From: Candidatus Hydrogenedentota bacterium
GTDB lineage: Bacteria > Hydrogenedentota > Hydrogenedentia > Hydrogenedentales > SLHB01
Assembly (NCBI GenBank): GCA_045863335.1
Contig: BTVY01000009.1
Location: 80,723-144,722, forward strand
Direction: 5' to 3'
DNA length: 64,000 nucleotides
The position numbers were made by a program, and so were the translations under genes. How positions within the stretch are numbered: the first letter of the stretch is position 1; every line of letters starts with the position of its first letter. The notes beneath the pieces are model-generated. The model ran no database searches. It was not told the DNA's origin and worked only from the letters and a program-made list of their open reading frames with translations. This document shows, piece by piece, positions 1-64,000 of this stretch.

Positions 1-96
1 CTCGGAATTGCCGAAGGCTCGGATATGGCAAAGGCTGGGACATCACGAACGGACTTGGGGAGGGCTCTGACTTGGCGAAGGGTCGGATTTGCCGAA
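1..96. repeat. Degenerate ~17-bp tandem repeat, 6 units, truncated by the window edge
   Basis: Units ctcggaattgccgaa / ggctcggatatggcaaa / ggctgggacatcacgaa / cggacttggggag / ggctctgacttggcgaa / gggtcggatttgccgaa. Confidence 0.7.
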
Positions 97-227
97 GAAT
101 GAGGCTACCGGAGTGCAGACCTGTCGGATGCGCGGATTCATTGATTGTCTGATCGATGACGATCAGGCGCGAGTGAAGGTCGTCCCGCCGCAGAAATAGA
201 TCTATTAGGTCGCGACCAAAGTCTTCA

Positions 228-307
228 GCGCCAACGGCGCGCTCTATACCAGCCTGGGGCAACGCCCCAGGAAAGTGAAACACCCGAAACACAAGGGCTG
301 AAGGCCC
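228..307. repeat. REP-like cluster of three short GC-rich hairpins
   Basis: gcgcc-aac-ggcgc (228-240), cctggggc-aac-gccccagg (253-271), gggct-gaa-ggccc (295-307), all with 3-nt loops, downstream of the ABC operon. Confidence 0.55.
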
Positions 308-419
308 GCTCCATCTCTTGACTCCGAATGCGGACCCGCTTAGTTAGGCGACGTGTGGAAATGTGCACGTCGGCATAGGCTCCGAGACTTGCCAGGCTAA
401 TGCTTGGCGGTCCCTGCGC

Positions 420-1346
420 CTACCCCTTTAATGCGCCCACGGTGATGCCGCGTGTCAATTGCCGTTGGAGGACGATGTACACGAGCAAGGTCGGCAACAG
501 CACGATGACCAATCCCGCGAACATGAGGCCGAAGTCGGTCTTGTATTGGGCCTGCATGCTGACGGCGGCGAGGCCGAGGGGGAGGGTCTTGTGGGCGTCG
601 GAACTGACGAAGACGAGGGCGAAGAGGTACTCGTTCCAGATGCCGAGGAAGTTGAAGATGGCGGCGGTGACGAGCCCCGGCTTCGCAAGGGGGAGCATGA
701 CGTGACGGAACACGCCGTATTCGGTGCAACCGTCGATGATGCCGGCTTCGCGGAGTGTCCCCGGCAGGGATTTGAAGAACCCAGTCAACACGAGGATCGT
801 GAATGGCAGGCTCAGGGCGATGTAGATCGTGATGAGTCCGGTGAACGTATCGTGGAGGTGTACCTCGTAGCCGATGGGGGAGAGGAGGGCGGTGCCCCAG
901 TGCGACAAGGTCGTGAACTGGAAGAAGAGCGGTATTAACACAAGTTGCGCGGGGATCATCAAGCCGCTTACAAAGTAGAGGAAAAGCAACCGGCTCCCGG
1001 GGAACACGAACTTCGCGAGCACGTAGGCCGCCATCGACGAAAAAGTGAGAATGCCCAACAGCGAAAGCGTAGTGACCAGGACGCTGTTGAAGAAGTAGCG
1101 GCTGAACTTCGATTTTACCCAGGCTTTCTGAAAGTTGGACGCCACCGCCTCGACCGGCGTTTCCACTTCCGGATTATCGGCGTAGGGCGAACCGGTGATA
1201 AGCCAGGGCAGGCCGAAGGGGTCTTCCACGAATTCCCGCGAACTGCGGAATGAACTGGCCACGACCCAAAGCAGCGGCGCCACGACGGCCGCCAGCCAAA
1301 TCAGGAGCACCGTGTACAGCAGCACATTCTTGATAAGCGCGACCAT
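420..1346 (-). CDS. Carbohydrate ABC transporter permease (MalG-like)
   Basis: Multiple TM helices, EAA loop (LREAGIIDGC), WNEYLFALV, C-terminal GITVGALKG. Confidence 0.93.
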   Translation of the reverse strand: MVALIKNVLLYTVLLIWLAAVVAPLLWVVASSFRSSREFVEDPFGLPWLITGSPYADNPEVETPVEAVASNFQKAWVKSKFSRYFFNSVLVTTLSLLGILTFSSMAAYVLAKFVFPGSRLLFLYFVSGLMIPAQLVLIPLFFQFTTLSHWGTALLSPIGYEVHLHDTFTGLITIYIALSLPFTILVLTGFFKSLPGTLREAGIIDGCTEYGVFRHVMLPLAKPGLVTAAIFNFLGIWNEYLFALVFVSSDAHKTLPLGLAAVSMQAQYKTDFGLMFAGLVIVLLPTLLVYIVLQRQLTRGITVGALKG

Positions 1347-2248
1347 CAGTATTCCAGCGCCTCCCGGCGGGAGAGCCGCAATGTGACGAGCGTGGCGAAA
1401 AACACGAGGACGAAAAGCAGCACCGCGACCGCAGAACCGTAGCCCACGTTATACTCGCTGAAAACCTTCTGGTACAGGAGCGTCGCCATGACGTGCGTCT
1501 CCCGCGACGGCCATTCGTTGTCCATGATCCAGACCGGCTCGAAGAGTTTCAGGCTGGTGATGGCGAGGAACACGATGCCGACCACGAGCACTTCGCGGAT
1601 GAGCGGCAGCGTCACGTGCCAGAACTGGCTCAGCGGCGACGCGCCTTCCAATTCCGCGACTTCATAGAAGGTCTCCGGGATGCCCTCCATGGCGGCCAGA
1701 AAGAGGACCATGTAGAAGCCGGTCATCGTCCAGACCAGCATGGGTACGATGGAGTAGATGAGGTACTGCTTACCGGTGAAGGGAAAGGGGAGATCAAGGT
1801 TCGGCCAACCGAGCGTGGTCTCCATCCATCGAAGGGCCCCATTTACCACGCCAAAATCGGTCGTGCTGTAAAGCAGCACCCACAGCAGCGCGATGGCCAC
1901 CGACGCGATGACGTTAGGAAAGAAGAACGCCACCCGGAAGACCGTCGCGCCGCGCACGCGCCGGTGAAGCACCGCGGCGAAGAACAGTGACAGTGACAAG
2001 ACCATCGATCCCGCGACGAGCGTGAGAAACGCGTTGTGCTTGAGCGCCAACAGAAACACGCCGTCGTCCGTGAAAAGTTCGCGAAAGTTCGCGAGCCCAA
2101 CCCATTCGGGCGTGGAAAGGCCGTCCCATTTTTGGAGACTGTAGAGAAGCGCGCGGACGCCGGGAATCGCGACGAAACCTGTGAACAATAGAAATGCAGG
2201 CGCGAGAAATACGACGATGAAAATGGTCTGCTCGCGGGTACGTTTCAT
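1346..2248 (-). CDS. Carbohydrate ABC transporter permease (MalF-like)
   Basis: WVGLANFRELF, EAA loop (FYEVAELEGAS), GYGSAVAVLLF; overlaps both neighbours. Confidence 0.93.
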   Translation of the reverse strand: MKRTREQTIFIVVFLAPAFLLFTGFVAIPGVRALLYSLQKWDGLSTPEWVGLANFRELFTDDGVFLLALKHNAFLTLVAGSMVLSLSLFFAAVLHRRVRGATVFRVAFFFPNVIASVAIALLWVLLYSTTDFGVVNGALRWMETTLGWPNLDLPFPFTGKQYLIYSIVPMLVWTMTGFYMVLFLAAMEGIPETFYEVAELEGASPLSQFWHVTLPLIREVLVVGIVFLAITSLKLFEPVWIMDNEWPSRETHVMATLLYQKVFSEYNVGYGSAVAVLLFVLVFFATLVTLRLSRREALEY

Positions 2249-3642
2249 GTAGCTTCCCCGAAGGCGGCGGGGTCATACTGGGTGAAGCTAGGAATGATAA
2301 TATCGGGGTTTGCGTGGACCCGCGTGATGCCGTCATCCATGCGCTTCCCGAACTCCTCGGGCGTGATGGACCCCTCCAGCAATGCGCCCAAGGCCGGCAC
2401 CATGACCTGCTGATGCCATTCGAGCAGGAGCGTGTCCAGCCGGCAACTGAAGATCCCCGGCGCGCCGTTGATACTGGCCTCGTCCATCATATCCAGCACG
2501 GATTGCAGTGCCGGACTCACGGCCGACCGCGGGGTGCCACCGCGAATGGGTGAGATCACGCCAATACTCTCACCCATATCCGGCGCGTTCAGAGGCGACA
2601 CCAGGTAGCGCGTGAAGTCCGCGGCGATATCCGAATGCTGCCCCTCGGCGGGCATGAATATGAACTCCATGCCCAGGCCATTAAACATCTGCGGGTTGCC
2701 TTTGCCGCCTTCCACGGCGGGGACGTTGAAGCAGCGCATTTCGAACCCGGGCGGAATCGTGTCCTTCTGCTCGTTCTCCAGCCAGACACCGCAGAAGATC
2801 ATGGCGGCCTTATTGTTCACGAACTGGAGCTGGCTCTCTGTATGGGTCATGGCCATGGCGCCTTTCTGAAAATACTTGGCCGCCATTTCCTGAAGGAGCC
2901 GAGCAGCCCGGAGCGCGTCCGGTTCGCTGAACACGCCCGGTTCGAGGCCGTTGACGCGGTTGATGAGGGCGAGGCCGCCGCACCGCTGCAACAACGACAC
3001 GTAGGTGAACCAGGAGTAGTATGGGTACTTCCCCTGGAACGCCAGCGGGGCAATGCCTTCGGACTGGATTTGTTCGCAGAGGGCCTCGAACTCCGGCCAC
3101 GTCTTCGGGACGCTCCAGCCGTGTTCACGAAACTGGCGCGCGTCGTACCAGCATCCCCACGCGCCAAAACTCGAGGGAATCGCATAGACGCTTCCGTCGC
3201 TGGTGTACGCGTCCAAGGTCCCCGGGATGAACAGGTCCCGCCAGGGCCGGTCGCTGCCGTACGCCGGCTTGGCCAATTCGTCATCGAAGGGCAAGAGTTT
3301 CCCCGTGCTGATCATGAGCCAGAACGGCAACCGGCTCTCCAGTACGATCCCTGGCGGGTCACCCCGCAAGATGCGCGGCTTTACCTTTTCCGCCAACCGC
3401 GGTTCTCCCCATAGGTCAACGACGATCCCTTCGTCCTCGTGGGCCCGGGTATATTGCGCGGCGATCTTCTGGTGCCAATTGATGCCATACCCGCCTTCGA
3501 ATATAGCGACCTCCAGCCGGCGCGTTGTACCACTGTCCGGGCGCGCAGCGCGTAGCGCGCCGTCCCATGTCGTGAACGCGGCGGCGCAAGCGAGGGCGAA
3601 CGCGGCTGCCGCGGGCCATCCCAATTTACTGAGTTTTGACAC
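2245..3642 (-). CDS. Sugar ABC transporter substrate-binding protein (resembles NgcE amino-sugar-binding family)
   Basis: Start reassigned to GTG at 3642 (signal-like MSKLSKLGWPAAAAFALA); AIFEGGYG, PKTWPEF; upstream of two permeases. Confidence 0.85.
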   Translation of the reverse strand: MSKLSKLGWPAAAAFALACAAAFTTWDGALRAARPDSGTTRRLEVAIFEGGYGINWHQKIAAQYTRAHEDEGIVVDLWGEPRLAEKVKPRILRGDPPGIVLESRLPFWLMISTGKLLPFDDELAKPAYGSDRPWRDLFIPGTLDAYTSDGSVYAIPSSFGAWGCWYDARQFREHGWSVPKTWPEFEALCEQIQSEGIAPLAFQGKYPYYSWFTYVSLLQRCGGLALINRVNGLEPGVFSEPDALRAARLLQEMAAKYFQKGAMAMTHTESQLQFVNNKAAMIFCGVWLENEQKDTIPPGFEMRCFNVPAVEGGKGNPQMFNGLGMEFIFMPAEGQHSDIAADFTRYLVSPLNAPDMGESIGVISPIRGGTPRSAVSPALQSVLDMMDEASINGAPGIFSCRLDTLLLEWHQQVMVPALGALLEGSITPEEFGKRMDDGITRVHANPDIIIPSFTQYDPAAFGEAT

Positions 3643-3768
3643 GCGAGGATTGTAGAGGCTTCGTGACGGCCAGGCAAGCCTTCCTGGACGGCTGTAAAAG
3701 TAAAACTCACTAGAAATGAGGACTCTGCTATAATCTCGACGCGCGAACGTTCGCGACAGGGGACAGTC

Positions 3769-4830
3769 ATGGCGGAGCATGAGGTAGAAAGTTTCTTCCA
3801 CGTAGGGCGCGCGGTCGTCCTGCACTCGCTGCGAGTTCAAGGAGAGGAGGGCCGGGTTCGAACCTTCATGCGTGGCTGGCAGCGGGGCGCATATCTCCTG
3901 CTGGATATACCGCGGCACGGCTCGAATACCGCGAATCTCCGTGTTGGCGATCCATGCGTGCTGCGATTCCTTGCCGATGGAGATGCGTGCGGCTGTAATT
4001 CGATCGTGGAGGACTTGGGCACGGGTTCCCATTTCTCGTTTGTCCGAGTCCGTTGGCCGGAGTCCGTCTCATGTGTCCGCGTACGCAAGCACGAACGCGT
4101 TCACCTGCACGCGCCCTGTACCGTCATACTGGACAATGGCAGGGCGATGGACGGCGAACTCGTGGATATGAGTGCGGGCGGTTGTCGAGTTGCGGTATCG
4201 CATATCCTGCCGAAAGACGATCGGGTCTCACTGTCCTTTGCGCTGCCCGATGGTTCCGATATCTCGGATTTGCAGGCAATCGTCTGTGCGTCCGCGGAAG
4301 GGTCTGACGGCGCATGGATCGGATGCGAGTACTACGATCCTGATGAAGCGACGTTGTATGACATCGAATTTTTCGTAGCGACGACACTTGCCCGGTTGCG
4401 CGCCGAGCGGCCGGGTCCAAATCACGTGCTGATCATGGAACCGGACGCGAGCAAGGTGAACGATCTACGCATGGGGCTCAAATCGGCGGGTTATGAAGTA
4501 ATCCTTGCGCCGGGGCCCGTGGACGGCTTCTTCTGGCTCCGTCTCGCGACGCCCTCGATCGTGATTGCCTCTGCCGATCAGCACGTTATCAGTGGCGCCG
4601 ATGTGGTTCGCATCATAAAATCGACTCGTCAGTTCCGGGAACTGCCGGTGGTCGTGTACGGTGGAACCGGCGACATCGGCAAACGCGCGATGGAAGCAGG
4701 CGCGAGCAGTCATATCGGCTCGGCATCCGACGTTCAGAAGATCACCGGCACGGTTCGCGAACTTACGCAGCAACGAATTGCGGCGATTGCCGAACATCAA
4801 CATGCCGCGGGACAGCCCGCCTATAAATAA
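3769..4830 (+). CDS. YcgR-like PilZ (c-di-GMP-binding) protein fused to a C-terminal atypical receiver domain
   Basis: RxxxR (RKHER) and DxSxxG (DMSAGG) PilZ motifs; C-terminal REC-like fold (HVLIMEPD...GYEV...LPVVV...AMEAGA). Confidence 0.8.
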   Translation: MAEHEVESFFHVGRAVVLHSLRVQGEEGRVRTFMRGWQRGAYLLLDIPRHGSNTANLRVGDPCVLRFLADGDACGCNSIVEDLGTGSHFSFVRVRWPESVSCVRVRKHERVHLHAPCTVILDNGRAMDGELVDMSAGGCRVAVSHILPKDDRVSLSFALPDGSDISDLQAIVCASAEGSDGAWIGCEYYDPDEATLYDIEFFVATTLARLRAERPGPNHVLIMEPDASKVNDLRMGLKSAGYEVILAPGPVDGFFWLRLATPSIVIASADQHVISGADVVRIIKSTRQFRELPVVVYGGTGDIGKRAMEAGASSHIGSASDVQKITGTVRELTQQRIAAIAEHQHAAGQPAYK

Positions 4831-4844
4831 AGACGGTGTGCGGC

Positions 4845-5972
4845 TCAGAAGACTCGCAGGACCATGCAATTGAGGTATGCGGTTTCCGGCATGGCCATGA
4901 GGATTGGATGATCGCGCGCGGCGCCCCGTTCCTCCACCAGCCACGCGTCGCGTTGCGCCGCGCGGGCTGCGCGCTTGAGGATCTCCAGAAACGCGGGCCC
5001 GTCCACGAAATGGGAGCACGAACTGGTGATCAGATAGCCGCCGGGTTCCACGGCCAGCATCGCGTCCCGATTCAGCGCCTGATACAGCCCCGACGCCTTT
5101 TTCATCTGGCCGCGCGACTTGGCCAGCGCGGGGGGATCTAACAAGACCACATCATACCGGTCGCCTCGTTGCAGCACGGTCTGCACGTCCCCGCATTCAA
5201 ATCCACAACGATCGGAAAGGCCGTTCCGTTCTGCGTTCGCGCGAGCCTGGCCAATGGCGAACTCCGACGAATCCACCCCCAGCACCGAAACCGCACCCGC
5301 CGCGGCGACGTGGCAGGACCATTGTCCCGCATAACAATGACCGTCGAATACCCGTGCGCCAATAACGAGCGGTCGAACCGCTTGCGCGTTTTCCCGCTGG
5401 TCCAGGAACAAGCCGGTCTTCTGACTGTGCGACAAGTCGACGTTGAATCGAAGGCCGCTCAATTCAACTTCCACCGACGCAGGGACCTCACCAACATTGC
5501 GCTGTCCCCCCGGAAGAATCAGTTGCACACCCTCGAGTGCCTCGTGAGTCAGGAGTGCCGATGCCACCGCATCGCCATGCGCGGCATAGAACGCGCAGGA
5601 CGATTGGACCACGGCAACCGGGCCATACCGGTCGACGACCAAACCCGGCAGCCGATCGCTCTCGCCATGAATCCATCGATAGACCGATTCCCCGGGGTAC
5701 AACCGTTCCCGATAATCCTTTGCCTTCGAGAGCCGACGCCCGACCAGGTCGCCGTCGATGGGTTCACCTTCCCGGCGGGTAAGTATTCGGACGGCAATCC
5801 CGCCCGCGGCCTGATAAAACCCCCGGCCGACAAAGCGCCCGCGATCGGACACGACATCGACGACGGAACCGTCTTCGACGCGCGGCAGTTTCGCGAACTC
5901 GTTCCGGTACGCCCACAGATGCCCCCGCAAGAGGCGGCGGTCTTCTTTTTCCTTCAGAATTGCTGTATTCAT
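4845..5972 (-). CDS. rlmI: Class I SAM-dependent rRNA methyltransferase (RlmI / 23S m5C1962 family)
   Basis: PUA-like N-terminus (RGHLWAY), HGESDRLPGLVVDRY, QKTGLFLDQREN, LDPP, SSCS; start reassigned to ATG at 5972. Confidence 0.85.
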   Translation of the reverse strand: MNTAILKEKEDRRLLRGHLWAYRNEFAKLPRVEDGSVVDVVSDRGRFVGRGFYQAAGGIAVRILTRREGEPIDGDLVGRRLSKAKDYRERLYPGESVYRWIHGESDRLPGLVVDRYGPVAVVQSSCAFYAAHGDAVASALLTHEALEGVQLILPGGQRNVGEVPASVEVELSGLRFNVDLSHSQKTGLFLDQRENAQAVRPLVIGARVFDGHCYAGQWSCHVAAAGAVSVLGVDSSEFAIGQARANAERNGLSDRCGFECGDVQTVLQRGDRYDVVLLDPPALAKSRGQMKKASGLYQALNRDAMLAVEPGGYLITSSCSHFVDGPAFLEILKRAARAAQRDAWLVEERGAARDHPILMAMPETAYLNCMVLRVF

Positions 5973-6125
5973 AAGAGGAAGAGTGTACCCGATCGCCACA
6001 GCCTGATAGAAGCGCCATTTTGAACCCGATCCGAGCTCATCTTTGGGCGCTCGATCAACCTCGCCGATCAAAAGTTGCAACGCATCCCCGTCATTCGCTA
6101 TAGTCTCGTCTCTCTTGGAACCCAC

Positions 6126-6201
6126 GGGGATGTAGCTCAGTTGGGAGAGCGCTTGTCTGGCAGACAAGAGGTCAGGGGTTCGATTCCCCTCATCTCCACC
6201 A
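6126..6201 (+). tRNA. tRNA-Ala (anticodon GGC)
   Basis: Full cloverleaf GGGGATG...CATCTCC-ACCA, G3:U70 alanine identity pair, anticodon arm CTTGT-CT-GGC-AG-ACAAG, TTCGATT T-loop. Confidence 0.98.
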
Positions 6202-6785
6202 TTTTTAACCTTCGCCGGTTCCCGGACTTAGAACCTCCACCCGTGATGGCGGCGCGGCCGTAACCTTGGCTGAAACGCGTGTCGTTTACACGCGCATCGA
6301 AAAGCCGACGGACGATGTCTGCGAATCGCCGGCCCGAGATTTCGACCTTGAGACTTCCCAAGGTCCACGCAGGGCGCTGTGATCCTCAAACTGCCACCAC
6401 ATCCGCCTCGGCATACACACCGACCTGAAAACAAAACAGAAGTGATTTCAGACCATCGCCGCGTGGTGAGTCAAAAACTGTGTGTTTTCCGATCATGCCT
6501 TCGCGATTGGTGTTGCCGAGTAATGCGCCGTTATCTGGCGAAAAGCCCGATGTGATTGCGCGATTACAGGCGACGACGTCCGCGTTAGCCCGGATCTTTT
6601 ATGCGCACAAGCAAGCGATCCGGAAAGTCCAAAGCGCACACATTTATGAAAGCAATTGGATTGATGGGATAGAGCAAGTCGGTTGTGTGGAATCCTCGCC
6701 AGCAAGCCTTGCAAGCTATCGCGGGGGCGTTTCCCGCCGAAGGATCGCTGGCGGGGCGCTGCCGAAAGGAAGTCGCAAAGCGGGG

Positions 6786-6850
6786 TTGACAATCGCGCCC
6801 AAATAGTGGATACTGCGGTCCAGAATAAACTGGATATACGGGTCCACAAT
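6786..6850 (+). promoter_or_regulatory. Sigma70-type promoter overlapped by two palindromic operator boxes (putative Rrf2 autoregulatory site)
   Basis: TTGACA (6786-6791), 17 bp, GATACT (6809-6814); TGGA-N8-TCCA at 6807-6822 and 6831-6846. Confidence 0.65.
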
Positions 6851-6864
6851 AGGGGGCGGCCGCC

Positions 6865-7314
6865 GTGTTCACCTTGTACTCCAAAGGCTGCGAATACACT
6901 TTTCGGGCACTGGTGCATGCCGCTACCGGAGACGGCAATGGGCGGTTCCAGGCCAAAGACGTCTGCCAAAAAGCCGGGATTCCGGAACCCTACACGCGAA
7001 AAGTCTTCCAGGCGCTGGTTCAAGGGGGACTCCTGAAAGCCGTTCGGGGACCGGGCGGCGGCTACGTCTTGGCGGAAGATCCATCGGAAATCTCCCTGCT
7101 TCGCGTAATCCGCGCCGTCGACGGCGAAGACACATTCGATGCTTGCGTGATGGGATTGCCGCAGTGTGACGGAAAGCATCCCTGCCCCCTTCATGAAGTC
7201 TGGTCCGGGGCTAAAGAACGCCTGCTGGAGCGATTGGAGAAGAACACACTGCAGGACCTGCTCGACGCCGCGACGGCTAAACCGGACCGAAAACAGAAAA
7301 GCAAGGGGAAGTAG
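6865..7314 (+). CDS. Rrf2-family Fe-S transcriptional regulator
   Basis: wHTH with RGPGGGY motif; C-x6-C-x5-C-x2-H cluster ligands (CVMGLPQCDGKHPCPLH). Confidence 0.92.
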   Translation: MFTLYSKGCEYTFRALVHAATGDGNGRFQAKDVCQKAGIPEPYTRKVFQALVQGGLLKAVRGPGGGYVLAEDPSEISLLRVIRAVDGEDTFDACVMGLPQCDGKHPCPLHEVWSGAKERLLERLEKNTLQDLLDAATAKPDRKQKSKGK

Positions 7315-7320
7315 ATCGGC

Positions 7321-9207
7321 ATGTCCGTGCAGGCAACCATACCCAACACGCAATACTGGAAGGATCAGATTAAGTGCCAGGCCGCGTGTCCTGTGCACAC
7401 GGACGCACGGGGGTATATCCGGGCGATTGCAGAGGGAAAGGAAGAATACGCGTATTTGATCGCGCGCGGTCCAAACCCGCTGGCCTCGATTTGCGGCAGA
7501 GTGTGCGGAGCGCCCTGCGAAACCGCATGCCGTCGCGGCGATTACGACGAACCCGTCGCGATCCGCGCCCTGAAACGGTATGTGTGCGACCAGTTCGGGC
7601 CGGAATCGCGTAATGACAATAAGAGTGGACTCTTGGATTTCCTCAAGAGTGCGGCGGAACAGTATCCAGCACGACAATGCCAGGGCAAAGAGGAGTTGCT
7701 CCCGCTTCTGCAATCGCTTCTCCGGCGGGACATTCCCAAAGCCAATGACTTGAGTGTGGGAATTATCGGCAGCGGTCCCGCGGGATTGGCGGCGGCGCAC
7801 GACCTTGCACTGCTGGGTTTCTCCGTAACGATCTACGAAATGGAACCAGTCCTCGCGGGCATGTTGGCCGTGGGCGTTCCGGAGTACCGGTTGCCGCGCG
7901 ACCTGATTCGAGCCGAAGTCGAAGTGATTACGACCATGGGCGTGCGTGCAGTCACGAATTGTTGCGTAGGGAGTGACATCAGCCTGCCCGAACTTCGAAC
8001 GCGGCACGACGCGGTCATCGTAGCTGCCGGCGCCAAACGTTCGCGCAGGCTGTCGATCCCCGGCGCCGATGGCGAAGGCGTTTTGGGCGGGGTTGAATAT
8101 TTACGCGACATCGCCCTCGGCCATCGCCCTTCACTTGGTCCCCGCGTCGTGGTCATTGGTGGCGGGAACGTCGCGTACGACGTCGGTCGAACCGTCTTGC
8201 GCCAAATCTCCCTGGACGCCGCGCGAACCGCGTTGCGCGCGGCCGGGGTCCGCGAGGTCTACTTGTGCTCGCTAGAGTCGCTGGAAGAGTTGCCCGCCGA
8301 CGACATCGAGATTATTGAAGGCGACGAGGAAGGCATCCAACGCCGGCACAGCCTGGGTCCCAAGGAGATTCTTCTGGACGAATCCGGCCTCGTCACCGGT
8401 GTCCGGTTCCAGCGCTGCGTACGCGTATTCGACGAGCAGCGGCGTTTCAGCCCAATCTTCGATGAAAGCGACTTGCTCGATGTTCCATGCGACAACGTAC
8501 TGATCGCCATCGGTCAATCGTTCGATCTTTCGTTTGTGGATGCCGAACGGGACGGACTTGCGCTGCGTTCCAACGGCGCGATTGACTGCGATCCCGAAAC
8601 CGGGTCGACCAGCGCTTCCGATGTCTTCGTCGCGGGCGACTTGGCGTACGGTCCCAAATTGCTCATTCACGCGGTCGCCTCGGGCAAGGCTGTCGCGCGA
8701 ACCATATACCGTCAATTGACGGGGCATGAAATTGTAGCGGACGACGTCGAACTGCACTTCCCGATCGCGCAATACACGCGTGAAGCGGATTATGAGAAAC
8801 GGTGCAGGATTACTCCGCCTACCGCATCGCCCGAGAAGCGGCTGGAGTCGATCGAGTGCATTGTCGAGCACGGGTACACGCGCGAACAGGCGCGAGCGGA
8901 AGCTTCCCGCTGCCTCAATTGTGGCGTCAACACAATCTTTGATGGCACGCAATGTGTTCTGTGCGGGGGCTGCGTCGAAGTCTGCCCGGAATTGTGCTTG
9001 CGTATCGTGGCTGCAGACCAATTGGAGGGGGCAGGAATCCAGGATCTGCTCCATTCCACCGGCGGTTCTCCCGAGAACGCATCCGCCATTATCAAAGACG
9101 AGTTGACCTGCATTCGCTGTGGCTTATGCGCCGAGCGCTGCCCGGTCGGCGCGATAACCATGGAAGAGTTTCATTTCAGGGAGACATTGTCATGCCAGGC
9201 CGTTTAG
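7321..9207 (+). CDS. FAD/NAD(P)-dependent iron-sulfur oxidoreductase (GltD/NfnB/DsrL-like) with C-terminal 2x[4Fe-4S] domain
   Basis: CQAACP...CGRVCGAPCETACRR, GSGPAG (FAD), GGGNVAYD (NAD(P)), CVLCGGCVEVCP and CIRCGLCAERCP; no signal peptide. Confidence 0.9.
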   Translation: MSVQATIPNTQYWKDQIKCQAACPVHTDARGYIRAIAEGKEEYAYLIARGPNPLASICGRVCGAPCETACRRGDYDEPVAIRALKRYVCDQFGPESRNDNKSGLLDFLKSAAEQYPARQCQGKEELLPLLQSLLRRDIPKANDLSVGIIGSGPAGLAAAHDLALLGFSVTIYEMEPVLAGMLAVGVPEYRLPRDLIRAEVEVITTMGVRAVTNCCVGSDISLPELRTRHDAVIVAAGAKRSRRLSIPGADGEGVLGGVEYLRDIALGHRPSLGPRVVVIGGGNVAYDVGRTVLRQISLDAARTALRAAGVREVYLCSLESLEELPADDIEIIEGDEEGIQRRHSLGPKEILLDESGLVTGVRFQRCVRVFDEQRRFSPIFDESDLLDVPCDNVLIAIGQSFDLSFVDAERDGLALRSNGAIDCDPETGSTSASDVFVAGDLAYGPKLLIHAVASGKAVARTIYRQLTGHEIVADDVELHFPIAQYTREADYEKRCRITPPTASPEKRLESIECIVEHGYTREQARAEASRCLNCGVNTIFDGTQCVLCGGCVEVCPELCLRIVAADQLEGAGIQDLLHSTGGSPENASAIIKDELTCIRCGLCAERCPVGAITMEEFHFRETLSCQAV

Positions 9208-9659
9208 AACCGGAACCCGTACCACGTCGTGATTTTCTTAATCTGGCCGGCCTCGGCACGGCCGCGATCGCGCTGCTGGCATCGGTAATAGGAATGGTGC
9301 GATTGCCGAAGCCGCGTGTCAGCCCGGAAGCGGCGAGCCGCTTTCGCGCCGGCAAACCCGCCGAATTCCCTCCGGGGACCGTGAAGGTATTTGCCGATCA
9401 AAAAGTCCGGGTACACGCCACGGACCAGGGCGTTGCGGCGGTCTCGCTGGTATGCACGCACTTGGGCTGCATTGTCGGTGAGAGCCCGGAAGGATTTCTG
9501 TGCCCTTGTCATGGGTCAAGGTTCAATCATGACGGCGATGTGATCGGAGGTCCCGCGCCTCGCGGTTTGCGGTGGTTGGAGGTCTCCCAGGCACCTGACG
9601 GGACTCTAGTAATTGACACCGCAACGGAAGCCCAACCGGGCGAGTACTACACCGCGTAA
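9192..9659 (+). CDS. Rieske [2Fe-2S] subunit of a Rieske/cytochrome b complex
   Basis: Tat anchor PRRDFL plus TM helix; CTHLGC and CPCHGS boxes; GPAPRGL; ATG at 9192. Confidence 0.93.
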   Translation: MPGRLEPEPVPRRDFLNLAGLGTAAIALLASVIGMVRLPKPRVSPEAASRFRAGKPAEFPPGTVKVFADQKVRVHATDQGVAAVSLVCTHLGCIVGESPEGFLCPCHGSRFNHDGDVIGGPAPRGLRWLEVSQAPDGTLVIDTATEAQPGEYYTA

Positions 9660-9673
9660 CGGGAGAGTAGTTT

Positions 9674-11221
9674 ATGGCATCCACGGGCCTCGATGCATTT
9701 TGGGAAAACCTGAAATCGTTGCCACGCGCGCTGCGTGGCGCGAGCATTCGCCATGGCGCGCCCACGTCCGACCGCACACGGTCACAGGCGGTGTTCAGCA
9801 ATTTCTTTCTACACATTCACTCCACACGCGTGCATCCCCACAGCCTCCGAACGACGACGACTTGGGCCCTTGGCGTGTCGCTGGCGTCCCAGTTTGTGAT
9901 ATTGGCCGCGACGGGCGTCCTTCTGATGGTGTATTACAAACCATCGGTCGACTTAGCCTACGACTCCATAAAGGATTTGCACTATGTCGTGCCGACCGGC
10001 CGGTTTATCCGCAACATCCACCGGTGGGCCGCGCATCTTATGGTAATCACGGTCATCCTCCACATGGCGCGCGTCTTCTATACGGCCGCCTACAAATCCA
10101 CGCGCGAGTTCAATTGGTTGATCGGCATGGCCCTGTTTGTTTTGACACTCGCGTTCTCGTTCACAGGCTACCTTCTGCCGTGGGATCAACTGGCGTATTG
10201 GGCGGTAACGATCGGCGCTAATATCGCCGCTTCGCCGAATGAACTGGCTGATGCGATGAGTTTGCCTGCGGTTTTTCGCTTGGGCGATTTACAGCGCGAA
10301 TTGCTGCTCGGCGCTTCGACGGTCGGTGAGGATGCATTGATACGCTTTTACGTGCTCCACGTCATTGTTCTGCCCATCCTGGTCGCCATGTTGATGGGGG
10401 TTCATTTCTGGCGTATCCGCAAGGACGGGGGACTAGCCCGTCCCGAAGGCACTCCCACACCTGCCGGAAAGGGTGTGTCGACGAGCGCACCGTCCACTCA
10501 GGCTCCCGAAAACGCCCCGACGAAGACTTACGGTCTCATGTGCGTGGTGCGAGGTCAATCACCCCATACCGATAAAGCCGTGGACGGAACCTGGCCGTCC
10601 TGGCCGTGCCTTCTTCGCGCGGAGTTACTTGTTTTCATGGCCACCATGCTGATTTGCGTCGCACTTGCTTTCTTCTTTGACGCGCCACTGCGAGAACAAG
10701 CCAACGCCGCCGTACCGGAAAACCCGGCCAAAGCGCCCTGGTACTTTCTCGGGCTTCAAGAGATGGTCTCGTACTCAGCCTTCGTCGGTGGTCTGGTGAT
10801 TCCGGCCATAACCGTTCTGGGGCTGGGGCTAATCCCGTTTCTCGACCGGGAACCCGAACCGGCGGGTGTCTGGTTTAGTGGCCGCCGAGGCCGCCGGGTG
10901 ACGTTGACTTCGCTTCTGTTCGGAGCTATCGGCGCAGTGCTCTCTGTCGCCGTCCCGGTGCGGTATGGATGGGTGCGAAACTGGTTTCCGGATATTTCCC
11001 AATTGGCCGTCATCGTCTTCAATCCGGGCAGTCTATTGATGGTCGCATACATGCTTTGGTCGATTGCGGTCATGCGGTGGACCCGCTCGACTCGCATGGG
11101 CGCCATTGCGCTGTTCACATGCTTCCTCGTGGGCTTCGTGATTCTCACCTACGTGGGCACTTATTTGCGCGGGCCCAATTGGGGGTTCTACTGGAGCCAG
11201 GCAAGTTGGCCGGTTCACTAA
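9674..11221 (+). CDS. Cytochrome b (b6-like N-terminus fused to subunit-IV-like domain plus extra TM helices)
   Basis: Heme ligands H-x13-H (RNIH...VILH) and H-x14-H (YVLH...MGVH), FTGYLLPWDQ, NPAKAPWY at the PEWY position. Confidence 0.93.
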   Translation: MASTGLDAFWENLKSLPRALRGASIRHGAPTSDRTRSQAVFSNFFLHIHSTRVHPHSLRTTTTWALGVSLASQFVILAATGVLLMVYYKPSVDLAYDSIKDLHYVVPTGRFIRNIHRWAAHLMVITVILHMARVFYTAAYKSTREFNWLIGMALFVLTLAFSFTGYLLPWDQLAYWAVTIGANIAASPNELADAMSLPAVFRLGDLQRELLLGASTVGEDALIRFYVLHVIVLPILVAMLMGVHFWRIRKDGGLARPEGTPTPAGKGVSTSAPSTQAPENAPTKTYGLMCVVRGQSPHTDKAVDGTWPSWPCLLRAELLVFMATMLICVALAFFFDAPLREQANAAVPENPAKAPWYFLGLQEMVSYSAFVGGLVIPAITVLGLGLIPFLDREPEPAGVWFSGRRGRRVTLTSLLFGAIGAVLSVAVPVRYGWVRNWFPDISQLAVIVFNPGSLLMVAYMLWSIAVMRWTRSTRMGAIALFTCFLVGFVILTYVGTYLRGPNWGFYWSQASWPVH

Positions 11222-11236
11222 TCGGGGTTACATAAC

Positions 11237-12775
11237 GTGCAGAATCAAATCGATCACAGCCGGATGAATCAACGCTTCAAGTGGTGGCTGTTGGTGGTCA
11301 GTGTGTTGACGACTGCCATTCTCATCGTCGCCGCATTGAGCGAAAATGTATTTGCTCCCTGGCGGATGATCCGCCAGGATTACGCGCGCGTCCTTGAGGA
11401 AAAGGCCACCGATGACCGCGGTAAAGCCATCGCCGGCCAATTTGAAGTCCGTATCGTCCAAAACGTATTGCCCGAACTGGCTACAATCGACCGCTGCATT
11501 ACGTGCCATCCCGGCATCGACGATCCACGCATGACGGATGCAAAACTTCCATTTCGGACCCATCCCGGCGACTACCTCATCCACCATCCGCCGGACAAAT
11601 TCGGTTGCACCGTGTGCCATCGTGGGCAAGGCCGCGCGCTCGTCTTTGAAGAGGCGAAGGCGGTAGGGCATCACTGGGACTATCCCTTGCTTCCCGCGAA
11701 TCTGACTCAGTCTTCCTGCGGGCTCTGTCATACGGACGAGGAGATTGCGAACGACGGCGGTGAGAAGTACGCGTTGGGAAAGGCGCTCTTCGATTCCAAA
11801 GGCTGCGTGGCTTGTCACAAGTTGAACGGCCGGGGCGGAAGTCTGGGTCCCGGACTCGATGGCGTCGGCCTGAAGGTCAGAGCCCAGCTTCCAATGGCGT
11901 CAGTGAAAGGGGACCACACGCTGCCGCAATGGCTCCTCGAACATTTTGAGGATCCGCAACGGGTCGTCGCAAATAGCCTCATGCGGCCGCCGCAGCTCAG
12001 CGCGGCAGAAAACGAAGCATTGACGATCTACATGCTGTCGCTCCAAGATCGCGATCTGCCGAAGAGCTATCTTTCGCCGCACAAGCACCGAGAATTCTAC
12101 GATCAGCACTTTCCCCAACCGCAATCCGGCGAAGATCTATTCAATCAGTACTGCGCGGTTTGCCATGACACGGGCGAATACGGCCGGTACGACAAGTTTT
12201 ACAAGAAGTTCATTCCGGCAATTCGTGGCTCGTCACTCGTACAGGCCGCGTCCGCCGAGTATTTCGATGAGAACATTCGAAGAGGCCGCCCCGGAACGTT
12301 GATGGTGCCTTGGAACACGGAAACAAGCGGATTGTCCGGCGAAGACTTATCCAAGATCACCGAATACTTGCGTAGCGCGCCTGTACCGGACGGTGAGAGA
12401 CTCGCCCCTGAACTTGAGCAGATTGCCGCCGATTCGAGTTTTCGGGCTGTGGGCGGCGTGTCACGCGGACTCGACCTGTTCCGGCGGCATTGTGTCGGTT
12501 GCCACGGTCCCGTCGGCGAGGGACAACTTGGTCCGGCGATCAATAACCCTGTGTTTCAGCAAACCGCAACGGACGGATTTCTCTTCGTAACCATCGCTGC
12601 CGGCCGCCGCAATACGGCCATGCCCGGTTTCCTCAACGAAGGGCAAGGCGGCTTAACAGAGGAAGACATTTCCAGCCTGGTCGCCTATGTTCGATCTCTT
12701 GGCGCCGAGCCAACATCGCAAGTAGCTGACGGGAATGTGGAGTCGAGCAACCCGGCGCTTGCCAGGAGTAACTAG
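11237..12775 (+). CDS. Membrane-anchored hexaheme cytochrome c
   Basis: N-terminal TM helix; six CxxCH motifs (CITCH, CTVCH, CGLCH, CVACH, CAVCH, CVGCH). Confidence 0.92.
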   Translation: MQNQIDHSRMNQRFKWWLLVVSVLTTAILIVAALSENVFAPWRMIRQDYARVLEEKATDDRGKAIAGQFEVRIVQNVLPELATIDRCITCHPGIDDPRMTDAKLPFRTHPGDYLIHHPPDKFGCTVCHRGQGRALVFEEAKAVGHHWDYPLLPANLTQSSCGLCHTDEEIANDGGEKYALGKALFDSKGCVACHKLNGRGGSLGPGLDGVGLKVRAQLPMASVKGDHTLPQWLLEHFEDPQRVVANSLMRPPQLSAAENEALTIYMLSLQDRDLPKSYLSPHKHREFYDQHFPQPQSGEDLFNQYCAVCHDTGEYGRYDKFYKKFIPAIRGSSLVQAASAEYFDENIRRGRPGTLMVPWNTETSGLSGEDLSKITEYLRSAPVPDGERLAPELEQIAADSSFRAVGGVSRGLDLFRRHCVGCHGPVGEGQLGPAINNPVFQQTATDGFLFVTIAAGRRNTAMPGFLNEGQGGLTEEDISSLVAYVRSLGAEPTSQVADGNVESSNPALARSN

Positions 12776-12776
12776 T

Positions 12777-15734
12777 ATGTCGCCATTGAAAGACCAGTCC
12801 AATGAACACGGGATCAGCCGCCGGCAATTGCTGAAAACGGGAGGATTGCTGGGCTTCGCGGCGCTGTTTCCACCAAGCGCCCGGGCCGCCCTCGAAGAAT
12901 TCGACATTGTCGATGTCAATCCGCTGGAGAACTATCCGTACCGCGGATGGGAAGATCTGTACCGCAAGCAGTTCACTTGGGACCGCGTCGTCCGCTCGAC
13001 CCATTCGGCGAACTGCACCGGGTCCTGCTCGTGGAAAGTGTACGTCAAGGACGGCGTCATGCTTCGCGAAGAACAGGCCGCCGACTATCCGCGGATCAGC
13101 GAAGATCTGCCGGACTACAATCCGCGTGGTTGTCAGAAGGGCGCGTGTTTCGTCGAGTACGTGTACGGCGCCCAGCGGCTCCGGTATCCCCTCATTCGAA
13201 TGGGCGAGCGGGGAGAGGGGAAGTGGCGCCGGGCCTCCTGGGATGAGGCTCTCCAGCTTATCGCGGAGAAGGTGCTCGACAACGTATACAATTATGGACC
13301 CGATACCAATACGTTCTTTTCGGTCATCCCGGCCATGTCCCCCGTATCGTTTTCGGCGGGATCGCGCCTGGCGCACTATCTGGGCGGCGTGTTTTGTTCG
13401 TTCTACGATTGGTACTGCGATTTGCCGCCGGGTGAGCCGATTACGTGGGGCGTACAAACCGAATCGTGCGAATGCGCCGACTGGTTTAATTCGAAATACA
13501 TCGTGCTATGGGGAAGCAATATCTGCCAAACGCGAATCCCCGACGCGCACTTCGCGTGGGAGGCGCGTTATAACGGCGCGCGAATTGCCTGCGTCTCGCC
13601 CGACTACAACAGCAGCGCCATTCACTGCGACCAGTATGTCCAGATTCAACCCGGCACGGACGCCAAGCTGGCACTTGCCGTTTGCCGCTGGCTGATTGAG
13701 AACAATCACATCGACGAGCCTTACGTGAAGATGCACACTGACCTGCCGCTACTCATTCGCACGGATACCCAACAGTTCTTGCGAGCTGAAGATCTGCCCG
13801 CCAACGAGCGTGGTGCTGTCCCCAACACGAGTTCCTGGTCAGGTGAGATTGCTTCGGAGGACGGGACGCCAGACCTTCAGGCGGTCTTCTATGTCTTCGA
13901 TCGCGTGGCCAACCGTATCGCGCAAGTGCCCGGCAGCATGGGCTCGCCCGCCCAGTCACTCGATCTTGGCGGCTTGGATCCAACGCTTGAAGGAACGTGG
14001 AATGTGACGTTGGCCGACGGAAGCGTCGTGCAGGTTACCACCGTGTTCAGTCGGCTCAAGGAAACACTGGCCTCATCGGACTATTCAGCGTCGGGCACGG
14101 CCCGATCCTGCGGTTTGACTGAACGAGATTTCCTCGAGTTCGCGAAGGGGTTTACACGAAAACCGGCAATGATTATTCACGGTGCCGGCACCAATCACTG
14201 GTATCACAACGACCTCTTGAATCGTGCCATGATACTGGTCGTGGCATTGACGGGAAACGTCGGCAAGAACGGCGGCGGGTTCAATCACTACGTGGGGCAG
14301 GAACGCATCTGGCCCGAGCATGGATTCAAGACGCTGGCATTTCCCGAGGGCGGCTCGAAGCAGCGGTTTCAGAACATGACCCTGTGGACGTATTGCCATA
14401 GCAAGCAGCATGACCCACACCCGATCAACGGCAAGCCGATCGAGCACTACATTCTGGACTCCGTCCGGAACGGATGGATGCCGCTGTGGCCGAAGAACGA
14501 TTGGGCAAGCCTCACTCCCGAGCAAATGCACGATCTACCCCGCAAGCCGCGCGCCTTATTCGTCTGGCGCGCGAACTATCTCAACCAGGCGAAAGGCAAT
14601 GAAGCAATTATTCGATCACTCTGGAAAGACCTGGATCTGATTGTCGACATCAATTACCGCATGGACACTACCGCGCTTTACAGCGACATCGTGTTGCCTG
14701 CTTCAACCTACTATGAGAAGACGGACCTCAACTCAACGGACTGCCATTCGTTTATGCATCCGTTCTCGAAAGTGCTGGACCCGCTGTTCGAGTCAAAGAC
14801 CGATTGGGACATCTTCGCTGCATTGGCAAAAAAAATTGAAGAAGTTGCGAGGTCGCAAGGGCTATCGCCGTATGAGGACCAGGCACTGGACTGGTCGCGG
14901 GACTTCTCCCAGTTGTATGCAGCCTGGTCCGCGCAGGGTTCTCTACAGACCGATGAAGAAGCCTGCAATTTCATCCTCGGTCATTCCCCGGAAACGCAAG
15001 GGATGACGTATCACGGCATACAAGACCAGCCCAAACGATTCGTTGGCATCGATGCGGAAGCGTGGAATAGCGAGGTCGAGGAAGGCCGCGCCTATGCGCC
15101 CTTCACCCATCAGATCGAGAAAAAGCGGCCCTGGCGGACACTGTCCGGAAGGCAACAGTTCTACATCGACCACCCCTGGTTTATTGATTTCGGCGAGCAG
15201 CTTCCTGTCCACAAAGAGCCCGTCGAGGATGTCGAGTACCCTCTATACTGGAACACGCCTCATGGCCGCTGGTCGATTCACTCAACCTGGCGCGACAACC
15301 GCTACATGCTTCGTCTCCAGCGCGGGTTGCCCATCGTGTACCTTCACCCCGACGACGCAACGGCGCGGGGAATTTCCGACAACGATTGGGTTCGGATATA
15401 CAACGGCGAAGGTGAAGCGATTGTACAGGCGAAGATACTGCCCGGCGAAAAGGCCGGTCGCCTCACCATGTACCACGGCTGGGAAAAGTTTCTCGGATTC
15501 CAAAACGGCGGCTGGCAGTCCCTCACGTACATCAAGATTAAACCGACTCAACTCATTGGTAAATATGGGCATTTGAATTTCAAACTGAACTACTGGGGAC
15601 CCACCGGGAACAACCGCGATATTCGAGTCGAGATCGCCAGGTATGACGGTCCTATTGCGGAATTCGAGCCGAACTCTCCGGCCGGATCGGAGTCGCGAGT
15701 CGATCCTCCGGTCGCGGGAACTAAGGTCTTATAA
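12777..15734 (+). CDS. narG: Tat-exported type II DMSO-reductase-family molybdoenzyme alpha subunit (periplasmic NarG-like)
   Basis: AGGAG RBS then ATG 12777; Tat SRRQLLK...ARA; FS0 motif HSANCTGSC...NPRGCQKG; FYDWYCDLP (Asp Mo ligand as in NarG); TPHGRWSIHS. Substrate not proven. Confidence 0.8.
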   Translation: MSPLKDQSNEHGISRRQLLKTGGLLGFAALFPPSARAALEEFDIVDVNPLENYPYRGWEDLYRKQFTWDRVVRSTHSANCTGSCSWKVYVKDGVMLREEQAADYPRISEDLPDYNPRGCQKGACFVEYVYGAQRLRYPLIRMGERGEGKWRRASWDEALQLIAEKVLDNVYNYGPDTNTFFSVIPAMSPVSFSAGSRLAHYLGGVFCSFYDWYCDLPPGEPITWGVQTESCECADWFNSKYIVLWGSNICQTRIPDAHFAWEARYNGARIACVSPDYNSSAIHCDQYVQIQPGTDAKLALAVCRWLIENNHIDEPYVKMHTDLPLLIRTDTQQFLRAEDLPANERGAVPNTSSWSGEIASEDGTPDLQAVFYVFDRVANRIAQVPGSMGSPAQSLDLGGLDPTLEGTWNVTLADGSVVQVTTVFSRLKETLASSDYSASGTARSCGLTERDFLEFAKGFTRKPAMIIHGAGTNHWYHNDLLNRAMILVVALTGNVGKNGGGFNHYVGQERIWPEHGFKTLAFPEGGSKQRFQNMTLWTYCHSKQHDPHPINGKPIEHYILDSVRNGWMPLWPKNDWASLTPEQMHDLPRKPRALFVWRANYLNQAKGNEAIIRSLWKDLDLIVDINYRMDTTALYSDIVLPASTYYEKTDLNSTDCHSFMHPFSKVLDPLFESKTDWDIFAALAKKIEEVARSQGLSPYEDQALDWSRDFSQLYAAWSAQGSLQTDEEACNFILGHSPETQGMTYHGIQDQPKRFVGIDAEAWNSEVEEGRAYAPFTHQIEKKRPWRTLSGRQQFYIDHPWFIDFGEQLPVHKEPVEDVEYPLYWNTPHGRWSIHSTWRDNRYMLRLQRGLPIVYLHPDDATARGISDNDWVRIYNGEGEAIVQAKILPGEKAGRLTMYHGWEKFLGFQNGGWQSLTYIKIKPTQLIGKYGHLNFKLNYWGPTGNNRDIRVEIARYDGPIAEFEPNSPAGSESRVDPPVAGTKVL

Positions 15735-15745
15735 GGAGCACACCG

Positions 15746-17047
15746 ATGTCGAAGCACCAATACGCCATGGTGATGGACCTCAACAAGTGCATCGGTTGCC
15801 AGACCTGCACGCTGGCGTGCAAGAAGCAGTGGACCGATGGCGACGGCATGGACTACATGTATTGGAATAACGTGGAGACCCATCCCGGCATCGGATATCC
15901 GCGCGGTTGGCACACGATCGGAGGCGGATTCGATGCGCGCCGTAACTTGCGGCCGTCTCCATTGCCGCCCAAAGAGGACTACGGCGAGGCATTCGAGTAT
16001 GACTACGGGCAACGCCTCTACGGCGGGCGGAACAAGCCCGTGATGCCGAACCGGCCGCCCACGTACACGCCAAACTGGGACGAAGACGTGGGCGGTTGGG
16101 ACAAGGACAATCCCTATTTCTTCTATTTGCCCCGAATCTGCAATCACTGCACCCATCCGGCCTGCCTCGAAGCGTGCCCGCGCAAAGCGATCTACAAGCG
16201 CACGGAAGACGGCATCGTGTTGATCGACCAGGAACGGTGCCGCGGATTCCGATACTGCATTAAGGCCTGCCCGTACAAGAAGATCTACTACAACGAAGTG
16301 ACCGGCAAGAGTGAAAAGTGTATCTTCTGTTATCCGCGCCTCGAAAAGGGCCAGGTCAACGCCTGCGCCGCTCAGTGTCCGGGTCGCATCCGGTTTGTCG
16401 GTCTCTTGGACGATCCCGAGTCTCCAGTGCACAAACTCGTATTGAAGTATCGTGTGGCGCTGGGCCTCTTTCCCGAAAAGGGCACCCATCCCAATGTTTT
16501 CTATGTGCCGCCCTTTAATCCCCCGAAAGCAGGGAGCGCGGGCAAGAGCATTCTCGAGGACCCGCGGCTGCCCCTGGACTACCTCATCTACCTGTTCGGT
16601 CCCGACGTTGTGCGCGTCATCCAATTCATGGAGGGAGAGCTGACGAAAGCACAGTCAGGTGGACAGAGCGAAGTGCTTCAATTGCTCATCGGACGAGACG
16701 CTTCCGTTCGATATCGCGTTGTTCCCGACATTGTGCGCGCGGCTGCAAACCGGGACGTGGCGCAGAAGATGGAGCAGTCGCCGGCGGGGGGGCCGCCTCA
16801 GGCGATTCTCGGAACGCCTGCTCAATCCGGTGTCAAACCGCCGCCGGCCAGGCACGCGCTCGGTTCCAAGCACGTCCCTCCCACGCCGGAGGTTGCGATG
16901 GCGTTTGGCGTTCCTGTAGACAATCCCGGCTCATCGTGCAACACATCGATAGGAGCGGGTTGCGCGGGCTGCGCTGCGCAAACGGCCTGTGGGGCCGCGC
17001 AAAAGGGACCGCGCCACCCAGGTGAGGAGGGAATGACATGGACGTAA
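15746..17047 (+). CDS. narH: Fe-S beta subunit (NarH-like) with Pro/Ala-rich linker and Cys-rich C-terminal extension
   Basis: DLNKCIGCQTCTLACK, CNHCTHPACLEACP, CRGFRYCIKACPY, KCIFCYPR...CAAQCP. Confidence 0.85.
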   Translation: MSKHQYAMVMDLNKCIGCQTCTLACKKQWTDGDGMDYMYWNNVETHPGIGYPRGWHTIGGGFDARRNLRPSPLPPKEDYGEAFEYDYGQRLYGGRNKPVMPNRPPTYTPNWDEDVGGWDKDNPYFFYLPRICNHCTHPACLEACPRKAIYKRTEDGIVLIDQERCRGFRYCIKACPYKKIYYNEVTGKSEKCIFCYPRLEKGQVNACAAQCPGRIRFVGLLDDPESPVHKLVLKYRVALGLFPEKGTHPNVFYVPPFNPPKAGSAGKSILEDPRLPLDYLIYLFGPDVVRVIQFMEGELTKAQSGGQSEVLQLLIGRDASVRYRVVPDIVRAAANRDVAQKMEQSPAGGPPQAILGTPAQSGVKPPPARHALGSKHVPPTPEVAMAFGVPVDNPGSSCNTSIGAGCAGCAAQTACGAAQKGPRHPGEEGMTWT

Positions 17048-17772
17048 TGCGTGCGATACTCGTAATGGCAATCGTGGGATTCGCCTCGGCTGCCGCCGAA
17101 CCAAATGCCGAAGATAAGGCGGCGTTGGAAATACCATCCGAAGCCGCTCCTGAGGTTTCCGTCGAGGAGCTGTTGGACGCGGACAATGCGGCGTGGCGTG
17201 CGGCTCCCGCATTTGCCGTCCATTTCAACCGAACCCCTCCTGTCTATGCGACCGACACGATGGACGACGGCGACCGTCCGTCGATGACCGTCCAGGTTCT
17301 GCGGCTGCCAAGCAATGACGTTGTATTTCGCGTTCAATGGCAGGACCCGACTGCCGATCAGGTGGCGAGCGGCGCCCGTTACCCGGATTCCGGAGAAGAC
17401 CACATTTACAAAAGCCATTCAACGGCAACGGATACATTCCCGGACGCCTTCTGCATTATGGTTCCCAAGCAACGCGGGCAGCATCTCTCGTATCCGTCCA
17501 TGATGATGGGCGAAGGAAGCAACCCTGTCGATCTCTATTATTGGAAGGCCGGAAAGGGATTCGAGCTTTTGAATGCCCATGGCCGCGCCACGACTGCCGC
17601 TGTCGCTGAGGAGGTTCGCGGTTCCGCGCGTCGTGCCGCCGATGATTGGACCGTGACCATGGCATTACCAAATCTGACCAGCCAAACTCCTGTTTGTTTC
17701 GCGCTCTGGAATGGAGACAAGGATCACCGGGACGGCCTGAAGTACTTTAGCTTGTGGTATGAGGTGGAGTGA
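17038..17772 (+). CDS. Periplasmic heme-b gamma subunit (EbdC/ClrC-like)
   Basis: Sec signal peptide, FPDAFCIM, SMMMG (Met ligand), FALWNG...RDGLK (Lys ligand); lies after alpha and beta. Confidence 0.8.
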   Translation: MDVMRAILVMAIVGFASAAAEPNAEDKAALEIPSEAAPEVSVEELLDADNAAWRAAPAFAVHFNRTPPVYATDTMDDGDRPSMTVQVLRLPSNDVVFRVQWQDPTADQVASGARYPDSGEDHIYKSHSTATDTFPDAFCIMVPKQRGQHLSYPSMMMGEGSNPVDLYYWKAGKGFELLNAHGRATTAAVAEEVRGSARRAADDWTVTMALPNLTSQTPVCFALWNGDKDHRDGLKYFSLWYEVE

Positions 17773-18410
17773 TGACAGACCTTGCCCATAAGGAAGTCGA
17801 AACAAGTCCCGACATGCTTCTTGAGTGCGCCATGGCTTGGAAATATCTGCACGATCTTTTTCACGGCCCCAGCCCCGAGCAGTGGCGTTGGCTTCAGTCT
17901 GAATCCGCACAGGCCGCATGGCGGCTTCTGGCACAGTGGACCGGGCTTGAGAACTACGCCACGTTGCCGCTTGCGAATTCCTACGACTCGTACGCCGGGG
18001 AATATGTGGCCGCCTTCGAGGTCGGTCTTCCAGAGCCCCCGTGCCCGCTCATCGAGTCCCACTGGAACAAGCGAGATCCGGTGCCAAAAGTGCTCCACGA
18101 GAATATGCTGTTCTACAAACAGTTTGGACTGGAACTTCGCTCGTCGAGCAATGAAACTGCCGACCACCTGCGCCACCAGTTGGAATTTGTGCATCACCTA
18201 TTCCGGATGGAGCGGGAAGCGGTCATCGGCAACCGCATGGAGCACGCGGACCAGTGCGCCAGGGCACGAATCGAGTACTTGAACCGCCATCTCGGGTTCT
18301 GGGTGCCTCGGGCGTACCTTGCACTCGACAAGAAAATGCCAGGTTCGTGGTGCGCCCAATGGATGTTTTTGCTTTCCCAGTTTTGCCAGGAATTCTGTAC
18401 GGAACACTGA
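17769..18410 (+). CDS. TorD/DmsD/NarJ-family molybdoenzyme maturation chaperone
   Basis: EYVAAF...CPLIES...FYKQFGL...ETADHLRHQLEF motif series. Confidence 0.88.
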   Translation: MMTDLAHKEVETSPDMLLECAMAWKYLHDLFHGPSPEQWRWLQSESAQAAWRLLAQWTGLENYATLPLANSYDSYAGEYVAAFEVGLPEPPCPLIESHWNKRDPVPKVLHENMLFYKQFGLELRSSSNETADHLRHQLEFVHHLFRMEREAVIGNRMEHADQCARARIEYLNRHLGFWVPRAYLALDKKMPGSWCAQWMFLLSQFCQEFCTEH

Positions 18411-18495
18411 CGCGGGAAAACCACGGCATTCGCTAGACCGCGTATGAATAACTGAGGATAAAGGACCTTCCTGCTACCGAATTCAAGGAGGAGTC

Positions 18496-18951
18496 ATGGA
18501 GATTCGGCACATCTACATATCGCCCGGTCACAATTTTCGCGGCCATCACGGACGGGAACCGGATGCCCATCCCGTCCTTGAGCTTATGGAAGTCGAGTGC
18601 GTCGCAGGGAAAGGCCTGATCGGCGACCGATACTACTGCTACGAAGAGAACTACAAGGGCCAGATTACGTTCTTCGCCTGGGAGGTCTATCAAGATCTTT
18701 GCCGGCAGCTTTCCGTATTTGACCGTGACCCCTCTGTGCTGCGTCGAAACGTAATTGTGGAAGGTGTGAACCTTAACAGTCTTGTAAATTCCGAATTCAC
18801 GATCCAGGGGGTGGAGTTCTTTGGCGTCGAGGAGTGTTCCCCGTGTTACTGGATGGAGCGCGCGTTCGCACCCGGCGCTGAAGAGGCGTTGAAGGGCAGG
18901 GGAGGACTGCGGGCGCGAATCGTATCCAACGGACTTCTGCAAAGACTTTGA
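18496..18951 (+). CDS. MOSC-domain protein (molybdenum cofactor-binding)
   Basis: GLIGDRY, LRRNVIVEG, CSPC, GRGGLRARI; GGAGG RBS. Confidence 0.85.
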   Translation: MEIRHIYISPGHNFRGHHGREPDAHPVLELMEVECVAGKGLIGDRYYCYEENYKGQITFFAWEVYQDLCRQLSVFDRDPSVLRRNVIVEGVNLNSLVNSEFTIQGVEFFGVEECSPCYWMERAFAPGAEEALKGRGGLRARIVSNGLLQRL

Positions 18952-19546
18952 GGTCTTAGGAGCATCCCACGCTATTTGCGACATAGGTGAACCTCCCTCC
19001 GACGCAAAACAAGTCATTCAACCGGGTGACATCCAAGGTTTTGGAGTGCGACGCACCTTGGCGGTGTCTTCATGCTCCTGCGTCTTCGATAGGATCCGCA
19101 TGACGGCAATGGGACTTGCCTTCGTGCCATGCCGGTATTGGAATCTCGAGATAGTCGAGCGGCGTCGTGCCGAGGTTAGCGATCGCGGCGTCGGGTGCCA
19201 GCGTTCGGTCGGCAAACAGCATTCGCGCGCTGATGTCCACGGCTGAAGCCACATGGTCTCCGCTCATTTGACGAGGTTCGGCTCGAATAACGCATGCGGT
19301 GCAGTGCCTTCGCGCGTTTGCCCACCTGCATCGGCTTAAACCATACGGAGATATTGGCGCTCGCCCGCGAAAGCTGGCTTGTGAGATTCCGGGCGAATGC
19401 GCGTAATCAAGATTCCTCTATTCGCTATGTCAAACACTTGCTGGCGACCGGTGCGATCGCGTCAGTGCCGTCGCCGTCCGGCGACGAATTTCCGAACGTC
19501 TTCACCTGATTGCAGTGTGGTTGCAAGTATCCGGCGTTTCCTATGA

Positions 19547-21082
19547 TCACGTCCCGTCTTTAAGGACCAATATCCAGTCGTTGCCGTCGCCGGGGCTGTC
19601 CGGTGGGTCGAACTCCTGGATGGGAGCGGAGGGCCCGCTGGGAATGTTCTCCAAGAAGGCCGTTGCATCGGCGAACTCTTTGTCGTCAGCTCTCCATTGT
19701 CCGTTGCGGGGATTGAACCAATAGGCGCTCTTTGGTTGCGGCGAAAGCCGGTCCATCTTGACGCGGATGTTCCGGCCGTTGGCGCTGTATACCATGGCGT
19801 AATCGCCGTTGGCGCCGCGTGTGGCTTGTAGACAGCTCGAGCGAACTCCTTCCCCGACGTCCATGCCTCCGGTATCGCCGTCGATCAGCGTTTGGTCCGG
19901 AATCCGGTCCAGAAACTGGTCGTTGGAAAGGGTTGCCATGAGGTCAACGAGATGCCGCATATCGATGGCGCCAGGTTCGTCGAGGCCGGCTTTCCACCCA
20001 CGGGCGTTGTCGGTGGTGACGGGTTCGTCCAGGTCTAACACTCCGCTGTCAAAATGGAATACGTTCATGCTTCCGTAGGTGATCCCGAAGCCTCCGGCGA
20101 AGACGGTCTGATAGGACTGGAATCGGATCTGCCAGTCCCTGTAGACGCTATCGCCCCGGGTGCGGGCCTCATATCCGCCTTCGAAGAGCCATGTGGGTTT
20201 CGCCGGAGACAAGCGGTAATCATGTTCCACTGCGACGTTTTGGTCGGTGGGTTGGTCCTGGATCGAGTTGAAGTCCAGCCAAGGGTCGTTGTGGAACCAT
20301 TCCGATGAGTTCGGATGCCACTTTCGTGGGTGGTAACTCATGATCGTCGTGCCGTAATCGGCCTGCAAATCCTGCTTGTCGACGTTATTCACGCCATCGG
20401 CGACACCTTCCGCCACAGCCCGAAACACGGGCCGGTAGTCCCTGTCGCCATACACGGCACTACGGTCTCCGCCGATCATCCAGATCACATTCTTCTTGTC
20501 GTGAAATCGCCGGCCGATCCAGCGGCCGTATCCGTATGCGTTGCCGGAATTCAGAACGATTTCCTCGGTGGGTTCGCCCTTCACGTAACTTCCCGCCACG
20601 CTTCCGCCCCACGCAGGGAGCAAGATCACCGCCAATCCATGGGCGTCTGCCACGTCGATGATATATTGCAGGTGATCCCAGTAGTCGTATTCCTCGGGAT
20701 CTTCGGAGTTCTCCCCCGGCGTGGTAATGGGACGTTCCGGATTCCAGGCGCCCTCCCGAACCTCAAATGGATAGTCTCCGTACGCATTGGCCTCGATACG
20801 AAGTCCTTCGTAAGAGGGGAAGGCGACTAGTGCAACTGTGTTGAATCCCTGCTCCTTTCGGTGCTGGAGATAATGCTCGACGTCTTCGCGCGTCAGTTTC
20901 CACGCGATCGCCCAAGCGGTATCGGCCACGGCGAAGAACCCCGTGCCGTCCGGGTGGATCAAGAAGCGGCCATTGTCGCTGACGCGTAGATCATTGGCGC
21001 CTTCGGCCCAAAGGGGCGTTCCCGGAAGGAATATGGATAGGATCGATAGAACGAGGCACGATAAGTGGGTTTTCAGTTTCAA
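19547..21082 (-). CDS. Secreted DUF4038 / GH140 (apiosidase-like) glycoside hydrolase with C-terminal beta-sandwich domain
   Basis: TTG start at 21082 with signal peptide; LRVSDNGRFL...ADTAW, WMIGGD, WFNPRNG...DWILVL. Confidence 0.78.
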   Translation of the reverse strand: MKLKTHLSCLVLSILSIFLPGTPLWAEGANDLRVSDNGRFLIHPDGTGFFAVADTAWAIAWKLTREDVEHYLQHRKEQGFNTVALVAFPSYEGLRIEANAYGDYPFEVREGAWNPERPITTPGENSEDPEEYDYWDHLQYIIDVADAHGLAVILLPAWGGSVAGSYVKGEPTEEIVLNSGNAYGYGRWIGRRFHDKKNVIWMIGGDRSAVYGDRDYRPVFRAVAEGVADGVNNVDKQDLQADYGTTIMSYHPRKWHPNSSEWFHNDPWLDFNSIQDQPTDQNVAVEHDYRLSPAKPTWLFEGGYEARTRGDSVYRDWQIRFQSYQTVFAGGFGITYGSMNVFHFDSGVLDLDEPVTTDNARGWKAGLDEPGAIDMRHLVDLMATLSNDQFLDRIPDQTLIDGDTGGMDVGEGVRSSCLQATRGANGDYAMVYSANGRNIRVKMDRLSPQPKSAYWFNPRNGQWRADDKEFADATAFLENIPSGPSAPIQEFDPPDSPGDGNDWILVLKDGT

Positions 21083-21257
21083 GGTGTACTTCCCTTCATA
21101 ATACCCGGAGTCTTGGCGAACAGGCCGACCGTACAGGGCCGACAAGTTTGTAGCATAGGGCGGGATAGTTCGACAATGTGATCGCGCATCCCTCACGACG
21201 GCACTTGGCAATACTTGCCCGGAACAGGTATAACCTGCCCGGGGAGGGGAGCAAACG

Positions 21258-22292
21258 ATGGAATCATGCAACATGGGACGGAGGACGTTTGTCTTGAGTA
21301 CAGGCGCAGCAATCGCGGGATCGTTGTCGACATTGGGCGCAGGGGCGGTGGCGTCTGAAGGTACGGCGAAGATACCGCCGTTCCGGGGGATGATGCCGAT
21401 CATGGCGACTCCGGTAGATGGGGAGTACAAGGTCGACGTGGCCAGTCAACGGCGGCACGTGGAGTATTGCATTCAATGCGGCGCGGTGGCCATCGGTCAC
21501 TTCGCGTACGCGTCGGAATTTCAGAAAATCTCGGATGCCGATCGTTCACAATTACTGGACGTGGTGGTGGAACAGGTAGCAGGGCGCATCCCGTTTTTCG
21601 CGGGGGTGACGGGACGCACGGCAGTGGACACGGTTCGTTACGCGCGTGAGGCGAAAACGCGCGGCGCGGACCTCATCATGGTTTCGTTGCCGTTTGAAGA
21701 ACAATTGGATCAGGAATCCACGTTCACGATGTTCCGCGAGATCGGCTCGACGGTCAGTTTGCCCATCATCATCCAGGACACGCCGGCGACCGCGGATGTG
21801 CTCACGCCTGAGTTGGTCATGCGTATCGCCAAGGAGACGGGGCAGGTTCACTCGATCAAGGCGGAGAGCGCGGATTTCCTTACCAAGACGGCGGACCTCA
21901 TGCAGCACTTCGAGGGGACGATGCAGGTCATAGGTGGCGCGGGAGGACAGCACATGATTCACCTGTTGCGGCTCGGCGTGACGGCATTCATGACCGGCAC
22001 GGAAGCGTTGGAGTTCCATGCGGCCGCGGTTGCGGCGTACTTGAAGGGCGACGCGGATGAGGCGGCGACGATTTACTTCACGAAGATTCTGCCTTATTTC
22101 ATGTTCTACAATTCGGGGAACTGGCAGCGCAATCTGAAAATGATGTTACACCTGCGGGGGATTATCGATACGCCGAACATGTGCCAGCCGGAAGACGACA
22201 TCCCGCCGGCTTATGGCGACGTGGTTATGAAGGAATTTCGGTGGGCGCTCGATCACATCGGCTGGACGAAAACCTGGCCGAACATTCCGTAG
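21258..22292 (+). CDS. Dihydrodipicolinate synthase / class I aldolase family protein with Tat-like signal
   Basis: GRRTFV Tat motif; MATP, ASEF, GAD, IIQD, Schiff-base IKAE. Confidence 0.8.
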   Translation: MESCNMGRRTFVLSTGAAIAGSLSTLGAGAVASEGTAKIPPFRGMMPIMATPVDGEYKVDVASQRRHVEYCIQCGAVAIGHFAYASEFQKISDADRSQLLDVVVEQVAGRIPFFAGVTGRTAVDTVRYAREAKTRGADLIMVSLPFEEQLDQESTFTMFREIGSTVSLPIIIQDTPATADVLTPELVMRIAKETGQVHSIKAESADFLTKTADLMQHFEGTMQVIGGAGGQHMIHLLRLGVTAFMTGTEALEFHAAAVAAYLKGDADEAATIYFTKILPYFMFYNSGNWQRNLKMMLHLRGIIDTPNMCQPEDDIPPAYGDVVMKEFRWALDHIGWTKTWPNIP

Positions 22293-22308
22293 GTCCGTTC
22301 GCTCCGGA

Positions 22309-23931
22309 CTACCCTTGGGGGACCTCATACGCGCCGATGCTGGGTTTCGCATCGCCGGGAAGTGGTGTGCCCCAGAAGTCGCGGCCTCCGTTCTCATCCA
22401 TGACGAGGCCCGCGCCGATACACGGCGAATCGCTATTCAGCTTGTACTCCGGCAGCGATGACAGCGCTTCGACATTGGCCAACGAAGCCATACCGGGCCG
22501 GACGAGCTGCGGATCCGCCCAAATTCCGACAATCTTGTTGTCAACACGTTCCTGTCCCGTTGCAGCGCTCCACGCATCCAGGCTCGCGTGCCCGTCCAGC
22601 GCGAATGGCGCGCCCTTCAATCGCCAATAAAGGTTGCCTTCAAAATGGGCCTCGTGACAGGCTCCTTCGATGGACGGGCCGCCGCTGACGAAGATGTTGT
22701 TTCGGAAGCGCATTCCCGGCATGCGCTTGCCGTAGAATCCGACAGCCGATCCGTCCTCGTTGTAGACCGTGTTATTGTAGATCTCCGCGTCCGACATGCC
22801 CTCAAGCCAGTAGATGCGGATTCCCGCATGTTGACCCGGCTTTCCATCGTTCTGGCTGATGTTATAGCGGATGATGTTGTTCTTCCACGGCAATGCATAG
22901 GGAAACATGCAGAGCAGGTAGCCGGGTCCATCGTTCCCATAGGACAAGTTGTACTGCATGATCGAATTCGTGACGCCGCCATCAAAGTCGAAGCCGCCTC
23001 CATCGTCGCTGGGGCTCTTGTTGTCGTGGGAAATGCAGTGTTGGATGACGACCCGATCGGCATTCCAGGCCCAGATGCCCACGGGCCCGTTTCCTTCGCG
23101 CGGCATGTCCCATCCATTGTTCATGGCTTCGCAGTATTCGATGGTGCATCCGCGCACGAATCCCGCCACAATTCCGTTGCCGCTATGGTTCGTGAGATTT
23201 GCCGGATTTCCGGGATTGTTTTCGGCGATACAACGTACGATACGAACGTTCTCAGACCAGAGTTCCTCGTCGCCCACCTGAATCCCCGAACTGCCGTTGT
23301 TATGCGCGTGGACGGAGTCGATCAAACAATCCTGAACGCCTTCGACCAATACGCCGCAGTGACGGAATCCCTGTACCTCGATCTGAGCGATGGTCGTTCC
23401 CTTGGCGTTGCGGACATGGACGCCACAACCGGCGTTATCATTTTTGCGCCCTGCGCCGGTGAAGTTGATGTTCTCGATCTTCAGGTAATCGCAGCCGTCG
23501 GCAACGACCCCGGAGCCGGTCCGGCCGTCGATGGCGGCACGGCCTTCGCCATAGGAACTTACGACGAATGGGCGTGACTCGGCGCCGCTATCGTGCGCGT
23601 CGAACGTCAGCGTACCCGGATACGTGTGTCCGCCTTCGAAAAGCAGGCGATCTCCCGGCTCAAACGAAGCGGCGTTGGCTCGTTCCACCGAACACCAAGG
23701 GCTTGTCCGTTCCCCGGAAGCGAGGTCATCGCCCGACGGGCTGACGTGGTAATCAATGCCGTGTGCGAGTGCGTTCATGCCAACCATGATAAACACCGGC
23801 AACATCTGCCGAATTGAGGCCGTCCATACGTGAAGGTGAAAAGACCCCTTTGACACGCATACCGGCGTATTTTTTCGGAATAACAGTGCCTCGAACGAAC
23901 TTTCGCACCGATTGGAATCAAAACAGAGCAT
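22309..23931 (-). CDS. Secreted right-handed parallel beta-helix (pectin-lyase-fold) protein
   Basis: YHVSPSGDD...PGDRLLFEGG, DGGGFDFDGG, NNTVY/RNNIF, IGAYE; true start probably 23805-23856. Confidence 0.8.
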   Translation of the reverse strand: MLCFDSNRCESSFEALLFRKNTPVCVSKGSFHLHVWTASIRQMLPVFIMVGMNALAHGIDYHVSPSGDDLASGERTSPWCSVERANAASFEPGDRLLFEGGHTYPGTLTFDAHDSGAESRPFVVSSYGEGRAAIDGRTGSGVVADGCDYLKIENINFTGAGRKNDNAGCGVHVRNAKGTTIAQIEVQGFRHCGVLVEGVQDCLIDSVHAHNNGSSGIQVGDEELWSENVRIVRCIAENNPGNPANLTNHSGNGIVAGFVRGCTIEYCEAMNNGWDMPREGNGPVGIWAWNADRVVIQHCISHDNKSPSDDGGGFDFDGGVTNSIMQYNLSYGNDGPGYLLCMFPYALPWKNNIIRYNISQNDGKPGQHAGIRIYWLEGMSDAEIYNNTVYNEDGSAVGFYGKRMPGMRFRNNIFVSGGPSIEGACHEAHFEGNLYWRLKGAPFALDGHASLDAWSAATGQERVDNKIVGIWADPQLVRPGMASLANVEALSSLPEYKLNSDSPCIGAGLVMDENGGRDFWGTPLPGDAKPSIGAYEVPQG

Positions 23932-23937
23932 CCACAG

Positions 23938-24147
23938 CTATTCCAGGCCCAGTGGCCCGGGCGACGGTGGCACACCATTTCCGAAGTTTTCGTTTACCTG
24001 ACGGATCAGTTGCGCTTTCCTTGGGTCGACCCGTTGAACCGCCGCCGACTGGGAATCTGCGTTGAAGTAATACGCATACACCGCGCCGGTAATGAGCACT
24101 GCAACGACGATTCCAATCAGCCACACCTTCTTTCGTGCCATTGCCAC
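23938..24147 (-). CDS. Small single-TM hypothetical protein
   Basis: GAGG RBS, basic N-terminus plus hydrophobic helix, same strand as flanking operon. Confidence 0.5.
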   Translation of the reverse strand: MAMARKKVWLIGIVVAVLITGAVYAYYFNADSQSAAVQRVDPRKAQLIRQVNENFGNGVPPSPGPLGLE

Positions 24148-24259
24148 GTCCCTCGTACGATCCGGTCGATCTCAGAAAACTCTACGAAACACCGCGCCGG
24201 AACTCGACCCGCAAAGTATCACATCGGCTCCGCACACGGAAACCGGCTGCTACGACGGC

Positions 24260-25102
24260 TCATGCCTTGAGCGCTCCGGAAGTCATCCCCTCAACGAAGT
24301 CGCGTTGAAAAAACAGAAATGCCAGGATGAGCGGTGCGGTCGCGAGCAGACTTGCCGCCATCACGATGCCATAGGGAATGCTGGAATCGCCGTTCAGCAG
24401 GTAGATTACCAGGGGCAGCGTATACATTTCCTTGGTATGCAACAAGATCAAGGATCCCATGAGATTGTTCCAGGCAAAGATGAAGGTAAAGACTCCCAAG
24501 GCGGCAAGGGCGGGCCGAATCACGGGAAGGACCACGTGCCAATAGATCCCCAATTCGCTGCAGCCATCGATGCGCGCCGCTTCAAGCAAGTCATCATGCA
24601 CGTTCTCGCCGATGTATTCGCGCATCCAATAGATTCCAAACGCATTGGCGGCGCCAGGCACGATCATGGCCCAGTACGTATCGATTCCGCCTAATTTCAC
24701 CATCATCACGTATATCGGAATGATGAGGACGGAACCGGGAATCATCATCGTGCCCAGAACGAATACAAAGAGACTTTTTCGCCCCGGCGCGTCCCGGTAC
24801 TTGGCGAAGGCAAAACCGGCGAGTGAGCACAAGAACAAAACCAGGCCGCAATGGCCCACCGAGATGACCAGCGAGTTCACAAAAGACCGAATGAAGTCGA
24901 CGTTGGCCAAATTGATCACGTCTCGGAAGTTCGATGGGTGCCAAGGCGAAGGAATCCACTGGGGCGGGGCAGCGAAGATTTGTCCGGGCACCTTGAACGC
25001 CGAACTGAGCATCCAATAGAAGGGGAGCAGGAAGAGCACGGCCGCAAGCGTCAGAACGATATGCCCGAGAATGCGGTTCAGATACCGATACCCCCGTGCC
25101 AT
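24260..25102 (-). CDS. Carbohydrate ABC transporter permease (MalG-like)
   Basis: LLEAARIDGC EAA loop, C-terminal GMTSGALKA; ATG at 25102. Confidence 0.92.
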   Translation of the reverse strand: MARGYRYLNRILGHIVLTLAAVLFLLPFYWMLSSAFKVPGQIFAAPPQWIPSPWHPSNFRDVINLANVDFIRSFVNSLVISVGHCGLVLFLCSLAGFAFAKYRDAPGRKSLFVFVLGTMMIPGSVLIIPIYVMMVKLGGIDTYWAMIVPGAANAFGIYWMREYIGENVHDDLLEAARIDGCSELGIYWHVVLPVIRPALAALGVFTFIFAWNNLMGSLILLHTKEMYTLPLVIYLLNGDSSIPYGIVMAASLLATAPLILAFLFFQRDFVEGMTSGALKA

Positions 25103-25106
25103 GGCG

Positions 25107-26030
25107 CTAGCTCCAATCGCTCCTGCGGAATCGCAGGATGAAGAGGGAGGCAACGAATACGACGGCGGCCACACCGTACGCCAGGCACGACGCGTAGCCA
25201 AAACGAAAATCGTCGAAGGAAGTATTGAAAAGGTACAACCCAAAGTTTGTAGAAGAACGCCCCGGACCGCCATAGGTCAGCATGAAAATCTCGTCGAACG
25301 CGTAAATCGTCCCGACGAGGGAGGTAATGGCGCAGAAGACGAACACCGGACGCATCAAGGGCAATGTGATATGCCACACACGGCTCCAAGCCCCGGCTCC
25401 GTCGATGCGTGCGGACTCGTAGTAAGTGCGCGGAATACCCTGCAAACCCGCCAGCATCAGCACCATTCCATATCCTGCCCATCGCCATATCAGCAGGATT
25501 GCAATAGACGGCTTGGACCACGTTTCGCTCGTGAGCCAGGGCAGGGGACGAAGGCCAAGCCACGGCACCGCCTCTTCAATCGCAGCGAGGGTCGCGTTCA
25601 GCAGGCCGCGCTCCGTGTCGTACAGCAGTCCGAAGACAAGTGCAATCGCGACCATCGGAGTGATGACGGGCAGAAAAAAGACGGCACGATACAGGCTCCT
25701 GAACTTGAGCCATGAGGCGTTGAGCAACACAGCCAAGAGGAACGCGGCGGCCAGCATGGGCGGAATGTAGAGGACGCAGATGACGAGCGTATTCCACAAC
25801 GAGTTCCAAAACGCCTCGTCATGCGCGGCAAGGCGGAGATTGTCCAGTCCAACCCATTTAATGGGGACGAAACCATCCCACTCGGTGAAGCTCAGCAGAA
25901 ACGAGAAGACGATTGGGTAGAGTGCGAACGCCGCGAACAGAACGAAGAACGGCGAAATGAAGACGTAGAAGTGCCAATTGCGGCGGATTCGTTCCGCGTA
26001 CCTTCGGCCGTCTGGCCGTGGCGCGCTCAC
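25107..26030 (-). CDS. Carbohydrate ABC transporter permease (MalF-like)
   Basis: YESARIDGA EAA loop, WVGLDN, FGYAS; GTG at 26030 overlapping the upstream TGA. Confidence 0.92.
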   Translation of the reverse strand: MSAPRPDGRRYAERIRRNWHFYVFISPFFVLFAAFALYPIVFSFLLSFTEWDGFVPIKWVGLDNLRLAAHDEAFWNSLWNTLVICVLYIPPMLAAAFLLAVLLNASWLKFRSLYRAVFFLPVITPMVAIALVFGLLYDTERGLLNATLAAIEEAVPWLGLRPLPWLTSETWSKPSIAILLIWRWAGYGMVLMLAGLQGIPRTYYESARIDGAGAWSRVWHITLPLMRPVFVFCAITSLVGTIYAFDEIFMLTYGGPGRSSTNFGLYLFNTSFDDFRFGYASCLAYGVAAVVFVASLFILRFRRSDWS

Positions 26031-27376
26031 GGGGTGCCCTCCGGCACTTGCGGGGCAAGTTCCCGCCGTAGCCGTTCGCTCAACTGGCGCGCCAATCGAG
26101 CCAGCATCGCGTCCGTTTCCTGGCAACCGTTAGCCGCCCAGTGGCTCATCTCCTGCGAGATGTAGCGGGAGGCCTCCCGCCAATCCTCGGTCCGGTTCAG
26201 CTGCGGTATCCGCGTGATGTCTTCCGCAAAGAGTCGCCGCACTCTCTGTCCGCCGTAGAACGGGTCCGGTTCGTCGAAGAATGGGTCATCATAGGCCGTG
26301 TGGAGCGCCGGAAAGAGGTCGGAGTTCCGGTAGTGTGCAAGTTGAGATTGCTCGTTGCACAACATGAAACGAACGAAGTTCCAAGCGGCATCGTCGCGCA
26401 TACTTTGCGCGGGTATGATGAGGACCGATCCCCCGGCTGTACTGGCGCGCAATCCTCCTGGCGTCAAGGCCGGTAAAGGAAACACGCCCCATTCCCCGGA
26501 GGTTTCGGGGGCGTAGTTCTTGATGAAACCACCGAGCCATGCGGCCATGGGAAACGATGCAATCTCTTCCGTGCCCAGGGATGTGTAGAAGGCCTGACTG
26601 AACACGGCGGTATTGGACGTGATGCCTGCCGTAAGCATGGATTCCAGGACCGCCAGCACCTCGCGGGTTTGCCCTGAGTCGATGGCAACGCGGCCTTGGT
26701 CGTCGAACACCTGGCCGCCATTCTGTTGCATTAAAATCTCGAACATGGCGGACACGTAGCTGGCGGGGAGGGTCAGCATCATTGTTTTTCCGCCGGAACG
26801 TTCGACAATCCTCTTGCCCGCGTCGATATAGTCGGCCCACGTTTCGATTGCCCCGGGATCGATACCATACCGCGCGAAGACCGGCCGCTTGTAGAATACT
26901 GCGCAGGGCCCGATATCCCAGGGGATGGCGTAGACGCGGCCGTTGAGCGTACAATTTGCCCAACTGGCGGGCACAAAGCGGTCCGCGTAGGGTGCGGCGA
27001 CTTCGGTCAAGTCGGTTAAGCGGCCGGTCATGCTGTACCGGGGTGCGTTTGCAATCTCGATCTGAGATACGTCCGGCGCGCCTACGCCGGACGACAAAGT
27101 CAACATCAACCGCAGATTCGCCGTGCTTGAACCGCTCATGTTGATGTTGATACCGACACTGGGATACTTCGCACGGAACGCAGGGATACGCTGCTCCAGA
27201 CTGGCGGCCGCAATGCTCCACGCCCAAACGTTCAAATCGCCCCGGATTCGGCCGGAAGTACCTGAGGGACCAATCGGTGCTTCCGCGCGCGCGACCACGT
27301 TTGCGGACAAGACGAGAACACAGAGCAATATCGGCGTTGAGAGAATTGCCGTGGTACTGTGCCGCTGGTTCGTCAT
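26027..27376 (-). CDS. Sugar ABC transporter substrate-binding protein
   Basis: Signal peptide from ATG 27376; GAPDV, VYAIPWD, IETWADY, GGS. Confidence 0.9.
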   Translation of the reverse strand: MTNQRHSTTAILSTPILLCVLVLSANVVARAEAPIGPSGTSGRIRGDLNVWAWSIAAASLEQRIPAFRAKYPSVGININMSGSSTANLRLMLTLSSGVGAPDVSQIEIANAPRYSMTGRLTDLTEVAAPYADRFVPASWANCTLNGRVYAIPWDIGPCAVFYKRPVFARYGIDPGAIETWADYIDAGKRIVERSGGKTMMLTLPASYVSAMFEILMQQNGGQVFDDQGRVAIDSGQTREVLAVLESMLTAGITSNTAVFSQAFYTSLGTEEIASFPMAAWLGGFIKNYAPETSGEWGVFPLPALTPGGLRASTAGGSVLIIPAQSMRDDAAWNFVRFMLCNEQSQLAHYRNSDLFPALHTAYDDPFFDEPDPFYGGQRVRRLFAEDITRIPQLNRTEDWREASRYISQEMSHWAANGCQETDAMLARLARQLSERLRRELAPQVPEGTP

Positions 27377-27595
27377 TTTCTGTCTAGACCCGCCCATGGT
27401 TGGCGCCGGAGCAACGCAAATCATGCGATACCATCGATCGGTGCGTACTTGCTCCGCGACGGAGCCAATGGGTAGAGGTTTCCGACTCACTCCCCGAGTA
27501 CGCGGATAGACGCGCCTTTCATTCCTAAGAGGCAGTTGGTAACGTATGGGCTCGACTGATGTCAAACAACGGGAAAGAAGGAGAGCGGGGGACCT

Positions 27596-29032
27596 ATGAA
27601 GCCGAAGCCTGAACACCCGGCGTGGATCTATGTGGTTTTTCCGGCGGTTGCCATGTTGTTGGGCTGGGGGCTGCGCGGGTATATCGGCGGCGGTCCCTTT
27701 GGTGCGTTGATTCCGGGGTGTTTTGTCGCGCTCAGCCTGTCGCTGCTGCTTGGGTACCGCATGGAAACTGCGGCGATGGCGGCATTGTTTGGCGCGGTCG
27801 GCATTGGTTACGGCGGCGATATGACGTATGGGCAGACGCTCGGATTCCTGAACGACTCCGACACGGTGCTGTGGGGTCTGTTGGGGTGCTTGGTCAAGGG
27901 CGGAATCTGGGGACTGCTCGGCAGCGCGGTACTGGGCACGGGGCTTACTCGCGACCGGTACGATGTGAAGACGCTAACCGTGGCGTTCGTCTTGACGGTG
28001 GTTGCCTTCTATGTCGGCGTCAAACTGATCAACGATCCGAAACTCATTTACTTCTCAAACCGCCTCGACAAGCCACGCGATGAATCGTGGGCAGGTTTGC
28101 TCTTTGCGGCTATTACGTTCCTGGGGTATCTCCGGTACCGCGGTTCGGCCGAGGCATTCGCTTTGCCGTTCCGCTTTGCACTGTGGGGCATGCTCGGCGG
28201 CGCGCTTGGTTTCGGCGGTGGCGCGTTGTGGATGGTCTTTGGGCCCCACTTACCGGTTCCGCAGCAATGGATTGGATGGTGGAAGGCGATGGAATTCTCC
28301 TTTGGCCTCATTCTGGGGGCGGCGCTTGGCTACTGCGCGTACTTGAATCGAGAGCGGCTGTACGTTGCAGGGCAGCAAGGGGAGGCGCCGCCGGCTGCTT
28401 GGGGTCCGGTTGGTGTATTCTTCGTCTTCGTCGCGGCGGTGTTCATCGCTTACCCGGTCGTGGGTAGTCTCCTCCCCGAGGGCATCGCGGAAAGCCGCAC
28501 ACTATCTGTCCTCCTTGTGCGTGACGTCTTTCGGGTGTTGTTCGGATTTGTCTTCTTCGGAGGCCTATGCATTATCCTGGGATTGCGTTCCCTTCATGCC
28601 GCCTGGCAGATCGCCGTAACGCTCACGGTGTTCCATTGTGTGCTCGATTATGTGCGGGATCTGGACGATCCCGAACGATTCGGATACGCGCTGCCCGTGT
28701 CCGTGCAGCTTCTGATTCTGCTCGTTGCCACCGGTGCAGTCGGCCACCTTACCATTCGATTCCAGCATAGTCCGCAGCCAATCCGCCGGATCTACCTGCT
28801 TGTCTTGTGGGCTTGCTACGCGGTAGCCTGCGTTCGTTCCTTCTTCTTGAAGGACTTCTTCTTTCCACCAGAAGGCGAGAGCCTACTTTCCGTCATTACC
28901 CAGCACCACGCGTCGTTGTTCTTTGTGCATGGCACGTTCACCGTCTCCGCTATCATCACGACGTGGTTTATACTCCGCTTGGGGAATTCGTCAGACGAGG
29001 CCGTTACCGCGAATTCACAATATCGGCAGTGA
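27596..29032 (+). CDS. Gly-rich polytopic membrane protein of unknown function
   Basis: About 14 hydrophobic segments; GGXMTYGQT and WWKAMEFSFG conserved-looking motifs. Confidence 0.75.
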   Translation: MKPKPEHPAWIYVVFPAVAMLLGWGLRGYIGGGPFGALIPGCFVALSLSLLLGYRMETAAMAALFGAVGIGYGGDMTYGQTLGFLNDSDTVLWGLLGCLVKGGIWGLLGSAVLGTGLTRDRYDVKTLTVAFVLTVVAFYVGVKLINDPKLIYFSNRLDKPRDESWAGLLFAAITFLGYLRYRGSAEAFALPFRFALWGMLGGALGFGGGALWMVFGPHLPVPQQWIGWWKAMEFSFGLILGAALGYCAYLNRERLYVAGQQGEAPPAAWGPVGVFFVFVAAVFIAYPVVGSLLPEGIAESRTLSVLLVRDVFRVLFGFVFFGGLCIILGLRSLHAAWQIAVTLTVFHCVLDYVRDLDDPERFGYALPVSVQLLILLVATGAVGHLTIRFQHSPQPIRRIYLLVLWACYAVACVRSFFLKDFFFPPEGESLLSVITQHHASLFFVHGTFTVSAIITTWFILRLGNSSDEAVTANSQYRQ

Positions 29033-30746
29033 CAGATTCCAACAATAGGCCGGAATCGTCCACGGCGTCCGCGGTGGATCGAAACCGCACGTAGTTGATG
29101 CCGAGCGGTTCCCGGTAGTGGGGCTTCAAGTGAAGTTCCGACTGTCCGTTCACGTCAACGGTGCAGGTGCGTTTGTCGATGTCCCACTTAAATCGCAGCA
29201 CGCACCATTCTCCGATGGGCAGTGCATTGCCGAGCGAGACGTGTCCGTCAGATTGTATTGGAAGCGAAACGATTGCTTCTGCATCACCCGTCTCGTCGGT
29301 TGGATTGAAGAATCGGTCCAGTAGCGAGATTACGGCGCCGTCAAACCCTTCCTGTAGTTGCAGTTTTATGGTTAGCGTGCCTTGTCGACCCATGGGAAAG
29401 TTCCACACCGCGCCGTCGCCGGGCTTGACATCGGGGCGGCGGATGTGGAGCGCTTTTGCGCCCGGTTTCTCAGGGTGTTCGACCAGCACCGGCCCTTGGG
29501 TACGGTCGCGCCACCAGCGCTCTGCCGGACCGAAATGCTTGAAAACGGTCCAGCCTTCAAGCCCCTTCGAGAAGTCATCCTCCCGATGCGTTTCCAGCAG
29601 CCAGTTGGGATCAAAGTGAAACGTAGCGCCTGAGCGCCCCTGACCGGCCATGACGATAACTTTGCCGTCCGGCGCGAGATAAGGCATGGGGTACGCAGTT
29701 CCGCGGTCGCCGGTTTTCTGGGGTGATTCATTCCGAGTCGGGTCGAGGTACACTTCGCGGAAACCTTGCCAGGTTTGGCATTCGTCCGACGAGATGGCGG
29801 CGTGCAACGCGTCGCGCCCGCCGTACACGCCGTCGCCGTTGTGACGCGGCGGTTTTTCGCATCCGTTCCAGAACAGCAGAATGCGATCGTCGGGAAGCCG
29901 TAACAAGGCCGCAGGGCCGTCGGTCGAGAGGAAGCGGGAAGGGCGGAGCGGCTCCCAGTGTACGCCGTCATTGGAATACGAATCGTAGAGAAATCCGGTT
30001 TCCGTGCGCGCGAGCATGTACACCCGCCCGTCCTTCAGCTCAATGATGACCGGTTCGCAGGCGCCGTATCCGCTCCCGTTGAAGTCGGTGTAGCATGGCG
30101 CGGTCAACTCAGAAGGCGACAGGTTCCACGTCTCGCCGCCATCGTCCGAATACACGCAGGTTGTCACGTTCGCCCCGGTAGGCGGCCCTTGCGGTTGCTT
30201 GCCAATCCACTTGGCGAAAGGCACGATGATTCGGCCAGTGCTGAGTTGCGTGACGTTGTTGATCGATCCCACGTAGCCTTCAAAGATCCGCTTGGGCGCA
30301 TCCCATACCGTGCCCCCATTCGAGGTTTTGACGTGCCAGATATCGATGAAGTAGGTGACCGCGATTTCGCGCTTCCCCTCTTCCAACCGGGCCACCATTG
30401 GGAACACGTGGTACTCGCCGTCCATGTCGAGCAAGGGCAGGTTTGCTCGCGGACCCTCGTACTCGAATTGACGATCGCCCCACGTAACGCCCCCGTCTGA
30501 CGAGACCAGCGAGTAGTTCTTGTATACGTTTTCCTCGCCAGTACCCTCGGACACGAATCGCTTCAGACGCCCGTCCGGAAGCAGAATCACGCCACCCTGG
30601 CGTTCCGCAAGCACCACCGGCGCCCAGACAGTGTCGGAACTATCGCCGGCGTAGACGGGTTCGCCAACAACAGCGGTCGACGCAATGGACAAGAGTATGG
30701 CTAGCCATGCGGTGGTACGGCTCGGACACGAGTGAGCAACCATCAT
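29004..30746 (-). CDS. Secreted sialidase-like (BNR/Asp-box beta-propeller) protein
   Basis: Asp boxes SSDGGVTW, TSNGGTVW, SDDGGETW, SNDGVHW, SSDECQTW; signal peptide. Confidence 0.82.
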   Translation of the reverse strand: MMVAHSCPSRTTAWLAILLSIASTAVVGEPVYAGDSSDTVWAPVVLAERQGGVILLPDGRLKRFVSEGTGEENVYKNYSLVSSDGGVTWGDRQFEYEGPRANLPLLDMDGEYHVFPMVARLEEGKREIAVTYFIDIWHVKTSNGGTVWDAPKRIFEGYVGSINNVTQLSTGRIIVPFAKWIGKQPQGPPTGANVTTCVYSDDGGETWNLSPSELTAPCYTDFNGSGYGACEPVIIELKDGRVYMLARTETGFLYDSYSNDGVHWEPLRPSRFLSTDGPAALLRLPDDRILLFWNGCEKPPRHNGDGVYGGRDALHAAISSDECQTWQGFREVYLDPTRNESPQKTGDRGTAYPMPYLAPDGKVIVMAGQGRSGATFHFDPNWLLETHREDDFSKGLEGWTVFKHFGPAERWWRDRTQGPVLVEHPEKPGAKALHIRRPDVKPGDGAVWNFPMGRQGTLTIKLQLQEGFDGAVISLLDRFFNPTDETGDAEAIVSLPIQSDGHVSLGNALPIGEWCVLRFKWDIDKRTCTVDVNGQSELHLKPHYREPLGINYVRFRSTADAVDDSGLLLESVTADIVNSR

Positions 30747-30913
30747 TCATCTCCCGGAATTGTTGGTACGATTCATGCCGTCACGGGGCGCTTCTGGGGT
30801 CCAGCGACGAGTCTCGCGCGCAGCACGGCACATCGGCGCTACCTCAGACCCCACACTACGCCATCATGTGGTATCCTTTTTCAAGGCAAGCCCGAAAGAG
30901 GTAGGCTGCAACG

Positions 30914-32008
30914 GTGAGCAAGGAAATAATCAACGTACTCATCCTGGACGACTCCGGCGAGAGCCGCCGGATATTGTCCGAGGTTGTCTCCGCCATGCCC
31001 CGATCTGTGCTGTGCGGAGCCGGCGTGGTTGGCCCAAACGGCTTCGCGCGAATCGGCAGCGACGACATTGACCTCATCCTGTTGGCCGCCACTGCGGGAA
31101 TTCAAACCGTTCGCAATTTGAAAACGCGGTACCCGCATCTCGGCATTATTGTTGTAAGCGACGCGGTGCGGCGAGAAGCGGAACTCGCGCTCGCATCGAT
31201 CGATGCGGGCGCTCTGGGATTTGTGCGCCGCCCGGCAATCAGGCCCGCGGGCGACGGACAAGCCGAACTGGTTCGTCAGATCTTTCCGCTGATCTGTACG
31301 TACCATGCCCGGCGGGCCGCGCACGAGACGCGCGAGCACATCGCGGCGAGCCGGAAACTGACGCAGACGGCCCAACGTCCCCCCAAGCCGCCCTCAAGAC
31401 CGTTGCAACCCGCCCGGCGCATCGATCTCGTTGCGATTGGCATTTCCGCAGGCGGTCCGGAGGCCTTGCAGCGTATGGTGCCCATGCTACCCGCGTCGCT
31501 CGGAGTCCCGATACTCGTGGTACAACACATGCCGCCCGTATTTACCCGTACGCTCGCGGAGCGCCTCAATTCCATGTGCGCTATGCCGGTGCGTGAGGCT
31601 GAGGCGGGCTCATCGGTCGAACCGGACGTGCTCCTGATTGCCCCGGGTGGGTATCACATGGTTCTTGAGCGCGCGCCCCGAGGCGGGTTCCAGATTGAAC
31701 TGGACAGTGGACCGCTGGTTCACGGATGCCGCCCGTCGGTGGATGTGCTGTTCCAGTCCATCGCGCAGCATGCGATTCGGGGCGTACTGTCCGTAATCAT
31801 GACCGGCATGGGGTCGGACGGGTGCGACGGCGTCCGCGCCATCAAAGCCCTCGGCGGATACTGCATATCGCAAGACGAAGCGAGTAGTAGCGTGTTCGGA
31901 ATGCCAAAGGCCATTGAAGACGCCGGCCTGTCCGACGAGCAGGTGCCATTGGACCGGTTAGCCTTTCGTATTGCCGCCATCGTAGGCGCATCCCGCGCGG
32001 TAATGTAA
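30914..32008 (+). CDS. cheB: Chemotaxis methylesterase CheB (orphan; degenerate receiver domain)
   Basis: GISAGGP, VQHMP, IAPGGYH, RPSVD, TGMGSDG, VFGMP. Confidence 0.9.
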   Translation: MSKEIINVLILDDSGESRRILSEVVSAMPRSVLCGAGVVGPNGFARIGSDDIDLILLAATAGIQTVRNLKTRYPHLGIIVVSDAVRREAELALASIDAGALGFVRRPAIRPAGDGQAELVRQIFPLICTYHARRAAHETREHIAASRKLTQTAQRPPKPPSRPLQPARRIDLVAIGISAGGPEALQRMVPMLPASLGVPILVVQHMPPVFTRTLAERLNSMCAMPVREAEAGSSVEPDVLLIAPGGYHMVLERAPRGGFQIELDSGPLVHGCRPSVDVLFQSIAQHAIRGVLSVIMTGMGSDGCDGVRAIKALGGYCISQDEASSSVFGMPKAIEDAGLSDEQVPLDRLAFRIAAIVGASRAVM

Positions 32009-32170
32009 TTCCTGTCCGCCATGCCATTCTCGGCGCGCAGCGACTGGAAAATACCGTGTTACCCCGATACACTCGGTCTAATCATGCAGCCGGGGCGGCG
32101 TTCTCTGTTGCGCCGGCGGGCAGACGTGATCCGCACAAACGAAATCTCGTGAGAGAGGAATGGACTTTCC

Positions 32171-34123
32171 ATGCTACGTCTAAACTACCTGTTGACTGTC
32201 GTCGCGTTGTTGGGCATGACCGGTCCGGCACACGGCGGCATAACTCCACCTCCGGAGGGCATTCGGCTATTCAATGGTGAGAACCTGGACGGGTTCTACA
32301 CCTGGATTCGCGACCGTGGCCGTGGCACGGACCCCGAGAACGTGTTTACCGTACACGACGGTATGCTTCATATCAGTGGAAAAGAGTGGGGCTGCGTCAC
32401 GTCCGATGAGGAGTACGAGAACTATCACCTCGTGGCCGAGTTCAAATGGGGCGAAATCACCCACGAACCGCGGATCGATCGCGCGCGCGATAGCGGGATT
32501 CTCGTGAACTCCACCGGGGAAGACGGTGGATACAGCGGAATCTGGATGAAGTCCATCGAGGTGCAGATGATCGAAGGCGGCACGGGTGATCTCCTGGCCG
32601 TGGGCGACGGATCGACGAACTACGAGCTTACCGCCACCGTGGCCGATGCCTCCGAGGGCGTGCCGCATGTGTATAAAGAAGGCGGGACGCCCTTGACGAT
32701 CAACGGCGGGCGGATCGACTGGTGGGGCCGCGATCCGGGTTGGGAAGACGTGAAGGATTTTCGCGGTGCCCAGGACGTCGAGTACCCGATCGGAGAATGG
32801 AATCGTGTGGAAGCGATCGTGGCCGGGGACCGAATCACGGTCTATCTCAACGGCGTCAAGGTCAACGAGTGTTACGGGGTGAAGCCGACGAGCGGCCGAT
32901 TGCAGATCCAGTCTGAAGGCGCGGAGGTTTTCGTGCGGCGGTTCGACCTGCTGCCCATCGGCGACGAGGTTGCACCGGTGCTGGGGTCGCGTTTCATTTA
33001 CAATAGCGACGCCAGCAACATGTTCATCGACGTGGAACCGCCGATGACCCCGGAGGATCTGTATCCGTACGTCGATGAGGTGGCCGGAACGCAGGTGACG
33101 ACCTTTGCGGCCTCGCCGAATTTCGGCATGGTGATGAGTTATCCCAGCAACGCGGCGACGATGCTCGGTACCGATGTCAGCGAAGCCCTCGCGGCAACGA
33201 TTGCCCCCGGCGTGGAGACCAAACCGACAAGCACCGAACGCGCTGCCGTGAATCTGCGGGCGCTCGTGGAGGCGGGGCATAACCCTTTGGGCCTCGTCAT
33301 TGATCGCGCAAATGAGAAGGGGCTTGAGACCTTCGTGTCTTTCCGGTTGAACGAAGTCCACGCCGTCGAGCAGGAAGATCACCTGATCCTGTCCCGGTTC
33401 TGGAAAGAGCATCCCGAATGGCGTATCGGCAAGGTCGCCGACCCGCTCAGCGACTTGTATGTGGAGATTCTCGGACCGCGTACCAGTCCCATCGTGGGCA
33501 CGTGGCTGCCGGCGGGGTTGAACTTCGCTGTTCCCGAAGTGCGCGCGCAACGACTCGCCGAGCTGCGTGAATGTTGCGAAATGTTTGATGCCGATGGGCT
33601 CGAACTCGATTTTCAGCGTTTTCCCATGTACTTCAAGCAAGGCGAGGAAGCCGATCACATCGAGACGATGACCGCGTGGATGCGCGACGTGCGCGCCATG
33701 ACCCGGGAAGTCGGGGAGGGGCGCGGGCGGCCTATTCTGTTGACCGCGCGCATTATGGCCAAACCGGAACAGAATCTCGGTATCGGCCTGGACCCCGTCA
33801 CCTGGGCCAAGGAAGGGCTCATCGATTTTGTCATCGTGTCCCACTACCTTCGCAACGATTTTCCCCTGCCCGTTTCCGAGTACCGGCGGCTGCTTCCGCC
33901 GTCCATGCCGATCTACGCGTCCATCGAGGTCGAGCCGGAACAGGATACCTATCGCACGATGGCCTGGGACCTGTATCAGAATGGTGCGGACGGCATCTCG
34001 CTCTTCAATTTCTTCACCACGCGTGAGCGTGGTGAAGGTCCGCCATTCGACCTGCTGAAAGAACTGGGCGAACCAACCACGATCAAACTGGCAGCGAAGG
34101 AGCAGAAAGCAGGTGAGGCATGA
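32171..34123 (+). CDS. Secreted DUF1080 (3-keto-glycoside hydratase-like) domain fused to a TIM-barrel glycoside-hydrolase-like domain
   Basis: LFNGENLDG, EFKWG, RDSG, EWNRVE, LQIQSEGAEV; C-terminal SFRLNE, DGLELDF, GADGISLFNF. Confidence 0.75.
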   Translation: MLRLNYLLTVVALLGMTGPAHGGITPPPEGIRLFNGENLDGFYTWIRDRGRGTDPENVFTVHDGMLHISGKEWGCVTSDEEYENYHLVAEFKWGEITHEPRIDRARDSGILVNSTGEDGGYSGIWMKSIEVQMIEGGTGDLLAVGDGSTNYELTATVADASEGVPHVYKEGGTPLTINGGRIDWWGRDPGWEDVKDFRGAQDVEYPIGEWNRVEAIVAGDRITVYLNGVKVNECYGVKPTSGRLQIQSEGAEVFVRRFDLLPIGDEVAPVLGSRFIYNSDASNMFIDVEPPMTPEDLYPYVDEVAGTQVTTFAASPNFGMVMSYPSNAATMLGTDVSEALAATIAPGVETKPTSTERAAVNLRALVEAGHNPLGLVIDRANEKGLETFVSFRLNEVHAVEQEDHLILSRFWKEHPEWRIGKVADPLSDLYVEILGPRTSPIVGTWLPAGLNFAVPEVRAQRLAELRECCEMFDADGLELDFQRFPMYFKQGEEADHIETMTAWMRDVRAMTREVGEGRGRPILLTARIMAKPEQNLGIGLDPVTWAKEGLIDFVIVSHYLRNDFPLPVSEYRRLLPPSMPIYASIEVEPEQDTYRTMAWDLYQNGADGISLFNFFTTRERGEGPPFDLLKELGEPTTIKLAAKEQKAGEA

Positions 34124-35130
34124 TCCGGTCGATTGACCTTGTGATAATCGCAATTGCCGTCGTACTCTCGGGAAGCCCTGCCGCCGTCGCGGCCGGATAC
34201 CCGAAGATCAATCTTGCGGTCGGCTACGAGGTTGTGCCCGACTGGCCCGAAAGACCGGAGACCCTGACCTGGCGCTACATGACCGGCGTCGCCGTGGACC
34301 AGCAGGATCGGGTGTGGACGCTGAATGCTTTCGCGCCGCAGGTGCAGTGTTACGACACGGAAGGCAAGTTGCTCGACGCGTGGGGCACGGGGCTGTTCAA
34401 GAACCCGCATTTTATCCGGATCGATCCCGAAGGAAACGTGTGGACCACCGATTACGGGCAACATACCGTGCGCAAGTTCACGACGGATGGCAAGCTGCTG
34501 ATGACGTTGGGTGTGCCCGACGAAGCAGGCGCCGATGAGCACCATTTTAATCGTCCGACCGATGTCGTCGTCACGCCTGCGGGCGACATCTTCGTGACGG
34601 ATGGCTATGGCAACAATCGTGTCGTCCACTTCGACAGGGAAGGCCGGTTTGTTAAGGCCTGGGGCGAACTCGGCGTGGAGGCAGGCCAGTTGAGCCAACC
34701 TCACAGCATCGCCGTGGACTCCGCGGGCCGGTTGTATGTGGGAGAGCGGAACAACTGCCGCATTCAGATCTTCGATCAGGACGGAAACTCCCTGGAGCAG
34801 TGGCGCAATCTCATCAACCCGTGGGGAATCTGGATCACGCCCAACGATGAGGTCTACGTGTGCGGATCGGCTCCGGCCCGATGGACCGAGCGCGGCAATC
34901 TCGGGAACCCGCCCTCAGATCAGTTGCTGATCAAGTTCGACACGGAAGGCGTGCCGCAGGAGTTGTGGGTGTTTCCGCTGGCCAAAGAAGGCGAGTTGAT
35001 CCCCGGGCACCTGGACTGGGTGCATGGTATCGCGGTCGACACGAAGGGCGACCTGTATCTCGGCGACGTGGCGGATAACAGCAAGACCCACCGCGTGCAG
35101 AAGTTCCGGCGACTGGAACCGGAAGGGTAG
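34120..35130 (+). CDS. Secreted NHL-repeat beta-propeller (peptidyl-alpha-hydroxyglycine lyase-like)
   Basis: FNRPTDV, VTDGYGNNRV, QPHSIAVD, RIQIFD, HGIAVD. Confidence 0.85.
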   Translation: MIRSIDLVIIAIAVVLSGSPAAVAAGYPKINLAVGYEVVPDWPERPETLTWRYMTGVAVDQQDRVWTLNAFAPQVQCYDTEGKLLDAWGTGLFKNPHFIRIDPEGNVWTTDYGQHTVRKFTTDGKLLMTLGVPDEAGADEHHFNRPTDVVVTPAGDIFVTDGYGNNRVVHFDREGRFVKAWGELGVEAGQLSQPHSIAVDSAGRLYVGERNNCRIQIFDQDGNSLEQWRNLINPWGIWITPNDEVYVCGSAPARWTERGNLGNPPSDQLLIKFDTEGVPQELWVFPLAKEGELIPGHLDWVHGIAVDTKGDLYLGDVADNSKTHRVQKFRRLEPEG

Positions 35131-35170
35131 GTTTCGACTGCTGCGGATCCGCCAGCCTTGGACGTTCCAA

Positions 35171-35367
35171 AATCGAAGATGGGTCCCCGCCTCCGCGGGG
35201 ATGACGGTGCGGGGCGTGAGCCGGGGTGACGGTGCGATGTTGTAGCACGACTTGGCTCGAGGACGTTCGTTGAAGAGGGCTTCCCTTCAAGTGGATGACG
35301 TTTCTTGCAGTGGCTGGACTTACACCAACACCGTCATCCCCGCGGAGGCGGGGACCCATCTTTGATT
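35171..35367. repeat. Inverted pair of REP-like palindromes (34-bp perfect IR)
   Basis: aagatgggtccccgcctccgcggggatgacggtg (35176-35209) is the exact reverse complement of 35329-35362; extends to about 39 bp with one mismatch. Confidence 0.85.
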
Positions 35368-35404
35368 AAACTTCAATAGCATCGGATGATCGAGGAACCG
35401 AATC

Positions 35405-36616
35405 ATGAAGCTGATCCCGCATAGCCGTTTGTTGCGGCTGACGACTCTTGTCCTCTTCCTCGCAACTATCGCATCCGCACAAGACGCGTCCGTCGACTAC
35501 AGCATCGACGTCCAGACCGTCGTGACGCACGACGATCATGACTGGCTTTGGTTCCACCCGCGCGCGGCCGCGATTTCGGGACTCGGCAAGGATGGCAATC
35601 CTGCGGTCATCATGACCATCCAGAAGCACTTGGGGAAATCCGACCACTACTCAGGGCTTTCCGTGTTGCGCACCGATGACCTAGGCAATACGTGGACCGG
35701 GCCGACGGCTATCCCGGAACTGGACGCGTGGGAAGAAGGCGATGGGATTGTCTGTGCGGTCGCCGACGTCACGCCGGCGTGGCATGCGCACACCGAAAAG
35801 ATCATCGCTATTGGCATCAAGGTCCGTTACGACGACGGCGATCAGGTTTACGATAAGCCGCGTTCCCACGACGCCGCGTACGCGGTCTACGATCCCGCGT
35901 CGAATGCCTGGTCCAAGTGGAGGATGATTGATACGCCGGAAGCCGAAGGCAAGTTCTATCTTGTCAGTCCCGGCTGCGGACAGTACGTGATTGAAGGCGA
36001 CGGCAGCATCCTGTTGCCCTTCTACTATCGCGGTCCCGAAGGCGAGGTCTATTCCACGACGGTCATGCGCTGCAGTTTCGATGGCGAGACCATGCGGTAC
36101 ATTGAACATGGTGATGAACTCGAACTTGCTGTAGAGCGCGGGCTCGTGGAGCCTTCGTTGATAACGTATCGCGGAAAGTACTACCTCACCATTCGTAATG
36201 ACGTGAAGGGGTACGTAACAACAAGCGAGGATGGCTTGCACTTCGCGCCGATTCAGCCCTGGACCTTCGATGACGGCGAAGAGCTGGGCAGCTACAATAC
36301 GCAGCAGCACTGGCTTACTCTCGGAGACAGGCTATTCCTGGTCTACACCCGGCGCGGCGCCAACAACGACCACATCATGCGTCACCGCGCGCCGCTGTTT
36401 ATCGCGCAAGTCGACCCGGAGCGCCTCTGCATTCTGCGGAACACCGAGCGCGTGCTCATTCCCGAGCGCGGTGCCACGCTCGGAAACTTTGGCGCCTCAC
36501 CCATCACGCCAACCGAATCCTGGGTTACCGTCTCGGAAGGGATCTGGAGCGACGACGCCCGCGCCCGCGGTGCCGAAGGCGCAACCTTCGTCACCCGCGT
36601 TCGCCTGATCGACTGA
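35405..36616 (+). CDS. Secreted sialidase-like (BNR) protein
   Basis: Signal peptide; TDDLGNTW, RGLVEPS, TSEDGLHF, SYNTQQHW, RHRAPL. Confidence 0.75.
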   Translation: MKLIPHSRLLRLTTLVLFLATIASAQDASVDYSIDVQTVVTHDDHDWLWFHPRAAAISGLGKDGNPAVIMTIQKHLGKSDHYSGLSVLRTDDLGNTWTGPTAIPELDAWEEGDGIVCAVADVTPAWHAHTEKIIAIGIKVRYDDGDQVYDKPRSHDAAYAVYDPASNAWSKWRMIDTPEAEGKFYLVSPGCGQYVIEGDGSILLPFYYRGPEGEVYSTTVMRCSFDGETMRYIEHGDELELAVERGLVEPSLITYRGKYYLTIRNDVKGYVTTSEDGLHFAPIQPWTFDDGEELGSYNTQQHWLTLGDRLFLVYTRRGANNDHIMRHRAPLFIAQVDPERLCILRNTERVLIPERGATLGNFGASPITPTESWVTVSEGIWSDDARARGAEGATFVTRVRLID

Positions 36617-36706
36617 CCGTCGCCGCGTCCACAGTGCGCGGCTCCCCATGATTCGTTAGAATGGTCTGAGCGTTCCGGGGAAGGAACGCAGGGGGAGGGC
36701 GTTTGC

Positions 36707-38047
36707 ATGCGAAATCATTTCGTACTACAGGGGGCATTCGCGGCTGCATTTGCCGTCGCGCTTCTGACTTGCGGCGCGCCGTTTGTTGCGCGATCGCAAG
36801 AGGCCGCGGCCGATAACGAAGCGCGCCTTGACTGGTGGCGCGAGGCGCGGTTCGGGCTCTTCATCCATTGGGGGCCGGTCGCGCAGAAGGGCACCGAAAT
36901 TGGCTGGTCCCGAGGCACGCAGATTCCCGTCGAGGAATACGACAGCCTTTATACCCGGTTCAATCCAACCCAGTTCTCCGCAACGGAGTGGGCGCAACTC
37001 GCCCGTGACGCTGGCACGAAGTATCTTGTCATCACCAGCAAGCACCACGACGGGTTTTCGCTTTGGGATTCCGAGTTTACCGGCTACGACATGATGTCCT
37101 CGCCCTACGGGCGCGATATCCTGCGGCCGCTCGCCGATGCCTGCCGCGAAGAAGGCCTGCGCTTCTGCACCTACTACTCCATCATCGATTGGTACCATCC
37201 CGATTACATTCCTCGCGGCAAGGGCGACAATCGTCCGCCGGACACCGCCGGTTACGAGCGCTACGTCATCTTCATGAAGAATCAGCTTCGCGAACTCATC
37301 ACGAACTACGGTCCGCTAGGGATACTGTGGTTCGACGGCGAGTGGGAACCGACCTGGACGCACGAGCATGGCTTGGAGTTATACCGGTACGTTCGAGACT
37401 TGCAGCCCTCGATCATCATCAACAATCGCGTCGACAAAGGCCGGAGCGGCATGAAAGGTGTCACGAAATCGGGTGGCTTCGCGGGGGATTACGATACTCC
37501 GGAACAAGAAATCGGCAGTTTCCAACGCGAAAGGCCTTGGGAAACCTGCATGACCATCGGCACGCAGTGGGCCTGGAAGCCCGGCGATACGGTAAAGAGC
37601 TTCGAGGAATGCATCCGCACGCTCGTCCTCACCTGTGGCGGCGACGGGAACCTGTTGCTGAACGTGGGGCCCCAGCCCGACGGAAGCATCGAAGCCAGAC
37701 AAGCCGCCCGCCTGCGCGAGATGGGGGACTGGCTCGAACGTTACGGTGAAAGTATCTATGGCACCCGGGGCGGACCCTTCCTTCCCGGGGAATGGGGCGC
37801 GTCCACGTGCAAGGACAATACGATCTACGTGCATGTCTTCCAGTGGGAAGGCGGTACCTTCACCTTGCCGGCAATCGCGCCACGGATCCAATCGGCGCAC
37901 GTTCTCGGCGGCGCGGAAATTGAGTTCGAGCAGACGGACGGTGGCATTGAATTGCGCCTTGACGAATCACTTCAGGACCCCGTCGACACGGTCATTGCCC
38001 TTGAACTGGACAGCCCGGCATTCGCGATCCAGCTGTTGAGCCGCTAA
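36707..38047 (+). CDS. Alpha-L-fucosidase (GH29)
   Basis: WWREARFGLFIHWG, TSKHHDGF, LWFDG, INNR, TPEQ, WETCMT, GNLLLNVGP. Confidence 0.92.
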   Translation: MRNHFVLQGAFAAAFAVALLTCGAPFVARSQEAAADNEARLDWWREARFGLFIHWGPVAQKGTEIGWSRGTQIPVEEYDSLYTRFNPTQFSATEWAQLARDAGTKYLVITSKHHDGFSLWDSEFTGYDMMSSPYGRDILRPLADACREEGLRFCTYYSIIDWYHPDYIPRGKGDNRPPDTAGYERYVIFMKNQLRELITNYGPLGILWFDGEWEPTWTHEHGLELYRYVRDLQPSIIINNRVDKGRSGMKGVTKSGGFAGDYDTPEQEIGSFQRERPWETCMTIGTQWAWKPGDTVKSFEECIRTLVLTCGGDGNLLLNVGPQPDGSIEARQAARLREMGDWLERYGESIYGTRGGPFLPGEWGASTCKDNTIYVHVFQWEGGTFTLPAIAPRIQSAHVLGGAEIEFEQTDGGIELRLDESLQDPVDTVIALELDSPAFAIQLLSR

Positions 38048-38075
38048 ACTGCTCCCTGCAAGGCAGGGGATCGCA

Positions 38076-38990
38076 ATGCACGCAAGCAACGAAATGGAGA
38101 CCGTCGTCTACAAAACCGTCGGCGATCTCTCCATCAAGGCGGACGTCTATCCCGTAGTCAGCGCCAAGCCGGCGCCGGTGCTGGTGCTTATCCATGGCGG
38201 CGCGCTGATTATGGGGAGCCGCACCAATATCCGCCAAACGCTCCGGTTTCTCTGCGCCCGCGAAGGTTTCGCGCAGGTGTCCATCGACTACCGGCTCGCG
38301 CCGGAGACAAAGCTGCCTGCGATCATCGGAGACCTTCAGGACGCATTCCGCTGGGTTCGCGGGGAAGGGGCGCGCCGCTTCCACTTCGACCCCGACCGGA
38401 TCGGTGTCGTTGGCTGGTCGGCCGGCGGATACCTGACGCTCATGTCGGGATTCTGCGTCGAGCCGCGTCCCAAGGCGTTGGTGTCGTTTTATGGCTATGG
38501 CGACATCGCCGGACCCTGGTACGCCGAACCGGACCCCCATTACTGCCAGCAACCCGCGGTGTCACGCGAAACCGCGCTCGCGTCGGTGGGCAACGCGCCG
38601 CTCACCGAACCGCCGCCCGGCAACGAACGGTTTCAATTTTACCTCTACTGCCGCCAGAACGGGCTTTGGTCGAACGAAGTCGCCGGCTTCGATCCCCACA
38701 CGCAACCGCGCGCCTTCGATCCCTACTGTCCCGTTCGCAACGTGACCTCGGACTATCCGCGCACGCTGTTGTTCCACGGTACCAACGATACCGACGTGCC
38801 CTATCAACAGTCCGTCGACATGGCGGCGGCACTCGATGCAAAGGGAGTGTTCAACGACCTCGTCACCATACCCGGCGGAGGCCACGGATTCGACGGCGGC
38901 GTGCGCGTAGAAGATATGCAGGATTTCCGACCGAAGCCCGGCGCGGCGGCTTTCGCGCGCACGGTGTCGTTTCTCAAGCAGTACGTTTGA
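38076..38990 (+). CDS. Alpha/beta hydrolase (HSL-like esterase)
   Basis: HGGA, DYRLAPE, GWSAGG, HGTNDTDV, GHGF. Confidence 0.9.
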   Translation: MHASNEMETVVYKTVGDLSIKADVYPVVSAKPAPVLVLIHGGALIMGSRTNIRQTLRFLCAREGFAQVSIDYRLAPETKLPAIIGDLQDAFRWVRGEGARRFHFDPDRIGVVGWSAGGYLTLMSGFCVEPRPKALVSFYGYGDIAGPWYAEPDPHYCQQPAVSRETALASVGNAPLTEPPPGNERFQFYLYCRQNGLWSNEVAGFDPHTQPRAFDPYCPVRNVTSDYPRTLLFHGTNDTDVPYQQSVDMAAALDAKGVFNDLVTIPGGGHGFDGGVRVEDMQDFRPKPGAAAFARTVSFLKQYV

Positions 38991-39046
38991 TAGTTGAGAT
39001 CAGACAGTTTTTTTCAACAAACTGCACATGATGGAACGACTCCATG

Positions 39047-39200
39047 TGGAGTGCGGCCCCTCGGGGCTGCTTTGTTTCGCGGAGTTCTGAACTACCGAAG
39101 ATGGTCGAGAGAATTCATTTCAGCGAAAGGGACGGAGTTTATCTCATAGAGCCGCAGGCAAGCCTGCTTCGTAAAGGCAGCCCCAAGGGGCCGCACTCCA
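39047..39200. repeat. Inverted pair of REP-like palindromes (GGAGTGC...GCACTCC type)
   Basis: tggagtgcggcccctcggggctgcttt (39047-39073) vs aaaggcagccccaaggggccgcactcca (39173-39200); inner hairpin gcagg-caag-cctgc. Confidence 0.75.
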
Positions 39201-39229
39201 TAGTGGCCCGTGCATGTAGAAATCTTATC

Positions 39230-39901
39230 TTACGATGGACTTGTGCTGGTCAGGTCAGCGTCATTTGTTCCCGTGACGTACCGTTTGAGCAGGTCATCGA
39301 CTGCCTGGACGTGCTCGTCGCGGAAAGCCACGGCGCCATTGCCGAAAATGGGAAGCCAACTCTTGTATCGGTAGGTCAACGTGCAGCCGCGATCGCCGGT
39401 CCACGTGTAGCTCTCGAAGCGATCCCACCTGAGCAGAGCGCCAAACAGCCAGATCCCATTCTCGCAAATCTTCAGACGCCCCATACCCATGAAAACTCAG
39501 AAGAAGGAGAACGGTACAAAGAATACCGCAAAGATGAGTTCCAGATGGCCATTGGCACCCACAAAGTACTTGGTTGCGGCCAGAACTCCCATCGCCAAGC
39601 TCATGCTACCGTTCATCCAGAAGATCCAGTGCATCGGACGCGGGCCGCAGTCGATCAGCACCTTGCCGGCAGCCGCTTTGTGGGGAAATGAAAAGAGCAG
39701 TGCAGCTATCGCGGATGCGAACGACAAGACGGCGCATAGCGCGATGACGGTCAGCAAGTACGGGAAGCCCCAGCGCGAAGACAGGATGAAAGACACCAAG
39801 CCAATGGGAATCAAAACGCTCACACCACAAATGGCCATGTTTCTGAACCCGGTGCGCCACATTTCAGATGTCATTGGTAGAGACATGGCTTGTGACCTCA
39901 T
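39230..39901 (-). pseudogene. Membrane protein gene interrupted by a single in-frame TGA
   Basis: ORFs 39497-39901 and 39230-39490 are in the same frame: ...ttc ttc TGA gtt ttc atg...; the join gives a continuous TM helix then LKICENGI...LRWDRFESYTW. Confidence 0.6.
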
Positions 39902-39956
39902 GCGTTTAGTCCATAATACTAGATTAGGTCAGTCGGCGCAAGGGGGTAACGTCCGC

Positions 39957-40310
39957 CTACTCCGGCTCCACAATCTTCACCGGCCCGTGGTCGTCGCAGT
40001 GGTCGCCGTGGGGATGGTGAAGGTGGCCGTCGACGAGGTAATCGATGTGGTCGCCGTGGGGCACGGGTTCGTGACCGCAACCAGGTCCGTGGACATGCGC
40101 GGGATCGTGGCCTTCGCAGGGGTGTCCTTCTGTACAGGCGTCCGGATTTGTCTCCGTCACCGGTAACTGGTGCTCATCGTGATGATCGCCATGGGGATGC
40201 AGCAGGTGTCCGTTTTGCAGATAATCGGTGTGCCCCTCATGCTCGATGGCGAGGTGTCCACACTCGGCGCTATGTCTGTGGACGTGACCGCGGTGGGATT
40301 TACAGCTCAT
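39957..40310 (-). CDS. His/Cys-rich two-repeat metal-binding protein
   Basis: 26 His and 6 Cys in 117 aa; duplicated HxHxxxCGHxxxxHxxHxDYLxxGHLxHPHGDHxDxH motif; follows znuB. Confidence 0.85.
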   Translation of the reverse strand: MSCKSHRGHVHRHSAECGHLAIEHEGHTDYLQNGHLLHPHGDHHDEHQLPVTETNPDACTEGHPCEGHDPAHVHGPGCGHEPVPHGDHIDYLVDGHLHHPHGDHCDDHGPVKIVEPE

Positions 40311-40372
40311 TTTCAATTCCTCATCGGCGTGCCCGGCCGGTTTCAGTATACCAAGGAAACGGCCGAACTCGA

Positions 40373-41179
40373 TTACTCATTCCTGAGTGCCAGTCCTAAC
40401 CCTATGGCAATCAGGAAGATGGCCGCTTGCAAGAGAATGATCGTCGCCCCGCTTGGCAAGTTTGAGTAGTACGACACCATCAGGCCCACGACCGCACTGG
40501 TGACGCCCAAGCCCACGGACACGAGGGTCATCGTTCGATACGTTGTCGTCACCAATCGCGCCGCCGCAGCGGGCAAGACCAGAAACGCCGCGATGAGCAG
40601 GATGCCGACAACCTTGATGGCGACGACCACCGCGACCGCGATGGCCACGTTCAGAATGTAATCCGCACGGGTGACCGGCAAGCCGTCCGCCTGCGCGAGG
40701 CTGCGGTCAAAGGTGGCGTAGGCCCACACGCCCCAGAAGGGGATTGTGAACAGTGCGAGGATGGTTACCACGGCTGTCACGATCAGGTCCGTGCCCGAAA
40801 CGCTGAGGATGGAGCCGTACAACACGGCGAATGCGTCGCCGGTATAGCCCTTGGTGATGGACAGAAACACGATGCCCAGCGCCATGGACACGGCGAAGAA
40901 GACGCCGATGGCGGTGTCCTCGGCGAGCTGGGTGCGTTCGCGCACGGCGACGATGCCGACCGCCACGAGGGCCGTGAACGGTACCGCTACCCACAAGGGC
41001 TGCCAGTGAAGCAGTATTCCGAGCGCCACACCGCCGAATGCCGCGTGGGCGAGCCCGCTGCCCATGAACGCCAGCCGTCGTTGCACCACGAAGGTTCCAA
41101 AATAACTCAGCAGGAATCCGGTCATGGCCCCGCCGGCCAGCGCGCGCTGCATGAAGGGATATTGGAGCGCCTCAAACAT
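40373..41179 (-). CDS. znuB: Zn/Mn ABC transporter permease
   Basis: FMQRAL, GLAHAAFGG, GSIL, KVVGILL, PAAAAR, PSGATII; ATG at 41179. Confidence 0.9.
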   Translation of the reverse strand: MFEALQYPFMQRALAGGAMTGFLLSYFGTFVVQRRLAFMGSGLAHAAFGGVALGILLHWQPLWVAVPFTALVAVGIVAVRERTQLAEDTAIGVFFAVSMALGIVFLSITKGYTGDAFAVLYGSILSVSGTDLIVTAVVTILALFTIPFWGVWAYATFDRSLAQADGLPVTRADYILNVAIAVAVVVAIKVVGILLIAAFLVLPAAAARLVTTTYRTMTLVSVGLGVTSAVVGLMVSYYSNLPSGATIILLQAAIFLIAIGLGLALRNE

Positions 41180-41921
41180 CGCGCGATCCGCCACTCGCGG
41201 CGCGGTGCCCCGTGAACCCGAACACCGCCAGCAGCCGCTCCTCGCGCGCCACTTCTTCGGGAGGTCCAAACCCGGCGATACCCTGGTGCATCAGGAGGAC
41301 GTGCGTCGCGTGGACCCGTGCGCCTTCCCAGTCGTGAGTAATCATCAACACGGTCGATTCCGTAGTGCGCTGGTAGCGTTCCAGCAGGTGATACATCTCC
41401 GCCTCACCCGCGACGTCCATGCCCGCGCCGGGTTCGTCAAGGATCAGCAGCTTCGGCTTCCGCACGAGACAACGCGCCAGATACACGCGCTGCAGTTCGC
41501 CGCCGGACAAATGGGGGATGGACCGGTCCGCCAGGGGCGCGACCCCCGCCTTCTCCATGGCCTCCAGCGCCAGTTGCCGTTGCTGCGTGCTGACCCGCCA
41601 GGGCCAACGCCGCGTAATTCCCGTGACGACCAGTTCGATGGCCTTGCCCGGAAACCGGCGGTCCAGTGTCTTCACCTGCGGTATGAAGCCCACATCCATC
41701 GGGTTCGCGTCGTGCACCGGGCTACCGAAGATGCGCACGATTCCCTGGTCCGGTTTCTGGATGCCGAGGATCACGTTCAGCAGGGTGCTCTTGCCCGCGC
41801 CATTGGGGCCGATGATGGCGACGAACGCGCCGATAGGTGCGGCGAAACTGATGTCGCGCAGGGCATGGAAATCCCCGAATCGCAGGGATACCCGTTCCGT
41901 TTCTAAGGCCGGTCCATTCAT
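41172..41921 (-). CDS. znuC: Zn/Mn ABC transporter ATP-binding protein
   Basis: GPNGAGKST, GFIPQ, LSGGELQR, LDEP, ITHD. Confidence 0.92.
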   Translation of the reverse strand: MNGPALETERVSLRFGDFHALRDISFAAPIGAFVAIIGPNGAGKSTLLNVILGIQKPDQGIVRIFGSPVHDANPMDVGFIPQVKTLDRRFPGKAIELVVTGITRRWPWRVSTQQRQLALEAMEKAGVAPLADRSIPHLSGGELQRVYLARCLVRKPKLLILDEPGAGMDVAGEAEMYHLLERYQRTTESTVLMITHDWEGARVHATHVLLMHQGIAGFGPPEEVAREERLLAVFGFTGHRAASGGSRDV

Positions 41922-42811
41922 TGAAGAGCCTCAAGCAGAACCGTTGCGTTCGACCGAATCAACTCTTCATACGTCATTTTGCCCGAAACGCCACCAATCG
42001 GATCGAGTTCAAAGACCGGCACTCCGCCCGCTTCCGCGACGACCTCCGCCGGGCGGCGCGCCAGTTGGGGTTCCGTGAATACCGCCTTGATGCCTACGCG
42101 CTTGATTGTTTCCGCCACCTCGGCGATGTGCTGGGCCGTTGCTTCCTTTCCCGGCGACGGCTCGACCAGCGCCCCGGGCCTCAAGCCGTAGCGCCGAAGA
42201 AAGTAATTCCAACTGGGATGAAACTGTACCACGGGCGCTCCGGCAAGAGGCGCCATCTGCGCATCCATATCGTGGTTGATCTGTTCCAATTCTGCAGCGA
42301 ACCGCTTGGCATTCTGCGCGTATGCAGTAGAGCCTTCCGGGTCCAGTTCCGAGAGACGCTCAACCAGTTCCGGCAGCATCGCCTTCACCGCAAGGGGGTC
42401 GCCCCAGAAGTGGGGGTCGTACCGGCCGTGATCATGTCCGTGCTCGTGCTCTCCGGAACGCTCGTCTTCCGCCTCGAAGGATAACCGAAAGGACTCGGGC
42501 ACGAGCGCCAACGCGCTCACCTTGGTGGCGCCGGGCAGCCGCGCAGCCCAACCGTCAAGCGATTCGTCCACGAAGAACACCGCCAACGCCTGTTCCGTAG
42601 TGCGGATATCGCTTGGCCGGGGCTCGTAGGTGTGCGGCGAAGTTCCCGGCTGGAGCAGCGTGCGCACCGCGGCCCGGTCGCCCGCCACTTCGCTTATGAT
42701 TTGGGCGAGTGGCGCAATGGTGGCCACGTACTCGCGCGGGGCCGCCTCACGCGGTTGGCATGCGGCAATCAGGCTCGCTACGGTTAATGTTGTTAAACCA
42801 AGACGTCTCAT
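41918..42811 (-). CDS. znuA: Zn ABC transporter substrate-binding lipoprotein
   Basis: Lipobox LIAAC; SPHTYEP, His-rich loop EHEHGHDH, DPHFW, FHPSW, LDP; ATG at 42811. Confidence 0.9.
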   Translation of the reverse strand: MRRLGLTTLTVASLIAACQPREAAPREYVATIAPLAQIISEVAGDRAAVRTLLQPGTSPHTYEPRPSDIRTTEQALAVFFVDESLDGWAARLPGATKVSALALVPESFRLSFEAEDERSGEHEHGHDHGRYDPHFWGDPLAVKAMLPELVERLSELDPEGSTAYAQNAKRFAAELEQINHDMDAQMAPLAGAPVVQFHPSWNYFLRRYGLRPGALVEPSPGKEATAQHIAEVAETIKRVGIKAVFTEPQLARRPAEVVAEAGGVPVFELDPIGGVSGKMTYEELIRSNATVLLEALQ

Positions 42812-42922
42812 TTCGTTGGTTCTCTCAGTTTGAAATCCTGTGCAGCAGATTCGCCTCAACCCAGCATTGGCGCATTAGCAGACCGTTCGCTATACTGCTG
42901 CGAGGAGTTGAGGGGCGACTCT

Positions 42923-42944
42923 TAATGATAATATATTATCGATA
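42923..42944. promoter_or_regulatory. Fur/Zur-type operator between divergent znuA and zur
   Basis: Perfect palindrome GATAATATATTATC (42927-42940) within TAATGATAATATATTATCGATA, an AT-rich island in GC-rich DNA. Confidence 0.75.
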
Positions 42945-42972
42945 ACTGTTGTCAAGTAGGATCTCCACCAAC

Positions 42973-43347
42973 ATGCAACGCGACACCGCTCAACGCCGCG
43001 CCATTCGACAGGTCTTCCGGGAAGCCGCCCGGCCCCTGAGCCCGGCCGAAATCCTGGAAGGCGCGCGCCGCTTCGTCCCAAACCTCGGTATTGCAACGGT
43101 CTATCGCTCTGTTCGCGGTCTCACTGAAGAAGGCTGGCTCGTGCCTGTGGAGGTTCCCGGCGAACCACACCGGTACGAGCTTTCCGGTCAGGACCATCAC
43201 CATCACTTCACATGCCGCGCCTGCGGCCGCATGTTCGACTTCGACGGTTGCCCCAACGATTTGGCCCGGCTCGTTCCCGCCGGTTTCGTCATGGAAGACC
43301 ACGAAGTATTCCTCTACGGCCGTTGCGCTGACTGCCGGAAGTCTTAG
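42973..43347 (+). CDS. zur: Fur-family regulator (Zur-like)
   Basis: TAQRRAI, GIATVYR, HHHHFTCRAC, CADC; divergent from znuABC. Confidence 0.85.
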   Translation: MQRDTAQRRAIRQVFREAARPLSPAEILEGARRFVPNLGIATVYRSVRGLTEEGWLVPVEVPGEPHRYELSGQDHHHHFTCRACGRMFDFDGCPNDLARLVPAGFVMEDHEVFLYGRCADCRKS

Positions 43348-43410
43348 CCGATTTCGGTTGTTCTCCATTTAAGTAGCATTTTTCCGTCCGCATTCGATTG
43401 GGAATACACT

Positions 43411-45573
43411 GTGATTACCCACACCTACAAAATACACGGAATGGACTGTGCAGAAGAAGTCGCCGTGCTCAAACGGGAGTTGGGACCGCTGGTGGCGTCG
43501 GATGATGATTTGCGCTTCGATCTCCTTCACGGTCGATTGATCGTGGTTTCCGATGAAACGGGCGACACGATCCAGAGCGCCATTGAAAAAACCGGTATGC
43601 GCGCCGTGCCGTGGAAGGAGCACCTAGAAAAGAGCGAGTTGGACTCCACCTCTTGGAATGCGCGCGGGCGTGAAGTCATGTGCGGGATCAGCGGCGCCAG
43701 TATCGTCGTGGCTTTCCTTGTGCAAGTGATCGCGGTGGGATTACGAGCGGCGGTTATCGAGACGCACGCGGGAATCTACCATCCCGTCACGGGGGTATTG
43801 CTTGGTATTGCGACGGTGGCCGGCGCTTGGTACGTGGTACCCAAGGCGTGGTACGCCCTCCGCTCGCTTCGTCCCGACATCAACCTGCTCATGGTGGTGG
43901 CCATAACCGGCGCGATCATTCTTGGCGAATGGTTCGAAGCGGCCATGGTGAGTTTTCTGTTTTCGCTCGCGCTACTGCTCGAATCGTGGAGCGTGGGCCG
44001 CGCGCGCCGCGCCATTTCCTCGCTTATGGACATGGCCCCGGAAACGGCCCGCTATCGTCCACCTGGGGTAACAACCCCTGAATTCCGCGAAGGTCCTGTG
44101 GGCGAAGTGCCGGTGGGCGCGACCGTATCCGTGCTGCCCGGCGAACGAGTTCCCCTGGACGGCACCGTGACGCGCGGCGCCACGTCCATCAACCAGGCGC
44201 CCATCACGGGCGAGTCCATCCCCGTGCCCAAGGGTGAAGGCGACGAAGTCTACGCAGGGACGATTAACAACGAAGGATCCTTCGAGTTCCGTTCCACCAA
44301 GGCCGCGGAAGATTCCAGCCTCGCACGCATTATCCACATGGTCGAGGAGGCACAGAGTCGCCGCGCGCCCGCGGAGCAGTGGGTCGAACGATTCGCCCGC
44401 TACTACACGCCCGCCATGATGATCCTGGCCATTCTCATCGCGGTCGTTCCGCCGCTGTTCGGTCTGTCCGCGTGGAGTGCTTCTGTTTACCTGGCACTCG
44501 TCTTGTTGGTGATCGCGTGTCCTTGTGCCCTCGTCATCTCCACGCCGGTCAGCATCGTGGCTGGGTTGACGCGTGCCGCGCGCGCCGGTGTTCTGATCAA
44601 GGGCGGCGCGTATCTTGAGATGCCGGCTCACCTCAAGGCCATCGCCATGGACAAGACCGGCACGCTGACCCTGGGAGAGCCGCGCGTGCAACGGGTCATC
44701 CCGCTGAACGGACACAGCGCCGAAGAACTGCTGTCCATGTCCGCCGGCATCGAGTCCCTCAGCCGTCATCCGATTGCGGAAGCCGTCGTGCGGCACGCGC
44801 ACGAACAGCAAATTGCCTTTACGCCCGCCGAGTCCTATCACGCCATTGAAGGCAAAGGGGCGGAGGCGCGCATTGGCGATCGGGTGTATTGGATTGGCAG
44901 CCATCGTCTCTTGCGCGAACGCGGTCACAACGACGACACCGCAAACGAGCACGCCACAGCGATCGAAGACGCGGGGCACACGGTGGTCATGCTCGGCACC
45001 GAAGCGCACATCTGCGGTCTCATTTCGGTTGCCGATGAGGTGCGCGCGGAGAGCCGCGATGCGGTTGCCGCCTTGAAGCGGGCCGGTGTGGACCATGTCA
45101 TTATGATCACGGGCGATAATGAACGCACCGCCCGCGAACTCGCGGCGGCGGTCGGCGTGGACGCGTATTACGCCGAGCAGCTTCCGGAGGACAAGGTCGA
45201 GCGGCTGCGCGAGATCGTCGATCGTCATGGGGCCACTGCCATGGTTGGAGACGGGGTAAACGACGCACCGGCCATGGCCGCGTCGAGTCTCGCCATTGCC
45301 ATGGGCGCCGCGGGCAGCGATGCTGCCATCGAAACCGCCGACGTGGCGCTCATGTCCGACGACCTCTCGAAAGTCCCCTGGCTCGTCGAACATTCCCGAC
45401 GGACGGTCCGAATCATCCGTCAAAACGTGGTCATCGCGCTGGGTCTCAAGGTGGTGGTTTTCGCACTCGCACTTGCCGGTTGGGCGACCCTCTGGCTCGC
45501 CATTCTCGCCGATACGGGCGCATCGCTGATCGTCATCTTTAACGGCCTCCGCCTCCTCGGCACCCGGGAGTAG
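43411..45573 (+). CDS. zntA: Heavy-metal P1B-2 type ATPase (Zn/Cd/Pb; ZntA/CadA-like)
   Basis: HMA GMDCAEE, TGES, CPC, DKTGT, HP, GDGVND, Lys (ALGLK) and Asp-Gly (LADTG) in the last TMs. Confidence 0.88.
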   Translation: MITHTYKIHGMDCAEEVAVLKRELGPLVASDDDLRFDLLHGRLIVVSDETGDTIQSAIEKTGMRAVPWKEHLEKSELDSTSWNARGREVMCGISGASIVVAFLVQVIAVGLRAAVIETHAGIYHPVTGVLLGIATVAGAWYVVPKAWYALRSLRPDINLLMVVAITGAIILGEWFEAAMVSFLFSLALLLESWSVGRARRAISSLMDMAPETARYRPPGVTTPEFREGPVGEVPVGATVSVLPGERVPLDGTVTRGATSINQAPITGESIPVPKGEGDEVYAGTINNEGSFEFRSTKAAEDSSLARIIHMVEEAQSRRAPAEQWVERFARYYTPAMMILAILIAVVPPLFGLSAWSASVYLALVLLVIACPCALVISTPVSIVAGLTRAARAGVLIKGGAYLEMPAHLKAIAMDKTGTLTLGEPRVQRVIPLNGHSAEELLSMSAGIESLSRHPIAEAVVRHAHEQQIAFTPAESYHAIEGKGAEARIGDRVYWIGSHRLLRERGHNDDTANEHATAIEDAGHTVVMLGTEAHICGLISVADEVRAESRDAVAALKRAGVDHVIMITGDNERTARELAAAVGVDAYYAEQLPEDKVERLREIVDRHGATAMVGDGVNDAPAMAASSLAIAMGAAGSDAAIETADVALMSDDLSKVPWLVEHSRRTVRIIRQNVVIALGLKVVVFALALAGWATLWLAILADTGASLIVIFNGLRLLGTRE

Positions 45574-45582
45574 AAAATTTGG

Positions 45583-45665
45583 GAAAATGGGGACACCCAT
45601 TTTCCTTCTAAGCGCCCGTGCAAAGTACTCAGTAATCTAAAAGGAAAATGGTGTCCCCATTTTTC
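45583..45665. repeat. Inverted repeat of about 24 bp (REP-like or terminator)
   Basis: aaaatggggacacccattttcctt vs aaggaaaatggtgtccccatttt (one-base indel); each arm is itself a hairpin. Confidence 0.65.
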
Positions 45666-45736
45666 TTGCCCGCACTCTTGTGCGATGATCGTGCATCGGC
45701 TATTGGAGCGACGATGTTCACATGAAGGGGGCTCAT

Positions 45737-47683
45737 ATGTTTTCAACGCACCGCGTCTGGCTCCGCATTCTCGCTGCATGCGTGTCAGTGATCGCGACGG
45801 TCGTGGCGTCGGCCGACGCCGGACCTTCACGTTTCCCCGCCGATCATCCCTTGCGAAGCGCGCCCGTCATCGAATCCTTCGCCATAAGCGCGTTGCCGAA
45901 GGCCGAACTACTCGCCACGCCCGAGGTGCGCACCCTGCTGGGCTACACAAGGCGGCCGCTTCACCTTCCCGATGGACACACGATGGCCCTGTTTTCCTTT
46001 AGCTATTCCGCGCCGGCGAACTGGATCTTCCTTGTGGACGGACGCAATTTATCCTCGACGCGCCACGCCATTCCGAACAACGACATTGCGTCGCACGGCG
46101 CGGCGCTCGGCGCCGATGGAAACATCTACATCATGCCCTACAACACAGCGCGGGCCTATTGCTTCGATACGAAGACGCACATTTTCGAGCAGCTCCCGAC
46201 CGATGTTGCAGAAGGCGAATATACCTGGGACGCCCTCGGCGGCTCGAATGGCTGCATCTATTTCGGCACCTACCCCAACGCGGTCTTCGGCGAGTACAGT
46301 CCCGAAGCGAAGTCGTGGGCGTTATGGCCGAACCTCGTGCCCGACACCAAGTACGTCACCGGATTCAGCGAGGATGCCGACGGGCGCATTTGCTTCAAAG
46401 CCTGGGGCCCCGGCGAAGTGTGGATGGCCTTCGATCCCGAAACGCGAGAGTTCGAATCCATCGAAGCGCCGAGCGCCTCCGGAACGGAGTTGCCCGCGCC
46501 GCCCTCAGGCGACGAGTCATACATTGCCACGATCGTCGCGGGCGAGCGGCGTTTTGCGGTTAGCCATCCATCGGGCCGCGTCTGGGAGATCACCGGAGTC
46601 GAGCCGCAACGGTTGGGCGATACGGGTCTGCCTGCCGAAACCACCTGGTGGCTGAAAGCAACGGGCGACGAAGTCTTCGGGGTGAGCTATTTTGGCGGAC
46701 TTTTCAGGTACGGGTTCGCGGACGGCAAGTTTACGACCGGCCAACTCGACAACCGTGCTGCCGCCGGCAACAGCATCATGTTCGTGGAGACAGTCACGCC
46801 CGACTGCGTCATCGGCGCGAACTACAGTCAACAGAATCTCTTTCGCGTCAATCCGAATACCGGAGAGATCGTAGAGTCGAATTGCGTCGTGGCGCGCGTT
46901 TCGGGCGAACCCATGTGCGCCGTCGGTTTCGGCGGGAAGGCGTACGTGGGAATTTACGTACAGTCGCTCATCAGCGTGTACGATCCCGCACAGCCCTTCG
47001 CGTTCCACACGAATCCCAGGGAACTCATCGAACTGGGCACCACCTATGAACAAACACGGCCCCGCGCGGCGGTGACGGACGGCCGCCTCGTCTACATCAC
47101 CTCCGACAGCGCCTACAACAAACTTGGCGGGGCCTTGGCGATCGTCGATCCCGAGACTGAGCAGATCGACGTGTATCACCACCTGATCCATGATCAGAAC
47201 CTGCCGACGCTGGCCTATGACCCGTCCACCGGCTTGCTCTGGGGCGGCACGGATCGCTGGGGGCAGATGCGCAGTCATCCGCCCACGCAGGAAAGCGCGC
47301 TCATCTACTCCTTTGACCCGGAATCCCGCACGGTGGTCGATCGACTGACCCTTTGGCCCGGCGCCGATGTGGTTACGATCCACGGCGTCTCGAAGGAAGG
47401 CGTCCTCGTCGCGTCAAATAGTGGCGAGTTGGCTCTGCTGGATACCCAGTCGAAGGAGGTATTGTGGCGCGGTCCAATCCCGGCGAACCTCGCCGGAACC
47501 GCCCGTCGCGGCAGCGACGGCATGCTCTACTTGCTAGGTGACGGCGTGCTGTACCAGTGGGACATGGCAAGGAGTCTTTTGTCCGCCAAAGCCTCAGTAA
47601 TCGACGGCATCTACTTGACGGAATCCGCGCCTGACTTGTGGATAATTGCGAGTTCCAAGTCCCTGTTCTCCATTACGTTGTAA
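45737..47683 (+). CDS. Secreted beta-propeller protein of unknown function
   Basis: Signal peptide; repeated GxDGxIY / YFGTYP / YDP blades. Confidence 0.7.
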   Translation: MFSTHRVWLRILAACVSVIATVVASADAGPSRFPADHPLRSAPVIESFAISALPKAELLATPEVRTLLGYTRRPLHLPDGHTMALFSFSYSAPANWIFLVDGRNLSSTRHAIPNNDIASHGAALGADGNIYIMPYNTARAYCFDTKTHIFEQLPTDVAEGEYTWDALGGSNGCIYFGTYPNAVFGEYSPEAKSWALWPNLVPDTKYVTGFSEDADGRICFKAWGPGEVWMAFDPETREFESIEAPSASGTELPAPPSGDESYIATIVAGERRFAVSHPSGRVWEITGVEPQRLGDTGLPAETTWWLKATGDEVFGVSYFGGLFRYGFADGKFTTGQLDNRAAAGNSIMFVETVTPDCVIGANYSQQNLFRVNPNTGEIVESNCVVARVSGEPMCAVGFGGKAYVGIYVQSLISVYDPAQPFAFHTNPRELIELGTTYEQTRPRAAVTDGRLVYITSDSAYNKLGGALAIVDPETEQIDVYHHLIHDQNLPTLAYDPSTGLLWGGTDRWGQMRSHPPTQESALIYSFDPESRTVVDRLTLWPGADVVTIHGVSKEGVLVASNSGELALLDTQSKEVLWRGPIPANLAGTARRGSDGMLYLLGDGVLYQWDMARSLLSAKASVIDGIYLTESAPDLWIIASSKSLFSITL

Positions 47684-47781
47684 ACTGCATGCGGAGCGGT
47701 TTCAGGGCCATGAAATCCCCCTGTTCCAATTGTTAGGACTCGGCTAGCCAGCGTCTCCGTAATTTGCTATATTGGCCGTCT

Positions 47782-49806
47782 ATGAAAAACATCTACCAGA
47801 TCCGGGAAGTGTCCACGCTGTCCTTTAACGAGCGGGTCTTGCAGGAGGCGGAGGACACCCGGAACCCCCTCATGGAGCGGCTCAAATTCCTCGGAATCTT
47901 CTCGTCCAACATGGACGAATTCTTCAAGGTTCGCGTTGCCAGTATTCATCGCCGCGTAGAATTGGGGAAGAAGAGCATGAGCGCGGTGCTTGAAGTCGTG
48001 GTCGATAAAGCCCGGGATCTCGACGAGCGATTTCAGAAAGCGTACAGCGACATCAAGTCCGCGTTGGCGGACGAAGGCATCCGGATTCTCACGGAGCACG
48101 ATATCAACGGCCACTCGGGCGATCTGGCGGAGTGGCTCAGGGACCACTTCCGTGCGAACGTGCTACCAAGCCTGGTTCCCATCATCATCCAGAGCGGACT
48201 TCCCTTCCCGCCGATCAAGGACGGGGCGCTCTACTTCGGGATAAAGATGCATGGCGAAAAGGACCGCTACGCCATTCTCGAGATTCCCAACGAGTTGCCG
48301 CGCTTTGTCCAGTTGCCCAACGGCGACATCATGTATATCGACGATTTGATCCGCTATTCGCTCGGCGACATCTTTTATATCTTTGATTACGAGAGCATCG
48401 AAGCCTTCGAGTTCAAGATCTCGCGCGACGCCGAACTGGATATCGACAACGACTTCTCCGAGGGGTACGTGCGAAAGATGGAGCGGGTGCTCCAACAGCG
48501 CAAGGGCGGTAGGCCGACGCGGCTGGTCTATGATTCGACCATGCCCCAGGGGATGTTGAAACTGCTGCGCAAGGAACTCCGCGTCACGAGCGATGATACG
48601 CTCATCCCCGGCGGCCGCTATCACAACATGAAAGATTTGATGCGGTTCCCGAACCACCGTCCGGACCTGGCGTTCCCGAAGGTTGAGCCGGCGCCACATC
48701 CCGTGTTGGACCACGTCAACAAGCCGATCATGGACATCATCCGGGACCAGGACATCCTGGTCACGTACCCGTACCAGAGCTTCGATCACATCATACGCTT
48801 GCTCCGGGAAGCCGCCATCGATCCAAAAGTCGAAGAGATCAAATTGACCATGTACCGCGCGGCAACGCGATCGCAGGTGGTCAATGCGCTTGCCGCCGCG
48901 GCCCGGAACGGGAAGAAGATCTTCGTTTCTATCGAGTTGCAGGCGCGGTTCGACGAGAAGAACAACATCAAGATATCCGAGTTCTTGTCGGAAGCAGGTG
49001 CGATTGTTTCCTACGGCGTGCCGCCCATGAAGGTGCACTCCAAGCTGCTGCTCATCAAGCGGAAGGGTTCGTTCATCGCGGGGCTTTCCACCGGGAATTT
49101 CAACGAGGCCACGAGCCGTCTTTATGTAGACAGCATGCTGCTCACCGCCGACCGGCGCATCACGGCCGAGGTCGCTACGGTCTTCGACTTCCTCGACCAG
49201 GCGTCGAAAATGCATACGCTGACGGCGCCCAAGTTCAAGCACCTGCTTGTGTCGCCCTTCAATTCGCGGAAGATGTTTATCAAGTTGATCAACCGCGAGA
49301 AGGCGAAGGGGTTGGACGGATACATCTGCATGAAGGTGAACCACCTCACGGATGCCAAGATCATCAAGAAAATCCGCGAGGCGGCGGATGCGGGCGTGCA
49401 GATGGACCTGGTCGTGCGCACCACGTACGCCATGCTGCCGCACCCGAACATCCGCGCCATATCCATTCTCGACCGCTATCTCGAACACCAGCGCGTGTTC
49501 GTCTTCGGCAAAGGCGAAGAACGCAAGATTTTCATGAGTTCGTCGGACCTAATGGAACGCAATCTGGACTGGCGTGTGGAAGTGGCCTTCCCCGTATACG
49601 ACCCCAAGCTGGTTCAAGAAGTCTCCGACATGATGGCGCTCCAGGTCGGCGACTGCTACAAGGCCCGTGTGCTCGATCAGACGCAGTCAAACCTCTACGT
49701 CATCGACGGAACGGGAAAGCTCCAGGCCCAGCGCGCCACGCAAGAGTACTTCCACGATATCAGCGAACCGCCCGTCCATACCCCGGAACGTGTCCCCGGC
49801 CGGTAA
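47782..49806 (+). CDS. ppk1: Polyphosphate kinase 1
   Basis: SFNERVLQEA, ERLKFLGIFSSNMDEFF, ELQARFDE, KVHSK, TGNFN, DRYLEH, MERNLDWRVE. Confidence 0.95.
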   Translation: MKNIYQIREVSTLSFNERVLQEAEDTRNPLMERLKFLGIFSSNMDEFFKVRVASIHRRVELGKKSMSAVLEVVVDKARDLDERFQKAYSDIKSALADEGIRILTEHDINGHSGDLAEWLRDHFRANVLPSLVPIIIQSGLPFPPIKDGALYFGIKMHGEKDRYAILEIPNELPRFVQLPNGDIMYIDDLIRYSLGDIFYIFDYESIEAFEFKISRDAELDIDNDFSEGYVRKMERVLQQRKGGRPTRLVYDSTMPQGMLKLLRKELRVTSDDTLIPGGRYHNMKDLMRFPNHRPDLAFPKVEPAPHPVLDHVNKPIMDIIRDQDILVTYPYQSFDHIIRLLREAAIDPKVEEIKLTMYRAATRSQVVNALAAAARNGKKIFVSIELQARFDEKNNIKISEFLSEAGAIVSYGVPPMKVHSKLLLIKRKGSFIAGLSTGNFNEATSRLYVDSMLLTADRRITAEVATVFDFLDQASKMHTLTAPKFKHLLVSPFNSRKMFIKLINREKAKGLDGYICMKVNHLTDAKIIKKIREAADAGVQMDLVVRTTYAMLPHPNIRAISILDRYLEHQRVFVFGKGEERKIFMSSSDLMERNLDWRVEVAFPVYDPKLVQEVSDMMALQVGDCYKARVLDQTQSNLYVIDGTGKLQAQRATQEYFHDISEPPVHTPERVPGR

Positions 49807-49878
49807 GATCACAAAGCAGTTATCCAGGTTGTTTCAGCCACGGGCGCGGCTTGTCACGCCGCTGGCTCCAGATTACCT

Positions 49879-50220
49879 TTACGGCGAATGGGTAACCGCA
49901 TCGGACAAGACGTGCACGATGAAATTGTTCACGCTTGTTCCTTTGCTTTGTGCGGCCAGCGCGATGGTGCGATGCAGTTCCTTCGGCATTCGCAAGGACA
50001 CGTTGCCACTATAGGGCTTCTCCGGTTGCTCGCCACGCTTGCGGCACATTTCCAGATAGAAATCCACCGATTCTTCGAACGCCTGTTTGAGTTCTTCGAC
50101 CGACTGTCCCTCAAAGGTGATCACGTCCTTCAACCCGGTCACGACGCCAAACAAACAATTGTCTTCGGCACTGAATTGGATTGATGCCTGATAGCCCTTG
50201 TACGTCAACGTGTCGCTCAT
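49879..50220 (-). CDS. hicB: HicB-family antitoxin
   Basis: YKGY...ITFEGQSVEELKQAFEESVDFYL...PEKPYSG, RHH-type SLRMPKELHR. Confidence 0.92.
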   Translation of the reverse strand: MSDTLTYKGYQASIQFSAEDNCLFGVVTGLKDVITFEGQSVEELKQAFEESVDFYLEMCRKRGEQPEKPYSGNVSLRMPKELHRTIALAAQSKGTSVNNFIVHVLSDAVTHSP

Positions 50221-50471
50221 GGCTTAATCTCCAAGGACGCTAAGAACTCGCGAACGGTTCTAACGGCCCATTTCTTCATGCACGGGGACGGGTGAGGACG
50301 GTGCAATACGATTCGATGTCCACGCAAGAACACTCCAACTCGGGAGCCACCCTGTCCCTCGAACTCCGCGCCAAGAGCCTCCAGTAGCAATTCAACCCGT
50401 GTCCAACGGATATCCGCTCGCGCGGGATTCTCATAAATGGCTCGTAGCGTGTCTTTCTGCTTCGAATTCAC
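50217..50471 (-). CDS. hicA: HicA-family toxin (mRNA interferase)
   Basis: MNSKQKDTL...IRW...LLEALGA...GSRV...HRPHP; GTG at 50471; ATGA overlap with hicB. Confidence 0.9.
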   Translation of the reverse strand: MNSKQKDTLRAIYENPARADIRWTRVELLLEALGAEFEGQGGSRVGVFLRGHRIVLHRPHPSPCMKKWAVRTVREFLASLEIKP

Positions 50472-50476
50472 ACCTA

Positions 50477-50506
50477 ATGATAGCATGAAGTGATAGCAAG
50501 TGCCAA
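50477..50506 (-). promoter_or_regulatory. Putative hicAB promoter with tandem TGCTATCA operator repeats
   Basis: Minus strand TTGGCA, 18 bp, TGcTATCAT, 5 nt before GTG; TGATAGCA at 50478-50485 and 50491-50498. Confidence 0.5.
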
Positions 50507-50673
50507 GATTGTGACCACCACCAATTTGTCGCATATCCCTTACTTTCGTCGCGACCTACAAATCTTTTACATTCTCTTGACGGGGAACTGACCGGCTCCG
50601 CCTTGCGGTGGGCTACCGTGAACGTGCAGCACACGAGAAAGCACGAGCGAACGGAACCCTACGGGAGGTCATC

Positions 50674-52029
50674 ATGAACGCACCGAATCGAATTCTAAGC
50701 GGAGCGGCTTTGATCGCCGCATGTTTGTTGTTGCTTGGCGCGGTTACGACGGCCATCGCAGAACAGGCCCGCCTGGACGCGTCCCTGGCGACGCCGATAC
50801 TTCTGGAAGGTATGCGACAGAATGCGTATCTGCGAGTCGCCGTAACGGGCGAGCCCCTGCCGGATGAAGCGGAGCGCACTCCGGTCAATATGGCCATCGT
50901 GCTCGACCGTTCCGGTTCCATGCAGGGCGAGAAGATCGCGGCTGCGCGGGAGGCCGCGAAACGGGCCATCGACCGCTTGCATCCCGATGACATCATCTCC
51001 GTGGTGGCATACGAATCCACCGTTCAGGTGCTGGTCCCAGCGACGCGCGCCACCGATACCGAGTCAATCTACGCGGCCATTGACGGCGTGCAGGCTGGCG
51101 GATCGACGGCCCTCTTCGCAGGGGTAAGCAAGGGCGCCGGCGAGATTCGTAAGTTCCTCAGCAAGGACCGGGTCAATCGCATCGTCCTGCTCTCTGATGG
51201 CTTGGCCAATATCGGCCCGAGTTCTCCCGGCGAACTGGGCGACCTCGGCACCGCCCTGGGCAAGGAAGGAATCGCGGTTTCCACCATGGGACTCGGCCTG
51301 GGCTACAATGAAGACCTGATGACCAAACTGGCCATGGCAAGTGACGGCAACCATATGTTTGTCGAGAACGCGGTAGACTTGGAGCGCGCCTATGCTTTGG
51401 AATTCGGCGATGCCCTCAGTGTGGTCGCGCAGGACGTCGAGATGCGCATCACGTGCAGCACGGGGGTGCGTCCGGTCCGTGTGCTGGGGCGGGAAGCGAC
51501 TATCGACGGGCAGGTCATCCGCACGTCCCTCAATCAACTCGCGAGCGGTCAGACGCGATACGTGATTGTGGAACTCGAGATTCCCGCGCACAATGCGGAA
51601 GTCACGGCCGCCGTCGCGGATGTCGCCATCGGCTATCTTGACATGGGAACGAGGGATCGCATCGAGCAGACCCGGACCGTTGTCGCCCAGTTTACCGAAT
51701 CGCAGGAGATGGTTGAGCGCAAGACCGATCCCGAGATCATGGCGAGCGTGGTACAACAGATTGGCGCCGAGCGGAACAGCCTCGCCCTGGCCCTGCGCGA
51801 CGAGGGCAAGATCGATGAAGCGCGCGTAATTCTGCAATCGAACGGGGCCTTCCTTCTGGATAACGCTGCGCGATTCAATAGCGAGCAACTTCGAAAGGAC
51901 GGCTTGACCAACGAGTTCATGTCGGAAAACCTCGACCCGGAAAGCTATGTCCGGTCGCGCAAGATTGGCAAGGAATATCAGTATAGCGTGAAGAAGCAAC
52001 AGGTCGTCGAGTTGGAACCAAAAGAGTGA
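50674..52029 (+). CDS. Secreted von Willebrand factor A domain protein
   Basis: GGAGG RBS; signal peptide; MIDAS DRSGS, GGST, LLSDG. Confidence 0.88.
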   Translation: MNAPNRILSGAALIAACLLLLGAVTTAIAEQARLDASLATPILLEGMRQNAYLRVAVTGEPLPDEAERTPVNMAIVLDRSGSMQGEKIAAAREAAKRAIDRLHPDDIISVVAYESTVQVLVPATRATDTESIYAAIDGVQAGGSTALFAGVSKGAGEIRKFLSKDRVNRIVLLSDGLANIGPSSPGELGDLGTALGKEGIAVSTMGLGLGYNEDLMTKLAMASDGNHMFVENAVDLERAYALEFGDALSVVAQDVEMRITCSTGVRPVRVLGREATIDGQVIRTSLNQLASGQTRYVIVELEIPAHNAEVTAAVADVAIGYLDMGTRDRIEQTRTVVAQFTESQEMVERKTDPEIMASVVQQIGAERNSLALALRDEGKIDEARVILQSNGAFLLDNAARFNSEQLRKDGLTNEFMSENLDPESYVRSRKIGKEYQYSVKKQQVVELEPKE

Positions 52030-53654
52030 AACCACGCCTGCTCGTCATATTCGTCCTGATTGTCGTTGTGCCCCTGGCCGTTCTCGGATGGCTGGGGGCG
52101 AAGCTCGTTCGCGACGAGCAGGCTGTGCTCGAACACCGGTTCGCGCGGCTGATGGAAAGCCAACTGCAAGGCGTTGACGGCGAGATCGCCGGGGTATTGG
52201 GCCGTTGGCAACGGGAGCTTCGCGCCGATCTCGAGTCCGCTCCAACCACGGCCATCGAACTGCGGGAACGGCTGCGTCGTTCGCCCATAATCACGAATTA
52301 CTTCCTGCTGGACAGCGAGCAGCGTTTAATCTATCCATCCCCATTGGAGGAATTGACCCCCGACGAGCACGCGTTCCTGACGCGCACGGCCGAAATCTGG
52401 AATGAACAGTCCCTCACAACCGATGCGCCACCGGAAACCCAAGCACTCGCGCCCGCGCTGCAGCAGGCAAAGATCAACCCGAAGTCCAACGTTGTTGCCG
52501 GACCCGAACGCCGCGAAGGCTGGTATGCGTGGTTCTGGGGCGACGGCATGCATCTCATCTACTGGCTGCGCAAGAACACCGGCGAGTATGTCGGCGCGGA
52601 ACTGAATGTGGCGCGGCTCAAATCCGACATCGTTGTAGCCTTGCCAGACACGGAACCCGAATCAGACACCACGAATGACGTCCGTATGGCACTAGTGGAC
52701 GCCAAAGGCGCGCCCATCTACGAGTGGGGCGCATTTGTGCCGATGGAGGGGCAGCGGCCGCGTGCAACGTTGGCGTTGAGCTATCCGCTGGGTGGTTGGT
52801 CCCTCGCATTCTACGCCTCTCCACAACTATCGGGAATCGGGCTATCGCGGGGGCTATGGTTCAACGTGGGCACCGCGCTCGGCCTCGTGATGATTGCCGT
52901 CATCGGCCTTGCCGTCTACTTCTACCGCGAGTACACGCGCGATATGCGGCTCGCCGCGCAACGCGTGTCCTTTGTAAACCAGGTATCCCACGAACTCAAG
53001 ACGCCGCTGACGAATATCCGCATGTACGCCGAACTTCTGGAGCGCGGGCTCGACGACAGCGACGAAAAGTCGCGCACCCACCTCGGCGTCATCGTATCGG
53101 AAAGCCAGCGCTTGAGTCGTCTCATTGGCAACGTATTAACCTTCAGCCGGCGCGAACGGCATACCCTGAAATTGCGGACTGAACCCGCAAGCATCGACGC
53201 CATCATCGGTGCGGTGCTCGATCATTACCGGCCCGCGCTGGACGCCAAGGAAATCGAGACGGTGTTCACGTCCGGCGCGCCGGACCAGGCGCTGGTTGAC
53301 ACAGACGTGGTGGAACAAATCGTCGGCAATCTGATCAGCAATGTGGAAAAATATGGCGCAGAGGGAAAGCTTCTGGTCGTGGAGACAAGCCAGGACGGCG
53401 ATGAAGTGATGATACAGGTTTCCGACGCGGGCCCCGGGATCCCGGAATCCGAGCGCGAGCGCGTATTCGAACCGTTCTATCGCGTGAGCGATCGGCTTTC
53501 GGATGGGGTAACAGGAACGGGCATTGGACTCGCCATTGCGCGGGAACTGGCGGTGCTTCACGGCGGCGCGCTTATCTTGGTTCCATCGGAACGAGGCGCG
53601 GCGTTCCTCGTGACGCTGCATTGTCCACGCGTCCCGGAGGGAGGGGATCCATGA
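52026..53654 (+). CDS. Membrane sensor histidine kinase
   Basis: Two TMs; H-box VSHELKTPL, N-box NLISNVEKY, DAGPGI, GTGIGL. Confidence 0.93.
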   Translation: MKPRLLVIFVLIVVVPLAVLGWLGAKLVRDEQAVLEHRFARLMESQLQGVDGEIAGVLGRWQRELRADLESAPTTAIELRERLRRSPIITNYFLLDSEQRLIYPSPLEELTPDEHAFLTRTAEIWNEQSLTTDAPPETQALAPALQQAKINPKSNVVAGPERREGWYAWFWGDGMHLIYWLRKNTGEYVGAELNVARLKSDIVVALPDTEPESDTTNDVRMALVDAKGAPIYEWGAFVPMEGQRPRATLALSYPLGGWSLAFYASPQLSGIGLSRGLWFNVGTALGLVMIAVIGLAVYFYREYTRDMRLAAQRVSFVNQVSHELKTPLTNIRMYAELLERGLDDSDEKSRTHLGVIVSESQRLSRLIGNVLTFSRRERHTLKLRTEPASIDAIIGAVLDHYRPALDAKEIETVFTSGAPDQALVDTDVVEQIVGNLISNVEKYGAEGKLLVVETSQDGDEVMIQVSDAGPGIPESERERVFEPFYRVSDRLSDGVTGTGIGLAIARELAVLHGGALILVPSERGAAFLVTLHCPRVPEGGDP

Positions 53655-54337
53655 GAGTCTTGATCGCCGAAGACGACGCCCACATCCGAAATGGACTCGC
53701 CGAGATCCTCCAGGACGAGGGCTACGAAACGTTGACGGCCCGGGATGGACGAGAGGCGCTTGCGTTGTTCAAACAACAGACCCCGGACTTCATTTGTCTC
53801 GACATCATGATGCCGGGAGTTAATGGCTACGACGTGTGCCGTGAGATTCGCAAAGAGAACGCGGCTGTTCCTATCGTCTTCATCAGCGCCAAGTCGGAAG
53901 AGGTAGACAAAGTCCTTGGTCTGGAACTGGGAGCCGACGACTACATTCTCAAGCCATTCGGCGTGCGCGAGGTGGTGGCGCGGATTCGCGCAGTCACCCG
54001 CCGGTGTTTTGCCGCGAAGCCCGGTGCACAGTTGGAAGAGCCGTTCGTCATGGGTGACCTTGAGATTGTCCCTTCCCAATTGCGGGCGCGTCGCGGCGAC
54101 GATACGATTGACCTTAGCCTTCGCGACGTGCGGATCCTTGCGCTGCTCTACCGGAACCGAGGAAGGGTCGTCGACCGCAATACGTTTTTCGACGAGTGCT
54201 GGGGCATGGACCACATGCCCAATAGCCGCACGCTCGACCAGCACATTTCGCAGCTCCGCAAGCGCATCGAGCGCGATCCGAAGAACCCGGAAATAATCCG
54301 CACGGTCCACGGGGTTGGCTACCGGTATGATGAATAG
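53651..54337 (+). CDS. OmpR-family response regulator
   Basis: IAEDD, LDIMMP, GADDYILKPF, wHTH with TVHGVGYR. Confidence 0.94.
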   Translation: MRVLIAEDDAHIRNGLAEILQDEGYETLTARDGREALALFKQQTPDFICLDIMMPGVNGYDVCREIRKENAAVPIVFISAKSEEVDKVLGLELGADDYILKPFGVREVVARIRAVTRRCFAAKPGAQLEEPFVMGDLEIVPSQLRARRGDDTIDLSLRDVRILALLYRNRGRVVDRNTFFDECWGMDHMPNSRTLDQHISQLRKRIERDPKNPEIIRTVHGVGYRYDE

Positions 54338-55160
54338 TTCCGCGCAGGCCACCGAACCAGAGCCCGCACCGCGCCCGTCTCTGGGACTCTACGCGTGGTT
54401 TGGAATCCCCGTGCCCGTTACTGACCGGTTGAAGATGATCCATGATGCCGGATTTGAATCCACGGGGTTGTGGTGGGAGGAGGAGAACGAGCAGCGCCGG
54501 CGCTTGCGGCATCTCCTTCCAAACCTCGTGCGGCGAATCGGATTGCACATCGACAATTTTCACGCGCCTTACGCCGGCTGCAATGCGCTCTGGAGTTCCA
54601 ACGACGAAGACCGCGCAACGATGGTGAGACGCCATATGGGTTGGGTGGAGGATTGCGCCCGCCACGGCGTGGAAACCCTCGTCATGCACGTCACCCAGGG
54701 CACGGCCACGCCGCCGCCCAACAATGCGGGTCTCGACAGCCTGCGCCGTATCGTCGATGTAGGCGAGGGTCACGGGGTGACTATCGCAATCGAAAACACC
54801 CGAAGCACTGCCCACATCGATTGGCTGCTCGAACGGATTCCATCGCATCAGCTAGGCCTCTGCTACGATTCCAGCCACGACTGGCTGTACAGCGCTGAAC
54901 CGGGTGCGCTTTTGCGCCGGTGGGCGGCACGCGTCGTGACCACTCACTTCTCCGATACGGACGGGCGCCGCGACCAGCATTGGTTGCCTCGCTTGGGCGT
55001 GGTCGACTTTCCTGCCATTCGCGATGCAGGGCCGTGGCCGTCGTTTAACGGATGTCTCATGCTCGAAGTCGTACCGCAGCGACGAAAGCAGTCTGCGGAA
55101 GCGTTCCTCAACGACGCGTTTCGCGCGGCCCAATGTCTTGCAGCGGAATTCGCGGCGTAA
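54327..55160 (+). CDS. Sugar phosphate isomerase/epimerase (xylose-isomerase-like TIM barrel)
   Basis: HAP, AIEN, CYDSSH, HFSD...DQHWLP, LMLEV. Confidence 0.82.
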   Translation: MMNSSAQATEPEPAPRPSLGLYAWFGIPVPVTDRLKMIHDAGFESTGLWWEEENEQRRRLRHLLPNLVRRIGLHIDNFHAPYAGCNALWSSNDEDRATMVRRHMGWVEDCARHGVETLVMHVTQGTATPPPNNAGLDSLRRIVDVGEGHGVTIAIENTRSTAHIDWLLERIPSHQLGLCYDSSHDWLYSAEPGALLRRWAARVVTTHFSDTDGRRDQHWLPRLGVVDFPAIRDAGPWPSFNGCLMLEVVPQRRKQSAEAFLNDAFRAAQCLAAEFAA

Positions 55161-56332
55161 TGGAGACGGATGTCGTTGTCGTTGGCGGGGGTGCCGCGGG
55201 GATGATGTGCGCCATGACCGCCGGGCAACGCGGGCGGCGCGTCGTACTCCTCGAAGGCAATGCGAAGGCGGGGGAGAAGATTCGCATCTCCGGCGGTGGC
55301 CGCTGCAATTTCACGAACGTCAATACTTCGCCCGAGAATTTTGTGTCCGCGAACCCGCGATTCTGCACGTCCGCGCTGGCGCGATACACGCCCCAGGATT
55401 TCATCGCGCTGATCGAACGCCACGGCATCGCATACCACGAGAAGAAACTGGGCCAGCTCTTCTGTGACGGTTCATCGCGCGACGTAATCGACATGCTCGT
55501 GAACGAATGCCTCGCTGCGGGCGTCGAGATTGTCACGGACTGCCGCGTATCAAACGTTGATCGTGCGGACCAGTTCCGCGTCTCCTCGAACCGGGGACAA
55601 TGGACCTCGTCTTCGCTGGTCGTGGCGACCGGCGGACTCTCAATTCCAAAGTTGGGCACGACTGATTTCGGATATCGCGTCGCGAAACAGTTCGGCCTCG
55701 CCATGCGCAATCCCGAGCCCGCGCTGGTGCCGTTGCTATTTTCAGCGGAAGACGTGAGGCGCTACGACGGGCTTTCGGGGGTCTCCTTCGACGCGGAGAT
55801 TCAATGCAACGGAGTATCGTTTCGCGAGAACGCACTTTTCACCCATCGCGGTCTGAGCGGTCCGGCCATTCTTCAAATCTCCTCGTACTGGCAACCGGGC
55901 CGGTCCATCGTCATCAATATGGCGCCAGCATCCGATGTGCGCGAGCGGTTACTCGAACTAAAGCGATCCGGGTCCCACGCGGAAGTGGCGACGGGGCTTT
56001 GCGAGTTCTTGCCCAAGCGGCTCGCGCATCGTTGGTCCGAACTCCACGGATGGACCGGCACGCTAGCCGACCAAAAAGACACGACCATCACCGCTATCGC
56101 GGAGGCGTTGCACGGCTGGACACTCATGCCTGCAGGTACAGAAGGCTTCAAGAAAGCAGAGGTCACTCGCGGTGGTGTCGACACGGCGGAGTTGTCCCCA
56201 AAGACGCTGGAAAGCAAAAAGGTGTCGGGGCTCTACTTCATCGGAGAGGTGGTCGACGTGACCGGCTGGCTGGGCGGTTACAATTTCCAATGGGCCTGGT
56301 CGTCAGGTTACGCCGCCGGACAATCGGCCTAG
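55160..56332 (+). CDS. HI0933/YhiN-family flavoprotein
   Basis: GGGAAG, ISGGGRCNFTN, ATGG, FTHRGLSGP, VTRGGV, GGYNFQWAWSSG. Confidence 0.92.
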   Translation: METDVVVVGGGAAGMMCAMTAGQRGRRVVLLEGNAKAGEKIRISGGGRCNFTNVNTSPENFVSANPRFCTSALARYTPQDFIALIERHGIAYHEKKLGQLFCDGSSRDVIDMLVNECLAAGVEIVTDCRVSNVDRADQFRVSSNRGQWTSSSLVVATGGLSIPKLGTTDFGYRVAKQFGLAMRNPEPALVPLLFSAEDVRRYDGLSGVSFDAEIQCNGVSFRENALFTHRGLSGPAILQISSYWQPGRSIVINMAPASDVRERLLELKRSGSHAEVATGLCEFLPKRLAHRWSELHGWTGTLADQKDTTITAIAEALHGWTLMPAGTEGFKKAEVTRGGVDTAELSPKTLESKKVSGLYFIGEVVDVTGWLGGYNFQWAWSSGYAAGQSA

Positions 56333-56337
56333 ACCGA

Positions 56338-57345
56338 TCAGTCCCGGCGTTGCTCGTTGGCGCCCTCGCTAAATGTCTTGAGGCGGTCGATTCGATCCGG
56401 CTCGCTCTTCATGATCCACTCGTCTTGTGACAACTCCCGATAGGCCAGAGCGAAGTATTCCTGTGCTTTGTCGGGGCGACCGAGCGCCAAAAGACATTCG
56501 CCCAATTCCTCGTACACGTACCCGTCGGTTACGCCAGCCGCGTCCAGGTCCTCCAGCAGCGCTTCTTGCATTTCCAGCGCTTCCTCCACGCGCCCCAGCG
56601 AGCGCAGGGTCCGCGCGACAGACCAACGCGCGACGCGGATCTGTTCCGGCTGCCCGTGTTCAGAATACCACTCCAGCGCGTTCTCAAACATCGCAAGCGC
56701 CTGGTCGTAGTTCCCAGTGTCGTGATACGACCAACCGAGGTTGTTGTATATGGGGCCAAGCCAACGCCGCGCAAGCGGGTCCTTCGAGTGTTTCGCGATG
56801 TCCAGCGCCTTCTCCGACCACGCAATCTGCTCCGCAGGCGGTTCGACAATACCCATCATGTGGGCTGCGTCGATCGCGTGACGATCCAGTCCCGCGCGCC
56901 CGGCCAACGCCAGGGCCTCCAGGAAGTATTGCCGGCTTTCGGCGGGTTTGCCTGCACTGTTCAGCAGACGCCCGCGTTCGAGCAGAATACGTGTCTGGAC
57001 CTCGAACGCATCTTCCGGCGCCAAAGCTTGGGCTTCGTCGAGCGTGACGTGCGCCGCGTCAAATTCATTCTGCAACCCCTGCGCCCGTGCAATCTGTGTC
57101 AACACTTCCGACCGAAACGCCGGCTCCCGCGAAGCTTCCATGAACGCCCGGAACCGCTCTTCGGACGAAGCAGGGCTGCTGAAGTCCCAGAGGTCATCGA
57201 TGTGGTTCACCGGGAAGCTGCGCGGTCCCAATTTGTCGTTCCCCTTGGTCGTACAACCCATCCCCAGAAATGCAATCGCCACAATCGCAACGCATACTTG
57301 TCCCCGGAAGGCGCGTGATGTACGGTGTAGGTTCTCAGTCACCAT
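56338..57345 (-). CDS. Tetratricopeptide-repeat protein (possible lipoprotein)
   Basis: TQIARAQGL, LLERGR, YNNLGWSY, EELGECL; LGMGC lipobox-like. Confidence 0.8.
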   Translation of the reverse strand: MVTENLHRTSRAFRGQVCVAIVAIAFLGMGCTTKGNDKLGPRSFPVNHIDDLWDFSSPASSEERFRAFMEASREPAFRSEVLTQIARAQGLQNEFDAAHVTLDEAQALAPEDAFEVQTRILLERGRLLNSAGKPAESRQYFLEALALAGRAGLDRHAIDAAHMMGIVEPPAEQIAWSEKALDIAKHSKDPLARRWLGPIYNNLGWSYHDTGNYDQALAMFENALEWYSEHGQPEQIRVARWSVARTLRSLGRVEEALEMQEALLEDLDAAGVTDGYVYEELGECLLALGRPDKAQEYFALAYRELSQDEWIMKSEPDRIDRLKTFSEGANEQRRD

Positions 57346-57453
57346 GGTGGAATACGTGTACCCGAACGCGATGGATATATCAACTCCTCAATCGAAACGC
57401 TTTTGCCCCTGGGACGGATTCCCGCTGGGTATTACGATACCGGAATTCATTTG

Positions 57454-59616
57454 ATGACGCAGATCCAGGAAATACTTCAGCGATACTGGGGGTATGAATC
57501 ATTCCGGCCGTTGCAGCGGGAGGCCATGCAAGCGGTCATGGACCGGAAGGACTCGGTTGTGATCCTTCCGACCGGCGGGGGGAAATCCCTCTGTTTTCAA
57601 GCCCCTGCGCTGGTCTTGCCGGGAATGGCTGTGGTGATTTCGCCGCTCATATCGCTCATGAAAGACCAGGTTGACGCGCTCACGGCAAACGGAATTTCCG
57701 CGGCGGCCATTCACAGCATGATGAATGCGGAGGAACGCCGGTCCGTGGACCGAGCCATTCGCGACGGGTTGCTCAAGATTCTATACGTGTCCCCCGAACG
57801 GCTCGCGCAGGAGCGATTCCGCGACTACCTGCGCGACGCGAACGTGTCGTTCATGGTGGTCGACGAGGCGCACTGCATCAGCCAATGGGGTCACGATTTC
57901 AGGCCCGAGTACCGGCAGTTGCGGGGCTTGCGCGATACCTTCCCGGACGTCCATGTCCACGCCTACACCGCGACGGCCACGAGCCACGTGCGTAACGATA
58001 TTGTCGAAGAACTGTCCCTGCGCGATCCCGAGGTGCTGGTTGGGTCCTTCGATCGGCCTAACCTCGTCTACCGGGCTGAACGGCGTGCGGACAGCTTCCA
58101 GCAGATCGGCCGCGTTCTGGGCCGCCACGAGGGCGAGTCCGGCATTATTTACTGCATCAGCCGCAAGGAAGTGGACTCGCTATGCGAGCGGCTGAATCTT
58201 GCGGGTCACAAGGCGGTGCCGTATCACGCGGGCCTTCCCGACGAGGATCGCAAACGCAATCAGGACGCATTCATTCGCGACAAGGCGGATATCGTTGTGG
58301 CGACAGTTGCCTTCGGCATGGGCATCGACAAGCCCGACGTCCGATTCGTCATTCACGCCGGTATGCCCAAGTCTATCGAACACTATCAGCAAGAAAGCGG
58401 CCGCGCCGGGCGCGACGGGTTGGAAGCAGAGTGCCGGCTTCTCTATTCCGGCGCCGACTTTATGATTTGGAAGAGCATGCTGGCGAAGCAAGAGGGTGAA
58501 GCGGTCGAAATCGCGTTGTCCAAGCTTGAAGACATGCAGCGCTACTGTACGGGCGCCGCGTGCCGCCGCAAGACGTTGCTCGCCTACTTTGACGAGCACT
58601 ATCCCAAGGACCGCTGCGGCGCCTGCGACTATTGTCTGAACGAACTGGATACGGTCGAAGGCTCCCGCGAGATTGTGCGCGCCATTCTTGCCTGCGTGGA
58701 CGAACTCGGCTCCATGGCCGGACCGACCTACACTGCGCTCGTGCTCTCTGGAGCGACCGAAGAACGCGTCCTGTCCAAGGGCCACGACAACCTGAGCACG
58801 TACGCGAGTCTGGCCTCCGAAGGGCAGCGCGCGGTTCGGGACTGGATCGAGCAACTGGTCGCGCAGGGGTACCTGGAGAAGACGGGTGAGTACAATGTCC
58901 TCAGCGTAACGGCGCTGGGGCGCGGCGCGGACGATCGGGAGCCCGCGCTGACGAAAGTCTCGGGACGCACTCGGAAGTCGACGGTCGCCGCGGTGAAGTC
59001 CATGGAGGGCGTCGACGCCGGCCTATTCGAAGCGCTGCGAACGCTGCGCCGCCAGGAGGCGGAGGAGCGCCGCGTGCCGCCTTACGTCATTTTCAGCGAT
59101 GCCTCCCTTATGGATATGGCGCGGAAACGGCCGACAAACACGATCGAGTTTCTGGGGGTTCATGGTGTCGGTCAGAAGAAGTTTCGCGACTTCGGAGACG
59201 CGTTTATCGCTGTAATTCAGCGGTATTGCGACGAACACGGGCTGAGCACGAACGTTACCGTATCAACAAGCGCCGCGTTTGAATTGGATGACGTACCGAC
59301 GCGCAAGCGCCCATCAAAGAACGATACCTGGCGCCAGTGCGAGCCGCTTTTCAAACAAGGCAGAACGATCGAAGAAGTAAGCGCGATTATCCAGCGCGCG
59401 CCGTCAACGGTCGCAGGCTACTTGCTGAAATACATCGAAGAGAATCAGATAGACGATCCGTCGCCCTGGGTGCATGGATCCATCTTCGAACGGGTGCGAG
59501 AATGCGCCAGATCCATGGAAACGGACCGGATGAAGCCGGTCTATCAGGCGCTGAACGAAGAAGTCAGCTACGAAGAAATCCGCATCTGCATGGCCTGCAT
59601 GCGGAATCTGGGATGA
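57454..59616 (+). CDS. recQ: ATP-dependent DNA helicase RecQ
   Basis: PTGGGKS, DEAHC, TATA, ATVAFGMGID, QESGRAGRD, Zn-binding Cys cluster, RQC and HRDC domains. Confidence 0.95.
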   Translation: MTQIQEILQRYWGYESFRPLQREAMQAVMDRKDSVVILPTGGGKSLCFQAPALVLPGMAVVISPLISLMKDQVDALTANGISAAAIHSMMNAEERRSVDRAIRDGLLKILYVSPERLAQERFRDYLRDANVSFMVVDEAHCISQWGHDFRPEYRQLRGLRDTFPDVHVHAYTATATSHVRNDIVEELSLRDPEVLVGSFDRPNLVYRAERRADSFQQIGRVLGRHEGESGIIYCISRKEVDSLCERLNLAGHKAVPYHAGLPDEDRKRNQDAFIRDKADIVVATVAFGMGIDKPDVRFVIHAGMPKSIEHYQQESGRAGRDGLEAECRLLYSGADFMIWKSMLAKQEGEAVEIALSKLEDMQRYCTGAACRRKTLLAYFDEHYPKDRCGACDYCLNELDTVEGSREIVRAILACVDELGSMAGPTYTALVLSGATEERVLSKGHDNLSTYASLASEGQRAVRDWIEQLVAQGYLEKTGEYNVLSVTALGRGADDREPALTKVSGRTRKSTVAAVKSMEGVDAGLFEALRTLRRQEAEERRVPPYVIFSDASLMDMARKRPTNTIEFLGVHGVGQKKFRDFGDAFIAVIQRYCDEHGLSTNVTVSTSAAFELDDVPTRKRPSKNDTWRQCEPLFKQGRTIEEVSAIIQRAPSTVAGYLLKYIEENQIDDPSPWVHGSIFERVRECARSMETDRMKPVYQALNEEVSYEEIRICMACMRNLG

Positions 59617-59626
59617 GGGGGGGCAA

Positions 59627-61915
59627 ATGGTTGAACGGAGCGTCAATGCGATGGTGACAAGACTTTCCGGGATCGTACTTTTCTTTGTGATGTGCTTATC
59701 AGTTTGTTCGGAGGAACCTCCCTCAGCATTCACGATCGCCAACAGCGGCGGCGGCTTTACCGCGTCCCTGGGCGATGATGATTGGCTCCGGTTCACAGCG
59801 CCACAACTCGGCAGTCTTCCCGCGGAGACACAGATCGAAGATCTCCCCGATGGATGGCGTAGGGTCCGCATGACGTGGTCCGTCGATGACCCGATCCAAC
59901 AGGACGAGTTGTCAATCCCCTTTGGCGTGCTGGTGGAACCGGACCAGTGGTGGGCGCCCCATCTCGCTCCGGAGGAGGGGTTCTGCATCGCCCAGCACGT
60001 CTTTCGCTCGCCAGCAATAATCGCGACGCGCGGCGATGCGGTCATGGTCGTTGTCCCCGATCTCGATATCGCGGGAGATCGTCCAGGTAACCCGTGGTTC
60101 ATGGATTACGATGCGCCGGCCCGCGAGATGTGGCTCGGCATGACGCGCACCTCCGTCCCGCTCCACGTGTTGTTCAAAAAGGAATCGGGAATGGTATTCG
60201 AGCCGGGAAATGTGGAGTTGGGCTTTTACGTGACGCTTTACAAGGACGACGAGGAGCCTTTGAATCCCTGGGCGCGCGTCACGCAGTTCCTTTGGGAACG
60301 CTACGGACATCCACTCTACCTGCAAGGCGAGCCGCTGCGCATCCCCATGGATACCTACGTCGATCACACGTACCGATGGGCATTTGATTCCTGGAAGGAT
60401 TCCATGTGGCAAGAGTTCGAAATCGACGGCAAGAAGGTTGGCGGTCCCGCGTTCATCGTGAACGTGAGCCAATCCCCCAACTATCCCGGTCCGTGGTTTC
60501 AACGCGAGTTTTTGTCCATCTGGAATCAAGCCTGGTTCTCCACGCTTCGTGTCGGAGCGGGGATGCGCCGGTACGCCGTCCGCATGGAGAACGCGGATTT
60601 GCTGCGCCGCGCGGAGATGATCAAAGCGTTCACGCTTGCCGCGCCGCAGGAGGACGGGCTGTTTCCGTCCGTGTACCGCACGGACAACGAGAAGGTTGAC
60701 GTCGACGGCGCCACGGTCGAGCGGCCGCGCCCCTGGAGCGAGGGGTACTGGGCAAATTCAAACCGGGTCCCCTGGAAGAGCGGCGTCACCGATCGTTGGT
60801 TTCACGTGCTCGATGCGAGTTGGACTGCTCTACTCATGCTGCGATGGTACGACGAGTTCGAGAAAGATCCCGCGCTCCTCGAATATGCGACGGCATACGG
60901 AGACCGGCTGTTGACATTGCAGGATGCCGACGGGTTCTTTCCCGCATGGTTGCATCCGGAGACGGACGACCCTTGGGAGCACTATCGACAGTCTCCGGAA
61001 GTCAGTATGAGCGTCACCTTCCTGCTGAAGCTGGCAGACGTAACGGACAAGACCGAGTACCGCGATGCGGCATTGCGCGCCATGGATGCCGTGGTTCGCG
61101 ACGTCATCCCCACCGGTCGCTGGGAAGATTTCGAGACCTATTTCTCCTGTTGCCAGTGGGGCTACCCAGAGTTCCTGAACCGGCAAATCCCGCGAAACGC
61201 CATGTACAAGCAGAACAACTTCTCCATGTTCTGGACCGCGGAGGCGCTTCTCGAAAGCTATCGCGCGACGGGGAACGATAAGTATCTTCGTTGGGGACGT
61301 CGAACCCTCGACGAGCTGAGCATGACGCAGCAAGTGTGGCAGCCACCCTTCATCCACATTCCCGCGCTGGGCGGTTTCGGAGTGATGAATTGCGATGGCG
61401 AGTGGAATGATTCGCGCGAGTGTCTGTTCGCGGAACTGTTCATGGACTATTACCAGGTTACCGGCGATCATCACCTGTTCGAACGCGGGGTGGCCGCGCT
61501 CAAGTCCGCCTTCGTGATGATGTATTGTCCCGAGAATCCAGAGCAGAAGACCCTATACGAAAAAGTCCACCCCTTCTTCGGCCTCGAAGACTATGGATTC
61601 ACCATGGAGAATTACAGCCACGGAGGCACGGCGTCCAAGGACGGGGAGGGAATCGGTCCGTTCACCATCTTCTCCTGGGGCAACGGGGCCGCAGCGGAGG
61701 CGCGCAACCGCATTCGCGATCACTGGGGCGACGTGTATGTCGATAGGACCCGTGGAGATGCATTCGGGATCGACAGTGTCGAAGTGTCGCTTAAGGACGG
61801 CGAACTGCGTCTGAAGGACCTGGCGAACACGCCGCGGCAAATACGAATTTGCTACGAAGATGGTACCAACGTGGAGACCGATTTGGAGGGAACCGTCTCG
61901 GTCACCGTGGATTGA
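59627..61915 (+). CDS. Secreted hypothetical protein, probable (alpha/alpha)6-barrel glycoside hydrolase/lyase
   Basis: Signal peptide; Trp-rich, repeated helical hairpins (LQDADGFF, EALLESYRATG, DYYQVTGD). Confidence 0.6.
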   Translation: MVERSVNAMVTRLSGIVLFFVMCLSVCSEEPPSAFTIANSGGGFTASLGDDDWLRFTAPQLGSLPAETQIEDLPDGWRRVRMTWSVDDPIQQDELSIPFGVLVEPDQWWAPHLAPEEGFCIAQHVFRSPAIIATRGDAVMVVVPDLDIAGDRPGNPWFMDYDAPAREMWLGMTRTSVPLHVLFKKESGMVFEPGNVELGFYVTLYKDDEEPLNPWARVTQFLWERYGHPLYLQGEPLRIPMDTYVDHTYRWAFDSWKDSMWQEFEIDGKKVGGPAFIVNVSQSPNYPGPWFQREFLSIWNQAWFSTLRVGAGMRRYAVRMENADLLRRAEMIKAFTLAAPQEDGLFPSVYRTDNEKVDVDGATVERPRPWSEGYWANSNRVPWKSGVTDRWFHVLDASWTALLMLRWYDEFEKDPALLEYATAYGDRLLTLQDADGFFPAWLHPETDDPWEHYRQSPEVSMSVTFLLKLADVTDKTEYRDAALRAMDAVVRDVIPTGRWEDFETYFSCCQWGYPEFLNRQIPRNAMYKQNNFSMFWTAEALLESYRATGNDKYLRWGRRTLDELSMTQQVWQPPFIHIPALGGFGVMNCDGEWNDSRECLFAELFMDYYQVTGDHHLFERGVAALKSAFVMMYCPENPEQKTLYEKVHPFFGLEDYGFTMENYSHGGTASKDGEGIGPFTIFSWGNGAAAEARNRIRDHWGDVYVDRTRGDAFGIDSVEVSLKDGELRLKDLANTPRQIRICYEDGTNVETDLEGTVSVTVD

Positions 61916-61945
61916 CGGTCGCAATGAATCATCCGCGCGGATGAC

Positions 61946-63223
61946 TTAACCCACGACAGGCAATTCGTATCCTTCCCGATATGTGCGCGACAGCAGCCGC
62001 GTCGCTTCTTCGTCGCCGACGCATTCCACGCGATCCGCATCGAAGACAATTCGCCGGTTTACGCGGGTTGCGATGTTACCCAAATTGCTGAGCATTGCCG
62101 ACACGGCGCCTTCTGAGATAGGCGCGTTCAACCCCGCGGGGTTGTTTGCCTTGACACAGTCCAGGAAGTTGCGCGCGTTCGCAACGATATCCTGTCCGCC
62201 GCCGATCTGTTTGGGTTCCTCTCCGATAAACGTGACAAAACAGCCTTGCCGGCCCACTTCGACGGTCCCCTTATCCCCATAGAAGATGACGCCATTATCG
62301 TGACCGTCCATCTTGTAGTCGGTCCACAACCGCATCTCGAATACGAGGTGGCAATCATCATACTCGTACGTCGCAAGTTGGGTGTCCGGCGTTTCGTGAT
62401 CGTCGTCATAGAAAAGCTGTCCGCCCGGCGCGGTCACCGCGTTTGGCAGTCCGACGTTCAAGCCCCAACGGGCGATATCGATCTGGTGGACTCCGTCGTT
62501 GCCGATATCGCCAGTGCCATAGTCCCAGAACCAATGCCAATTGTAGTGCCACCGGTTTGTCGTAAACGCATGAAGCGGCGCCGGCCCCAGCCACAGGTCG
62601 TAATTCACGCCCTCAGGTGGATCGGATTCCGGCGCGCGGCCGATAGGTCCCCGAAGTTGGTGGTTGATTGCCTTGGCGAGCCGCACCTTGCCCAGATTTC
62701 CCTCATGCAAGAATCGCATTGCCTCCCGGATGCCTGCGCCGCTTCGGCTTTGTGTGCCATGTTGCACGCACAGGCCCGTCTTGGCGGCCGCTTCCATCAA
62801 CACCACGCCCTCGTGGACATTGTGGCAACAGGGTTTCTCCACATAGACGTGCTTGCCGGCATTCAATGCGGCCAACGCCACCGGGGTATGCCAATGGTCC
62901 GGAGTCGCGATGCTCACCGATTGAATCGTCGGATCGTCGAGTACCTCGCGATAGTCGTCATATCCGCGGGCCTCGGCCTTCTTGGAGGCCTCCTCCACGG
63001 CATGGGCCCGCCGCTCCGGATCCAGATCGCAGATGGCGACGACGTGACAATCGTCGAAGGAATTGAAGCTGCGCAAATGGGTATGCCCCTGCCCGCCGGT
63101 TCCAATTACAGCATGCCGCACGACATCGGTTTTTCCCTTGCGATCCTGTGCCATGACACGCTGTGCGGTAATGAGACCGGTACCGGCAATCTGGGCGAAC
63201 GAACGGCGCGTAAGTGTATTCAC
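61946..63223 (-). CDS. Tat-exported Gfo/Idh/MocA oxidoreductase
   Basis: TRRSF Tat motif after AGGAG RBS and GTG 63223; IGTGGQG, ATPDHWH, GKHVYVEKP, WLGPAP, GVHQID. Confidence 0.9.
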   Translation of the reverse strand: MNTLTRRSFAQIAGTGLITAQRVMAQDRKGKTDVVRHAVIGTGGQGHTHLRSFNSFDDCHVVAICDLDPERRAHAVEEASKKAEARGYDDYREVLDDPTIQSVSIATPDHWHTPVALAALNAGKHVYVEKPCCHNVHEGVVLMEAAAKTGLCVQHGTQSRSGAGIREAMRFLHEGNLGKVRLAKAINHQLRGPIGRAPESDPPEGVNYDLWLGPAPLHAFTTNRWHYNWHWFWDYGTGDIGNDGVHQIDIARWGLNVGLPNAVTAPGGQLFYDDDHETPDTQLATYEYDDCHLVFEMRLWTDYKMDGHDNGVIFYGDKGTVEVGRQGCFVTFIGEEPKQIGGGQDIVANARNFLDCVKANNPAGLNAPISEGAVSAMLSNLGNIATRVNRRIVFDADRVECVGDEEATRLLSRTYREGYELPVVG

Positions 63224-63423
63224 GGTTGGAAGTCTCCTGATTCCTCTCCACAGTCGCAAAACATGCTAAACGGTCGCGGACTCGCAAGTCCGGTTGCCTT
63301 CATGGTAGCATGTGCCCGCCAAGATGGCGATTGATATTGTAGCACTATTACAAGTGCGCGGATTAATGCATCTGGAGCAGGGGTCCTGTGGTTCCGGGTG
63401 CCTACCAGTCGGAGGGAAGCTTC

Positions 63424-63789
63424 ATGCCGCGTAAGGCAAAGTCCAGTTCAAAATCCCGAACATCCAAAAGCCGCCGTTCGCGCCGCACGCGAGAAGAGGT
63501 GCAAGCGCTGATGGACTCCATTCACTCGGATGTTGCCGGCGGCGCGACGATCAAAGACGCTCTCAAGAAGGCGGGAGTCTCCTACAGCAACTACAACTAC
63601 TGGCGCAAGCGCGAGGGCACGCCAGCGGGCCGGGGCAAGCGCGGCGCACCCCGCACCGCGAGTGTCATGGGGCTCTTGGATGAGATGACCCGGAACCGTC
63701 GCGACGCGGAATCGCTGCGCCAGAAACTCTCCCATCTCGATAGCCGTTTTGAAAAACTCAAGAAGCAGCTCGAGAGATCCAACGGCTGA
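63424..63789 (+). CDS. Small basic HTH plus coiled-coil protein
   Basis: GGAGG RBS; K/R/S-rich N-terminus; HTH-like TIKDALKKAGVSYSNYNYWRK; C-terminal heptad coil. Confidence 0.7.
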   Translation: MPRKAKSSSKSRTSKSRRSRRTREEVQALMDSIHSDVAGGATIKDALKKAGVSYSNYNYWRKREGTPAGRGKRGAPRTASVMGLLDEMTRNRRDAESLRQKLSHLDSRFEKLKKQLERSNG

Positions 63790-63848
63790 GCCTGCGTGAA
63801 TTCCCCGCGTTTTTCAATTATCCCCTGTGCAGCCCGCACACCATGTGT

Positions 63849-63890
63849 GGCACTGGCCGCGTGCGTTGCGCTGCCCATGCGGCCAGCGCC
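63849..63890. terminator. GC-rich hairpin downstream of the HTH gene
   Basis: ggcactggccgcgtg...catgcggccagcgcc, 15-bp imperfect stem, no poly-U tail. Confidence 0.35.
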
Positions 63891-64000
63891 CGATTCTGCT
63901 CGTTTCACCGTAACGAAGCCACGATAGGAGATCACGCTTGGAGGCGCTCGATCAGATTCTCACGAAAGTCAGCGGTTGGGCATGGGGTCCACCCATGCTT

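What the first reader, a model, noticed from the sequence alone, without database searches (positions are those of the whole stretch)
6865..18951. Candidate new respiratory system: NAD(P) flavoprotein-Rieske/cyt b-hexaheme c module joined in one operon to a Tat-exported NarG-like molybdoenzyme
Seen: ten same-strand genes; the first nine have gaps of at most 15 bp or overlap, and MOSC follows 85 bp later. Order: Rrf2, GltD/NfnB/DsrL-like flavoprotein, Rieske, cyt b, 6-heme cyt c, Mo alpha, beta, heme-b gamma, TorD chaperone, MOSC. No narI or narK is present. Established: haloarchaeal nar clusters couple Rieske/cyt b to an outward-facing NarGH, and anammox Rieske/cyt b clusters include NAD(P) oxidoreductase and multiheme c subunits. 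I know of no characterised operon with both halves. Inference: quinol oxidation at the Qo site sends one electron via Rieske, hexaheme c and gamma heme b to Mo (periplasmic nitrate/oxyanion reduction). The other electron would go through the b hemes to the cytoplasmic flavoprotein (NAD(P)+ reduction). The alternative is NAD(P)H feeding the chain directly.
Basis: partly seen in the sequence, partly recalled or inferred. Interest (0 to 1): 0.92.

Follow-up and report, generated by a model that had tools for sequence, protein, structure and literature searches.

The report
Nitrate reductase operon with flavoprotein-Rieske module
A ten-gene block that moves between genomes encodes a periplasmic nitrate-reductase-like molybdoenzyme wired to its own Rieske/cytochrome b complex, which carries an NAD(P)-binding flavoprotein so far discussed mainly for anammox bacteria, and the same layout recurs in many uncultured bacteria.

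Summary
Ten co-directional genes (6865-18951) encode Rrf2, an NfnB/GltD-type FeS flavoprotein (F), Rieske, fused cytochrome b6/subunit IV, a membrane-anchored hexaheme c, type II DMSO-reductase alpha/beta/gamma/chaperone, and MOSC.

The order F-Rieske-cyt b-hexaheme-alpha-beta-gamma-chaperone is conserved. Of 86 fetched loci, 18 have the NarG-like alpha directly after the hexaheme gene. Where contigs reach far enough, F is present in 7 of 7, beta in 9 of 9, gamma in 8 of 8.

In this genus the block is a 13.3-kb indel beside tRNA-Ala and sits elsewhere in a congener.

- **Substrate:** alpha is closest to perchlorate reductase PcrA but has NarG's Glu at the PcrA Trp461 gate. The genome has NrfA and no chlorite dismutase, so nitrate is the likely substrate.
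- **F as a subunit:** all 21 F-linked cytochromes b carry a cytoplasmic K-T-Y-G-L-M-type linker motif; none of 14 F-less ones do.
- **Other partners:** the F-Rieske-cyt b-cytochrome c module also sits next to NXR-type, Nap-like and NosZ genes in other loci.

Whether F reduces NAD(P)+ (Qo bifurcation, as proposed for anammox) or feeds NAD(P)H in is unresolved. Seven literature searches found no description of this architecture. It is a new variant of known kinds, of high interest.

The parts
6126..6201 (+). tRNA-Ala(GGC), 18 bp before the left edge of the indel that holds the block
   Evidence: ARAGORN; indel edges from blastn against a congener
6220..19567 (.). 13.3-kb indel relative to the congener G005. 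It holds the whole Rrf2-to-MOSC block. In G005 the two flanks are only 85 bp apart.
   Evidence: L093 1-4232 matches window 23799-19568, and L093 4318-8001 matches window 6219-2532; the flank genes are adjacent on G005:C3.
6786..6814 (+). Promoter-like site (10 of 12 consensus matches) upstream of Rrf2. Similarity to G005's copy of the block begins here.
   Evidence: number of sites not above shuffles; L006 5548-5650 matches C9 87508-87608, which is window 6786-6886
6865..7314 (+). Rrf2-family regulator with Cys94, Cys101 and Cys107 (C-x6-C-x5-C)
   Evidence: PF02082 113 bits, TIGR00738 104 bits; Cys positions
7321..9207 (+). Cytoplasmic NAD(P)/FAD FeS flavoprotein F (628 aa). It has an N-terminal Fer4_20 2x[4Fe-4S] domain, a Pyr_redox_2 domain, and a C-terminal 2x[4Fe-4S] ferredoxin domain. 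It has no signal peptide.
   Evidence: Best solved relatives are 9bov, 8oh5_C and NfnA/NfnB/NfnI chains. No strong hydrophobic segment.
9192..9659 (+). Rieske 2Fe-2S subunit (155 aa) with a twin-Arg motif, one membrane helix, box I CTHLGC and box II CPCHGSRF. Its start overlaps the end of F by 16 bp.
   Evidence: Best solved match 9rk4, E 5e-19.
9674..11221 (+). Fused cytochrome b6-like plus five-helix subunit-IV-like protein (515 aa). It has His116, His130, His229 and His244, APWY in place of PEWY, and no CxGG. The cytoplasmic linker carries the motif KTYGLM (residues 284-289).
11237..12775 (+). Membrane-anchored hexaheme cytochrome c (512 aa) with an N-terminal helix at residues 17-35
   Evidence: All six CxxCH motifs are invariant in 4 of 4 aligned homologues.
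12777..15734 (+). Tat-exported Mo-bisPGD alpha subunit (985 aa), NarG/PcrA-like. It has the FS0 motif HSANCTGSC, the Asp-ligand motif FYDWYCDLP, and HYVGQE (Glu509) at the PcrA Trp461 position.
15746..17047 (+). FeS beta subunit (433 aa) with a roughly 110-residue C-terminal extension that carries a conserved C-x2-C-x5-C motif
   Evidence: TIGR03478 matches residues 3-322 only; tail alignment, 5 of 5
17038..17772 (+). Sec-exported heme-b gamma subunit (EB_dh fold). Met157 and Lys235 align with EbdC Met108 and Lys201.
   Evidence: That these two EbdC residues are the heme ligands is recalled, not from a call.
17769..18410 (+). NarJ/TorD-type assembly chaperone
   Evidence: PF02613 55.8 bits; TIGR03482 93 bits, below its cut-off
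18496..18951 (+). MOSC-domain protein. It is part of the mobile block in this genus, but appears in only 1 of the 86 related loci (L001).

Best explanation
The block is one horizontally mobile operon for periplasmic nitrate respiration.

**High-potential branch.**
1. Menaquinol is oxidised at the Qo site of a dedicated b6-type Rieske/cytochrome b complex.
2. The high-potential electron passes from the Rieske cluster to the membrane-anchored hexaheme c.
3. It then goes to the heme b of gamma, the FeS chain of beta, and the Mo centre of the Tat-exported NarG-like alpha.
4. Alpha reduces nitrate to nitrite. NrfA, encoded elsewhere in the genome, can reduce the nitrite further.

**Flavoprotein.** F is a subunit bound to the cytoplasmic face of cytochrome b. 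It links the b hemes to NAD(P)(H).

**Direction of the F branch.** My preferred direction follows the proposal for the anammox complexes. The low-potential electron from Qo leaves through the b hemes and F's FeS clusters to FAD and reduces NAD(P)+. The energy comes from the large drop from menaquinol to nitrate. The NAD(P)H can re-enter the chain through Nqr, which would raise the ions moved per nitrate.

**Shown:** gene content, topology signals, conserved order, mobility as a unit, NarG-like active-site motifs, and the F-specific cytoplasmic motif in cytochrome b.

**Inferred:** all electron paths, the substrate, physical binding, and the direction of the F branch. My odds for the direction are about 0.4 for NAD(P)+ reduction and 0.3 for NAD(P)H input.
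For: **1. One unit.**
- Gaps of at most 15 bp or overlaps join the first nine genes.
- Of 86 loci fetched with the hexaheme c, 25 have a homologue at 42% identity or more. In 18 of these a NarG-like alpha (60-96% identity) follows within -42 to +141 bp. The other 7 end at most 124 bp after the hexaheme gene, so there is no counter-example.
- Where contigs reach far enough, F is present in 7 of 7, beta in 9 of 9, gamma in 8 of 8, and the chaperone in 8 of 8.
- The record labels are Nitrospiraceae, Zixiibacteriota, Armatimonadetes, Ignavibacteria and an unclassified bacterium.

**2. Mobility.**
- In congener G005 the window's two flanks lie 85 bp apart.
- G005's own copy (95-99% protein identity) lies on other contigs. 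Its downstream flank matches G000 contig C17.
- tRNA-Ala abuts the indel.
- Strong hexaheme matches (E < 1e-100) occur in only 4 of 41 related genomes.

**3. Nitrate as substrate.**
- Alpha scores 917 bits to PcrA, 565 to E. coli NarG, 380 to EbdA and 247 to Kuenenia NxrA.
- At the PcrA gate position, native PcrA 4ydd reads HYIGQW, E. coli NarG reads HYVGQE, and the window reads HYVGQE.
- All 121 family members examined have HYVGQE and FYDWYCDLP.
- The genome is 99.4% complete. It has NrfA (448 bits), no chlorite dismutase family match, and no NapA above cut-off.
- A 75%-identical homologue is from Ca. Hinthialibacter antarcticus. Its describers inferred NarGH plus NrfAH for nitrate reduction to ammonium (PMC9324843, passages).

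**4. F as a subunit.**
- F's stop overlaps the Rieske start.
- The cytoplasmic linker motif K[TS][YF][GST]L[ML] is found in 21 of 21 distinct F-linked cytochromes b and 0 of 14 distinct F-less ones. The contrast appears on at least two separate branches of the quick tree.
- The complex prediction used full-length cyt b and F residues 440-628. It scored 0.48, against 0.01 for the best of 3 controls, verdict 'weak support'. That mark was reached by 58 of 80 solved complexes and 2 of 110 mismatched pairs. At 0.60 or under, only 7 of the 80 solved complexes reached it, as did both of the passing mismatches. The runs agree in at least 83% of contacts and the partner's pLDDT is at least 75.

**5. 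Anammox likeness and direction.**
- The best solved Rieske match is 9rk4, and 9rk3 is third.
- Box II reads CPCHGSRF. Ser plus Phe is the pair in Kustd1480, measured at +335 mV (PMC12954380). The haloarchaeal Nar-linked Rieske has Gly plus Phe and is predicted to be low-potential (PMC3509893).
- In other loci the same F-Rieske-cyt b-cyt c module adjoins only high-potential N-oxide enzymes. These are Kuenenia-type NxrA (940 and 852 bits to 7b04), NosZ (TIGR04244, 821 bits against a 625 cut-off) and a Nap-like enzyme with NapH. NosZ and Nap act as reductases, so the module delivers electrons outward.

**6. Expression.** RNA-library contigs cover the genes and bridge the F/Rieske, hexaheme/alpha, alpha/beta and beta/gamma/chaperone junctions.
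Against: - No experiment bears on activity, substrate, binding or direction.
- The complex prediction gave only weak support, and no interface was released.
- The motif correlation rests on few independent evolutionary events. The tree behind it is a quick tree; the careful search did not finish.
- The cytochrome b lacks the CxGG site for heme cn in all 56 sequences of this clade that I examined. The anammox models that support the bifurcation idea include heme cn, so the analogy is incomplete.
- Three features do not separate F-linked from F-less complexes, so they say nothing about F: the conserved N-terminal His47, the Ser in Rieske box II (37 of 38), and the missing CxGG.
- The host looks like a sugar-degrading heterotroph. 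Such a cell has ample NAD(P)H, so NAD(P)+ reduction is not an obvious need.
- The RNA evidence comes from assembled contigs. Run X2 covers the flanks as evenly as the genes, so DNA carry-over is not excluded. A contig across two genes does not prove a single transcript.
- Alpha is below the NarG equivalog cut-off (651 against 1084 bits). Gamma and the chaperone are below their TIGRFAM subfamily cut-offs.
- Related type II enzymes reduce chlorate, perchlorate or selenate, or oxidise substrates. Substrate cannot be read from sequence with certainty.
- Congener G005 is a metagenome-assembled genome, so the 'different position' could partly reflect binning of strains.
Confidence: 0.42

Rival explanations
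1. The complex is the same, but F works as an input. NAD(P)H reduces FAD. Electrons pass through F's FeS clusters into the n-side b heme and reduce menaquinone at the Qi site. The quinol is then oxidised at Qo. The operon would encode a self-contained NAD(P)H:nitrate oxidoreductase: a non-pumping NAD(P)H dehydrogenase built onto a Q-cycle.
For: - The host is a likely heterotroph, with sugar ABC transporters and glycosidase-like genes on both flanks. Such a cell has NAD(P)H to dispose of.
- The 99.4%-complete genome gave no match to two complex I markers, PF00346 and PF00146. An extra NAD(P)H entry point would therefore be useful.
- GltD/NfnB-type modules take electrons from NADPH in their solved relatives (the chemistry is recalled).
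- A precedent of kind exists: ferredoxin:NADP+ reductase bound to chloroplast b6f. That paper is cited in the reference list of PMC5600118; the mechanism is recalled.
- All the evidence that F is a subunit fits this reading equally well.
Against: - The genome has two NqrB/RnfD-type complexes, so NADH can already reach the quinone pool with ion pumping. Hauser et al. argue the same for Kuenenia and judge this direction wasteful (PMC12954380).
- Every partner enzyme found next to the module is a high-potential N-oxide enzyme. The bifurcation model needs this; the input model does not. The sample was, however, drawn with one cytochrome c as the query.
Confidence: 0.3
2. F is not part of the respiratory complex. 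The operon encodes an ordinary dedicated Rieske/cyt b:cytochrome c:nitrate reductase chain with a normal Q-cycle. F is a co-transcribed cytoplasmic enzyme with a separate job, for example redox balancing or cofactor supply.
For: - F has no membrane segment.
- It belongs to a very broad family of roughly 600-650-aa FAD/FeS oxidoreductases.
- 14 distinct related Rieske/cyt b/cytochrome c loci verifiably lack F, so the core works without it.
- The binding prediction is only weak.
Against: - F is present in 7 of 7 pNar-type loci that reach far enough, and always directly upstream of Rieske, often overlapping it.
- F stays with Rieske/cyt b while the periplasmic partners change.
- The cytoplasmic cyt b motif tracks F in 21 of 21 cases against 0 of 14.
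Confidence: 0.1
3. The molybdoenzyme does not reduce nitrate. It either respires chlorate, perchlorate or selenate, or it runs in reverse as a nitrite (or other substrate) oxidase that feeds electrons into the cytochrome c/Rieske chain.
For: - The best solved relative is perchlorate reductase PcrA (917 bits).
- Alpha is below the NarG equivalog cut-off.
- The same Rieske/cyt b module adjoins NXR-type enzymes in other loci, and NXR enzymes are reversible.
- Characterised type II enzymes with heme-b gamma subunits cover many substrates (recalled).
Against: - Glu replaces the PcrA Trp461 gate residue, as in NarG, in 121 of 121 family members.
- No chlorite dismutase family match was found in a 99.4%-complete genome.
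- NrfA is present to consume nitrite.
- The module also pairs with NosZ and a Nap-like enzyme, which act as reductases.
- tblastn with this alpha found only weak (23%-identity) matches elsewhere in the genome, so no other Nar/Nxr-type enzyme turned up.
- The flanks suggest a heterotroph.
Confidence: 0.12

Closest known systems
Haloarchaeal Rieske/cyt b-Nar gene cluster (narB/narC with periplasm-facing NarGH)
   Same: - Rieske and cytochrome b genes lie directly upstream of a Tat-exported NarGH-type enzyme with a periplasmic b-type cytochrome.
- There is no NarI.
- Quinol is thought to reach nitrate through the Rieske/cyt b complex (PMC3509893, passages; PMC4683180).
- Haloferax NarG is 45% identical to PcrA (PMC8301774), so it sits in the same neighbourhood as this alpha.
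   Different: - The haloarchaeal cluster has no cytochrome c gene and no flavoprotein.
- Its Rieske has Gly plus Phe and is predicted low-potential; here it is Ser plus Phe.
- Its Rieske/cyt b is related to those of Actinobacteria and Thermus (abstract). Here the best solved matches are b6.
- I did not compare haloarchaeal sequences directly.
Anammox Rieske/cyt b complexes Kuste4569-4574 and Kustd1480-1485 (Kuenenia stuttgartiensis)
   Same: - A cytoplasmic NAD(P) oxidoreductase with FeS clusters is encoded with Rieske, a b6-like cytochrome b, a five-helix subunit IV and a hexa- or octaheme c in place of cytochrome f (PMC12954380).
- The window has all of these.
- The nearest solved Rieske structures are 9rk4 and 9rk3.
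   Different: - Here cytochrome b and subunit IV are fused.
- The CxGG site for heme cn is missing.
- The partner is a NarG-like molybdoenzyme in the same operon. In Kuenenia one complex has an HAO-like octaheme protein, and for the other no exergonic partner has been proposed.
- I could not compare F, cytochrome b or the multiheme c with Kuenenia sequences directly.
Perchlorate reductase PcrAB(C)D and the other type II DMSO reductases with a heme-b gamma (Ser, Clr, Ddh, Ebd)
   Same: - Alpha, beta, gamma and chaperone architecture.
- The H-x3-C-x3-C FS0 motif, the Asp ligand motif and Tat export.
- Alpha scores 917 bits to PcrA.
   Different: - The PcrA gate residue Trp461 is Glu here.
- The genome has no chlorite dismutase match.
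- Those enzymes are reported to draw electrons from soluble cytochromes fed by the housekeeping bc1 complex (recalled). Here a dedicated Rieske/cyt b complex lies in the same operon.
Caldithrix abyssi Nap-Rieske/cyt b-epsilonHao cluster
   Same: In a bacterium, Rieske and cytochrome b genes lie inside a periplasmic nitrate reductase locus and are proposed to donate electrons to it through multiheme cytochromes (PMC5317091, passages).
   Different: - The enzyme is Nap-type, not Nar-type.
- No flavoprotein gene is described.
- The carrier is the tetraheme NapM rather than a hexaheme.
Geobacter ExtP/ExtQ/ExtS (selenite/tellurite reduction operon cytochromes)
   Same: These are the best NCBIfam models for the cytochrome b: ExtP 241.6 bits and ExtQ 60.8 bits. 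ExtS gives a weak hit to the hexaheme c.
   Different: - All scores are below the curated cut-offs (290, 150 and 100), so this is not a member.
- Here the b6 and subunit-IV parts are fused.

Membership tests
Type II DMSO reductase family (alpha/beta/gamma/chaperone) | Alpha matches the family model above its cut-off | tested here: met
   TIGR03479, 1114.8 bits against 984.75
Type II DMSO reductase family (alpha/beta/gamma/chaperone) | FS0 cluster motif H-x3-C-x3-C and an Asp ligand to Mo | tested here: met
   HSANCTGSC and FYDWYCDLP align to the PcrA and NarG motifs. The role of the Asp is recalled.
Type II DMSO reductase family (alpha/beta/gamma/chaperone) | Beta FeS subunit of the family | tested here: met
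   TIGR03478, 485.4 bits against 480.7
Type II DMSO reductase family (alpha/beta/gamma/chaperone) | Heme-b gamma subunit (EB_dh fold, Met/Lys ligands) | tested here: inconclusive
   PF09459 scores 41.4 against 33.3, which is met. TIGR03477 scores 95.3 against 169.85, which is below cut-off. Met157 and Lys235 align with EbdC Met108 and Lys201.
Type II DMSO reductase family (alpha/beta/gamma/chaperone) | Tat export of alpha | tested here: met
   SRRQLLK lies near the N-terminus. Pfam TAT_signal scores 18 bits, below its 22.7 cut-off.
Membrane-bound respiratory nitrate reductase NarGHI (cytoplasm-facing) | NarG equivalog score, NarI membrane anchor, cytoplasmic active site | tested here: not met
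   TIGR01580 scores 651 against 1084. No NarI-like gene is among the ten. A Tat signal is present.
Perchlorate reductase PcrA | Aromatic gate residue Trp461 | tested here: not met
   4ydd reads HYIGQW; the window reads HYVGQE, as E. coli NarG does. That Trp461 is a gate residue is recalled; the paper is not held.
Perchlorate reductase PcrA | Chlorite dismutase in the genome | tested here: not met
   PF06778 gave no match in the 99.4%-complete genome
Rieske/cytochrome b complexes, b6f-like branch | Rieske boxes C-x-H-x-G-C and C-x-C-H; four His heme ligands in cytochrome b; a subunit-IV part with a PEWY-type motif | tested here: met
   CTHLGC and CPCHG. His116, His130, His229 and His244, all invariant in 18 of 18. 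APWY stands in place of PEWY. The best solved matches are cytochrome b6.
Rieske/cytochrome b complexes, b6f-like branch | CxGG motif for covalent heme cn | tested here: not met
   The window reads WALGV at that place. None of 56 related sequences has the Cys.
Anammox-type NAD(P)-linked Rieske/cyt b complex | An NAD(P)/FAD FeS oxidoreductase gene in the Rieske/cyt b operon, with a multiheme c in place of cytochrome f and a five-helix subunit IV | tested here: met
   description of the family in PMC12954380
Anammox-type NAD(P)-linked Rieske/cyt b complex | Physical binding of the oxidoreductase to cytochrome b and NAD(P)H production | not testable with these tools
   Only indirect evidence is available: the motif correlation of 21 of 21 against 0 of 14 and a weak complex score of 0.48 against 0.01.
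Haloarchaeal Rieske/cyt b-Nar cluster | Rieske-cyt b-(hypothetical)-NarG-NarH order, no cytochrome c, low-potential Gly/Phe Rieske | tested here: not met
   The order of Rieske, cyt b and alpha is similar. However, a hexaheme c and F are present, and the Rieske has Ser/Phe.

The most novel reading that the evidence does not exclude
F-Rieske-cytochrome b-multiheme c is a general, laterally mobile 'plug-in' for periplasmic N-oxide reductases. It was found here next to pNar-type, NXR-type, Nap-like and NosZ enzymes.

In this reading it performs quinol-based electron bifurcation. The high-potential electron pays for N-oxide reduction. The low-potential electron is exported as NAD(P)H and re-enters the chain through Nqr or complex I.

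This 'super Q-cycle' would raise the energy yield of denitrification and nitrate ammonification. It would also extend the unproven anammox mechanism to common wastewater and sediment bacteria.
Probability: 0.3. Interest if true: 0.9.

Novelty: new variant of a known kind. Interest (0 to 1): 0.74.

Why it matters
**Energy yield of periplasmic nitrate reduction.** Periplasm-facing Nar-type enzymes raise an old question: how is energy conserved when nitrate is reduced outside the cell? This operon gives a concrete, conserved answer that can be tested, namely a dedicated Rieske/cyt b complex.

**The anammox hypothesis.** The proposal that anammox Rieske/cyt b complexes make NAD(P)H by Qo-site bifurcation has remained hard to test. 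For one of the two complexes no exergonic partner reaction is known (PMC12954380). Here a like module is hard-wired to a defined partner reaction, in bacteria that occur in bioreactor, sludge and wastewater samples, and the operon is compact and transferable.

**Gene surveys.** If the module really serves pNar, NXR-type, Nap-like and NosZ enzymes, gene-based surveys of denitrification and nitrate ammonification miss a coupling device that changes growth yields. Such surveys often annotate these genes simply as 'NarGH' and 'glutamate synthase small subunit'.

Tried and rejected
- **Markers to tell F-linked from F-less cytochromes b.** Three gave nothing. The N-terminal His47 (a candidate for the extra heme b of the anammox models) is present in all 56 sequences. 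The CxGG motif is absent from all 56. The Rieske box II Ser is present in 37 of 38.
- **Promoter/terminator scan** of 6000-19700 found 4 promoter-like and 13 terminator-like sites. Shuffles gave 5.3 and 13.2, so there is no signal and no internal terminator of note.
- **Repeat search** over 6000-19800 found only short two-copy families. No direct repeats flank the indel. No ORF in the indel's margins was scanned for an integrase.
- **MAFFT of 121 alpha sequences** timed out. I replaced it with motif searches.
- **The careful tree search** did not finish in 300 s. The quick tree with SH-aLRT support is what I report.
- **RNA.**
  - All four runs are assembled contigs.
  - X2 covers 30 of 30 bins, flanks included, at flat depth, so it may hold DNA.
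  - X17, X18 and X19 cover 23, 14 and 11 of 30 bins.
  - X17's contigs differ from the window by about 4%, so they come from a relative whose flanks may differ.
  - Parts without cover are not evidence of silence.
- **ESM Atlas search with F** returned only generic FAD/FeS oxidoreductase clusters.
- **Papers.**
  - The PcrA gate paper (PMC4861485) is not held. PMC13094775 held the phrase only in its reference list.
  - Passages of PMC3903129 (Zixibacteria RBG-1) and PMC3578206 (Nitrospina) do not describe this architecture.
  - Methanoperedens keeps its Nar and Rieske/cyt b clusters apart (PMC4683180).
  - Kartal 2013, Dibrova 2013 and ten Brink 2013 were not available to me. Supplementary files were not consulted, so supplementary trees of PMC5600118 may list operons like this one.
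- **Literature searches** that found no description of the architecture. The library lacks most subscription journals, so this does not prove the architecture is unpublished.
- **Taxonomy of the host.** I have only the NCBI label of the 96%-identical MAG ('uncultured Nitrospiraceae'). The genome size (6.75 Mb) and the sugar-utilisation flanks make me doubt it. I did not resolve the question.

Full report
**What is there.**

The span 6865-18951 holds ten ORFs on the + strand. Pfam and NCBIfam scans assign them as follows.

- An Rrf2-family regulator.
- A 628-aa flavoprotein, F. It has an N-terminal Fer4_20 double-cluster domain, a Pyr_redox_2 FAD/NAD(P) domain and a C-terminal 2x[4Fe-4S] ferredoxin domain.
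- A Rieske protein.
- A 515-aa cytochrome b. Its first half matches cytochrome b6, and ExtP at 241.6 bits (below the 290 cut-off). Its second half matches ExtQ, a subunit-IV-like protein.
- A 512-aa cytochrome c.
- A type II DMSO-reductase alpha (TIGR03479, 1114.8 bits, cut-off 984.75).
- Beta (TIGR03478, 485.4 against 480.7).
- An EB_dh-type gamma.
- A NarJ/TorD-type chaperone.
- A MOSC-domain protein.

The listed Rieske ORF starts at 8952. The sensible start is ATG 9192, which gives MPGRLEPEPVPRRDFL followed by one hydrophobic helix. Alpha most likely starts at 12777, giving MSPLK...SRRQLLK.

Further features:

- The cytochrome c has six CxxCH motifs and an N-terminal membrane helix.
- Gamma has a Sec-type leader.
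- F has no signal peptide and no strong hydrophobic segment.
- The cytochrome b shows four b6-type helices plus five more. This matches the five-helix subunit IV described for the anammox complexes (PMC12954380, passages).

**Is the join real?**

I searched with the hexaheme c, the most distinctive protein and the one at the junction of the two halves.

In one-genome-per-species contigs it found six loci. Two are halves of the same cluster in a 96%-identical MAG labelled 'uncultured Nitrospiraceae'. The others are from an unclassified bacterium, a Zixiibacteriota MAG, an Armatimonadetes MAG and an Ignavibacteria MAG.

tblastn with the ten window proteins showed the same order in each, as far as the contigs reach. 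Alpha was 70-75% identical across these labels.

A metagenome scan with a four-sequence alignment confirmed 395 relatives, and the best 80 were kept. Counting over all 86 loci:

- 25 have a hexaheme at 42% identity or more.
- 18 of these have the NarG-like alpha directly downstream (-42 to +141 bp between matches).
- The other 7 end within 124 bp of the hexaheme gene, so no locus contradicts the pairing.
- Where contigs reach far enough, F is present in 7 of 7, beta in 9 of 9, gamma in 8 of 8 and the chaperone in 8 of 8.
- An Rrf2 gene on the same strand precedes F in L005, L010, L017 and L042, and in L006.
- MOSC appears only in L001.

The conserved core is therefore F, Rieske, cytochrome b, hexaheme c, alpha, beta, gamma and the chaperone.

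**The block moves as a unit.**

Among 41 genomes of the window's order (including its own), strong hexaheme matches (E < 1e-100) occur only in G000, the congener G005, and G033 and G030. G026 has a partial match at 2.7e-59. The other four congeners are 72-93% complete and lack a real match.

The genes on either side of the block are a methyltransferase-like gene (4845-6167, minus strand) and an apiosidase-like gene (19547-21430, minus strand). In G005 they are neighbours on contig C3.

blastn of that G005 region (L093) aligns to window 23799-19568 and then to 6219-2532, with only 85 bp between. Window 6220-19567 is thus a 13.3-kb indel holding the whole block.

G005's own copy lies on other contigs. 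Its downstream flank matches G000 contig C17, and similarity to the window begins at about 6786, just upstream of Rrf2.

A tRNA-Ala(GGC) gene ends 18 bp before the indel. I found no flanking direct repeats.

G005 is a MAG, so some caution about binning is due.

**What the molybdoenzyme probably does.**

Against solved structures, alpha scores 917 bits to perchlorate reductase PcrA (4ydd, 5e7o), about 565 to E. coli NarG, 380 to EbdA and 247 to Kuenenia NxrA. Haloferax NarG is reported as 45% identical to PcrA (PMC8301774), so periplasmic Nar enzymes live in this neighbourhood.

At the position of PcrA Trp461:

- native PcrA reads HYIGQW;
- the variant entry 5e7o reads HYIGQE;
- E. coli NarG reads HYVGQE;
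- the window reads HYVGQE.

That Trp461 is a perchlorate-specific gate residue is recalled from Youngblut et al. 2016, which I could not read.

All 121 family members I had (the window plus 120 database hits at 65% identity or more) carry HYVGQE and FYDWYCDLP.

The window's genome is 99.4% complete. It has an NrfA (448 bits), no chlorite dismutase family match and no NapA above cut-off. tblastn with this alpha found only weak (23%-identity) matches elsewhere in the genome.

One 75%-identical homologue is labelled Ca. Hinthialibacter antarcticus. The describers of that MAG inferred NarGH plus NrfAH for nitrate reduction to ammonium. They do not mention a Rieske protein: the word has 0 occurrences in the paper (PMC9324843).

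All 11 rows that carry an organism label are MAGs.

Gamma aligns weakly with NxrC and EbdC. Met157 and Lys235 fall on EbdC Met108 and Lys201, which I recall as the heme b ligands.

I conclude that nitrate is the most likely substrate. This is an inference.

**The Rieske/cytochrome b half.**

- The best solved matches of cytochrome b are cytochromes b6.
- The best solved Rieske match is 9rk4 (E 5e-19), and 9rk3 is third. Their molecule names and box-II sequences (Ser/Tyr and Ser/Phe) fit Kuste4569 and Kustd1480 of PMC12954380. That identification is my inference.
- The window's Rieske has CPCHGSRF. Ser plus Phe is the pair in Kustd1480, measured at +335 mV. The haloarchaeal Nar-linked Rieske has Gly plus Phe and is predicted to lie below +200 mV (PMC3509893).
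- The cytochrome b lacks the CxGG motif for heme cn, as do all 56 related sequences examined. This is a real difference from the anammox models, which include heme cn.
- F's best solved relatives are 9bov, 8oh5_C and NfnA, NfnB and NfnI chains, followed by GltD.

**Is F a subunit?**

Three lines bear on this.

1. F always sits directly before Rieske, and its stop often overlaps the Rieske start.
2. F-linked cytochromes b carry an insertion in the linker between the b6 part and the subunit-IV part. By the known topology of b6 and subunit IV this linker is cytoplasmic. It holds the motif K[TS][YF][GST]L[ML], which is KTYGLM at residues 284-289 in the window. The motif is present in 21 of 21 distinct F-linked sequences. 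It is absent from 14 of 14 distinct sequences whose loci reach far enough upstream to show that F is missing. The contrast appears in both major branches of the quick cytochrome b tree, so there are at least two independent events. Relatedness still inflates such counts.
3. A complex prediction of full-length cytochrome b with F residues 440-628, two hemes and two clusters gave a score of 0.48, against 0.01 for the best of three controls. The verdict was 'weak support'.
   - The mark was reached by 58 of 80 solved complexes and 2 of 110 mismatched pairs.
   - At 0.60 or under, only 7 of the 80 solved complexes reached it, as did both passing mismatches.
   - The runs agree in at least 83% of contacts and the partner's pLDDT is at least 75.
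   - No interface was released.

**The module has other partners.**

In the quick cytochrome b tree the window groups with L002 (pNar-type), L050 and L028 at 99% SH-aLRT. The pNar label needs at least three changes on the tree.

- L050, L023, L019 and L026 have F, Rieske and cytochrome b next to an alpha only 25-27% identical to the window's. For L023 and L050 the best solved match is Kuenenia NxrA (940 and 852 bits).
- L027 has F, Rieske, cytochrome b and hexaheme c, then two cytochromes c, a NosZ (TIGR04244, 821 bits, cut-off 625) and a NosR-like gene.
- L028 and L030 have a 909-aa Nap/Fdh-like molybdoenzyme followed by ferredoxins. The NapA models score 260-304 bits, below their cut-offs. 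In L028 a NapH-like protein follows as well.

So the F-Rieske-cyt b core has been recombined with several periplasmic N-oxide enzymes. NosZ and Nap work as reductases, which argues that the module delivers electrons outward.

**Mechanism.**

The outward path (quinol, Rieske, hexaheme c, gamma heme b, beta, Mo) follows from topology and from the models for haloarchaeal pNar and other type II enzymes.

For F, two directions are open.

*Bifurcation (Kartal's proposal, as told in PMC12954380).*
- It fits the consistent pairing with high-potential acceptors and the Ser-type Rieske.
- With menaquinone at about -70 mV, nitrate at about +420 mV and NAD(P) at -320 mV, one electron gains about 490 mV and the other costs about 250 mV.
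- The NAD(P)H made could pass again through an ion-pumping dehydrogenase. This would make sense even for a heterotroph.

*Input.*
- It fits a heterotroph rich in NAD(P)H.
- It also fits the absence of two complex I markers.
- However, two NqrB/RnfD-type genes are present.

I put bifurcation at about 0.4, input at about 0.3, an independent F at about 0.1, and the rest on other possibilities.

**Expression and habitat.**

- 21 listed runs from 13 studies hold the stretch or a part of it. Those labelled are bioreactor, sludge, wastewater and biofilm metagenomes.
- In RNA libraries, assembled contigs cover the genes and bridge several junctions: F/Rieske (X17, 9108-9617), hexaheme/alpha (X19, 12703-12953; X18, 12735-12913), alpha/beta (X17, 15153-16152) and beta/gamma/chaperone (X17, 16367-18157).
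- This is consistent with co-transcription but does not prove it. DNA carry-over is not excluded.

**Novelty.**

Each half is a known kind.
- Haloarchaeal Rieske/cyt b-Nar clusters.
- Anammox NAD(P)-linked Rieske/cyt b complexes.
- Caldithrix has Rieske/cyt b inside a Nap locus.
- Dibrova et al. 2017 noted that NAD(P)-binding oxidoreductase genes lie near such cytochromes b in many cases.

I found no paper that describes the combined operon, its conservation or its mobility (searches; the library is incomplete and supplements were not seen).

I file it as a new variant of a known kind. Interest is high because it offers a defined, transferable system for testing Qo-site bifurcation to NAD(P)+.

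Noticed in passing
L027:6022-16279: F, Rieske, cytochrome b and hexaheme c are followed by two cytochromes c, a Tat-type NosZ (TIGR04244, 821 bits, above its cut-off) and a NosR-like gene. The same flavoprotein-Rieske module therefore appears wired to nitrous oxide reductase.
   Followed up: partly
L028:1194-13792 and L030:5971-15832: Rrf2 (L028 only), F, Rieske, cytochrome b and cytochromes c are followed by a 909-aa Nap/Fdh-like molybdoenzyme. The NapA models score below their cut-offs. In L028, two ferredoxins and a NapH-like protein come next.
   Followed up: partly
L023:3-11461, L019, L026, L050/L051: F, Rieske and cytochrome b lie next to a Kuenenia-type NxrA-like alpha (940 and 852 bits to 7b04 for L023 and L050) and a beta. 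The hexaheme c comes either after them (L019, L023, L026) or before them (L050). L050 and L051 gave identical match coordinates and identities and may be one sequence filed twice.
   Followed up: partly
window 16700-17047 (beta residues about 320-433): Beta has a C-terminal extension of about 110 residues beyond the type II family model. It holds a C-x2-C-x5-C motif conserved in 5 of 5 aligned homologues. Its function is unknown; it could bind a metal or be a docking element.
   Followed up: partly
whole genome G000: The 99.4%-complete genome gave no match to complex I markers PF00346 and PF00146. It gave two NqrB/RnfD-type matches, on C47 and C29.
   Followed up: partly
window 420-6167 and 19547-27616: Both flanks of the block encode sugar-type ABC transporter permeases and binding proteins, an apiosidase-like glycosidase, a beta-helix protein and a DHDPS-family enzyme. 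This points to a polysaccharide-degrading heterotroph, which sits oddly with the 'Nitrospiraceae' label of the near-identical MAG.
   Followed up: no
L002:1338-2547 (minus strand): A second, distant Rieske/cytochrome b pair (32-34% identity to the window's) lies 3.5 kb upstream of the conserved cluster in this MAG.
   Followed up: no
L010:6954-9678: The alpha gene matches in two pieces that overlap by a few bases (6954-8372 and 8368-9678). This suggests a frameshift or an assembly error in that metagenome contig.
   Followed up: no
window 6000-19600, run X2: A library recorded as single-organism RNA-Seq ('organism A') holds 91% of the sampled words. It covers genes and flanks at the same flat depth. 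The bacterium, or its DNA, seems to ride along in that sample.
   Followed up: no
G003:C876:348-2225 and G005:C3:27369-29243: The apiosidase-like flank gene's matches in two congeners each contain one in-frame TGA. The methyltransferase-like match in G004 contains one TAG. I did not examine these.
   Followed up: no
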